Translations under genes and position numbers: made by a program
In this document: positions 1 through 25,666 of the stretch, one piece after another
How the letters are laid out: each line of letters begins with the position of its first letter
How positions within the stretch are numbered: position 1 is the first letter of the stretch
Assembly: GCA_030617525.1 (NCBI GenBank)
Contig: JAUWVG010000001.1
Location: 1-25,666 of the forward strand
DNA from: Candidatus Aminicenantes bacterium
GTDB taxonomy: Bacteria > Acidobacteriota > Aminicenantia > Aminicenantales > Aminicenantaceae
DNA: 25,666 bases
Direction: 5' to 3'
The notes under the pieces: model-generated
The model's database searches: none
The model's input: the letters and a program-made list of their open reading frames with translations, nothing else
Told to the model about the DNA's origin: nothing

Positions 1-510
1 GGGCCGTTCGATAATTTTTCTGCTGAAATTCTGCCTTCTGCCCGGCATTGAAAATCCTTCTTCATAGATTCCAGATCTGAGGAAATCGATGACTGCAAAA
101 AGATATCATCAAGGGATTCCCTAATGCTCTGGGAAAAATAGTCATACTGCGCCCTCTCCAGCTTCCAGTTACCCTGCAGCAAAGCTTTGTACAAATCAAC
201 AAATGTTTGCCCTGCACTGGATGGATTTTCCAGTAAAAGAAACAGAGAACCGGTTTCCAAACGTGCAGCTATTCCCAACGGAATGCCTGTCGAAAGTCTC
301 TCCTGTCCGTATTCTTTGGTCACAACTTTGTAGGTATCTATTGCTTCTTGGAACAGTGAAGATTTTTTCTGAACTCTCGCCGCTGCGTTCAGTAATTCTC
401 CTTTAATCCTGCTGTTTGAGGCCAACATGAAGGCTTGTTGATAGTAAGAGAGGGCCGTTCGATAATTTTTCTGCTGAAATTCTGCCTTCTGCCCGGCATT
501 GAAAATCCTT
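1..510. repeat. Exact 59-bp direct repeat (1-59 = 452-510), period 451 bp
   Basis: gggccgttcgataatttttctgctgaaattctgccttctgcccggcattgaaaatcctt occurs at both positions; the left copy may extend beyond the window. Confidence 0.95.
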
Positions 511-929
511 GACAGATCAGATGATAAAGGAGGAGGAGTGAGAGATTTAATGCTTCCATCGGCAACATACAAGAGTTTTACTGCTGGAAATTGAATTCCT
601 GCCTGGTTTTCGAAACTAAAGGGCTCTTTAACCAGAAAATTTTGATCTTTATACGTATTGAGTTTCTGATTAAGAGCAGAAGTCTCCGATGTTGGAACCT
701 CAACAATCAATTCTATGAAGGACTGTTCAGTTTGAGATATCCTGTTTTCAATCTCTGAGATTATGACCTCCGCTATATTCTGGAGTTCTTCACGCTTCTC
801 CTTTTCCAGAAGCGCTTGATCATTCCGTATTCCCCGAAAAGCCAGGTAACCCAGCAATAGACTCGGAACCCCGACTCCAAGGATAAAAAGGAATAGAATC
901 CTGAACTGTTTTTGTTTGAGCCGCTTCAT
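3..929 (-). CDS. HK1: N-terminal part of a sensor histidine kinase paralogous to HK2-HK5 (partial, runs off the window; bases 1-59 are out-of-frame duplicated sequence)
   Basis: Hand translation from ATG at 929: MKRLKQKQFRILFLFILGVGVPSLLLGYLAFRG (TM1, like HK2 IFLLAIFLPTLIVGYLSF and HK3 IFFVVVFLPSIFLAFFG), then TPR-like AGQKAEFQQKNYRTALSYYQQAF...LLNAAARVQKK...EAIDTYKVVTKEYG...GIPLGIAARLE, matching the other HK sensor domains. No stop before the edge, hence absent from the ORF track. Confidence 0.85.
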   Translation of the reverse strand, partial: MKRLKQKQFRILFLFILGVGVPSLLLGYLAFRGIRNDQALLEKEKREELQNIAEVIISEIENRISQTEQSFIELIVEVPTSETSALNQKLNTYKDQNFLVKEPFSFENQAGIQFPAVKLLYVADGSIKSLTPPPLSSDLSRIFNAGQKAEFQQKNYRTALSYYQQAFMLASNSRIKGELLNAAARVQKKSSLFQEAIDTYKVVTKEYGQERLSTGIPLGIAARLETGSLFLLLENPSSAGQTFVDLYKALLQGNWKLERAQYDYFSQSIRESLDDIFLQSSISSDLESMKKDFQCRAEGRISAEKLSNG

Positions 930-971
930 CTTTTGTTGGATTGAAAACTTTCTTCTAAATATCCCTGTCTA

Positions 972-1000
972 AATATATTTTGGAACAAGACGAAAAGCAA
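972..1000 (-). promoter_or_regulatory. Putative sigma70-type promoter of HK1
   Basis: Minus strand TTGCTT (1000-995), 17-bp spacer, TATATT (977-972), about 40 bp upstream of the HK1 ATG. Confidence 0.45.
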
Positions 1001-1079
1001 GGCTGTAAAATGGAGAAACACCCATTACATAAAAAGTGTGTCTGAAAAATCACTAAAAATGATGAAACTCGTGCAACGT

Positions 1080-1100
1080 TTGTGTGAAGATTGTGTGAAG
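1080..1100 (-). promoter_or_regulatory. Perfect 10-bp direct repeat, 11-bp period; putative OmpR-family binding site for the C1 unit
   Basis: TTGTGTGAAG at 1080-1089 and 1091-1100 (minus CTTCACACAA x2, plus a weak third copy CGTTGCACGA), upstream of HK1, where the other units carry their repeats. Confidence 0.6.
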
Positions 1101-1104
1101 TATA

Positions 1105-1377
1105 TTATTTTATTGAAAAATAGATTTCCTTTCGGTGTCCAATTCTTATGATTATGATGAGAAAAAACTCTTTTTCTTTTTTGAAAATCACCCTGTAGCT
1201 TCCGACTCTTAATCTGTATAAATCTTCTTTAACCCCGCTCAATCTTTTTATGTTGTTTTTTAGAACTTCGGGATTCTTGGCCAGTATGAGAAGTTTTTCC
1301 TTCATGATTTTTTGTTGGGCTCTATTGATTTTTTCTAGATCCTCTAGAGCTTTTCCAAGAAATTTGAGCTTATACAT
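1105..1377 (-). CDS. relE: Type II toxin, RelE/StbE family (90 aa)
   Basis: MYKLKFLGKALEDL start, YRLRVGSYRVIF and IGHRKEIY motifs typical of RelE mRNA interferases. Start reassigned from 1401 to ATG 1377, 2 bp after the antitoxin stop. Confidence 0.9.
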   Translation of the reverse strand: MYKLKFLGKALEDLEKINRAQQKIMKEKLLILAKNPEVLKNNIKRLSGVKEDLYRLRVGSYRVIFKKEKEFFLIIIIRIGHRKEIYFSIK

Positions 1378-1379
1378 CT

Positions 1380-1604
1380 TTACATTCCGAGCTTCTTCCA
1401 AACCTCCTCTGCATCAATAAGTTTATCGCGGCCCTTTTCCAACTCTTTCATTCGCTTCTCTGCAAGCTTGATATCCAAAAGATCAAAATATACGGTGAGA
1501 GCCTTTTCTATGATTTTACTCTTTTTTTCACCCAACTCTTCAGCCATAGTCTCGAGCTCATTAGAAACTTCTTCATCGAGTGTGATGTTATGTCTTGTCT
1601 GCAT
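1380..1604 (-). CDS. Type II antitoxin, ribbon-helix-helix (CopG/RelB-like) (74 aa)
   Basis: MQTRHNITLDEEVSNELETMAEELGEKKSKIIEKAL (beta-strand plus two helices) and C-terminal IDAEEVWKKLG; AGGAGG 6 nt before ATG 1604; directly upstream of relE. Confidence 0.85.
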   Translation of the reverse strand: MQTRHNITLDEEVSNELETMAEELGEKKSKIIEKALTVYFDLLDIKLAEKRMKELEKGRDKLIDAEEVWKKLGM

Positions 1605-1629
1605 ATCAAACCTCCTATTCAAGCATCTC

Positions 1630-1666
1630 TATACACATATTATACACATTATATGTGTCATCTCAA
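1630..1666 (-). promoter_or_regulatory. Toxin-antitoxin promoter with overlapping operator repeats
   Basis: TTGAGA (1666-1661), 16 bp, TATAAT (1644-1639). It is overlapped by the inverted repeat ACACATAT (1633-1640)/ATATGTGT (1651-1658) and the direct repeat TATACACAT (1630-1638, 1641-1649), typical of antitoxin autorepression. Confidence 0.7.
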
Positions 1667-1796
1667 CATAAAAGAGAGGTTATCTGGAAAGAAAATTTTG
1701 ACCTCCTGTGAAAAATTCATTTTCTTTATAGAAGACGTCACGAAACTGAAAATTTCTCATAACGAACAATTTGTTGAAGATTTTAGAGTTGTCAAT

Positions 1797-1834
1797 AAAA
1801 AAAGGGACGGCCCCCCCCTAAAAGAGCCGTCCCT
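1797..1834 (-). terminator. Intrinsic terminator after P2
   Basis: Perfect 9-bp stem AGGGACGGC (1803-1811)/GCCGTCCCT (1826-1834) followed by a T-run on the minus strand. Confidence 0.85.
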
Positions 1835-1855
1835 ATCAATCCCCCATTTGCGGGC

Positions 1856-3925
1856 TTATTTATTGTCTTTTTTCGTGGGAAGGAAGTTTTCCACCAGCCA
1901 GTATTCAACTTTTCCTTGCTTCCTCTTTGCATAAGCGATCTTTTTACCGTCGGGAGAGAAATCAGGTGAAAATCCTTCAATATTCATCATTTTAATCTCC
2001 CCTCCGTCGGAAGGAACTGAATATATTTGCTCTTTGTTCTTTGTAAGCTTTGAGAAAATAATCGTCTTCCCATCTGGTGACCAACTCAAATGGGTGCCAC
2101 CCCCTTTCATTTTCTCAGTAATCGACCCGGGTTCACCATCGGGAAATTCACAAACCCAAATCTCCTCAGACTCTTTACCTTCATTATCGGCAAACCAATC
2201 TATAGAATGAAAAGCCAGTCGTTTTCCGTCCGGCGACCAACGAGGGAATCTAAAACTCTGGCCGCTTTTCTCAATCAGCGTAATTCTCTGAGGTGCTCCG
2301 CCCTTAAATGGTATCACGTAGATATCTTTTTCAAATGTTCTTGCGCCCTCTATAGTATTTCCTTCTTTGGAGCCGATGTAATCAAAGGCGATATAAGCTC
2401 CATCGGGTGATACATCACATTTTTCAACCCACATATCGAAGCCAAATTCCAATTTTTGCGGCACTCCTCCTTCGACAGGAACTGTCCAGATGCCTCGATT
2501 ACCATAACCAATAAAGCCTCCAAATATTAGCTCTTTTCCACCTGGCAGCCATGAGGGTCTTGTAATATATCGGCTTTCATTCGGATTAGACACACTTATC
2601 GTAAGTTTTCTAGCTTCTCCTCCTTCTGTTGGTATCATCAATAAATCCGCTGCATCCCGAAAAGAGATGAATGCGATCTGCCGGCCATCCGGAGACCAAC
2701 GGGGATGTCTTTCTGGAGCCATGATGTTTGTGAGTTGAGTTTCTTTTCCTGTTTCGAGATCTTTAACAAAAATATTAGATCCGACTATACTCATGGAAAT
2801 TCCAATCTTTCCTTCTTTTACCCAGTTGTAAAAAGTGTTCCGCGAAGTAAGCCCCCGGGAAACTTGAATGGGCTCCCCCTCAGGATGTCCATCCGGAGAA
2901 ATTCTTATCACCCAAATTTCACTGGATCCACTTCTTGCGGAATAAAAGGAAATCCACTGCCCATCGAATGACCATTTAGGCCAACTGTCCGGAACGGGAT
3001 GATTTGTGACCTGAATTGATTTCCCACCTTTCAAAGGCATTGTGTAAATATCGTCATGAAATTCATAGGCTAAGAATTTACCGTCAGGTGATAAAGTCAG
3101 GAGTGAGAAATCTTCCCCAGTCTTTAGATCCGCATATTTAAAGATGTCTTTCCATTCTCCTCCTGAAACGGGAATGGCGCACAGACCTCTCTTTGACACC
3201 TCGCAGAGTATCATTTTACTGTCCGATGTCCATCCAGTAGGCCAGGCATATTTACCATCTTTTATGAAGTCTGAATCGGACTCAATGAGAGCCCTGGGGT
3301 CTCCTCCTTTTATGTGGACGACATACAGGCCGTTTAAAACATCAAGATAGGCAATTGTCTCACTGTCCGGCGACCAGAAACACCAATATTTAAAACCCGG
3401 AGTTTTTGTGAGACGTGTCTCTTTACCGCTTGCTATCTCTCTCATCCAGATGTCGTCTTCTTCCCCTACCAAGGCCAACTTTTTGCCATCCGGAGAAATG
3501 AAGCCGTAGGCTTTCTCCGTGCTCTCGTAGATCTTTGTAACGATGTGTTCTTCAACTCCTTTTTCGACCAGCTCTTTTGCTTTCAGCAGAACAGACAGTT
3601 TCTCTTTTGCCATTTTGACAGCTTCAGTTTGCTCTGGATAATTTTCTACAACATTCTGGTAAGCCTTTTGCGCTTCCTTCAGCCCCATTTTTTCATAACA
3701 GAGACCGATATAAAGCTGAGATTGGGCAGCGTATTGCCGCTCGTCCGGATATTTTTCTAAAATTTCACTGAAAAGTTTGATGGCCTCCTGGAGATCTCCC
3801 TTTGTCTCCATAGTGAATTTGGCTTTTTCGAAAAGCACTTTATGGTCCTGTGAATTCTGAAATCCGAAACCCACAGATAGAGCCAAAAGAACCACAAAGA
3901 GAAAAAGAGTCTTCTTACTGCACAT
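1856..3925 (-). CDS. P2: exported TPR + PD40/TolB-like beta-propeller protein (689 aa)
   Basis: Signal-like N-terminus MCSKKTLFLFVVLLALSVGFG; TPR helices (GDLQEAIKLFSEILEKYP, AQLYIGLCYEKMG-like); repeated WSPDG/SPDG motifs; ends YWLVENFLPTKKDNK. GGAGG 7 nt before ATG 3925 is preferred over the track start at 3955. Confidence 0.9.
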   Translation of the reverse strand: MCSKKTLFLFVVLLALSVGFGFQNSQDHKVLFEKAKFTMETKGDLQEAIKLFSEILEKYPDERQYAAQSQLYIGLCYEKMGLKEAQKAYQNVVENYPEQTEAVKMAKEKLSVLLKAKELVEKGVEEHIVTKIYESTEKAYGFISPDGKKLALVGEEDDIWMREIASGKETRLTKTPGFKYWCFWSPDSETIAYLDVLNGLYVVHIKGGDPRALIESDSDFIKDGKYAWPTGWTSDSKMILCEVSKRGLCAIPVSGGEWKDIFKYADLKTGEDFSLLTLSPDGKFLAYEFHDDIYTMPLKGGKSIQVTNHPVPDSWPKWSFDGQWISFYSARSGSSEIWVIRISPDGHPEGEPIQVSRGLTSRNTFYNWVKEGKIGISMSIVGSNIFVKDLETGKETQLTNIMAPERHPRWSPDGRQIAFISFRDAADLLMIPTEGGEARKLTISVSNPNESRYITRPSWLPGGKELIFGGFIGYGNRGIWTVPVEGGVPQKLEFGFDMWVEKCDVSPDGAYIAFDYIGSKEGNTIEGARTFEKDIYVIPFKGGAPQRITLIEKSGQSFRFPRWSPDGKRLAFHSIDWFADNEGKESEEIWVCEFPDGEPGSITEKMKGGGTHLSWSPDGKTIIFSKLTKNKEQIYSVPSDGGEIKMMNIEGFSPDFSPDGKKIAYAKRKQGKVEYWLVENFLPTKKDNK

Positions 3926-3963
3926 GATGTGACCTCCTGCCGGTGATTTTTTCATCTTCCAGC

Positions 3964-4026
3964 AATATAGCCATTTCCTAAGCTGATGTTGTCAAACAAA
4001 AGTCAAAGAATGTAAAAGATTGTCAT
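3964..4026 (-). promoter_or_regulatory. P2 promoter: four phased TT(G/T)AC(A/T) repeats plus -10
   Basis: Minus strand ATGACA (4026-4021), TTTACA (4016-4011), TTGACT (4006-4001), TTGACA (3995-3990); periods 10, 10, 11; TATATT (3969-3964) 20 bp after the last repeat. Confidence 0.7.
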
Positions 4027-4712
4027 TTCCCAAGGAAACGATATCCTTCCCCGTAGACCGAAAGAATGTACTTAGGTCGGGATGGATCCTCTTCGACTTT
4101 TTTCCTCAATTTCAGGATATGATTGTCGATAGTCCGGGTGGTTGGAAATTTCTCATAACCCCAGATCTTGTCGAGAAGCACATCCCTTTTCACCACTTCT
4201 CCCTTGTGAGCGATAAAATATTTAAGAATCTCGGCCTCAAGGGACGTCAAATCCGACTCCTTCCCTCTCCGTCTGATCTTAAAGAAGGTAAAATCGATTT
4301 CCAGATCTTCCAGGCGATAGATATCAGGAACTCTTTTATTCTCCCGCGTCTCCCTCCGGAGATGGGCTTTGATCCGGGCCAGGAGCTCGCGGATGCTGAA
4401 GGGTTTGGTCATATAGTCGTCGGCACCGATCTCGAGTCCTACCACTTTATCCACTTCTTCTCCCTTGGCTGTGAGCATAATGATGGGGGTACTGATATTC
4501 TTCTTTCTCAACTCCCGGCATACCTCCAGTCCGTCCATTTTTGGAAGCATAATGTCCAGGATAATCAAATCCGGGATTTCTTCCTGTGCTTTCAAAAGAC
4601 CTTTCGAACCGTCATCAGCCCAGATCACTTCATATCCCTCATCGATGAAGTTGAGTCTCAGCCCTTTCACAAGATCTTGTTCGTCTTCGATAATGAGAAT
4701 TTTCTTTTTCAT
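4023..4712 (-). CDS. RR2: OmpR/PhoB-family response regulator (229 aa)
   Basis: Receiver ILIIEDE...LIILDIMLPKMDG...LTAK...GADDYMTKPF; winged helix RTIDNHILKLRKK...SVYGEGY. Confidence 0.97.
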   Translation of the reverse strand: MKKKILIIEDEQDLVKGLRLNFIDEGYEVIWADDGSKGLLKAQEEIPDLIILDIMLPKMDGLEVCRELRKKNISTPIIMLTAKGEEVDKVVGLEIGADDYMTKPFSIRELLARIKAHLRRETRENKRVPDIYRLEDLEIDFTFFKIRRRGKESDLTSLEAEILKYFIAHKGEVVKRDVLLDKIWGYEKFPTTRTIDNHILKLRKKVEEDPSRPKYILSVYGEGYRFLGK

Positions 4713-4716
4713 TGCC

Positions 4717-6816
4717 CTAATCCTCTAATGTTTCGGAAACCGGAATGTACACGGAAAAAACAGAACCCTTTTCCGGCTCGCTGTCTACACAAATCTCTCC
4801 GCCATGCGCCTCGACTATATGTTTGACCAAGGTCAATCCCAAACCGCTTCCCTTACTCTCAGAGGTCGTCCGATTCTGCAGGCGGTAAAATCTCTCAAAA
4901 ATCCTCGATCTAGCCTCAGGGGAAATCCCAATTCCACGGTCAGCAACTTGGAATCCGATACAATCATCCTTCCTGTAGACCGTTACTCTCACCTCTTTTT
5001 TCTCAGGGGAAAACTTCATGGCATTGCTCAGCAGATTGATCAGCACACTGGCTATGGCCTCCTTATCAAAAACAATATCAGGAAGGTCAGAGGAAATCTC
5101 TTCTACAATTGAAAACCCCTTCTTTTCAAGATGGTAGCGGTAGGATTCTAAAGTATTCTGGATAACATTAGCCAGGTTTCCCTTTTTAAAGTCAAACTCT
5201 TTCCTGCCCATCTCAATCCTGGAAAAATCGAGGATATTGTTGATCATATGGGATAATCGCTCGCTCTCTTTGGTGATGATCTCATAGGCTTCGCGCCTGT
5301 CTTTATCGGATAGATTTTCCTTCCGCTGGAGGGTCTCACCGTAGAGTCGGATCAATGTCAGAGGTGTCTTCAGCTCGTGAGAAACATTATGAACAAATTC
5401 CGTTTTAAGCTGCGTTGTTTCTGTTTCTCTGGATACATCGCGGACAATCAGCAGAACACCTATAAACATAAGGACGATGATGACACCAAGCAGGATCCCG
5501 TAGAAGAACTTCTCACGTCGAGCGGTTTTCTGCAGGTCATGGAAAGCATCCAAAGAAGCGATAAGCTTCCATGGCAGGAGAATATTCCGGAAGGACAGGG
5601 ACAGAGAATCCTTTGAGATCCCCCCCTCCTGTTCAGGGGATGTAATTCCGGTTTTTTCATCCAGGACAGACAGCAGAAGCCCTGAATCCTCTGAGATATC
5701 CTTTAATAATTCAGGCAGAACTTCTGACTTCAATAAATCCAAATCCCACACAAAACCTCCGAAAAATGTTTCGCCCGATTCCGTTGGAGGAAGAATACGA
5801 TAGGATATGAGCTGCAGATTCCCATTTGACGAAGTCAAGAATCGATCGGACTGGGATGTCTCTCCACTCCCATAAACACCTCTTCTCTCTCGAATCCTTG
5901 GAACAACATCGTTATTCAGGAAATCGATAATCTGCAATTCAAGGAGAAAGGATGATGGTAGGGCAATCAGGTTTTTATATTTTTCCCGCAATTCCGGAAA
6001 TTTCTGGTTTTCAAACGCTGGAACTAGAAGGGAATCTATTTCGGAAATGAAAAATCTAACTGAAGGAGAGTTCATAGGCCAATCTCCGTTCCACAGTTTT
6101 TTATAGGCATCGAGGAGTGTTTCTAATCCCTCTTCTTCTTTATTCTGATCTTTATGAATATCATATAGTTGAATCGACGCCACAAGGCCGTAGGGATGTC
6201 CAACCTTATTCCTCAGCTGCCCATAGTCCCGGGCTAGTTTATCGTAGGTGTCCCTGGCTCTATCGAAGTTTTTGGACAAGAGGAACGATCGGGCCAATCC
6301 TTCAAGAGAGAAGGCCTGATTCTGTCTTGATGTCGCAGCCTCAAAACTTTTCTGATAGTCTTCAGTCGCCTTCACATAATCCTTCAAGGAAAATTCGTAT
6401 CGACCAGCCCTCGAAAACAAGGTCTCAAACCGAGGTTCTGACAACGCCAAATCGATGGAATCAATTGATAATTCGAAGGATAAATATTTCGGGAACACGA
6501 TCTTATAATCCTCATCAAGGATGAAGTCTCCTCTTGCTAATTCTGTTGAATTCTCCAGGGTAGAAAATTTTTCCGGCCTGAGGGCCTGTTTCTCATACTC
6601 GAAAAGCCTGTCCTCGAGGGATTGGAGAGCGGCCTGACCTGAGGTCCAGAGACTGGACTCAAGAAGCCTGCTGACAGATTCCAGTCTCTTGGCAAAAGTG
6701 CTGAAACTCAGATACCCGACGATCAGGGTGGGAAGAAAGATAGCCAAGAGAAAAATGACAATAGTTTTCCTCTTGTGAATCATCCGCGGGAAAAACGGTT
6801 TTTTCGCTGACTTCAA
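4717..6816 (-). CDS. HK2: membrane sensor histidine kinase with TPR-like extracytoplasmic domain
   Basis: Two TM segments; H-box VSHELKTPL; N-box NLLSNAMKFS; DRGIGI, FERFYR, GSGLGL. The track start 6843 lies at the likely transcription start; TTG 6816 has GGAG 5 nt upstream and ATG 6783 is also possible. Confidence 0.95.
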   Translation of the reverse strand: MKSAKKPFFPRMIHKRKTIVIFLLAIFLPTLIVGYLSFSTFAKRLESVSRLLESSLWTSGQAALQSLEDRLFEYEKQALRPEKFSTLENSTELARGDFILDEDYKIVFPKYLSFELSIDSIDLALSEPRFETLFSRAGRYEFSLKDYVKATEDYQKSFEAATSRQNQAFSLEGLARSFLLSKNFDRARDTYDKLARDYGQLRNKVGHPYGLVASIQLYDIHKDQNKEEEGLETLLDAYKKLWNGDWPMNSPSVRFFISEIDSLLVPAFENQKFPELREKYKNLIALPSSFLLELQIIDFLNNDVVPRIRERRGVYGSGETSQSDRFLTSSNGNLQLISYRILPPTESGETFFGGFVWDLDLLKSEVLPELLKDISEDSGLLLSVLDEKTGITSPEQEGGISKDSLSLSFRNILLPWKLIASLDAFHDLQKTARREKFFYGILLGVIIVLMFIGVLLIVRDVSRETETTQLKTEFVHNVSHELKTPLTLIRLYGETLQRKENLSDKDRREAYEIITKESERLSHMINNILDFSRIEMGRKEFDFKKGNLANVIQNTLESYRYHLEKKGFSIVEEISSDLPDIVFDKEAIASVLINLLSNAMKFSPEKKEVRVTVYRKDDCIGFQVADRGIGISPEARSRIFERFYRLQNRTTSESKGSGLGLTLVKHIVEAHGGEICVDSEPEKGSVFSVYIPVSETLED

Positions 6817-6847
6817 CTTTGCTCCAAAATAAGCAGATATCAACTCA

Positions 6848-6889
6848 ATTATATCGAAGAAAACCCTTGAAATGTCAAAATAATGTAAA
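6848..6889 (-). promoter_or_regulatory. HK2 promoter: TTTACA-N5-TTGACA plus TATAAT
   Basis: TTTACA (6889-6884), TTGACA (6878-6873), 19-bp spacer, TATAAT (6853-6848); TTTTACATT.TTT is shared with the P2 promoter. Confidence 0.7.
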
Positions 6890-6917
6890 AAAAAGGACGG
6901 CCCACGAATGAGCTGTC
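6887..6917 (-). terminator. Intrinsic terminator after P3 (degenerate copy of the shared hairpin)
   Basis: Minus strand GACAGCTC-attcgt-GGGCCGTC (one mismatch, one G-U) followed by C and T8. Confidence 0.7.
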
Positions 6918-6940
6918 ATCAGCAACCGCCCTTTTGCGGC

Positions 6941-9061
6941 TTATTTCTTATCTTTAATTTTGGGCAGGAAGTTTTCCATTACCCAGACTTCGTCGTTGGG
7001 AGTTGTAAAACCGAATGAAGAGAAGGATAAATGATGGCCATCAGGATGAACGCTTAAGTGGCGGAAATTTGCCATTTTTAGGTTCAATTCTTGGGCCCTT
7101 TTCTCTTCCAAAGAATACATCCACAAATTCCACTCCTCGTTTAGTGGATGACTGCTTGAATAGAAAAAGATCCTTTTTCCATCAACACTCCAGGCGGGAG
7201 TGATTACAGTCACCCCTGATGTTTCGAAATTGTGAAGTTCCTGGGGTTCGCCCCCTGATATAGGAATGATCCGCATACTTCTTTTTTTTCCTCTGTTCAA
7301 AAAGACCAGCATTCTTCCGTCAGGGGAAATATCGATGTCCTTGGCATCATCTGGTGACCCCTGAAGTTTTTCATTCAAACCGGTTTTTAGGTCGAGGGCA
7401 AAGATCCAGGATTTTTTAGTACGGGGGTTGCCTTTGGTATAGAAAAGTGTTTGGCCGTCAATTGCCCATCTGTGTGAATAGAATTCTTCATTTTCTTCAA
7501 TTTGGACTAGAGGAGAAATCTTTTCAGAATTAACATCCATCTCGTATATTCCCTCCAAACCATTGCTATCTGTCCCCTCCCATGTAATCGCCTTTCCATC
7601 CGGCCGCCATTGAGGATAATTTAGCTCGAGGGATCCATGATCAAGCTCTCGGATTCCTCCATTCTCGAGTGAATAGAGACGAATAGATCTATTCATGGGC
7701 TGGATTCTTCGGAGAAAGCTGTAAGCCAAGTATTTGCCATCCGGCGAGTAGTCCGGGTAGGAATTGTGACCCTCACTATATCGTATTTCCACTTTTGGAG
7801 ACTCCAGGACCAGGCCGGATAAAGGATCGATCTTAACTACATATACATCATTCAGGGCTGAGCCGTTATAGCCGAAATAGAACTGATTGCGGAGAGTACA
7901 CCCAATAGGGAAAGCCGGACCGATATTCGGCTTCACAAGACTGGGTGTCCCATTTGCCTGTCCTCCCTTGACCGGAACAATCCAAACTCCCCGAACCCCG
8001 GTCCTCTCACTCCCGAACAGAAGATACTTCCCATCCGAGGTCCAATCGAATACATAGTCAAAAGAAGGGTGGGATATCAACTGTTCCTCGTATGTCCCGT
8101 CCGAAGAGAGAAGAAAGATATCCCGATTATTTGGATTTTGATCCCGGCAATCGTCAAAAGCAATTGTTCTTCCATCCGGAGAAATAACAAATCCCCAAGG
8201 GTGACCTTGGTAAAATTTACGTTTAAATGTTTTCAGGATTCTGAAGTTTCCATCGACAACAGAAAGAAAGCCAATAACAAATGTTTGCCCTCTTTCTTCA
8301 TAAAAACCAATGAGCATACGTTTTCCATCCGGGTGCCAATCAAAGGGCTGGATGTATCCAAAATCGTGATTTTTATACAGAATCCTGGGTTTTTGCTCTT
8401 CTAAACCGACTGTATAGATATCAAACGTGTCACCTTCAGGATCATACCAACTATATAAGACTTGATTGCCATCGGGTGACCACTTCGAATACAGGGCGAA
8501 TTCTTGAGATTTCAGCCAGGACCCTTTGTTCGTAAGACGACGGGATTTCCCATCTGCCAATTCACGAATGGCCAGGTCTCCGGTATCCCAGTCCGTAAAG
8601 GAAAGATATTTGCCATCGGGTGAAATATCCCCTGAAATGGCGGCTTCGCGTCCCGACAAGATTTTTTGTATCTTTAATTCCTTCGCCTTATCCTCAATGA
8701 CAGATTGGGCCTCTAAAAGAAGTGACAATTTTTCTCTTGCGATTTTCACAGCTTCAGTTTGATCCGGATACTTTTCTAGAACGGCCTGGAAAGCCTTCTG
8801 AGCATCACTCATCCCCAATTTCTGAAGACAGAGACCAATCTGGAGTTGGGCTTTGGCCGCAATCTCCCGTTCTTTTGGAAAGTCCTTAACGATCTTCTGA
8901 AAAACTTCAATTGCTCCTTCCAGATCCCCGCGGGTTTCTTGAAGATAGACCGCTCTTTCAAACAGGGCCTTGGCCGATTCTTGTTTAACAAGTCCAGAAA
9001 AAAGGAGAGAGGCTCCCATTACCAAAATTACTACCATTAAAAAAACTTTTTTTTGATTCAT
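6941..9061 (-). CDS. P3: exported TPR + PD40/TolB-like beta-propeller protein (706 aa)
   Basis: MNQKKVFLMVVILVMGASLLFSG signal-like N-terminus; TPR GDLEGAIEVFQKIVKDFP...AQLQIGLCLQKLG; SPDG repeats; ends VWVMENFLPKIKDKK. GGAGG 7 nt before ATG 9061 (track start 9085). Confidence 0.9.
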   Translation of the reverse strand: MNQKKVFLMVVILVMGASLLFSGLVKQESAKALFERAVYLQETRGDLEGAIEVFQKIVKDFPKEREIAAKAQLQIGLCLQKLGMSDAQKAFQAVLEKYPDQTEAVKIAREKLSLLLEAQSVIEDKAKELKIQKILSGREAAISGDISPDGKYLSFTDWDTGDLAIRELADGKSRRLTNKGSWLKSQEFALYSKWSPDGNQVLYSWYDPEGDTFDIYTVGLEEQKPRILYKNHDFGYIQPFDWHPDGKRMLIGFYEERGQTFVIGFLSVVDGNFRILKTFKRKFYQGHPWGFVISPDGRTIAFDDCRDQNPNNRDIFLLSSDGTYEEQLISHPSFDYVFDWTSDGKYLLFGSERTGVRGVWIVPVKGGQANGTPSLVKPNIGPAFPIGCTLRNQFYFGYNGSALNDVYVVKIDPLSGLVLESPKVEIRYSEGHNSYPDYSPDGKYLAYSFLRRIQPMNRSIRLYSLENGGIRELDHGSLELNYPQWRPDGKAITWEGTDSNGLEGIYEMDVNSEKISPLVQIEENEEFYSHRWAIDGQTLFYTKGNPRTKKSWIFALDLKTGLNEKLQGSPDDAKDIDISPDGRMLVFLNRGKKRSMRIIPISGGEPQELHNFETSGVTVITPAWSVDGKRIFFYSSSHPLNEEWNLWMYSLEEKRAQELNLKMANFRHLSVHPDGHHLSFSSFGFTTPNDEVWVMENFLPKIKDKK

Positions 9062-9171
9062 TTTTGTTCCTCCATCATGTGACATTCCAATAAAATAAAC
9101 ATAACGGAGGATGTTTGTGTTGAGGAATTATGGAAAATTTGTGAAAAACCTTCCACATGGAGACACTTCAT
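9058..9171 (-). CDS. Possible 37-aa small ORF between RR3 and P3
   Basis: AAGGAGG (9188-9182) 10 nt before ATG 9171; MKCLHVEGFSQIFHNSSTQTSSVMFILLECHMMEEQK; its TGA overlaps the P3 ATG (ATGA). It also crosses the putative P3 promoter. Confidence 0.25.
   Translation of the reverse strand: MKCLHVEGFSQIFHNSSTQTSSVMFILLECHMMEEQK
9092..9148 (-). promoter_or_regulatory. P3 promoter: phased TTCC(A/T)(C/T)A repeats plus -10
   Basis: TTTCCATAATTCCTCAACACAAA (9136-9114), 19/23 identical to the HK3 upstream motif; extra upstream TTTTCACA; TATTTT (9097-9092) 22 bp after CTCAA. Confidence 0.65.
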
Positions 9172-9187
9172 GTTTTTAATTCCTCCT

Positions 9188-9874
9188 TTAATCTACAAAT
9201 TTATAACCGATACTGTGGACACTTTTGATATGTTTGGGTTTAGAAGGATTATCCTCGATCTTCTTCCGGATGTGAGCCATGTGGCTGTCCACGGTTCTGT
9301 GTGAAACCGCCAGGTTGTCGGCACCCCAAACACTATCCAGAAATTCATCTCGGCTTATGACCTGTCCTTTTCTATCAATCAACAACTTAAGAATCTTTAG
9401 TTCCAGGGGAGTTAAACGCAAATCTAAACCATCCTTACGGGATTCATATTTTTGAAAATCCAATTCCACACTCCCAAATCTATAGAGTTTTATTTCATTT
9501 TGATAATCCTCAACCCGGCGAAGCAAAGCCTTGATCCGGGCGGATAGCTCCTTGAGACTAAAGGGCTTAGTGACATAATCATCTGCACCCAACTCCAATC
9601 CCAAAACTTTGTCCACTTCCTCATCTTTGACAGTCAACATCAAAATCGGAGACGTCACTCCCTCCTGGCGCACTCTCTTACAGATCTCAAAACCATCCAT
9701 CAGGGGAAGCATCACGTCCAGGATTAAAAGATCCGGCTTTGATGCTAAGGCCAACTCCAATCCCTTTTCTCCATCGGCGGCTGTTGTCACATCATATCCC
9801 TGCTCAGAAAGTGCATCCTGGAGGATCACTCGGATGCCGGCATCATCTTCTACAATTAGAATTGTTTTTTTCAA
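9188..9874 (-). CDS. RR3: OmpR/PhoB-family response regulator (228 aa)
   Basis: TTG start after GGAGGTGAG; ILIVEDD, LLILDVMLPLMDG, GADDYVTKPF; RTVDSHMAHIRKK, SVHSIGY. Confidence 0.97.
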   Translation of the reverse strand: MKKTILIVEDDAGIRVILQDALSEQGYDVTTAADGEKGLELALASKPDLLILDVMLPLMDGFEICKRVRQEGVTSPILMLTVKDEEVDKVLGLELGADDYVTKPFSLKELSARIKALLRRVEDYQNEIKLYRFGSVELDFQKYESRKDGLDLRLTPLELKILKLLIDRKGQVISRDEFLDSVWGADNLAVSHRTVDSHMAHIRKKIEDNPSKPKHIKSVHSIGYKFVD

Positions 9875-9877
9875 AAC

Positions 9878-12013
9878 TCACTCACCTCCTTCTCGGATAG
9901 GGAAAATAAGTGATACGCGACTTCCCTCTCCGGGACGGCTCGAAACAACAACTTCCCCTTCATGAGCAGCCATTATATGTTTTACCAAAGTCAATCCAAG
10001 GCCGGTGCCTGTCGGAGAGATCGAGGAAGCTTTTTTTCCACGATAAAATTTTTCAAATATTTTCTTCTGTTCATTCTCTGGAATTCCAATTCCTTTATCC
10101 ACCACAGTAATCTCGACCATTTCCCCTTTCCGCTCGACAAAGACTTCAATTTTCTTCTCTCTCTGTGAAAATTTGGCTGCATTGTCCAGGATGTTGTGAA
10201 AAGCCTGGTTCAGAGCTTCTTCATCTGCATAAACAGGAAAACTATTGTTTTCCATTTGAAGCTTTACATTAAAACCTGAAAGTTTGTGCTCTTTTTCAAA
10301 GCTTTCTACTTCCTGTCGAACCAATCTGCCGATATCGATGGATATTGGCCTGTATTTCCTTTTGCCTTCCTCGATTTTTGTAAAGTCAAGGACATTCAAA
10401 ACGAGTCTCTTTAGACGGTCGGAATCATGCCTAAGAATTCTGTAATATTCCCGGATTTTGTCCGGATTTTTTATTTTACCGTCCTGAAGATGCTCCAAAA
10501 TCGCTCCCATGGATGTCAGAGGAGTTTTAAATTCATGAGAGACAGAAGCAATAAATTCAGATTTCAACTGCAGGAGATTCATCTCCTGTGCAAGTAAGCG
10601 GATAATAAGGCTTGATCCAAAAAGCAGGATCACAAGTAGAGTTAAAATCATCCAGAAAAAAATATTTTCATAAAGAACAAATCCAGATCCCATTGCTTCA
10701 TTCTTATAAAGCTCCACTCTCCATGGCGGAAAATTATCTAGGAAGAGATCGGTAAAAATCGGCTTCTTACTCTCTGCGTCCTCTTCACCGAAGACAATTC
10801 TTCCTGTTTGATTGGAACGCATAAGAACTGAGATTCCAGATGGGGTGTTCTCTGATAACAAAGTGTCTGCATTTATTGTTAGATCATTTGCACCAAAAAT
10901 AGTTCCAAGGAAATCCATTCGAAAACCTTGATTGGGTCCATTTAAGGGTACAGATATCAAAAAAACTTCCTCTCCCTCAAACATTAAAACATTTTTCAAA
11001 ATCGGGAAGTTGGCTCCTTGTATACGATCCAAAATATCTTCTCCATAGGGCAAAACATCCTGTACCGCAAATTCGGCAAGGCGTCCTATATGCAGTTTCT
11101 TTTCCACTTTATTCTGAAAATCAATCACAGCGGCCAAAAAACCTTCTGGATAAACATCTTCTAATTCTTTAGCGACTACATTATTTATCATTTCTTTAAG
11201 TGTGTCCGCATAGAGTTTGACCTGACTTATATCCAGAGACCAAACTTTCTTTTCGAGACGTACATAGGTCTCAAGCGATTCCTTGAACAAGGCCTCAAAA
11301 TTATCAGATGTATAAAGAATATTCAGCATTTCGAGGCGGGAGACAAACTCTAGAGAGCGGCCGGACTCCGTGAGAAGATCCGGAAAAGAATCGATAAGAG
11401 ATCTGTAGACAACCAAAGCCTGCTTGTTGCCCGCTTGCTTTACCTCACACCGTGCAATGCGGCTTAAGATCCATGCACGGACTTTGTCGTTATTAGATCT
11501 GCTCAGTACTTGGCGGTATTGAGAAATCGCATTTGAAAAATCTTTTTGTTGAAATTCTGCCCTCTCGGCCTCATTAAGATTTGGTTGAATAGTCTTCCAT
11601 TCATCAGGTTCGAGTATTGTTTTTGAGGTTAGAGGAAAAACCTGATAAACAGGCAGCCAAAGTTCCCCCTTTTTGTTCCAGATAACAACTTCTCCAAAAA
11701 AAGAATCCCTTTGCTGAACACCAACAATTGATTCTCTAATCTCAGAATAGCCAGCATCAGAAAAAATTTCACTGTTAGCAAGCCCCATCAAATCCGTTGA
11801 TTGTGTTTCGACAAAATCTTGAATATCCTTCTGCACTGAACTGACATAGCCCTTGTGCTCCTCAAGAGTCTGCTGTTGGATCTTAAATTTTTCATTGCGC
11901 AAAGCCCGCATTCCAAAAAAGGCCAGGAAAATCGAGGGCAGAAATACCACAACAAAAAAAATTGAAAGGATTTTTCTGTTTTGAGATAAGACGAGTTTGA
12001 GATTATTTAGCAT
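9878..12013 (-). CDS. HK3: membrane sensor histidine kinase with TPR-like extracytoplasmic domain (711 aa)
   Basis: Two TM segments; AERAEFQQKDFSNAISQY...ILSRIARC; VSHEFKTPL; NILDNAAKFS; DKGIGI; FEKFYR; GTGLGL. Confidence 0.96.
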   Translation of the reverse strand: MLNNLKLVLSQNRKILSIFFVVVFLPSIFLAFFGMRALRNEKFKIQQQTLEEHKGYVSSVQKDIQDFVETQSTDLMGLANSEIFSDAGYSEIRESIVGVQQRDSFFGEVVIWNKKGELWLPVYQVFPLTSKTILEPDEWKTIQPNLNEAERAEFQQKDFSNAISQYRQVLSRSNNDKVRAWILSRIARCEVKQAGNKQALVVYRSLIDSFPDLLTESGRSLEFVSRLEMLNILYTSDNFEALFKESLETYVRLEKKVWSLDISQVKLYADTLKEMINNVVAKELEDVYPEGFLAAVIDFQNKVEKKLHIGRLAEFAVQDVLPYGEDILDRIQGANFPILKNVLMFEGEEVFLISVPLNGPNQGFRMDFLGTIFGANDLTINADTLLSENTPSGISVLMRSNQTGRIVFGEEDAESKKPIFTDLFLDNFPPWRVELYKNEAMGSGFVLYENIFFWMILTLLVILLFGSSLIIRLLAQEMNLLQLKSEFIASVSHEFKTPLTSMGAILEHLQDGKIKNPDKIREYYRILRHDSDRLKRLVLNVLDFTKIEEGKRKYRPISIDIGRLVRQEVESFEKEHKLSGFNVKLQMENNSFPVYADEEALNQAFHNILDNAAKFSQREKKIEVFVERKGEMVEITVVDKGIGIPENEQKKIFEKFYRGKKASSISPTGTGLGLTLVKHIMAAHEGEVVVSSRPGEGSRVSLIFPIREGGE

Positions 12014-12043
12014 GAATTTCCATGCCTTTTATTTCACAAATTC

Positions 12044-12088
12044 ATACTATATCAGGAAACCTAGTTTTATGTTAAGGAAATGTGGAAA
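12044..12088 (-). promoter_or_regulatory. HK3 promoter: TTCC(A/T)(C/T)A repeats plus -10
   Basis: TTTCCACATTTCCTTAACATAAA (12088-12066); TAGTAT (12049-12044) 22 bp after CTTAA, with overlapping TATAGT (12051-12046). Confidence 0.65.
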
Positions 12089-12096
12089 TCCAAATA

Positions 12097-12129
12097 AGGA
12101 AAGGGACGACCCATAATTGAGCCGTCCCT
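12097..12129 (-). terminator. Intrinsic terminator after P4
   Basis: Stem AGGGACGGC/GTCGTCCCT (12129-12121 / 12110-12102, one G-U) followed by TTCCTTATTT. Confidence 0.8.
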
Positions 12130-12149
12130 ATCAATCCCCCTTTACGGGC

Positions 12150-15100
12150 TTACTTTTTGTTCTCGAGTTTTGGCAGATAGTTTTCCATCACCCAGGATTC
12201 ATGTTCTTGTATCAAAAAAGAGACAGCAATTTTAGAATCTTGAGGATGAACGCTTAGACTAACAACAAATCCATTGGGATCTTTGGACTGCCAGATCATC
12301 TCAGGTTCTCCGCCCTCAGCGGAAATACGCCAAACAGAAGAACCTTTATTCTCATCATATTTTGCAAATAGCACATAATTCCCGTCAGGTGTCCACGTCA
12401 CGTCACTGCTCCATAAAACATCTGATCCTTGGAGTTTGCACAACTCCCGAGGATCTCCCCCAGAGACGGATTTGATCAGCATGCTCCATGTTTCTTCTTC
12501 GGGATTACTTGTAACAAACACTAATGTTTTTCCATCAGAAGAAAGATCCAAGAACTCGGCCAAGTTATTATTTTGATAGAGTTGTTTTTCCTGACCCGAT
12601 TCGAGGTCACGCATTAAGATTCTGTCCCGGTTTTTATAGAAAACAGCCTTTCCATCATGGGACCATTCAGCTATCGCTCGGTGATCAGGAGGCAGCTGCA
12701 CGATTTGGGTCACCTGATTGCTTTGAACATCAATCTTGTATATCCCCTCGTTGTTGGCCCTCTGATTTCCCTTAGTTTTTAAGTGACCTATGACCAAAAC
12801 AGAGCGCCCATCTGGAGACCAACGCGGTTCATTGACTTCAAACTCACCAGCTAGTTCACGTTCCTCTCCAGTCTGGAGATTACGAACATAGAGCGGTCTA
12901 TTATAAAAACCAGGTCCTGCCGGATCAGTTTTCTCTGTTTTATAAACTAAGTTCTCACCATTTGGGGACCATTCAACAGTGAAGTTGGAACCTACAAAAA
13001 GAGGACTGCTTAATTCCTCCTGAACTTTGCCTGTTTTCAAGTCAAATGGAGCAATTTCAGTTGTAAACCTTCTGGTAAAAATACTGTAGTAAAAGGAACC
13101 ATCCTTAGTAAATCCTTTAGGCGAAATTTGACCGATATCTCGTTTAACAGGCCAGGGCATGCTCTTTTCCTTACCATTTTCGACCTTGACTGCCCAAATA
13201 TCATAAGTTCCAGTGCGATTGCTTAAAAACAACATCTCTTCACGATTAGGAACCCACCCTAATAACCTGTCGTTTGCAGGATGTTCAATTAGATGAATTT
13301 CACCACCGCCATCAGTGGCAAGCAAGTTGATGTCGTAATTCCCGGATTTTTCAGCACTTGGGAAGTCATAGGCGATGAAACGATCATTCGGCGAATAACA
13401 GATTCGAGGCACAAAAGGTTTTTCAAAGGTTTTCAAGACCTGTGTAGTTCCGTCCACGACTGAAACTAAAATGATCTCTAAATTTGCCGGTTTTCTGCTG
13501 TACTTTCTGAATATAATCTGCTTGCCGTCTGAAGACCAGGAGTCAAGCTCAAGTTGATTGTATGTTCCACTGTAAAGAACTCGATCACCTGAACCATCGA
13601 TCCCAATAAGGCACAGATCATAAGTTGTATATTGATTGGTCCAAGTATAAGCGACCAGCTTGCTGTCTGGAGATATAACGGAATTGATTACAAATTCCCT
13701 TGGCTGATCCATGGCTCCCTTATTCGTAAGGCGCCGCGTCTTACCCGTAGCGATTTCTCGAATGGCAAGATCACCGGTCTCCTTGTCCTTATATGCGAGA
13801 TACTTGCCGTCGTGTGAAGGTGCTCCAGCCTGAACTTTCCTTACTACGAAATCCTCTCTTTCTTTTTGTTGTGGAAGTTTTTCAAGTGGCAGAAAATTTT
13901 CCATAACCCAGACTTCACTATTTTCTTCTTCTGAGGTAGAGAAAACAATATGTCGCCCGTTTGGATGAATACTCAAATTCATAATAAATCCACCCATTTC
14001 CAATTCTAGTTTCTCAGGCTCCCCCCCTTTTACCGAAATTCTATACAAATCCCATTTTTCCCCATCCTTTTTGGGAAACTTCATTGCAAAAAGAATATTT
14101 TTCCCGTCAAGAGTCCATGTAGAAGGCGCTCCGTATCTAATAGCAATGCCATCTTCAAAACTCCACAGTTTCCTTAGTTCTCCTCCAGTAGACGGGATGA
14201 TGCTCAGGCTTGGTATTTTATCTGACACTTGAAGGTAGTTCTCCTGTATGGTTAACCACTGACCATCCGGGGAGAGATTTATATGTAAGTCACCTTCAGA
14301 TCGATAAAGTTCTTTCTGATCACCGCTTTTAAAGTCTTTGACTATGAATTGGTAGGTTTTAGTTTTCCGGTTTCTAAGAGTATAGAAAATATTTTTCCCA
14401 TCAGGAGAGAGTACGAAGGGAGCAGCATCCATATTATCGTCAAACAAAACAAGCTCAGCATTACCTGTTTGAGTATCGATCCGGTATATTCCATTTGTAT
14501 CCCAGACCTTGACAAATACGGAACGCCCATCCGGAGACCAACGGGGATGGAAGAATTTATTTTTTAGGTTCGGAAAGATCTCGCGTTCCTTGCCAGTTTC
14601 AAGAGACTTGAGAGAGAGAACATTGCCACCCAATTTTGCGATAGTATAATCGGGATAAATTGTCAAAGGGAATCGCCTGGATATATAGGCTAGATATTTT
14701 CCGTCAGGCGAGTAGATGGGTGATTGGTTGTATCCTTCGAAACGTGTAATTGTCCTTTTCGGTGGAACAAGAATTTCTCCAGTCTCAGGATCGAGTTCAA
14801 CCGTATAAATATTATTATTTTTCTTTGAATAACCGTAGTAGAATGAGCCTTTCCTTGTGAATCCCAATGGTTCAATTGATCCCATATTTGATCTAACCAG
14901 TTCTGGTTTTCCCTGAGATATTCCATCAGAAATCTGTATGTTCCATAAACTAAAAGTTCCATTACGGTCACTGGCGAAAATGATATTCTTTCCATCGGGA
15001 GCCCAACCGAGCAGCTCATCATAGGAAGGGTGTTCAATCAATGGAATTTCACGAGTTCCATCGGTCGATAACAGAAAAATGTCACGTTCCAGTGAACCTG

Positions 15101-16022
15101 CTTTTTGTGGAAAGTCATACACAATGTATCGCCCGTCAGGTGAAAAACACATATTTTCCGGCCAACTCTTTTCAAACGTTTTGAGGACAGACACAGAACC
15201 ATCGGTTGTGGAAACTAATACTATTTGTACAATTATGTTTGTTCCAACTTTTCTATCGAAGTATGCCAGAATTTGCTTCCCATCCTGCGACCAATCGTAT
15301 GTGTACATCCATTGCACTTCCTTATCACTAAAAAGAATTCGGGGCTTAGACCCATCGAGCCCGATTATGCGCAGGTCACAATAGTCCTTACTGACCAACG
15401 CACAAACAATCTGATTACTGTCGGGAGACCATCTGGAAATGGAAGAGATATGACCTGATTCATCCCATGATTCCCTATTTGTTAATCGACGTTTCTTCCC
15501 GGATGCAATTTCATAAATGGCTAGGTCTCCGGTGTCAGTATCCCGATAAGAGATATACCTACCATCAGGTGAAGGGGCGCCGACACCGCTTCCATCTTGC
15601 GCCCAAGCCTGGTTGATGCGCAATTCGCCTTCTTCTGTGAGTTTTTTCGATTGAGCCTTTATAAAAGTTGCCAGTTTTTCTTTTGCAATTCTGACTTCTT
15701 CGGATTGCGAAGGATAGTTGTCGATGACTTTCCGGAAAGCATCCTGCGCCAACTTAGCACTTTTTTGTCCCAGTTTTTCATAACACAGGCCGATACGAAG
15801 CTGGGCCATAGCTGCGATATTCTGCTCTTTTGGATACTGTTCTAAGATCTTTTCGAAAAGCTTAATAGCACCCAACATGTCTCCGTCGGCATCTTTCTTA
15901 AAAACCGCCGCTTCATACAATTCCTTGGCTGACTGCTGATTATCAGCACTCAAGAAAATCCCAAGTGACATCACCAAAAGAAATATTACGCTCACACAAA
16001 CTAAAACTTTGATTCTTCTCAT
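12150..16022 (-). CDS. P4: exported TPR + doubled PD40 propeller protein (1290 aa)
   Basis: Signal-like MRRIKVLVCVSVIFLLVMSLGIFLSA; one TPR domain; two full propeller modules, each starting with ..DG.Y..Y.D..TGDLAI.EIA.GK.RRLTN and ending WVMEN(F/Y)LP. AGGAGG 6 nt before ATG 16022. Confidence 0.92.
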   Translation of the reverse strand: MRRIKVLVCVSVIFLLVMSLGIFLSADNQQSAKELYEAAVFKKDADGDMLGAIKLFEKILEQYPKEQNIAAMAQLRIGLCYEKLGQKSAKLAQDAFRKVIDNYPSQSEEVRIAKEKLATFIKAQSKKLTEEGELRINQAWAQDGSGVGAPSPDGRYISYRDTDTGDLAIYEIASGKKRRLTNRESWDESGHISSISRWSPDSNQIVCALVSKDYCDLRIIGLDGSKPRILFSDKEVQWMYTYDWSQDGKQILAYFDRKVGTNIIVQIVLVSTTDGSVSVLKTFEKSWPENMCFSPDGRYIVYDFPQKAGSLERDIFLLSTDGTREIPLIEHPSYDELLGWAPDGKNIIFASDRNGTFSLWNIQISDGISQGKPELVRSNMGSIEPLGFTRKGSFYYGYSKKNNNIYTVELDPETGEILVPPKRTITRFEGYNQSPIYSPDGKYLAYISRRFPLTIYPDYTIAKLGGNVLSLKSLETGKEREIFPNLKNKFFHPRWSPDGRSVFVKVWDTNGIYRIDTQTGNAELVLFDDNMDAAPFVLSPDGKNIFYTLRNRKTKTYQFIVKDFKSGDQKELYRSEGDLHINLSPDGQWLTIQENYLQVSDKIPSLSIIPSTGGELRKLWSFEDGIAIRYGAPSTWTLDGKNILFAMKFPKKDGEKWDLYRISVKGGEPEKLELEMGGFIMNLSIHPNGRHIVFSTSEEENSEVWVMENFLPLEKLPQQKEREDFVVRKVQAGAPSHDGKYLAYKDKETGDLAIREIATGKTRRLTNKGAMDQPREFVINSVISPDSKLVAYTWTNQYTTYDLCLIGIDGSGDRVLYSGTYNQLELDSWSSDGKQIIFRKYSRKPANLEIILVSVVDGTTQVLKTFEKPFVPRICYSPNDRFIAYDFPSAEKSGNYDINLLATDGGGEIHLIEHPANDRLLGWVPNREEMLFLSNRTGTYDIWAVKVENGKEKSMPWPVKRDIGQISPKGFTKDGSFYYSIFTRRFTTEIAPFDLKTGKVQEELSSPLFVGSNFTVEWSPNGENLVYKTEKTDPAGPGFYNRPLYVRNLQTGEERELAGEFEVNEPRWSPDGRSVLVIGHLKTKGNQRANNEGIYKIDVQSNQVTQIVQLPPDHRAIAEWSHDGKAVFYKNRDRILMRDLESGQEKQLYQNNNLAEFLDLSSDGKTLVFVTSNPEEETWSMLIKSVSGGDPRELCKLQGSDVLWSSDVTWTPDGNYVLFAKYDENKGSSVWRISAEGGEPEMIWQSKDPNGFVVSLSVHPQDSKIAVSFLIQEHESWVMENYLPKLENKK

Positions 16023-16054
16023 CAAAAGCCTCCTGTGATTTTCATTTCAGGAGA

Positions 16055-16120
16055 ATAATAATGTTTTTTTTCCGGTTTGTGGTTAAGGTTAAACAGAGTT
16101 TGCATTGAGTTTCAGTGGAG
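16055..16120 (-). promoter_or_regulatory. P4 promoter: four CTCAA-like repeats at exact 11-bp period plus -10
   Basis: CTCCA (16120-16116), CTCAA (16109-16105), CTCTG (16098-16094), CTTAA (16087-16083); TATTAT (16060-16055) 22 bp downstream. Confidence 0.65.
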
Positions 16121-16126
16121 ATAATT

Positions 16127-16807
16127 CTATCCCTCGAATCTATGCCCAACTCCTCTGATGCTGACAAGGTACCGGGGTTGAGAGGGATCCGGTTCGATCT
16201 TTTTCCGGAGATGAACGATGTGGGAATCAATGGTCCGGGGAGAGATGATGGCATCACCCCATGCCTCATCGAGAAGGTTGTCCCTAGTCACGACCTCCCC
16301 TTTACGTTCGATAAAGAATTTCAGAAGCTTAAATTCCAGGGCTGTCAGATGGATTTTTTCTCCGGCTTTTAAAACTTCATGGCGCTTAAAATCAACCGAG
16401 ACCTCTCCAAATTCAAAGACATCCCCGGTCTCCTTCTCTATTCCGGTCCGCCGCAGGATCGCTTTCACACGGGCGACCATCTCTCGTGATCCCACTGGCT
16501 TTGTGACATAGTCATCCGCGCCCATTTCCAGTCCCATAACTTTATCCATCTCCTCTGTCTTTGCCGCTGTGAGCATAATAATGGGCGTCCTCACATTTTC
16601 CTCTCTCAGTTTCTTGCAGATTTCAAAACCGGTGAGTTCCGGGAGCAGGATATCGAGAATGATGAGATTAAACTCCTTGCTTTTAGCCAACATGTAGCCC
16701 TCTTTCCCATTATCGGCAACGGCAACTTCATATCCCTCAAATTCCATGTCGTCCTTCAATCCCATCAGGATGGTTTCGTCATCCTCTACGATTAATATTT
16801 TAACCAT
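16127..16807 (-). CDS. RR4: OmpR/PhoB-family response regulator (226 aa)
   Basis: ILIVEDD, LIILDILLPELTG, GADDYVTKPV; RTIDSHIVHLRKK, SIRGVGH; overlaps the HK4 stop by 8 bp. Confidence 0.97.
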   Translation of the reverse strand: MVKILIVEDDETILMGLKDDMEFEGYEVAVADNGKEGYMLAKSKEFNLIILDILLPELTGFEICKKLREENVRTPIIMLTAAKTEEMDKVMGLEMGADDYVTKPVGSREMVARVKAILRRTGIEKETGDVFEFGEVSVDFKRHEVLKAGEKIHLTALEFKLLKFFIERKGEVVTRDNLLDEAWGDAIISPRTIDSHIVHLRKKIEPDPSQPRYLVSIRGVGHRFEG

Positions 16808-18938
16808 GATTTTTTCCTTTTTGTGAAATCGGAAGTTTGAGTATCACTCTGGTTCCCTTGTCCAAATCACTCTCTAAAATTACTTCGCCTCCATGGGCTT
16901 TGACAATATGGTCAACAAGAGTGAGGCCAATTCCGCTTCCCTCGATGTTTTTTTGGGTGGGATCGACAGATCGATAAAATTTTTCGAACACTTTTTTTAG
17001 TTCATCTTTGCTGATTCCGACACCCATATCCTGAACCTCCAATAAAACAACTTCTCCCTCGAAGCGAGCTCGGAAATATATCAATGGATCCTTTCCCGAA
17101 TATTTGACAGCATTGTCAAGCAGATTAAACAGGGCCCTGGAGATCCCTTCTTTGTCTGCATGAATAATTGGCAAATGGTCAGATATCTCACATTCCAAAG
17201 TCACATGTTTATCAGCAACATATTCCTCGAACCTCTGAATAACATCCTTGACCAGTTCCCCAACACCCATCTCTTCAAAAAGGTATTTCTTCATCCCGGC
17301 CTCTATTTTTGAAAAATCGAGCATATTCTCGATAAGCCGGCTTAGACGTTCACTTTCTTTGCTGATCTTTCCATAATAAATGCTTTTCTTATCCTCTCCC
17401 TTCACTCGCCCTGAATCGAGCATCTCGGAGAGATAGCGGATGGACATTAAGGGTGTTCTGAATTCATGGGATACAGTAGAGACAAATTCCGATTTTAACC
17501 TGGCCAACTCCAACTCTTTGGCAGTACTCTTGATCGCCATAAATCCACCGAAAAATAAGACGGCCATTACAACCACAACGATAAGGATATAGACATTTCG
17601 CCTCAGGTTGTACTGCCGATCCGAAGCATTCGGATATTTCTGGAGTATGTGGATTTGCCAGGGAGGGAAATCCTGATCGAATCCCAAAACAATAGGCGAG
17701 CTGAGACCGTCCGCTAAAGAATCCAAAACCTCTTCTCCTAAAACAATGTGGCCGTCGGAATCGACAATTTGAAGCAACCAGTCCTCAGGGATCGGGAGTT
17801 TATCCAGAATTTGTGGGAATCGTTCTTCAATCAGAACGGAGTTGTCTATACGGATTCCCAGGATAATGTCATTTTGGACAGTTGCAGCAGTGATGAGAAA
17901 CAAATTATCACCTAAGATCTCAGAAAAACGGGAAAATTCATTGGCCTTGCTGTTAAGCCCGAATAATCTGGCTTGAACAAGGGGAATGATCTTTTCTATC
18001 AAATCCTCCTCCGCTGTCAATTCTCCGAGCTTGGCATCTGCCTGCTTTTCGAATTCATCCCATCGATTCTTGAAATCCACATCCTCCGATGCACCCCTCC
18101 ATTCAGTTTTCCATGTCTCCCCCATTTTATTTATAATGCTTCGATAAAACTGAAACTGTGAATTGTCCAGGGACCATTTAGGGCCCTCCAGGCGGCTGTA
18201 GAATTCCAATATAATTTGTCCTGTTTTTTCAGGCTCAGTCTTTTGAGTAATGGTACCCATCTGAAAAAAAGCGATGATCCCAAGGGGCACGCCTTCAGAA
18301 CTCATCTCATTGGAAAAATCTTCAAGGATTGTATTGTAGGTGTTTATAGCTTGGTTGAGATTTCCCAATTTTTTGTAGCATCTAGCAAGGCGATTTAAAA
18401 CCAGAGCCTTGGAAGAATCATCCTGAAACGAGTTTGCTAATGTTTTATAGGACTGAATGGCCAGAGACAAATTTTGAGTTACAAGCTCAGCCGATTCCGC
18501 CGTTTTAAAGAGTCCGAAACTCTCAATTTTTCCTAGATTGAGTCCGGCAAGACGCCTCCTTTCTGATGTGAGAAACAGAGGGCTCTTGAGAGGAAAAACC
18601 AATTCGCTGTCCGCCCCGGCCAGAAAGATATCACCAATGAGAGCTTCAGTTTCAGCGCCCAGACAGCAGGCCTCTGACAATTTTTGTATGTCCTGCTGTG
18701 TTCGAGCATCTGATACAGCAGTCGTTATCTTCTCTTCAATCTCCGAAAAGAGGGAGTCGATTTCACCGGTCAAAAGAGAGGCATATCTCTGCTGCTCTCT
18801 TTCAAGGTCCCTCTCTCGTGCAAGTTTTTCCCTCTCTGCTTCCCGGACAGCTAGAGTGGTCAAAAAAAAGCCTAAAACTAGAGTGAATCCGGCAAGTAAA
18901 ACAACCGATCTTCTCTGCCAATTCAGTTTAAAGACCAT
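16800..18938 (-). CDS. HK4: membrane sensor histidine kinase with TPR-like extracytoplasmic domain (712 aa)
   Basis: Two TM segments; AESAELVTQNLSLAIQSY...LNRLARCYKK; VSHEFRTPL; NLLDNAVKYS; DMGVGI; FEKFYR; GSGIGL. Confidence 0.96.
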   Translation of the reverse strand: MVFKLNWQRRSVVLLAGFTLVLGFFLTTLAVREAEREKLARERDLEREQQRYASLLTGEIDSLFSEIEEKITTAVSDARTQQDIQKLSEACCLGAETEALIGDIFLAGADSELVFPLKSPLFLTSERRRLAGLNLGKIESFGLFKTAESAELVTQNLSLAIQSYKTLANSFQDDSSKALVLNRLARCYKKLGNLNQAINTYNTILEDFSNEMSSEGVPLGIIAFFQMGTITQKTEPEKTGQIILEFYSRLEGPKWSLDNSQFQFYRSIINKMGETWKTEWRGASEDVDFKNRWDEFEKQADAKLGELTAEEDLIEKIIPLVQARLFGLNSKANEFSRFSEILGDNLFLITAATVQNDIILGIRIDNSVLIEERFPQILDKLPIPEDWLLQIVDSDGHIVLGEEVLDSLADGLSSPIVLGFDQDFPPWQIHILQKYPNASDRQYNLRRNVYILIVVVVMAVLFFGGFMAIKSTAKELELARLKSEFVSTVSHEFRTPLMSIRYLSEMLDSGRVKGEDKKSIYYGKISKESERLSRLIENMLDFSKIEAGMKKYLFEEMGVGELVKDVIQRFEEYVADKHVTLECEISDHLPIIHADKEGISRALFNLLDNAVKYSGKDPLIYFRARFEGEVVLLEVQDMGVGISKDELKKVFEKFYRSVDPTQKNIEGSGIGLTLVDHIVKAHGGEVILESDLDKGTRVILKLPISQKGKNHG

Positions 18939-19067
18939 TTTTAAAAAGCTTTCAGACTTATTCTTAACCTTCCAATTATTTTTCCTCAGCCCCTAAGTCG
19001 TACAGAGAAAACAGTATAACGTAAGTATCAAGATGTCAATTCTGTCCATCCTCCAATTTGTTTCCTC

Positions 19068-19120
19068 AGTATAGAACAAGTTCAAGCTTTTTATGTTGAG
19101 AACAGGTTGAGTTTGAGTGG
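19068..19120 (-). promoter_or_regulatory. HK4 promoter: CTCAA-N6-CTCAA plus -10
   Basis: CCACTCAAACTCAA (19120-19107), 13/14 identical to the P4 upstream CCACTGAAACTCAA; second CTCAA (19100-19096); TATACT (19073-19068) 22 bp downstream. Confidence 0.65.
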
Positions 19121-19196
19121 ATTTTTTTTCGGAAGGCTTTCGCCTTCGACCGCCATTTCAAAGATTATGGATACGAGATCCATCCTCCCTTATAAT

Positions 19197-19229
19197 AGAA
19201 AGGGGACGGTCCCCGAAAGAACCGTCCCC
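19197..19229 (-). terminator. Intrinsic terminator after P5
   Basis: Perfect 9-bp stem GGGGACGGT (19202-19210)/ACCGTCCCC (19221-19229), then TTTCTATT on the minus strand. Confidence 0.8.
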
Positions 19230-19250
19230 AGCAATACCCCTTTTAAGGAT

Positions 19251-21419
19251 TTATTTTTTGTCTTTAGTTTTGGGCAGGAAGTTTTCCATCACCCAGACAT
19301 CTTTGATTCTATGGTTTGAACCGAAAACAATTTTTTCTCCGTCAGGATGAACCGACATCCAGAGGATATTATCTTTATACACTCCGAGTTTCTGCAGGTT
19401 TTCTCCTGATGCAGATATACGCCACAGATCATGGGAATCTCGCTTCGGCAGTCGATAAGAGGCAAAAATGAGTTCCTGGCTTTCGGGCATCCAGGCAATT
19501 GTTGAAATCTGCTCTCCTCTTTCCTTCATTCTGAATATCTCTCTGGGTTCTCCTCCAGCAGTGGGTACAATCATAAGAACCGGTGACCAGCCTTTATTGA
19601 ACGCCAGCCATTCTCCGTCAGGAGATATGGCCAAATCGTGAGAAAAAAAACTATTTCGTCCGACTATATAACTGGGATTGAACTCACCTCGGCAGATTTC
19701 CTTTTTTTCTTTGCTTTTAAGATCATACTTTATGATTTGTCCGTATTCTTTTTGAGGATGCTGATAGGTATAGAAAATCTGTTTTCCATTGAGTGCCCAC
19801 TCCGGTTCACTGACAACATCATTGGATTCGAATTGAATAATGGATGAGATTCCACCAGTTTTTACATCCACCAAGTAAAAACCCTCTTGATCTATTTCAG
19901 CGCTTCCAACAACCAGAATGGAGCGCCCATCAGGAGACCATCGTGGTCCCCAGATATATCTGAGTTCAGGAATAATTTCATGTTCATCACCGGTCTCCAG
20001 ACTGCGGATACAAAGCGGATGTTTTGCATATCCGGAATCTCGGTTCGATACATAAGACAAATATTTGCCATCGGGGGACCATTCCGGAAAGACATTTCTA
20101 CCCACAAAACGTTGTATGGCTTTAACAGGAGGAAATTGAATTTTTTCTCTCTTTGAGTCAAAGTCAGCCGTAAAAATATCCCTTAAATTGCCTACCAACA
20201 AATAATGGAATGAGTTATCTTTAGTAAATCCCAAAGGCCATAAAGTTCCAATGTCACTTTTAATCAACCGTAGATCTCCATGAGGACTTCCTTCTTTCAC
20301 ATCAGCAGCCCACATATCCCTAGTTCCGGATCGTTTACTGGCAAAAATAACCGTTTTCCCATCATTGGACCATCCCAAGGTCAGGTCATCTTCCGGATGA
20401 TCATTCAGAGAGATTTCACTGCTTCCATCCACCGCCAGAAGAGAAATATCACGCTTTCGAGAGTCTCCTTCGGGAGAAAAATCTCCGGCTATGTATTTGC
20501 CATCGGGTGAAAAGAGGCCCAATCTCCTCGGCTCACTTGTGGGAGGAGAATCATATTCTTTAAGCACGCGCATGGATCCGTCTTCGACAGAAATCAAAAC
20601 TGCCTGATAAGCCATGTATTTTTCACCAATAACTGCAAATATAAGCTTGCCATTGGGAGACCAATCAACGGGGTGTATTTGTTTTTTATCAGCCGTCTTA
20701 TAAATCACTCGAGGTTCATCAAGATCAGGTCCGATAATGCACAATTCAGAGGACTGCTTCCTATTAAAAGTAACTTGGTTTCCGTCAGGAGACCACACAG
20801 GAAATCCACCTTTTATGGGAGTTTGGTTTGTTTGTTTGATGGATATTTTCCCTTTGTCTTGTAAGAAATCCTTTGTAATAAGACATCTTTTTTTAGTGGA
20901 AAATTGGAAGACGCCTAAATTACCCTCAATATCCGAAAAAGACAGGAATTGACCATCAGGAGAAACCCTGCCCAGATTTCCTCTCCCCAAGGGGGGAAAT
21001 TCCCAAACCTTTCGAATCCTAAACTCTTTATCACTTTTAATAGCAGGAGATTTTGCACTCAGTAGAGCTGATAATTTTTCGCGGGCCAATTTTACGACAC
21101 TGGACTCCGTAGGGTAGTTGTCGATAACCTTCTGGAAGGCGTCCTGTGCCTCCTTTATGCTTTTTTGACCAAATTTTTCGTAGCACAGCCCGATCCGAAG
21201 CTGGGCCTGGGCGGCAATTCTGTGATTGCTGCTGAATTTCTCGATGATTTTCTGATAGAGATCGATGGCCCCTTTCAGATCACCATCCACCTCTTCTTTT
21301 TCAATGGCAGAACGGAGCATAACTCCAGGATCCTCAGTTTTCTGAGAGACCCCAACAATGGATAAACTCACTCCCAAAAAAATAATCAGAATAATTCTTT
21401 TGATCGATTTTTTTTTCAT
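19251..21419 (-). CDS. P5: exported TPR + PD40/TolB-like beta-propeller protein (722 aa)
   Basis: MKKKSIKRIILIIFLGVSLSIVG; TPR GDLKGAIDLYQKIIEKF...AQLRIGLCYEKFG; SPDG repeats; ends VWVMENFLPKTKDKK. Confidence 0.92.
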   Translation of the reverse strand: MKKKSIKRIILIIFLGVSLSIVGVSQKTEDPGVMLRSAIEKEEVDGDLKGAIDLYQKIIEKFSSNHRIAAQAQLRIGLCYEKFGQKSIKEAQDAFQKVIDNYPTESSVVKLAREKLSALLSAKSPAIKSDKEFRIRKVWEFPPLGRGNLGRVSPDGQFLSFSDIEGNLGVFQFSTKKRCLITKDFLQDKGKISIKQTNQTPIKGGFPVWSPDGNQVTFNRKQSSELCIIGPDLDEPRVIYKTADKKQIHPVDWSPNGKLIFAVIGEKYMAYQAVLISVEDGSMRVLKEYDSPPTSEPRRLGLFSPDGKYIAGDFSPEGDSRKRDISLLAVDGSSEISLNDHPEDDLTLGWSNDGKTVIFASKRSGTRDMWAADVKEGSPHGDLRLIKSDIGTLWPLGFTKDNSFHYLLVGNLRDIFTADFDSKREKIQFPPVKAIQRFVGRNVFPEWSPDGKYLSYVSNRDSGYAKHPLCIRSLETGDEHEIIPELRYIWGPRWSPDGRSILVVGSAEIDQEGFYLVDVKTGGISSIIQFESNDVVSEPEWALNGKQIFYTYQHPQKEYGQIIKYDLKSKEKKEICRGEFNPSYIVGRNSFFSHDLAISPDGEWLAFNKGWSPVLMIVPTAGGEPREIFRMKERGEQISTIAWMPESQELIFASYRLPKRDSHDLWRISASGENLQKLGVYKDNILWMSVHPDGEKIVFGSNHRIKDVWVMENFLPKTKDKK

Positions 21420-21439
21420 CTAACTTTACCTCTACCATC

Positions 21440-21493
21440 AATATAACGATTAAAAATCAAATCCGTATCCAGGAAGTGTCCAGAGTTTGTCAA
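21440..21493 (-). promoter_or_regulatory. P5 promoter: three T(T/G)GA(C/T)A repeats at 11-bp period plus -10
   Basis: TTGACA (21493-21488), TGGACA (21482-21477), TGGATA (21471-21466); TATATT (21445-21440) 20 bp downstream, the same geometry as P2. Confidence 0.7.
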
Positions 21494-21498
21494 GATAT

Positions 21499-22173
21499 TC
21501 AGCCTTCAAAACGGTATCCCCTGCCCCTCACGCTGAGGATATACTGGGGTTTTTCAGGCATAGGTTCGATTTTCTTGCGCAGGTTGAGGATGTGAGTGTC
21601 CACCACCCTTTCGGTCACAATAACGGCAGGTCCCCAGGCCGCATCGATCAATTGATCGCGGCTCAAAAGCCGGCCGCGCCTGCGGACAAATGTCTCCAGG
21701 AGGCGGAATTCCAGTGCGCTCAAATTGACAGGCTGGCCGCTGATGCGGACTTCTCCGCGGTCAAAGTCGACTTCGCATTCTCCAAATTGAAATATACCGA
21801 GGGAATCATCCGTGATCCTGCGGAGCAGGGCCTGGATCCGGGCACGCAGTTCCCGGGGACTAAAGGGTTTTGTGATGTAGTCGTCCGCGCCCAACTCTAA
21901 GCCAAGAATCTTTTCGGCTTCATGCGTTTTGGCTGTCAACATGATAATCGGTGTTTTAATTCCCTCACTGCGGAGCTCCCGGCAGACTTCGAATCCATCT
22001 TTTTTCGGAAGCATGAGGTCAAGGATTATCAAGTCCCATTGAGAGTCCTTTCCTAAAAACAAAGCCCTCTCCCCATCACCCACGGTTTCGATCTGGTATC
22101 CATGGCTGGATAGGTCCTCCTCCAGGCCGAGAGCAATGTCTTTGTCATCTTCGACTATCAGTATCTTTGGCAA
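21499..22173 (-). CDS. RR5: OmpR/PhoB-family response regulator (224 aa)
   Basis: Start reassigned from 22260 to TTG 22173 (GGAGG about 8 nt upstream, 4 bp after the HK5 stop); ILIVEDD, LIILDLMLPKKDG, GADDYITKPF; RVVDTHILNLRKK, SVRGRGY. Confidence 0.96.
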   Translation of the reverse strand: MPKILIVEDDKDIALGLEEDLSSHGYQIETVGDGERALFLGKDSQWDLIILDLMLPKKDGFEVCRELRSEGIKTPIIMLTAKTHEAEKILGLELGADDYITKPFSPRELRARIQALLRRITDDSLGIFQFGECEVDFDRGEVRISGQPVNLSALEFRLLETFVRRRGRLLSRDQLIDAAWGPAVIVTERVVDTHILNLRKKIEPMPEKPQYILSVRGRGYRFEG

Positions 22174-22177
22174 ATGT

Positions 22178-24139
22178 TTATCCTCCAGCAGGCAGTTGTA
22201 TTGTAAAGGTACTGCCCTGCCCGGACTCGCTTTCGATTGATATTCGCCCTCCATGGGCATCTACGATATGTTTGACCACGGCCAGTCCGATCCCTGTCCC
22301 TTTGATTCCAAGGTCGCTGGCGTTTGCCCCCCGGACAAACTTCCGGAATATCCGTGACCTCTCGGATGTAGGGATTCCAAATCCCTGATCCCGAACCCGA
22401 ATTGTCACTGGATCGCCTTCCTCAACTTTAACATTAATTTTCTTTTTCTCCCCTGAATATTTCACTGCATTATCCAGAAGATTCCACAGGGCCTGAACAA
22501 GCGCTTCACGGTCACCATCGACTATTGGGCCCTTATCAGGAACGACACATTTAATTACAGTGCTATCATGTCCGGTCTCTTGCAGAAATTCTTCAACAAC
22601 GGTTTTAGCCAACAAGCCGGCATCCATCGGTTCAATTTGATAGGGACGTGCACCCGCCTCCATCCGGCCAAAATCCAGCAGGGATTCCACCAGTCTGGAA
22701 AGTCGACTGGTCGCACGGGCCTGTGCCTGGTAGAAGACGCTTCGCTTTTCTGCTGGAAGGGAATCGTCTTCATTGAGCATCTCTGTGAACTGCCGCATAG
22801 AAGTTAAAGGTGTCCTAAACTCATGAGAGACAGAAGAGACAAAATCCGCTTGGAGTCGGGCGGCAGCCAATTCCCTGGAGACTGCACGGCTGATAAGATA
22901 GCTCAACGTGATAACAAGTAGAGTCAGTATTCCCAATCCCGCTATCATCAGCCTCCGGCGCTGGGCGAACTGGCTCAAATCCGCCTCAAGGTTTGCATTG
23001 ACAAGATTGATGTCCCAGGGCAGTCCGGATACCGAAGCGGTACGGGAAGAAAAGGGAATATCTCCCTCTCGTTTACTGCCGTAGATTAAAGTTCCATCCA
23101 ACTCATACAAACTCACTCTAACCGAACTGAAATCCTCACTATTAAAAAGTGGATCATACCACTGACTTTGCTGATAGAGAGGACCTGAAGCAAAGGCTGT
23201 TATTTCATCATTCGACTTTTGCCAAAGGACAGTGACAGAAATACCATAAAGTGAAAGTGATCTGCGACCTGCTGTCCCCTGTTCCATGTTATTCATAGAT
23301 TCCCTATTCTCCCACAGCCAGACAACGGCATCAGCTAGAGCTTTAGGCCCAAAATCCGTATCAGGCTCCCGTCCCAGCCACTCTTTTGCCAGATCTGTAT
23401 AATAAATGTAAGAGGCACGGTCAAGACGCCAGCGCTTACCTATCAAATCTTCAAACAGACTCTCGGCCTCCTTCTGAAGCTGATCCAAGCTGCCCATTTT
23501 TTTTAGAAGAGAACAGCGGGCACGGCGTGCCACAAGATCAGCGGGAACACCTGAAATTGTCACCTGAGAACCTGAAGCAGAATTATTGAGTTTCTTGTAT
23601 ATATCAAGAGCATCATCCAGCCGGCCGGCCTTTCTGAGGTTTCTAGCCAGTCGAAGTTTTGCTGCCCCCGCTGTAAAGGGATCTCGAGAATTGGATAAAG
23701 GACGCAGGAGTGTGATAGCTCTACTATAATCATTATTCTGGAATTCGGCTCTTTCAGCATCTGTAAAAAGCTGGGATGGAGCTTCATTCCCGGATGGCAC
23801 GATCGGATAGAAAAGCAGTGTTTTTTCCGGCTGAACACGGATCCCCTCAGAATTCATAAAAATCCAGACAAAATCTTCTTTTTGGGCAAAGTCTGTGGTC
23901 AGGGGATTTGCCAATTTCTGCTCTTCGTCCGAAAGGACTTGCTCTATGGCAGCAATGAATCGGTCTGTGATAGCCTCTCGTTTTTCTTCAAGTTGATTCA
24001 CTTCCAGTATTCGGTCCTGCTTCATAAGACGCAAACCCATCCAAATCAGAGCAAAAACAGATATCACTGCAGCGGCCAGGAATAGAAATGTGGTCTTTTG
24101 AGTGATATGCCCCCAGAATCTCCGTGTTTTCACTGTCAA
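22178..24139 (-). CDS. HK5: membrane sensor histidine kinase with TPR-like extracytoplasmic domain (about 653 aa; start uncertain)
   Basis: Two TM segments; AERAEFQNNDYSRAITL...KLRLARNLRK; VSHEFRTPL; NLLDNAVKYS; DQGFGI; GTGIGL. Confidence 0.95.
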   Translation of the reverse strand: MTVKTRRFWGHITQKTTFLFLAAAVISVFALIWMGLRLMKQDRILEVNQLEEKREAITDRFIAAIEQVLSDEEQKLANPLTTDFAQKEDFVWIFMNSEGIRVQPEKTLLFYPIVPSGNEAPSQLFTDAERAEFQNNDYSRAITLLRPLSNSRDPFTAGAAKLRLARNLRKAGRLDDALDIYKKLNNSASGSQVTISGVPADLVARRARCSLLKKMGSLDQLQKEAESLFEDLIGKRWRLDRASYIYYTDLAKEWLGREPDTDFGPKALADAVVWLWENRESMNNMEQGTAGRRSLSLYGISVTVLWQKSNDEITAFASGPLYQQSQWYDPLFNSEDFSSVRVSLYELDGTLIYGSKREGDIPFSSRTASVSGLPWDINLVNANLEADLSQFAQRRRLMIAGLGILTLLVITLSYLISRAVSRELAAARLQADFVSSVSHEFRTPLTSMRQFTEMLNEDDSLPAEKRSVFYQAQARATSRLSRLVESLLDFGRMEAGARPYQIEPMDAGLLAKTVVEEFLQETGHDSTVIKCVVPDKGPIVDGDREALVQALWNLLDNAVKYSGEKKKINVKVEEGDPVTIRVRDQGFGIPTSERSRIFRKFVRGANASDLGIKGTGIGLAVVKHIVDAHGGRISIESESGQGSTFTIQLPAGG

Positions 24140-24191
24140 ATCATCTTTTCTCTACTCTATCCAACACGGCTAAACTTTTCAATCAAGAAAA

Positions 24192-24219
24192 TGTCAAGAC
24201 TCTGTCCAGATTGTGTCAA
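24192..24219 (-). promoter_or_regulatory. HK5 upstream: three T(T/G)GACA repeats at 11-bp period
   Basis: TTGACA (24219-24214), TGGACA (24208-24203), TTGACA (24197-24192); TTGACAcaaTCTGGACA is 15/17 identical to the P5 promoter. No clear -10 at the matching distance. Confidence 0.65.
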
Positions 24220-24249
24220 AAAAAAGGACGGCCCATGGTCGAGCCGTCC
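24218..24249 (-). terminator. Intrinsic terminator after P6
   Basis: Stem GGACGGC (24226-24232)/GCCGTCC (24243-24249) followed by T8 on the minus strand. Confidence 0.85.
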
Positions 24250-24279
24250 CCATCTCCCCCCCTTTTAAGGGCTTATTTT

Positions 24280-25666
24280 TTATCTTTGTTTTTTGGGCAG
24301 GAAGTTTTCCACAATCCAGAATTCATAGCCGCTGCCGTGCCATCTCGAATAAGCAATCCTTGTGCCGTCGGGAGAATACTTCAGACTTCTCCCGAGAATA
24401 TTCATTTTCTCTGGTTTTCCTCCGTCGGCGGCAACTCTTAATATTTCAAAATCCATACCTTCGATTCGATTCTCGTAAACAATGTGCTTTCCGTCCGGCG
24501 CCCAACAGAAAGTGTATTCTCCTCCGTTCGTAACCAACTTAGGTTCACTGCCGTCGGCATTCATGGTCCAGATGGAGTACGTATCCTCCTTTCCGTATCG
24601 CGCGTAGTCGAAAACAATGTATGCGATCTTGGCTCCGTCGGGAGACCATTCACAATGACTGTACCAAACGCCTTTTTTATCGGCGGGAAGGATTGTCCGC
24701 GGCGTTCCTCCTTCTGCTACAACGATACCGATGCCTGAACGCCGCTCTCTCAAATATTCAGCGGAATTGGCGAATTTTTTCGGCTCTATAGTGTAGTTGA
24801 AAAGAATCAATTTTCTGTCAGGAGACCAATCGACAGATCCCAAATCTCCTGCCAATTTCATTAATTCTCTGGGTTCTCCTCCGCCAGGCGGTATTTCCGC
24901 AATGACCGTCTGATTGGCTACCCCTGCGCTGTAGGTAACGAAGGTGCTGCCATCGGGCCCTAAGTAATAACCATCATAGCTATCCTTATAATTATCAACA
25001 AGACTGGGCTCTCCCCCTTCTGCGGGAATTGACCAAACCCGAAACTTGTTAAGGGGTCTTCGGTAATCCGAAGCAAATAGGATCGTTTTACCATCCGGTG
25101 ACCAACGCGGACTGTAATTACCGCGGGGAAACTGAGTCAGCTGAATTTCATCGCTACCATCGGGATTGGCGGTATATATATGCTGGGTTCGAAAGGCAGC
25201 GGAGAATCCCACACCTCCGTCCATTGTCCAATTCCCGCCCAGAATAAGTGCATGATTCGTCGCTTTGAACGGATTTCCCTCCGGTTTGCCCTCAGAGGAT
25301 ACCTTAATGGCCCAGAACTGGGGTGTCTCTTCGCCGTAAGAGACGAATCCGATCCAGCGTCCGTCAAAAGACCATTGGGGCGACCTGTCTACGGCAGGAT
25401 TGGAGGTGATACGGGTGGTTTCTCCTCCCGTGCTGGACATCACACAAATATCGGTATTTCCCTTTTGAGTTGTCGTATAGGCAATCCAACGGCCGTTCGG
25501 GGATAACGTCATGTCCTGATGTCTCCGCGCCTCTTTCGGCTCGTCAAAAGTGAAGATGTCCTCCTTCTCTCCTCCAGTCATTGGGATGGAAAACAGTCCT
25601 TTGGAAGGGATTTGAAAAATGATTTTCTTGCTGTCCTCCGACCACCCTCTCAGGGCGATGGAATCC
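24280..25666 (-). CDS. P6: C-terminal part of a PD40/TolB-like propeller protein (5' end outside the window)
   Basis: The frame stays open from the track start (25581) to the window edge (DSIALRGWSEDSKKIIFQIPSKGLFSIPMTGGE...); SPDG repeats; ends FWIVENFLPKKQR; closest to P2. Confidence 0.9.
   Translation of the reverse strand, partial: DSIALRGWSEDSKKIIFQIPSKGLFSIPMTGGEKEDIFTFDEPKEARRHQDMTLSPNGRWIAYTTTQKGNTDICVMSSTGGETTRITSNPAVDRSPQWSFDGRWIGFVSYGEETPQFWAIKVSSEGKPEGNPFKATNHALILGGNWTMDGGVGFSAAFRTQHIYTANPDGSDEIQLTQFPRGNYSPRWSPDGKTILFASDYRRPLNKFRVWSIPAEGGEPSLVDNYKDSYDGYYLGPDGSTFVTYSAGVANQTVIAEIPPGGGEPRELMKLAGDLGSVDWSPDRKLILFNYTIEPKKFANSAEYLRERRSGIGIVVAEGGTPRTILPADKKGVWYSHCEWSPDGAKIAYIVFDYARYGKEDTYSIWTMNADGSEPKLVTNGGEYTFCWAPDGKHIVYENRIEGMDFEILRVAADGGKPEKMNILGRSLKYSPDGTRIAYSRWHGSGYEFWIVENFLPKKQR

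Follow-up and report, generated by a model that had tools for sequence, protein, structure and literature searches.

The 25,666-nucleotide stretch of DNA analysed here, in its entirety referred to as the window, stems from an uncultured cold-seep sediment bacterium (Candidatus Aminicenantes) and carries a tandem array of three-gene signalling units, each encoding a sensor kinase (HK), an OmpR-family response regulator (RR), and an exported propeller protein (P). This type of unit is widespread in the phylum Acidobacteriota. We consider it likely that each unit operates as an autoregulated two-component system whose main, and probably only, other target is the exported P protein encoded directly downstream. 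P itself is, on comparison of trees and identity profiles, a mosaic; its TPR head has been inherited along with HK and RR, and its propeller body has repeatedly been exchanged between units.

The first-pass annotation of this DNA had described four intact HK-RR-P repeats on one strand with partial units at both edges, and the list of open reading frames and the Pfam scans bear this out. The minus strand of the window contains four complete units; in addition, the right edge cuts through a further P and the left edge through a further HK. From right to left, the features are:

24280..25666, minus: P0, 3' part of an exported propeller protein whose unit continues beyond the right edge (PD40 repeats; 33% identity with P4; C-terminal motif WIVENFLP)
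24224..24251, minus: hairpin terminator 3' of P0, within the conserved 3' element (terminator scan)
24183..24210, minus: unit-1 direct repeats (TCTKGACA-type, period about 11 bp), ahead of HK1
22178..24139, minus: HK1, sensor kinase, short sensor type, kinase clade A (Pfam)
21499..22260, minus: RR1, OmpR-family regulator (Pfam)
21468..21495, minus: unit-1 direct repeats, second copy, ahead of P1
19251..21419, minus: P1, signal peptide, TPR head, and two propellers (Pfam)
19202..19229, minus: terminator 3' of P1 (terminator scan)
19107..19121, minus: unit-2 motif (TCCACTSAAACTCAA), ahead of HK2
16800..18938, minus: HK2, kinase clade B (Pfam)
16127..16807, minus: RR2 (Pfam)
16105..16119, minus: unit-2 motif, second copy, ahead of P2
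12150..16025, minus: P2, 1291 aa, a single TPR head and two complete double-propeller cassettes (Pfam)
12102..12129, minus: terminator 3' of P2 (terminator scan)
12065..12088, minus: unit-3 motif, ahead of HK3
9878..12013, minus: HK3, kinase clade E, whose sensor domain was modelled (Pfam)
9188..9874, minus: RR3 (Pfam)
9113..9136, minus: unit-3 motif, second copy, ahead of P3
6941..9085, minus: P3, the P protein chosen for modelling (Pfam)
6893..6920, minus: terminator-like hairpin 3' of P3, with a weaker stem
6873..6890, minus: unit-4 motif (TTTKAC...TTTGACA), ahead of HK4
4717..6843, minus: HK4, kinase clade D (Pfam)
4023..4712, minus: RR4 (Pfam)
3990..4007, minus: unit-4 motif, second copy, ahead of P4
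1856..3955, minus: P4 (Pfam)
1803..1834, minus: terminator 3' of P4 (terminator scan)
1078..1100, minus: direct repeats (TCTTCACACAA, twice), ahead of HK5
3..929, minus: HK5, 5' part of a fifth kinase, kinase clade C type (81% DNA identity with contig C484)

The earlier description of one architecture borne by strongly diverged sequences was correct, since the paralogues in the window share about 49% identity for RR, 25–30% for HK, and 27–39% for P. The partial kinase HK5 (3–929) falls outside the interval covered by the first-pass annotation (1856–25666). Contig C484, which bears a full HK-RR-P unit, was considered as the continuation of the window and rejected, as it represents an 81% identical copy of the HK5 region. 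A ParE/RHH toxin-antitoxin pair is present between P4 and HK5 (1105–1604).

HK and RR form a classical two-component pair, in that a HisKA class I kinase is combined with a regulator of the OmpR/PhoB family. Every HK of the window possesses HisKA and HATPase_c domains with the H, N, G1, F, and G2 boxes (Pfam, motif check), and the phosphotransfer motifs of all window kinases comprise an SHEF H box, NLLDNA, DxGxGI, and GxGLGL. Each RR is a complete OmpR/PhoB-type protein with a Response_reg domain and a winged-helix Trans_reg_C domain, in which the acidic pocket, acceptor Asp, Thr, and Lys are all present; the phosphorelay motifs are intact, as had been noted before. The RR1 reading frame overlaps the 3' end of HK1 by 83 nt, and the same extension is present in its orthologues.

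In every complete HK of the window, two hydrophobic (transmembrane) segments flank approximately 360–420 residues. Modelling predicts this periplasmic domain to comprise a stalk helix, an array of some four TPRs, and, next to the membrane, a Cache/PDC-like fold, and the model of the HK3 sensor (pLDDT 83) found its best Foldseek matches in the sensor domains of KinD and CqsR, plus TPR arrays. The kinase had previously been called a TPR sensor; the TPR array is indeed there, but the model and its Foldseek matches place it in conjunction with a Cache/PDC-like domain. Pfam yielded no HAMP or PAS match between the periplasmic domain and the HisKA/ATPase core, an ESM Atlas look-up with the HK sensor returned only clusters of hypothetical proteins, and the all-clade sensor alignment (A4) is without any conserved stretch.

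In P, a signal peptide is followed by a CpoB-like TPR head and then by two PD40 propellers of the tricorn/TolB-like kind. Every complete P of the window has a hydrophobic signal at its N terminus and carries TPR_6/YbgF-like repeats and numerous PD40 repeats; Pfam scans found no catalytic domain in these proteins, their matches among the tricorn and S9 peptidase models being limited to the propeller families Tricorn_N, Tricorn_2nd, DPPIV_N, and Peptidase_S9_N. In the model of P3 (pLDDT 83), which matches double propellers, tricorn protease, and TolB, a helical TPR region lies ahead of the propellers and the protein stops at the last blade; CpoB and TolB match P by sequence as well. In L013, a Hanks-type receptor kinase has a homologous double propeller as its outer domain. 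P probably acts in the periplasm as a binding protein, a functional assignment derived solely from likeness of fold. When the HK3 sensor (residues 102–419, alignment A1) and mature P3 were subjected to complex prediction, a control scored close to the pair. Among the PADLOC defence families, P3 and P4 had no match, and HK and RR gave generic ATPase and receiver matches only.

The first-pass annotation had regarded the unit as a dedicated, paralogously expanded system and had proposed to assess the adjacency of its genes across metagenome-assembled genomes, starting from both the HK sensor and P. Both approaches found the three genes to be mostly linked. Of 71 P genes with sufficient upstream sequence in other Acidobacteriota assemblies, 65 are immediately preceded by HK-RR, and RR-P follows in all 14 HKs retrieved by their sensor domain in a locus search with sensor alignment A1. 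The HK-RR-P order is kept in single units and in arrays, and also across distant families, among them Bryobacteraceae, Terriglobia, and Aminicenantia; units such as L008, L017, and L020 are isolated and lack a P upstream, and a complete Aminicenantes chromosome carries arrays of units spaced at 5.1–5.7 kb. At least nine complete and about four partial units are found in the source genome (78% complete), where they supply about 12 of the 31 HisKA-type kinase matches. Transporters, peptidases, and glycosidases show no consistent linkage to the units.

Each unit possesses its own direct repeats, with a period of about 10–11 bp, ahead of HK and again ahead of P. The best 22-mer match between HK-upstream and P-upstream regions was that of the cognate pair in all four window units (17, 17, 18, and 16 matches vs. 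at most 15 for other pairs). For 52 units elsewhere, the cognate mean was 15.35 vs. 14.06 ± 0.17 in permutations; the within-locus control of operator sharing in other genomes was not significant (12 vs. 12 pairs, p 0.2). Each composite motif is confined to its two sites in the 2.9-Mb assembly, the patterns having been derived from those sites themselves. The terminator reported to close each unit was recovered by the terminator scan as a hairpin with a T-run 3' of P0, P1, P2, and P4, and P3 is followed by the same element with a weaker stem. It is located 3' of P only, with none after HK or RR, and is conserved across Acidobacteriota along with the gene order. The Rfam scan of the window matched no family, and the conserved element 3' of P is therefore not a known RNA. 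Three metatranscriptomes of the same study held no contigs of this locus. The repeats shared by the HK and P upstream regions would fit an autoregulated pair with P as its main target, and, in combination with a terminator solely after P, they are in keeping with the earlier proposal that P is the output of its unit.

The mosaic nature of P, which had not been reported in the first-pass annotation, became apparent from trees and DNA identities. Mapped onto the RR tree, kinase-clade labels require 4 changes (the minimum); the tree of the P-TPR region requires 5, but that of the propellers 26. In AU tests, co-descent of P with the kinase was rejected for clade B (p 1.5e-9) as well as for clade D (p 1.6e-5). 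DNA identity amounts to 0.8–0.97 over HK, RR, the spacer, and the first 40–130 codons of P, is 0.4–0.55 over the propellers, and rises again in the final 150 nt of P. Breakpoints, as located from binned identities, lie both inside the TPR region and at its end. The dN/dS values are 0.34 for the sensor, 0.14 for the kinase core, 0.12 for RR, 0.15 for the P-TPR region, and 0.24 for the propellers. As these comparisons show, HK, RR, the promoter region, the signal peptide, and the TPR head are co-inherited as a single linked block, and the double-propeller body constitutes an exchangeable, faster-evolving cassette, with its bounds at the end of the TPR region and at the conserved 3' end coding for WVMENFLP. 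The view that each P partners its own HK/RR is consequently upheld by trees, AU tests, and identity profiles for the first approximately 60–130 residues of P, but not for the propeller body, which does not share the descent of HK-RR. Within-genome homogenization of P genes was considered as a cause of the tree conflict and rejected; P identity is 0.33 between different clades of the same genome vs. 0.35 between different genomes.

These data lend themselves to a regulatory model in which a periplasmic cue would activate the kinase, and the phosphorylated RR would bind to the repeats, located where a -35 box would be, in analogy to PhoB. The bound RR would switch on P as well as its own operon. 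Of the two parts of P, the conserved TPR head would tether the protein to a partner that stays constant, and the ligand bound by the variable propellers would itself vary. That P also feeds back on its own kinase is quite conceivable, if somewhat short of an even prospect. Such feedback is taken further by a credible but doubtful alternative, a true three-component sensor with P as an obligatory periplasmic co-sensor (as in MtrAB-LpqB, QseEGF, and ExoR-ChvG). In this view, the kinase would be bound at its TPR/Cache domain by the TPR head of its own P and switched when the propellers capture a ligand, and induction of P would constitute a feedback loop. In line with this alternative, the TPR head keeps almost perfectly to the lineage of its kinase despite the exchange of the propellers, the periplasmic part of the kinase bears a protein-binding TPR array, the apparent regulon is the unit itself only, the double propeller in L013 is a kinase ectodomain, and there are precedents (PMC6075780; PMC12818412; PMC3460628). 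However, propellers have been replaced between units whose sensor domains remain 79–87% identical, and the sensor therefore does not track the propellers. Moreover, some pairs have their breakpoints within the TPR head, and linkage alone could account for this head staying with HK-RR.

Tentatively, and with the odds rather against it, one might view the units as plug-in periplasmic receptors: each kinase would receive the constant TPR head of its P at its TPR/Cache domain, the double propeller would serve as an exchangeable ligand-recognition cassette, and recombination at two fixed joints would then re-aim a channel to a new ligand. If so, an array of a dozen channels would represent a diversifying repertoire for envelope or environment sensing. 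Unlikely in our estimation is an arrangement resembling a polysaccharide-utilisation locus, in which the kinase would sense a small breakdown product via its Cache-like pocket, P would capture the parent polymer or peptide, and propeller exchange would reflect niche adaptation. The Cache/PDC-like sensor fold, the many paralogous units in one genome, and propellers of the type by which tricorn, DPP-IV, and prolyl oligopeptidase gate peptides would suit it, but the units lack a consistently linked transporter, peptidase, or glycosidase, and P has no catalytic domain. Repeated tandem block duplication, which is evident, might have placed HK-RR beside P without any regulatory or functional link; this is highly improbable given that the order persists in single units, arrays, and distant families (Bryobacteraceae, Terriglobia, Aminicenantia), that unit-specific repeats are common to the HK and P upstream regions, and that the terminator follows P only. 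Virtually negligible is a shifted register in which each P belongs with the downstream kinase, for although a P also precedes every HK in arrays, a terminator and a new promoter region separate the two, isolated units (L008, L017, L020) have no upstream P, and the TPR-head tree agrees with the upstream kinase.

No named equivalent of the unit was present in NCBIfam, Pfam, PADLOC, Rfam, or the papers searched, in agreement with the earlier statement that it is not a described system. The closest analogues are MtrAB-LpqB, QseEGF, ExoR-ChvG/ChvI, and CpxAR-CpxP. In MtrA-MtrB-LpqB of Actinobacteria, the genes for a membrane kinase and an OmpR-family regulator likewise stand together with that for an exported protein containing a beta-propeller, and LpqB is thought to modulate the kinase from outside the cytoplasm (PMC12818412). 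Its gene order, however, is RR-HK-LpqB instead of HK-RR-P, and LpqB is a lipoprotein with GerMN and LpqB-propeller domains, whereas P has a TPR head and two PD40 propellers but no lipobox Cys. GerMN and a Cys after the signal sequence are absent from P, and Gmad1 appears in P4 only and below threshold (19.7 vs. 20.5 bits). The window kinases reach 127–144 bits against the cut-off of 450 for the NCBIfam MtrB equivalog, and the regulators 195 against 300 for MtrA. MtrAB-LpqB is single-copy and essential-like, in contrast to about 12 paralogues of the present unit per genome, and the cassette exchange found for P has not been described for LpqB.

QseE-QseG-QseF of Enterobacteria is also a three-gene operon that includes an exported accessory protein, and QseG binds the periplasmic loop of the kinase and is required for its activity (PMC6075780; PMC12691602). 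Unlike P, QseG is a small outer-membrane lipoprotein, encoded between kinase and regulator. QseF is sigma-54 dependent and the qse operon is not autoregulated, whereas RR is of the OmpR type. CpxP is the most strongly induced target of the Cpx system, so that this output is also an input. In CpxP-CpxA/CpxR, as in ExoR-ExoS(ChvG)/ChvI of Rhizobiales (PMC3460628), a periplasmic repeat protein binds and restrains its kinase. ExoR and CpxP are small, single-copy, and without propellers, whereas P has two propellers and many paralogues, and its feedback is hypothetical; ExoR is encoded apart from the kinase genes, and cpxP and cpxRA are transcribed divergently, whereas P lies directly downstream of HK-RR. 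In sequence, TolB (Tol-Pal) is nearest to the second propeller of P and the TPR domain of CpoB (YbgF) to its TPR head, but P has two propellers, is encoded outside any tol-pal operon, and lacks the TolB N-terminal domain; it scores 116–167 bits against the TolB equivalog TIGR02800 (cut-off 343) and 26–34 bits against TIGR02795 for CpoB/YbgF (cut-off 90). Tricorn protease and S9 peptidases carry a catalytic (and PDZ) domain behind their propellers that is missing from P. PknD-like receptor Ser/Thr kinases with PD40 ectodomains, to which the Hanks kinase in L013 is comparable, have the propeller as input domain in the same protein, whereas here the propeller is exported in a protein of its own and the kinase is of the histidine type.

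A single uncharacterised module accounts for approximately two fifths of the HisKA-type kinases in this genome. Among uncultured Acidobacteriota from sediment and soil, it is found again in several hundred sequence clusters, and it would amount to a large, unstudied class of envelope signalling. Its proposed wiring is clear and testable: every unit would have two promoters, and each of these an operator of its own. The regulator/operator pairs, being paralogous, supply ready candidates for orthogonal parts, and the DNA specificity of the OmpR family could be studied on them as a natural data set. P, the exported partner of a signalling pair, is a natural case of cassette exchange at the level of domains. 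P2 carries an internal copy of the 3'-end motif at 13888–13910, and doubled single-ORF P genes also occur in L039, L051, and L072.

Every long open reading frame of the window lies on the minus strand in the ORF listing, and the Pfam and NCBIfam scans resolve a three-gene repeat present in four complete copies (units 1 to 4, numbered from the right edge), consisting of a sensor kinase (HK), an OmpR-family regulator (RR) and an exported protein (P) with a TPR head and a double PD40 propeller:

HK genes, minus strand: kinases of about 650-710 aa with HisKA and HATPase_c domains (Pfam, NCBIfam)
RR genes, minus strand: regulators of about 226-253 aa with Response_reg and Trans_reg_C domains
P genes, minus strand: proteins of about 700 aa (P2, 1291 aa) with weak N-terminal TPR/YbgF-like matches and many PD40 repeats
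Right edge of the window, minus strand: P0, the 3' fragment of a further P
3-929 (left edge), minus strand: HK5, the 5' part of a fifth kinase
1105-1604, minus strand: ParE-family toxin (90 aa, Pfam E 2e-12) and ribbon-helix-helix antitoxin
1790-1860, 6880-6945, 12090-12150, 19190-19250 and 24215-24280, minus strand: non-coding element of about 55 nt after every P stop

Each kinase has two membrane segments separated by about 360-420 residues (hydropathy scan), and each P carries a single N-terminal hydrophobic segment with a basic N-terminus and small residues at the likely cleavage sites; no Cys lipobox was found in the P N-termini of the window. Hairpin terminators stand behind each P and behind no other gene of the units. 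Domain scans, membrane segments, motifs and these terminators thus bear out the tandem array on one strand, with four intact units and partial ones at the edges, that the first-pass annotation had described. Its view of a shared architecture with strong divergence agrees with the identities among the paralogues of the window (RR about 49%, HK 25-30%, P 27-39%), and the phosphorelay motifs it had called intact form a complete set of kinase boxes and receiver residues. The toxin-antitoxin pair sits between P4 and the HK5 promoter and interrupts the array there. The RR1 reading frame starts 83 nt within the 3' end of HK1 (22178-22260, minus strand), which adds about 30 residues before the receiver domain; as this overlap is kept in the orthologous units of three other loci (L005, L031, L050), the added stretch may be genuine.

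In its source genome, a 2.9-Mb metagenome assembly of 78% completeness, no contig is longer than the window, whose DNA was found at an even depth of about 13x in a cold-seep metagenome run. Five further complete units, plus partial ones, lie on other contigs, and the units account for about 12 of the 31 HisKA-type kinase matches of this genome. The P family comprises at least 1736 clusters (E <= 1e-10), named in their sources only 'tetratricopeptide repeat protein', 'PD40 domain-containing protein' or 'Tol biopolymer transport system component'; at E <= 1e-50 it is present, patchily, in 24 of 301 sampled genomes. For the HK sensor domain there are 568 representatives (50% clusters, E <= 1e-30); apart from a few long generic TPR proteins, nearly all are about 700 aa long with the domain at residues 30-450. 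Relatives carry the labels Candidatus Aminicenantes and other Acidobacteriota.

The three genes also keep together in other genomes. HK sensor, HK core, RR and P were located by tblastn on 88 loci retrieved with P as the query; of the 71 P genes preceded by 3.3 kb of DNA or more, 65 directly follow HK and RR on the same strand, and retrieval from the kinase side found RR and P directly downstream in 14 of 14 loci. A complete Aminicenantes chromosome carries about eight P genes, three spaced 5.1-5.2 kb and two 5.7 kb apart. The adjacency postulated in the first-pass annotation is consequently the usual arrangement elsewhere. Exceptions are P-P tandems (kinase-less ones occur in L060 and L083), an orphan pair next to unrelated genes (L060), and convergent orphans at array ends; the arrays in L028, L030, L031 and L038 end in such a P-like gene (about 14.2-16.0 kb, minus strand) lacking its own kinase and regulator. 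A further exception, at 4777-7659 (plus strand) of a Solibacteraceae locus (L013), is a 960-aa Hanks-type Ser/Thr receptor kinase whose outer, C-terminal double propeller is homologous to the P body (25% identity to P3 residues 140-707); it is a fused counterpart of the split HK/P arrangement.

No curated NCBIfam model scored above its cut-off for HK, RR or P, P had no PADLOC match, and no description of the unit was found in the literature searched by full text. The earlier judgement that this is not a described system therefore holds in the sense of 'not found' rather than 'absent', since that literature lies mostly outside subscription journals. Two-component pairs accompanied by an exported accessory or target protein are a known kind of system; new are the HK-RR-P family itself, its expansion into arrays and the cassette behaviour of its propeller.

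On the coding strand, the spacers contain direct repeats that recur about every 10-11 bp. These vary from unit to unit and occur twice in each, before HK (past the preceding terminator) and between RR and P. When HK-upstream and P-upstream regions were compared by their best ungapped 22-mer match, the cognate pair was best in all four units of the window (17, 17, 18 and 16 matches versus at most 15 for any other pair). In other genomes, the cognate mean was 15.35 versus 14.06 +/- 0.17 (52 units, 20,000 permutations), to which genome composition may contribute; in a small control within single loci the excess was not significant. The composite motifs of units 1-4 each have only their two sites in the whole assembly with one additional mismatch allowed (two for units 1 and 3), which means only that the assembled part holds no additional site, as the patterns were built from their own sites. 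The repeats occupy the expected position of the -35 box, where PhoB-type activators have their binding sites, and by this analogy we infer that RR would activate both its own operon (positive autoregulation) and P. In the best-supported model, the unit is a kinase-regulator pair that regulates its own expression and has a single exported product dedicated to it.

In an AlphaFold2 model of the HK3 sensor (34-row alignment; pLDDT 83, pTM 0.77), a long helix forms the stalk, residues 110-254 of the model form a helical repeat array, and a further long helix leads into an alpha/beta domain of five to seven strands that lies, proximal to the membrane, beside the second membrane segment. Foldseek ranks the sensor domains of KinD and CqsR, which are of the PDC/Cache type, first and many TPR proteins next. 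Among ten paralogous kinases of the source genome, the conserved sensor positions fall within the initial TPR helices and within an FPPW motif that immediately precedes the second membrane segment; the H box follows that segment by no more than about 20 residues, and Pfam matched neither a HAMP nor a PAS domain in the window kinases. In the P3 model (pLDDT 83), a TPR head of five helices is joined by a short linker of low confidence to two propellers; the best structural matches are double-propeller proteins, tricorn protease and TolB. By sequence, the second propeller resembles TolB and the head CpoB. Precomputed Pfam names on the P family include Tricorn_N and Tricorn_2nd, and neither these names nor the P3 model and its structural matches revealed a catalytic domain.

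Trees of 61 complete units, nine from the source genome and 52 from others, point to a mosaic descent of P. Five deep clades (A-E) with good support are seen in the sensor tree, and their labels require 4 changes on the RR tree, the minimum, and 20 on the whole-P tree (shuffled mean 36.6); when P is split, the TPR head (103 columns) requires 5 changes versus 26 for the propeller. AU tests, with constraints set after the free tree had been seen, reject a joined P of clade B (delta lnL 573, p 1.5e-9) and of clade D (delta lnL 418, p 1.6e-5). Units with RRs 84-95% identical have P proteins ranging from 30% to 94% identity; in three such pairs, DNA identity is 0.8-0.97 across HK, RR, spacer and the first 40-130 P codons, 0.4-0.55 over the propellers, and higher again in the last 150 nt of P. 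By binned protein identities, the 5' joint lies within P residues 60-130. Within-genome homogenisation as the cause of the HK/P tree conflict was ruled out by comparing P identities. The second module of P2, which has two double-propeller cassettes, aligns to P1 from residue 123 to the end, the same cassette boundaries, and doubled single-frame P genes occur in three other genomes. The reading best supported by these data is that HK, RR, promoters, signal peptide and TPR head descend together as a single linked block, with the propeller body as an exchangeable cassette.

That P is additionally a co-sensor for its own kinase strikes us as a tentative possibility, somewhat short of an even chance. 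It would suit the periplasmic TPR array of the kinase, the apparently tiny regulon and the outer propeller of the L013 receptor kinase, and it has precedents in MtrAB-LpqB, QseEGF and ExoR-ChvG; the P head is, moreover, co-inherited with the kinase, but linkage by itself accounts for this, certain joints fall within the head, and propellers are replaced without a corresponding change of the sensor. In six orthologous units without exchange the sensor and the propellers, both periplasmic and presumably ligand-facing, evolve fastest (dN/dS 0.34 and 0.24 versus 0.12-0.15 for kinase core, RR and TPR head). Synonymous divergence, too, is higher in sensor and propellers (dS 0.67-0.69) than in kinase core and RR (0.41-0.45) in six clade-C units (L028-L032, L038), a hint that segments may have been imported even where no exchange is apparent.

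The 3' end of P is conserved at the DNA level. A 23-nt word encoding WVMENFLP occurs six times in the window versus none expected, and the last 45 coding and about 55 non-coding nucleotides of each P average 73% identity, although the proteins are only 27-39% identical; in the P3 model, WVMENF forms the last strand of the second propeller. The non-coding element consists of a small CCC/GGG hairpin followed by the GGGACGGCTC...GGGCCGTCCC terminator hairpin. An Rfam scan of the window, this element included, gave no match. The element was found in near relatives only (L001, L004); other genomes have different recurrent 3' elements of their own. A role for it as a recombination arm or in RNA stability is possible.

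Two observations concern strain variation. One contig assembled from DNA run X1 has 5 other letters in place of 58 bp in the P1-HK2 spacer (18946-19005), a case of strain variation in the unit 2 promoter region. On another contig of the source genome (C484), the beginning of HK5 and the region upstream of it (window 52-1104) recur with 81% identity, and a full HK-RR-P unit follows; this copy represents either a second strain binned into the assembly or a recent duplicate, and it seems to lack the toxin-antitoxin pair, as its alignment stops at window position 1104.

Follow-up and report, generated by a model that had tools for sequence, protein, structure and literature searches.

Genes for a kinase (HK), a regulator (RR) and an exported propeller protein (P) follow each other in this order four times, always on the minus strand, in contig JAUWVG010000001.1 of Candidatus Aminicenantes bacterium; the whole 25,666-nt stretch analysed is called the window here. 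Short repeated motifs stand before HK and before P in every unit. Which protein would read these motifs, and does each unit keep to its own? The initial annotation proposed that each RR activates both its own HK-RR operon and its own P gene, giving parallel, largely insulated feedback loops. Our sequence comparisons indicate that the repeats are quite likely operators of the unit's own OmpR/PhoB-family RR. The boxes as a class are very probably ordinary OmpR/PhoB-type sites, multiplied into about ten parallel units.

Organization of the HK-RR-P units

The kinases and regulators of units C5 to C2 are HK5 (22178-24139) and RR5 (21499-22173, with a TTG start behind GGAGG), HK4 (16800-18938), which overlaps RR4 (16127-16807) by 8 nt, HK3 (9878-12013) and RR3 (9188-9874), and HK2 (4717-6843) and RR2 (4023-4712). 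Each HK carries a periplasmic domain of ~400 aa followed by HisKA and HATPase, and each RR is made of Response_reg and Trans_reg_C. The P proteins combine a signal peptide, TPR and a PD40 propeller, with N-terminal signal or anchor segments. P5 (19251-21419), P3 (6941-9085) and P2 (1856-3955) are exported TPR and PD40-propeller proteins, and P4 (12150-16025) is an exported TPR protein of 1291 aa with two propeller modules. The P2 propeller is TolB-like and its TPR part CpoB/YbgF-like, both with scores below the curated cut-offs. The window further holds the N-terminus of a fifth kinase, HK1 (3-929), and a propeller gene upstream of HK5, P6 (24280-25665), both on the minus strand. About ten paralogous HK-RR-P units are found in the genome.

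A strong terminator lies ahead of every kinase promoter. Intrinsic terminators on the minus strand follow P6 (24224-24251, dividing it from the HK5 promoter), P5 (19202-19229), P4 (12102-12129) and P2 (1803-1834). The RR-P spacers, 67-102 nt long, were searched for a terminator between regulator and propeller gene and none was found. The full-length kinase relatives that we found belong to Aminicenantes/Acidobacteriota MAGs, and the atlas clusters nearest to the kinase sensor domain consist of hypothetical proteins of Acidobacteriota and Aminicenantota. In the literature on Aminicenantes, PD40 and two-component modules we found no description of an HK-RR-P system.

Each unit carries its own boxes at two promoters

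All eight strings that had been proposed as unit-own motifs were recovered before HK and before P, each exactly once. On the minus strand they lie at 6873-6890 (HK side) and 4001-4017 (P side) in C2, where the lengths differ and identity was not counted; at 12066-12088 and 9114-9136 in C3 (identity 19/23); at 19107-19120 and 16105-16118 in C4 (13/14); and at 24203-24219 and 21477-21493 in C5 (15/17).

The HK5 promoter (24154-24221) has four half-sites in 11-bp phase, TTGACA, TGGACA, TTGACA and TTGATT, and its array begins inside the T-run of the upstream terminator. Its candidate -10, TAGAGT, is ambiguous, with a 21-nt gap from the fourth repeat. The P5 promoter (21440-21495) keeps the half-site order of HK5 (TTGACA, TGGACA, TGGATA, TTGATT), with TATATT 20 nt past the third half-site and the fourth repeat between the proposed -35 and -10. 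Both are conserved in genome G003, the P5 promoter even though the propeller body there is only ~31% identical.

At the HK4 promoter (19068-19123), the repeats CCACTCAA, ACTCAAC and TCTCAACA are followed after 20 nt by TATACT, an arrangement conserved in G001, G003, G015 and L026. The HK4 leader contains a second sigma-70-like match (19013-19039; TTGACA, ~15 nt, TATACT), in sequence alone a possible basal promoter. An 18-codon ORF in the same leader was rejected, being unconserved and stopping after 2 codons in G003. The P4 promoter (16055-16121) shows the leading words of HK4, set back from the -10 by one more 11-bp register, then a proximal CCTTAACC, 20 nt and TATTAT. It is conserved in six genomes, in one of which a P5-type propeller lies behind it.

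In unit C3, the HK3 promoter (12044-12088) reads TTTCCACA, TTTCCTTAACA, 20 nt and TAGTAT (overlapping TATAGT), and the P3 promoter (9092-9136) TTTCCATA, TTCCTCAACACA, 20 nt and TATTTT; the HK3-type and the P3-type box variants are each conserved across five genomes. The HK2 promoter (6848-6891) consists of TTTACA, 5 nt, TTGACA, 19 nt and TATAAT, again with an array beginning in a terminator T-run, and its box is conserved in G015 and the GC-rich G028. The P2 promoter (3964-4019) carries TTTACA, TTGACT and TTGACA, then 20 nt and TATATT. Before HK1 (1061-1100), TTCACACAA repeats belong to a class common to contigs C484 and C319. All these promoters lie on the minus strand. On contig C467, a family member carries boxes ahead of P alone; its atypical kinase has an ordinary sigma-70-like promoter.

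Pairing, period and geometry of the boxes

Dinucleotide shuffles of each unit's two intergenic regions, compared by their best ungapped score, reached the observed score in 8/400 cases for C2, 0/400 for C3, 4/400 for C4 and 0/400 for C5. When HK promoters were scored against P promoters for the four window units, the true pairing was the best of 24 permutations. The matrix diagonal was 106 vs 77.7 +/- 6.1 for nine units of the genome (p ~3e-5), and 196.5 vs 136.8 +/- 8.0 for an independent set of 16 units from five related genomes (p <=5e-6). Throughout the 2.9-Mb assembly, the unit consensus patterns matched only their own two promoters at 0-1 mismatch. Elsewhere, sequences close to the C4 and C5 words mostly fell inside coding sequence and were set aside as chance.

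The boxes had been described as direct repeats with a 10-11-bp period, and this was borne out for the family: self-similarity among 20 family promoters peaked at lag 11 only (z 8.6; other lags <=2.7), each promoter containing 2-4 11-mers in phase. The lag-11 signal of C3 by itself is weak, with TTTCC recurring at 8 and 22 bp, and the C4 14-mer also holds a copy offset by 6 bp; the half-sites of both nonetheless fit the 11-bp register. A looser genome-wide search for pairs of degenerate half-sites with a -10, a pattern dominated by coding sequence, gave no excess of period 11 over other spacings.

The proposed distances to the -10 also held. In all four C3 and C4 promoters the proximal CTYAA is followed at exactly 22 bp by TAnnnT (20 nt after the hexamer), and in P2 and P5 TATATT comes 20 bp past the proximal hexamer. 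The 20-nt gap between hexamer and TAnnnT is exact in 12/15 promoters and within 1 nt (19 or 21) in the other 3/15, and among out-of-sample promoters on other contigs five of six were exact and one was off by 1 nt; the -10 hexamers are thus candidates assigned from conservation and geometry. A generic sigma-70 scan found promoter-like sites no more often than in shuffles and picked only HK3 and HK5 of the eight, which is what promoters lacking a normal -35 would give. Metatranscriptome data from four runs, compared with 5000-24999, gave two exact short contigs, both inside HK4 and without 5' ends.

Boxes are conserved in orthologous units

Conservation in orthologous units had been set beforehand as a test that could refute the proposal. 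We found the boxes kept as sharp phylogenetic footprints, down to ~50% kinase identity, and the -10 blocks conserved with them. In a three-genome alignment of unit 3 (52-68% kinase identity), the 21-nt HK box and the 17-nt -10 block were invariant between unrelated flanks; L031 and L032 retain the box as well. For unit 2, box and TATATT at 20 nt both survive at the P2 promoter of G028, an order-level relative.

DNA shared with G001 and G003 falls into homology blocks whose starts, 19128 and 12092, lie just before the kinase-side boxes. That the boxes belong to the terminator block upstream was rejected, since HK3 and HK4 orthologues (G003, G001, G015) keep them without an upstream propeller gene or terminator.

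Regulators and recognition helix

RR2-RR5 matched PF00072 at 101-113 bits (cut-off 30.2) and PF00486 at 82-87 bits (cut-off 26.2), and the E-D/D-D pair and the LILD, MLT and KP motifs were aligned in all 12 paralogous regulators. The closest solved DNA-binding domains are those of WalR/YycF, OmpR and PhoB; WalR, OmpR, PhoB and KdpE matched at E 1e-19 to 1e-9. The PhoB equivalog model TIGR02154 gave 216.6 bits for RR2 and 201.9 for RR4, below its cut-off of 296.2, and the tested regulators reached the cut-off of no named-regulator equivalog.

Across genomes, the box class tracks the recognition-helix signature, an association in which orthologues share both by descent, so that the events are not independent. 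All five units with a KHI[AS]E helix have TTCACACAA boxes. The helix positions that vary here match PhoB positions 194, 197 and 201, which contact bases (PMC3264566). Pairing, phase, geometry, footprints and this helix link all favour OmpR/PhoB-type tandem half-sites, read by the RR of the unit itself, at the -35 of both promoters, as initially suggested.

How private are the boxes?

The supposition that the loops are largely insulated stood in part. Within-unit matches exceed between-unit matches overall; against this, the units have a common core and box classes are shared. One 11-mer core (roughly TCTYNACA) is common to all units, the proximal CTYAACA to C3 and C4, and TTGACA-like hexamers to C2 and C5, where the score of HK5 vs P2 equals that of the C2 pair itself. 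Three kinases (C1, C484, C319) fall in one box class, and U29 and U9 are near-identical in boxes and helices. Several off-diagonal values are as high as diagonal ones or higher (HK_U29/P_U9 16, HK_U222/P_C5 15.5, HK_C5/P_C2 10.5). Box specificity may be quantitative rather than private.

The same observations would fit a cross-regulating network, in which regulators of one class bind each other's promoters and the units form an interconnected set rather than insulated loops. A four-repeat TTAACA array on contig C412, before an unrelated small secreted protein and without an adjacent regulator gene, points the same way. What speaks against it, besides the overall excess of within-unit matches, is that variant half-site order is preserved inside a unit, and that each unit-3 variant, HK-type and P-type, persists in its five genomes, which suggests tuned, specific recognition. 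We consider such a network possible but rather doubtful.

Alternatively, the regulator could bind the boxes and repress or act dually, for example by negative autoregulation, as the placing of the fourth P5 repeat between the proposed -35 and -10 might suggest. Yet the arrays stop at the -35 and leave -10 and start uncovered, and with a gap of 19-21 nt the TTGACA-like hexamers work poorly as -35 elements unaided. Such spacing is a hallmark of activator-dependent promoters of the pho-box type (PhoB, OmpR). Repression is in our judgement unlikely.

That the within-unit similarity reflects DNA copying (duplication or gene conversion) or shared sigma-factor/UP elements, with the RR uninvolved, is very improbable: recombination is active in these arrays and the hexamers of C2 and C5 are identical to the sigma-70 -35 consensus, but the similarity is confined to 14-30 nt of phased repeats and absent from the flanks, comes in 3-4 copies at 11-bp phase with 19-21 nt rather than 17 to the -10, is invariant at ~50% kinase identity, and follows the helix of the adjacent regulator.

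A proposed model for control by the unit's own regulator

For the preferred reading, operators of the unit's own RR, we infer binding by that regulator, activation, a degree of insulation and a kinase-propeller contact. Two to four head-to-tail half-sites, one per 11 bp, would all lie on one helix face. The proximal hexamer (T-Y-R/C-A-C-A type) would take over the -35 region, as it stands 20 nt before the TAnnnT -10, a spacing too long for unaided sigma-70. Upon phosphorylation of the RR by the kinase, RR dimers or oligomers would occupy the array, bringing RNA polymerase to two promoters. One of them, placed right after the upstream propeller gene and its strong terminator, would drive the translationally coupled HK-RR operon in positive autoregulation, while the other, in the RR-P spacer, would raise the exported TPR/propeller protein above read-through level. 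Through box variants that co-vary with the recognition helix, each RR would prefer its own promoter pair. The HK and P arrays of C4 and of C5 differ by one 11-bp register relative to the -10, hence the two promoters need not respond alike. The induced P protein would then dock by its N-terminal TPR part on the periplasmic domain of the kinase, closing the feedback loop.

Structural modelling lends support to this probable docking: HK4 residues 33-443 with P4 residues 27-135 scored 0.75 against 0.06 for the best control, a mark reached by 55/80 solved complexes and 3/110 mismatched pairs; the score does not resolve a preference among paralogues.

Exchange of propeller bodies

Propeller bodies are exchanged between units while the promoters stay in place. 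In G001, a P4-type promoter lies behind the RR4 orthologue and the propeller body is P5-type (92% DNA identity), so that the promoter follows the regulator and not the coding sequence that it drives.

A further reading, which we regard as plausible though somewhat short of an even chance, is that the units are modular three-component sensors with exchangeable ligand-binding cassettes. The conserved module would comprise the kinase-side boxes, kinase, RR, P-side boxes and the first ~100-120 codons of P, with the TPR and modelled docking part. Recombination at two conserved DNA islands, one at P nt ~210-370 and one formed by the final ~50 nt of the gene together with the terminator, would exchange the propeller body among units and genomes. 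If true, private boxes would keep any incoming propeller under the control of the resident module, and a lineage could re-assort periplasmic recognition domains among ~ten parallel signalling channels.

Significance and comparison with known systems

The mechanism drawn here follows the OmpR/PhoB textbook pattern, with boxes in tandem at the -35, a regulator that activates its own operon and a target gene next to it. The value lies in multiplicity, with ~ten paralogous regulator/box pairs in one uncultured Aminicenantes genome, every pair occurring twice in its unit and having orthologues among related genomes. They offer a natural data set for mapping winged-helix residues (PhoB positions 194, 197, 200, 201) onto half-site bases, and for asking how duplicated two-component systems stay apart at the DNA level and at the kinase-regulator interface. 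The pairs might likewise serve as orthogonal parts in synthetic circuits. The boxes gave a firm anchor for defining the module, and exposed the propeller cassette exchange and the probable kinase-propeller contact.

WalR (YycF, VicR) recognizes a direct repeat of two hexamers separated by 5 nt, with an 11-bp period. The regulators described here have their best DNA-binding-domain match with WalR (E ~1e-19) and share this site layout, whereas their hexamer words differ, they score 244 vs 340 bits and so below the YycF equivalog cut-off, and their context is multi-copy, non-essential and without YycHI-type partners.

In VanR-VanS, one OmpR-family regulator serves the PR promoter of the regulator-kinase operon and PH for the adjacent effector genes. 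Regulator sites at two promoters of a compact locus are likewise predicted here, but the effector is an exported TPR/propeller protein instead of resistance enzymes, the kinase gene comes first, and the unit is multiplied in tandem.

CpxR-CpxA-CpxP is an autoregulated OmpR-family system whose adjacent exported accessory protein is induced and acts on the periplasmic sensor of the kinase; boxes of the regulator stand at both promoters. Similarly, the accessory P gene adjoins the RR and carries the unit's boxes. CpxP, however, is a small helical inhibitor encoded divergently, whereas P is a co-directional TPR/propeller protein of 700-1300 aa whose contact with the kinase is a modelled one.

PhoB switches on its own operon together with target genes nearby, as we propose for the RRs here. 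As in PhoB-PhoR of Escherichia coli, the regulator is a winged-helix protein of the OmpR/PhoB family, and tandem direct 11-bp repeats (core plus spacer), as in the pho box, replace the -35 at a fixed distance to the -10. The variable helix positions match the base-contact positions of PhoB (PMC3264566). In contrast, the regulators are not PhoB equivalogs (202-217 bits vs 296) and their half-site words differ. The kinases have a periplasmic TPR-like sensor of ~400 aa, with one exported propeller target per unit, and about ten paralogous units with diverged boxes coexist in one genome.

Organization of the HK-RR-P units

The window is an entire contig of 25.7 kb from an assembly fragmented into 507 contigs (2.9 Mb, ~78% complete), whose nearest full-length relatives are, by record title, Candidatus Aminicenantes / Acidobacteriota MAGs. 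Every gene is carried by the minus strand. Four complete units (C2 to C5) stand in succession, each comprising a kinase (HK), a response regulator (RR) and an exported protein (P) composed of a TPR part and a PD40 propeller. The kinases have a ~400-aa periplasmic domain between two membrane segments, followed directly by HisKA and HATPase domains with an HE[LF][KR]TP H-box. The domain content of the regulators (Response_reg and Trans_reg_C) places them in the OmpR/PhoB family; none reached a curated equivalog cut-off. Upstream of the four units lies the end of a further P gene (24280-25665, minus strand) and downstream the N-terminus of a fifth kinase, HK1 (3-929, minus strand), together with a RelB-family antitoxin (1380-1622) and a RelE/StbE-family toxin (1105-1401). 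This toxin-antitoxin insertion (1105-1622) has the P2 terminator on one side and the HK1 promoter on the other, and is also found in two related genomes, G001 and G003.

HK and RR form an operon since their genes abut or overlap. A strong intrinsic terminator ends every P gene, and a terminator scan of the window found none between RR and P.

Unit-specific pairing of the boxes

The initial annotation had described phased direct repeats (boxes) before both the HK and the P gene of each unit, and each of its eight motif strings was recovered once, at the place and with the identities given. The similarity between the two intergenic regions of a unit was matched by dinucleotide shuffles in 8/400 (C2), 0/400 (C3), 4/400 (C4) and 0/400 (C5) cases. 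Five more complete units, outside the view of that annotation, are present on other contigs of the assembly; four of them carry phased repeats before both HK and P with unit-specific common words.

Pairing was examined with an HK-by-P promoter score matrix, comparing the diagonal (true pairs) with permuted pairings. For the nine units of the source genome the diagonal scored 106 vs 77.7 +/- 6.1 (p about 3e-5). True pairing ranked best of 24 permutations for the four window units, and its score was reached by 3/120 permutations for the five unseen ones. With 16 units from five related genomes, the values were 196.5 vs 136.8 +/- 8.0 (p at most 5e-6). The paired boxes are a real and well-supported feature.

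When unit consensus patterns were searched in the whole assembly allowing 0-1 mismatch, they matched only their own two promoters, with two exceptions: a box class common to three kinases, and a relic third copy on another contig (C222:6500-6600). The latter is chimeric, joining a kinase-type 5′ half to a P-type 3′ half of the C222 unit, and stands before a 15-codon relic ORF; it looks like what remained after a unit or a P gene was deleted.

Box anatomy and promoter geometry

Self-similarity over 20 promoters singled out lag 11, with z 8.6; no other lag exceeded 2.7. Anchoring the repeats on the -10-like hexamer revealed an 11-mer register, roughly TCTYNACAnnn, in 2-4 copies per promoter, with TTGACA, TGGATA, TCAACA or TTAACA as proximal hexamer. 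The gap from this hexamer to TAnnnT was 20 nt in 12/15 promoters and 19 or 21 nt in the other three; the two spacings noted initially (22 bp after CTYAA, 20 bp after the repeat) thus reduce to one 20-nt rule, valid out of sample. A gap of 19-21 nt is too long, so the hexamers are unfit as ordinary -35 elements. Such spacing is in keeping with activator-dependent promoters of pho-box type.

Variant half-sites occur in the same order at both promoters of a unit. In C4 and C5 the distance of the array from the -10 differs between the HK and P promoters by one full register, and in C2 and C5 the array before HK starts within the T-run of the preceding terminator.

Three further elements were observed near these promoters. 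The HK4 leader (~180 nt) contains, downstream of the boxed promoter, a second, sigma-70-like one (TTGACA, about 15 nt and TATACT; 19013-19039), kept in G003 and missing in another relative, G015; it may serve basal expression alongside the inducible promoter. Between the stop codon of RR3 and the boxes of P3 lies a hairpin with a T-run (9150-9175), also kept in G003, which may act as a weak terminator or attenuator and would then raise the dependence of P3 on its own promoter. Directly 3′ of the P2 terminator, another TTGACA and TCTTCAACA stand 17 bp apart (1767-1795); the pair could represent a relic box, or else the toxin-antitoxin promoter.

Boxes are conserved in related genomes

In G003, of the same genus, units 5, 4 and 3 all have orthologues, which keep the order of the window and whose regulators share 86-92% identity; units 2, 3 and 4 have orthologues in other genomes. 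In a three-genome alignment of the HK3 promoter, the 21-nt box and a 17-nt -10 block were invariant and all flanks differed, at kinase identities of 52-68%. Two further orthologues (loci L031 and L032) have the same unit-3 box, and its kinase-type and P-type variants are each kept across five genomes. Similarly, the unit-2 box with TATATT at 20 nt is kept in a GC-rich order-level relative. DNA homology of the window with G001/G003 comes in blocks whose starts, 19128 and 12092, lie just a few bases ahead of kinase-side boxes. Lack of the motifs in orthologous units was one of the outcomes that the initial annotation had named as refuting; these units do keep the boxes, and the hypothesis therefore survives this check.

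Box class and regulator recognition helix

We aligned the RR DNA-binding domains to solved WalR-type domains. Most differences among the paralogous regulators fall in the recognition helix, motif R-T-[IV]-D-x-H-[IM]-x-x-[LI]-R, whose variable positions correspond to PhoB 194, 197 and 200/201, with the conserved D and R as landmarks. In the PhoB-DNA structure, base contacts are made by positions 194, 197 and 201 (PMC3264566). Helix signature goes with box class across genomes in the three classes tabulated: K-H-I-[AS]-E with TTCACACAA (five units), S-H-[MI]-A-H with the unit-3 box (five units) and N-H-I-L-K with TTTACA-N5-TTGACA (three units). Orthologues have helix and box alike by inheritance, and these cases are therefore supporting evidence and not independent events. 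G001 offers a stronger natural experiment: a near-identical P4-type promoter stands behind an RR4 orthologue (93% identical), and the propeller body that comes next is P5-type (92% DNA identity). The promoter there follows the regulator and not the coding sequence under its control.

Autoregulation and insulation

The initial annotation took the boxes for operators through which each RR autoactivates its own operon and P gene in largely insulated loops. That reading is partly supported: judged from sequence, the boxes are quite probably operators of the unit's own RR, with autoregulation. In the RNA libraries, the matches were two short contigs inside HK4. Strict insulation is doubtful and the weakest part of that reading. 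One core common to all units counts against it; HK5 vs P2 scores equal to C2's own pair, C3 and C4 have a proximal word in common, and boxes are near-identical between two units elsewhere in the genome (U29 and U9) and within a group formed by HK1 and contigs C484 and C319.

An array outside the units also speaks against insulation. It consists of four TTAACA-type repeats with 11-bp phasing and lies on the minus strand of contig C412 (near 2100-2170), ahead of the gene for an unrelated ~175-aa secreted protein, with no regulator gene alongside. This array is a possible extra target of a CTYAACA-class regulator.

Exchange of propeller cassettes

The conserved module extends from the kinase-side boxes through about codon 100-120 of P. 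Past this point the propeller body is non-orthologous even between close genomes, where P is 31-45% identical and HK and RR are 68-92% identical; in G003, P bodies 31-45% identical stand behind the 86-92% identical regulators. Comparison of the window (15656-15807, 21111-21143, 8718) with loci L013, L014 and L023 of relatives clearly indicates that propeller bodies have been exchanged, both between units and between genomes, with HK, RR, promoters and the P N-terminus staying together.

Exchange breakpoints lie at P nt ~280-370. The P paralogues of the window are 25-33% identical as proteins, and at DNA level only two islands are alike (68-81% identity). They bracket the exchangeable body, one at nt ~210-370 and one made up of the last ~50 nt and the terminator (for example 15656-15807, 19199-19301, 24224-24324). 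These islands coincide with the exchange breakpoints and are likely recombination sites.

When the HK4 periplasmic domain was modelled in complex with P4 residues 27-135, the score was 0.75 (a mark that 55/80 solved complexes and 3/110 mismatched pairs reached) vs 0.06 for the best control; the model does not discriminate between paralogues. The modelled contact involves HK4 residues 148-268 (within 16800-18938) and P4 (gene 12150-16025) residues 31-50, 77 and 84-86, within the module-linked part. The model thus lends support, not proof, to docking of the N-terminal TPR part of P on the kinase periplasmic domain.

Comparison with known systems

A literature search found nothing on this kinase-regulator-propeller module. 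The promoter logic of the HK-RR-P units is the same as that of PhoB pho boxes. Their layout resembles that of VanRS, which also has two promoters, and the P protein recalls CpxP, an induced exported partner. The probable mechanism is an ordinary one; what matters is the multiplicity of units in one genome and the cassette exchange thereby exposed.

Follow-up and report, generated by a model that had tools for sequence, protein, structure and literature searches.

How can paralogous regulators encoded side by side keep their DNA targets apart? The question is raised by a 25,666-nucleotide stretch (the window) of an Aminicenantes genome bin, which carries tandem units of kinase, regulator and propeller gene with two promoters per unit. 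The partner kinases possess TPR sensor domains and the target genes are TPR/PD40 propeller genes; dozens of such paralogous units are found per lineage. The preferred reading, to which we assign a probability of roughly 0.6, is that the units are autoregulated two-component switches, and that the targets of the paralogues are separated mainly by half-site positions 1–4, which co-vary with helix residues.

Regulators RR2–RR5 and the layout of the units

Pfam matches and alignments identified four OmpR/PhoB-type response regulators, all on the minus strand: RR2 (4023–4712), RR3 (9188–9874), RR4 (16127–16807) and RR5 (21499–22173). Their recognition helices are RTIDNHILK (4110–4136), RTVDSHMAH (9272–9298), RTIDSHIVH (16211–16237) and RVVDTHILN (21583–21609), respectively, giving the signatures T/N/K, T/S/H, T/S/H and V/T/N at positions 194, 197 and 201. 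These strings and the wing residues Y, H, R and R match exactly those listed in the original prediction. The four proteins score 101–113 bits for Response_reg (Pfam cut-off 30.2) and 82–87 bits for Trans_reg_C (cut-off 26.2). In an alignment with E. coli PhoB, E9, D10, D53, T83 and K105 (PhoB numbering) are invariant, and the PhoB counterparts of R193, D196, H198, R203 and the wing G-x-G-Y/H-R/K-F occupy the same columns. Over 193–201, RR3's own residue numbers coincide with PhoB numbering. Judged by their receiver and winged-helix effector domains, RR2–RR5 are clearly predicted members of the OmpR/PhoB family. The closest relatives with solved structures are RegX3, RpaA, MtrA and PhoP. Orthology with PhoB itself was considered and rejected, given an identity of 36–39%, an operator core that is not CTGTCAT, TPR-sensor kinases and TPR/PD40 propeller targets.

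Two papers that cite the PhoB structure 1GXP give T194, V197, R201 and R219 as the base-specific contacts, with a guanine hydrogen-bonded by R201 and thymines touched by V197 and T194. Each 11-bp PhoB unit consists of a major-groove tract and an A/T-rich minor-groove spacer. The helix RTVDVHIRR and R219 of E. coli K-12 PhoB (from NC_000913.3) fall on the helix and wing columns of RR2–RR5, which upholds the predicted equivalence of these four residues.

Promoter motifs set the unit layout as kinase(n)-regulator(n)-propeller(n-1), and the promoter directly 3' of a regulator therefore belongs to that regulator. Both promoters within one unit carry the same motif, while adjacent units carry different ones.

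Operator arrays at the unit promoters

Every unit promoter in the window contains half-sites phased at 11 bp, of the form YT(T/C)NACA followed by an A/T-rich spacer. All arrays described here lie on the minus strand, and those of RR2–RR5 were each scored with a class matrix built from orthologues of other genomes only, this genome being left out. For RR2, the array before kinase HK2 (6869–6890; 25.7 bits) reads TTTTACA and TTTGACA at 11-bp spacing, and that before propeller gene P1, 3' of RR2 (3986–4027; 24.2 bits), reads AATGACA, TTTTACA, TTTGACT and TTTGACA. The RR5-class arrays comprise TTTGACA, CTGGACA, CTTGACA and CTTGATT before HK5 (24177–24220; 24.9 bits) and CTTGACA, CTGGACA and CTGGATA before P4, 3' of RR5 (21462–21494; 22.2 bits). 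The repeats expected for these two regulators, TT(T/G)ACA and T(T/G)GACA, are thus recovered as TTTTACA/TTTGACA and CTTGACA/CTGGACA.

The RR3-class arrays consist of a distal TTCCACA and a proximal CTTAACA before HK3 (12066–12087; 22.0 bits), and of TTTCACA, TTCCATA and CTCAACA before P2, 3' of RR3 (9114–9146; 18.7 bits). For RR4, ATCCACT, CTCAACC and CTCAACA precede HK4 (19090–19122; 22.6 bits), and CTCCACT, CTCAATG, a degenerate CTCTGTT and CTTAACC, in 11-bp phase, precede P3, 3' of RR4 (16077–16120; 22.8 bits); the first two sites of the P3 array were accepted by the array finder and the last two were read by eye and from orthologues. A proximal CTYAAC(A/C) site, as had been claimed, is present in all four RR3/RR4 promoters, which carry CTTAACATAAAA, CTCAACACAAAC, CTCAACATAAAA and CTTAACCACAAA. 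The pattern CTYAACMNNAAA has 4 matches in the window against 0.36 expected; 3 of these are in RR3/RR4 promoters, and in the fourth such promoter the gap is one base shorter. The remaining match, to CTCAACATAAAA at 1662–1673 on the plus strand, outside the unit promoters and in the promoter region of an opposite-strand toxin-antitoxin pair, was treated as chance.

A further array (1079–1100), consisting of two CTTCACA sites, the Lys197-class motif, precedes a fragment of another TPR-sensor kinase (3–929). This array lies outside the range covered by the original prediction, and its regulator lies beyond the end of the window. CTTCACA is likewise the motif in front of the kinases that partner RTVDKHIAE regulators, both on contig C484 of this genome and in relatives.

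A single global half-site matrix left the RR4-class arrays below threshold, and cluster-specific expectation maximization (EM) with a shuffled-EM null was used instead; 267 of 290 arrays exceed this null. Cognate class matrices score the promoter pairs of the window at 18.7–25.7 bits, as compared with a maximum of 5–11 bits in coding DNA. The 11-bp-phased arrays at both promoters of a unit recur in orthologues, among which unlike half-sites keep their order, for example CTTGACA, CTTCACA, CTTAACG. We conclude that the arrays are real and unit-specific and represent predicted binding sites.

Of 140 promoters, 78 have 20 bp between the proximal core and a -10-like hexamer, and 104 have 19–21 bp. 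The proximal TTGACA/TTAACA was considered as an ordinary -35 hexamer and rejected, as the gap is 19–21 bp and not 17. The distance of 20 bp from the end of the core to the -10 hexamer means that the core covers part of the -35 region. Such an array, held just 5' of the -10 with no canonical -35 at 17 bp, would fit class II activation of the PhoB type, in which the regulator would contact sigma region 4. We infer regulator binding and activation as follows: the phosphorylated regulator would bind two to four direct-repeat half-sites head-to-tail, each made up of a 7-bp core YT(T/C)NACA and 4 bp of A/T-rich spacer and repeating every 11 bp, both at the promoter of its own kinase-regulator operon and at that of the downstream exported propeller gene. 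Paralogous units would hold their target sets apart mainly through half-site positions 1–4.

RR3 and RR4 share T194, S197 and H201, and from this identity the original prediction derived a common proximal CTYAAC site and, with it, possible cross-regulation between units C3 and C4. The shared signature and the shared proximal site are both observed, and some cross-scores do rise above background: on the P2 promoter the RR4-class matrix reaches 16.1 bits, and on that of HK4 the RR3-class matrix gives 12.8 bits. Cross-scores between RR3 and RR4 nevertheless span only 9–16 bits, against 19–23 bits on cognate promoters, a deficit of 6–13 bits that predicts weaker recognition of each other's promoters than of cognate ones. 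Class pairs with different helices cross-score equally or higher; the C222 class, for instance, reaches 16.6–18.2 bits on RR5 promoters. The distal sites and spacers also differ, TTCCACA with a T-rich spacer for RR3 as opposed to CTCAACC/CTCCACA with an A-rich spacer for RR4.

Nor does the proximal site mark T/S/H helices. In every Ser197 class, T/S/N included, position 4 is A in the half-site nearest the promoter (70–74%) and C in the distal ones (74–79%), and CTTAAC/CTCAAC is found with T/P/H, T/P/Y and T/T/N helices too. Proximal CTYAAC is a positional or architectural feature of all Ser197 classes and not a T/S/H signature. Cross-regulation of C3 and C4 is unsupported as stated, and we regard the three-residue explanation behind it as improbable. 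Under the preferred reading, the general resemblance of the RR3 and RR4 operators (YTC[A/C]AY) would arise because both regulators combine Ser197 with His201.

Covariation of helix residues with half-site bases

The collected set comprises 179 kinase–regulator–propeller units of Acidobacteriota. Accepted operator arrays were obtained in 159 of these, forming 74 clusters at 80% identity with 26 residue signatures, so that the family does supply the many matched regulator/operator pairs that had been anticipated. Across these homologues, operator class follows recognition-helix residues, as the original prediction proposed in general terms. Half-site position 3 is C in 11 of 12 clusters with His201 (the PhoB R201 column), compared with 2/62 for other residues. 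At position 4, Asn197 (the PhoB V197 column) is found with G/T in 23/28 clusters (7/46 for other residues), Lys197 with C in 5/5 (6/69) and Pro197 with A in 5/5 (2/69). Ser197 and Thr197 classes tolerate several bases at position 4, and the differences among half-sites inside a single promoter are as large as those between some classes; any code is therefore partial.

Phylogenetic relatedness was controlled with 79 independent sister pairs, in which divergence was regressed out and 165 columns were ranked for change at half-site positions 2–4. Residue 201 ranks first and is the best single predictor, and residues 197, 204 and 200 rank fifth, sixth and ninth, so that helix columns take four of the first nine places (hypergeometric p = 2.7e-4). 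A difference at 201 accompanies a large position-3 change in 7/11 pairs versus 3/68, and a difference at 197 accompanies a large position-4 change in 5/9 versus 4/70, although pairs differing at 197 or 201 are more diverged overall (0.34 versus 0.15). The two residues often differ in the same pairs, and their effects are therefore not separated. Ranking without cluster-specific matrices places 201 second and 197 twenty-eighth of 170. The covariation check suggested with the original prediction thus holds for residues 201 and 197, which track operator bases, and gives no independent signal for residue 194. T194 had been proposed as a specificity residue and was rejected as a determinant: it ranks 63 of 165 after divergence correction, and the contrast of Thr194 with Val/Ala194 amounts to little more than one deep split, with a single change.

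A simpler explanation is co-inheritance, in which helix residues and operator bases mark some ten old paralogue classes and drift together by descent, the residues not determining the bases. There are few contrasts per residue state: sign tests on single residue states have 1–5 supported contrasts each, none able to reach p < 0.05, and are informative of direction only. Motif divergence is also predicted by receiver-domain divergence (t = 3.4), receiver columns 14, 16, 20 and 24 separate the classes almost as well as the helix columns, and high places among the 165 also go to non-helix columns, namely 172 and 174, which precede helix 2, and the receiver-domain columns 20 and 25. Drift alone would not lead one to expect the enrichment of helix columns that persists after divergence correction, nor the recurrence of His201 with C at position 3 (CTC) in two separate clades, one Thr194 and one Val194. 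His201 changes five times on the tree; in 2.8 of roughly 4 supported contrasts position 3 changes with it, and in none does it change in the opposite direction. The implicated residues are moreover those that contact bases in PhoB. We consider co-inheritance alone unlikely.

Specificity could instead reside mostly outside the helix, in a wing that reads the spacer and position 1, in how many strong and weak sites there are and how they are ordered, or in DNA shape, with the helix playing a minor part. Cluster-level PERMANOVA ranks wing column 220 first of 172, ahead of columns 197, 200 and 201 (second, fifth and sixth), and position 1 is T in 8/8 clusters with Tyr220, which also goes with T-rich spacers. 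The conserved order of unlike half-sites points the same way. The wing residue, however, changes only 3 times on the tree, and its rank may reflect clade identity; among independent pairs the lead of residue 201 stands. An explanation of this kind seems very improbable.

The preferred reading, that helix residues co-vary with the half-site bases that separate paralogues, can be put in terms of individual positions. Residue 201 would pair with position 3, where C would accompany His201. Residue 197 would pair with position 4, where G/T would accompany Asn197, C would accompany Lys197 and A would accompany Pro197, and Ser197 would be permissive for A/C. Weaker putative links connect position 2 with residue 194, and both position 1 and the spacer with the wing residue. 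The assignment of residue 201 to position 3 and of residue 197 to position 4 follows from the 7+4 register aligned to the pho box and is thus an analogy rather than a structural assignment. Two helix residues and two half-site bases may together constitute a partial reading code for OmpR/PhoB-type regulators, testable but unproven, and the causal role of the residues is likewise presumed. A stronger form, which we hold tentatively and think somewhat doubtful, is a partly additive code, transplantable between OmpR/PhoB winged helices, in which 201 sets base 3, 197 sets base 4, 194 influences base 2 and both base 1 and the spacer are set by the wing. The natural classes, 70 or more in number, would then be a library of mutually orthogonal pairs, and the effect of single swaps on specificity would be predictable.

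Comparison with known systems

OmpR/PhoB is the largest family of bacterial response regulators. A literature search, with most subscription journals outside its coverage, found neither a published residue-base code for OmpR/PhoB regulators nor a general rule predicting their DNA sites from sequence. The Acidobacteriota expansion offers well over a hundred natural regulator/operator pairs in one architecture. If the correlation is causal, it would aid regulon prediction in uncultured bacteria, show by what means signalling units duplicated in tandem escape cross-talk on DNA, and furnish synthetic circuits with orthogonal parts; otherwise the units remain ordinary autoregulated two-component systems.

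The nearest model is E. coli PhoB and its pho box. Both systems have a winged-helix regulator with R193, D196, H198 and R203 invariant, head-to-tail 11-bp units in which a major-groove core is joined to an A/T-rich minor-groove spacer, an array over the -35 region and an autoregulated two-component operon, the autoregulation being predicted here. The columns aligned here, helix 194, 197 and 201 and the wing, are those from which PhoB contacts bases. Unlike PhoB, RR2–RR5 have other residues at positions 197 and 201 and in the wing, the core is YT(T/C)NACA and not CTGTCAT, 20 bp separate the end of the proximal core from the -10 hexamer, an exported TPR/PD40 propeller gene takes the place of phosphate genes as the target, and dozens of paralogous units coexist per lineage. 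The PhoP repeats of Bacillus subtilis, TT(A/T/C)ACA, have a core resembling CTTAACA/CTTCACA. PhoP of B. subtilis and PhoP of Streptomyces coelicolor, however, are single global phosphate regulators, whereas in this family each of many paralogues has a predicted regulon of its own, with two promoters and a diverged core.

Recognition-code studies of LacI, MerR and IclR regulators have combined local regulators and nearby operators across genomes to derive residue-base correlations (PMC4052901, PMC2677863, PMC5045206, PMC8222616). The same logic is followed here, but with direct-repeat sites and within one recently expanded paralogous family.

Organization and conservation of the kinase-regulator-propeller units

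The window carries a tandem array whose genes are all on the minus strand. In the direction of transcription these are propeller gene P5 (3' part, cut by the window end; 24280-25665), kinase HK5 (22178-24139), regulator RR5 (21499-22173), P4 (19251-21419), HK4 (16800-18938), RR4 (16127-16807), P3 (12150-16025), HK3 (9878-12013), RR3 (9188-9874), P2 (6941-9085), HK2 (4717-6843), RR2 (4023-4712) and P1 (1856-3955), then a toxin-antitoxin pair (1105-1622) and the start of a further TPR-sensor kinase, its N-terminal 309 aa (3-929). Each kinase has a TPR-containing sensor region together with HisKA and HATPase_c domains, each regulator has Response_reg and Trans_reg_C, and the propeller proteins have an N-terminal TPR domain and PD40 propellers. 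P3 (1291 aa) has a single N-terminal TPR region and two PD40 modules in succession; the other propeller proteins are ~700 aa. The promoter directly downstream of each regulator resembles that regulator's own kinase promoter and not that of the next unit, indicating that the unit is kinase-regulator-propeller, an order kept in every unit examined (about 200).

The propeller genes each end in a similar ..ENFLPK.. motif and then a similar G+C-rich hairpin, GGGACGGCTC...GGGCCGTCCC, with a T run (minus strand; 6890-6935, 12095-12140, 19190-19240, 24225-24270 and 1800-1850). This terminator directly precedes the next kinase promoter and is kept at the DNA level, although the propeller proteins are just 28-39% identical. 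The HK4 leader (18939-19250, minus strand) is 312 bp, versus 97-140 bp for the other kinases, and downstream of its operator array there is a further TTGACA...TATACT-like pair as well as a long stretch that is untranslated. At the low end of the window, CTTCACAcaatCTTCACA (1079-1100, minus strand) precedes the kinase fragment at 3-929 and matches the Lys197-class (RTVDKHIAE) motif. The array thus runs past the window end, and this fifth promoter type belongs to a regulator outside the window. The toxin-antitoxin pair, located between P1 and this kinase promoter, comprises a ParE-family toxin gene (1105-1401) and, overlapping it, a small gene of ribbon-helix-helix-like type (1380-1622, minus strand); the inverted repeat ACACATAT..ATATGTGT upstream of the pair (about 1623-1680) overlaps TATAAT-like hexamers and is probably the antitoxin operator.

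The window's genome, a 2.9-Mb bin of 507 contigs, has at least nine additional units, and relatives have arrays of up to ten. Two scans of a species-representative genome collection with the propeller-protein N-terminal TPR motif, a specific marker, gave 156 loci: the first nearly all from Candidatus Aminicenantes, the second reaching Bryobacterales, Vicinamibacterales and other Acidobacteriota (~62% G+C). After removal of duplicates there were 179 unit regulators; the 159 with accepted arrays fall into 74 clusters (80% identity) and carry 26 signatures (residues 194/197/201/220). Beyond Aminicenantes (loci L099-L176: Bryobacterales, Vicinamibacterales, Terriglobia and other Acidobacteriota bins), the units are often multi-copy in genomes of ~62% G+C, and position 2 of their cores is rich in C (CCTGACA, TCTGACC).

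PhoB-type regulators and phased operator arrays

Alignment of E. coli K-12 phoB, taken from the annotated genome record, with the four regulators placed PhoB RTVDVHIRR in the same nine columns as RTIDNHILK (RR2), RTVDSHMAH (RR3), RTIDSHIVH (RR4) and RVVDTHILN (RR5). R193, D196, H198 and R203 are invariant, and the PhoB R219 (wing) column, column 220, is Y, H, R and R; both the four helices and the wing residues agree exactly with those originally given. In two papers that cite the PhoB-DNA structure, base-specific contacts are assigned to T194, V197, R201 and R219; the partner of R201 is a guanine, to which it bonds, and thymines are touched by T194 and V197 (PMC3973317; PMC3264566). The window regulators are ordinary OmpR/PhoB-family members and not PhoB orthologues.

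The promoter motifs described in the original prediction were recovered, CTYAACMNNAAA occurring four times versus 0.36 expected. An iterative phased-array search over all units yielded a common half-site: C/T at position 1, mostly T at 2, T/C at 3, any base at 4 and A-C-A at 5-7, with a 4-nt A/T-rich spacer after position 7. Two to four copies repeat in direct orientation with a period of 11 bp (10-12 allowed), and with cluster-specific matrices 267 of 290 arrays exceed a threshold set at 12 bits or at the 90th percentile of shuffled sequences put through the same EM procedure, whichever is higher. With matrices built solely from orthologues in other genomes, the window's eight promoters score 18.7-25.7 bits under the class of the adjacent regulator, and window coding DNA reaches 5-11 bits at most. 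From the end of the proximal (promoter-side) 7-mer to the -10-like hexamer there are 20 bp in 78 of 140 Aminicenantes promoters and 19-21 bp in 104, so that the array extends into the -35 region but provides no -35 hexamer at the correct spacing; by its sequence geometry, this placement is a PhoB-like class II arrangement. The phosphorylated regulator would bind the arrays and activate both promoters. The order of unlike half-sites is also kept among orthologues (e.g., CTTGACA, CTTCACA, then CTTAACG), which points to a gradation of affinities or to a distinct role of the RNA polymerase-adjacent protomer.

Covariation of recognition-helix residues and operator bases

At the cluster level, C at position 3 accompanies His201 in 11/12 clusters (vs 2/62 with other residues). 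At position 4, G or T accompanies Asn197 (23/28 vs 7/46), C accompanies Lys197 (5/5 vs 6/69) and A accompanies Pro197 (5/5 vs 2/69). Ser197 clusters have A or C at this position, and Thr197 goes with G when residue 194 is Val and with A or C in other backgrounds. All eight wing-Tyr clusters have T at position 1, and their spacers are T-rich as well. C at position 2 never occurs with Thr194 and is found in 17/34 clusters with Val/Ala194. His201 with a CTC core is present in two clades, Thr194 (RR3, RR4 and Pro197 classes) and Val194 (RVVDTHILH, CTCGACA).

Descent was accounted for with a tree from the regulator alignment, helix and wing columns taken out, on which His201 changes state five times, Lys197 and Pro197 twice each, and the wing residue only three times. 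In pairs with non-overlapping paths the operator base shifts as predicted almost always (for His201, 2.8 of about 4 supported contrasts, 0 opposite); with so few contrasts, significance is out of reach for any single sign test. When residue states are pooled over 79 independent sister pairs, those differing at 201 show a large position 3 change in 7/11 cases versus 3/68 for the others (p = 1e-5), and those differing at 197 a large position 4 change in 5/9 versus 4/70 (p = 6e-4). Pairs differing at 201 or 197 are also more diverged overall (0.34 vs 0.15), and the test was therefore redone column by column for all variable positions, overall divergence being entered as a covariate. Of 165 columns, 201 then ranks 1st (t = 5.5), 197 5th, 204 6th, 200 9th and 194 63rd; helix columns make up four of the top nine (hypergeometric p = 2.7e-4). 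In an earlier version with the global matrix only, 201 was 2nd of 170 and 197 just 28th, and cluster-level PERMANOVA on the first data set ranked columns 220, 197, 200 and 201 as 1, 2, 5 and 6 of 172. The link of residue 201 to position 3 is robust and that of residue 197 to position 4 probable. Of the three residues originally proposed to set operator class, 201 and 197 thus covary across homologous units, and a role for 194 is unsupported.

Receiver helix 1 columns 14, 16, 20, 24 and 25, together with columns 172-174, are roughly equal to the recognition-helix columns in telling the paralogue classes apart. In other systems, kinase-regulator pairing specificity is known to reside at these receiver positions; the paralogues would then be insulated at both interfaces. 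Columns 172-174 precede helix 2 of the DNA-binding domain and may be additional DNA-proximal positions.

Predicted RR3/RR4 cross-recognition and comparison with known systems

The RR3 and RR4 classes, both Ser197 and His201, have similar half-sites (TTCCACA/CTYAACA and CTCAACC/CTCCACA/CTCAACA, respectively), and regulators with identical residues but unrelated sites are not what is seen. The proximal CTYAAC proposed to mark T/S/H regulators is, however, common to all Ser197 classes. Including numerous T/S/N regulators, these have A at position 4 in the proximal half-site (70-74%) and C in the distal ones (74-79%), an order illustrated by window promoters at 12066-12087 and 9114-9146 (minus strand) and by loci L025, L033 and L052. 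CTCAAC/CTTAAC sites also go with T/P/H, T/P/Y and T/T/N paralogues of the same genome. On RR3 promoters the RR4-class matrix gives 16.1 and 9.1 bits, and on RR4 promoters the RR3-class matrix gives 12.8 and 9.4 bits, versus 19-23 bits for cognate pairs, and class pairs with unlike helices cross-score similarly or higher (e.g., the C222 class on RR5 promoters, 16.6-18.2 bits). Cross-recognition between the RR3 and RR4 units, as predicted from matrix scores, is modest. The original observation holds, and its interpretation is supported in part.

The operator design is shared with the pho boxes of PhoB and with Gram-positive PhoP boxes; in the site read by PhoB, two 11-bp units each pair a tract contacted in the major groove with an A/T-rich spacer contacted in the minor groove (PMC4447250). 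By analogy, residue 201 would read base pair 3 and residue 197 base pair 4, which agrees with the pho box in its 7+4 register (in CTGTCAT, position 3 is G and position 4 is T) and with simple chemistry, His or Lys bonding an opposite-strand guanine and Pro contacting a thymine methyl. Correlating residues and bases from locally acting regulators is established for the LacI, MerR and IclR families (PMC4052901, PMC2677863, PMC5045206, PMC8222616), and our literature search retrieved no comparable study of the OmpR/PhoB family. We conclude that the finding is a new, data-rich case of a known principle, and it yields a specific prediction, in which residue 201 goes with base 3 and residue 197 with base 4.
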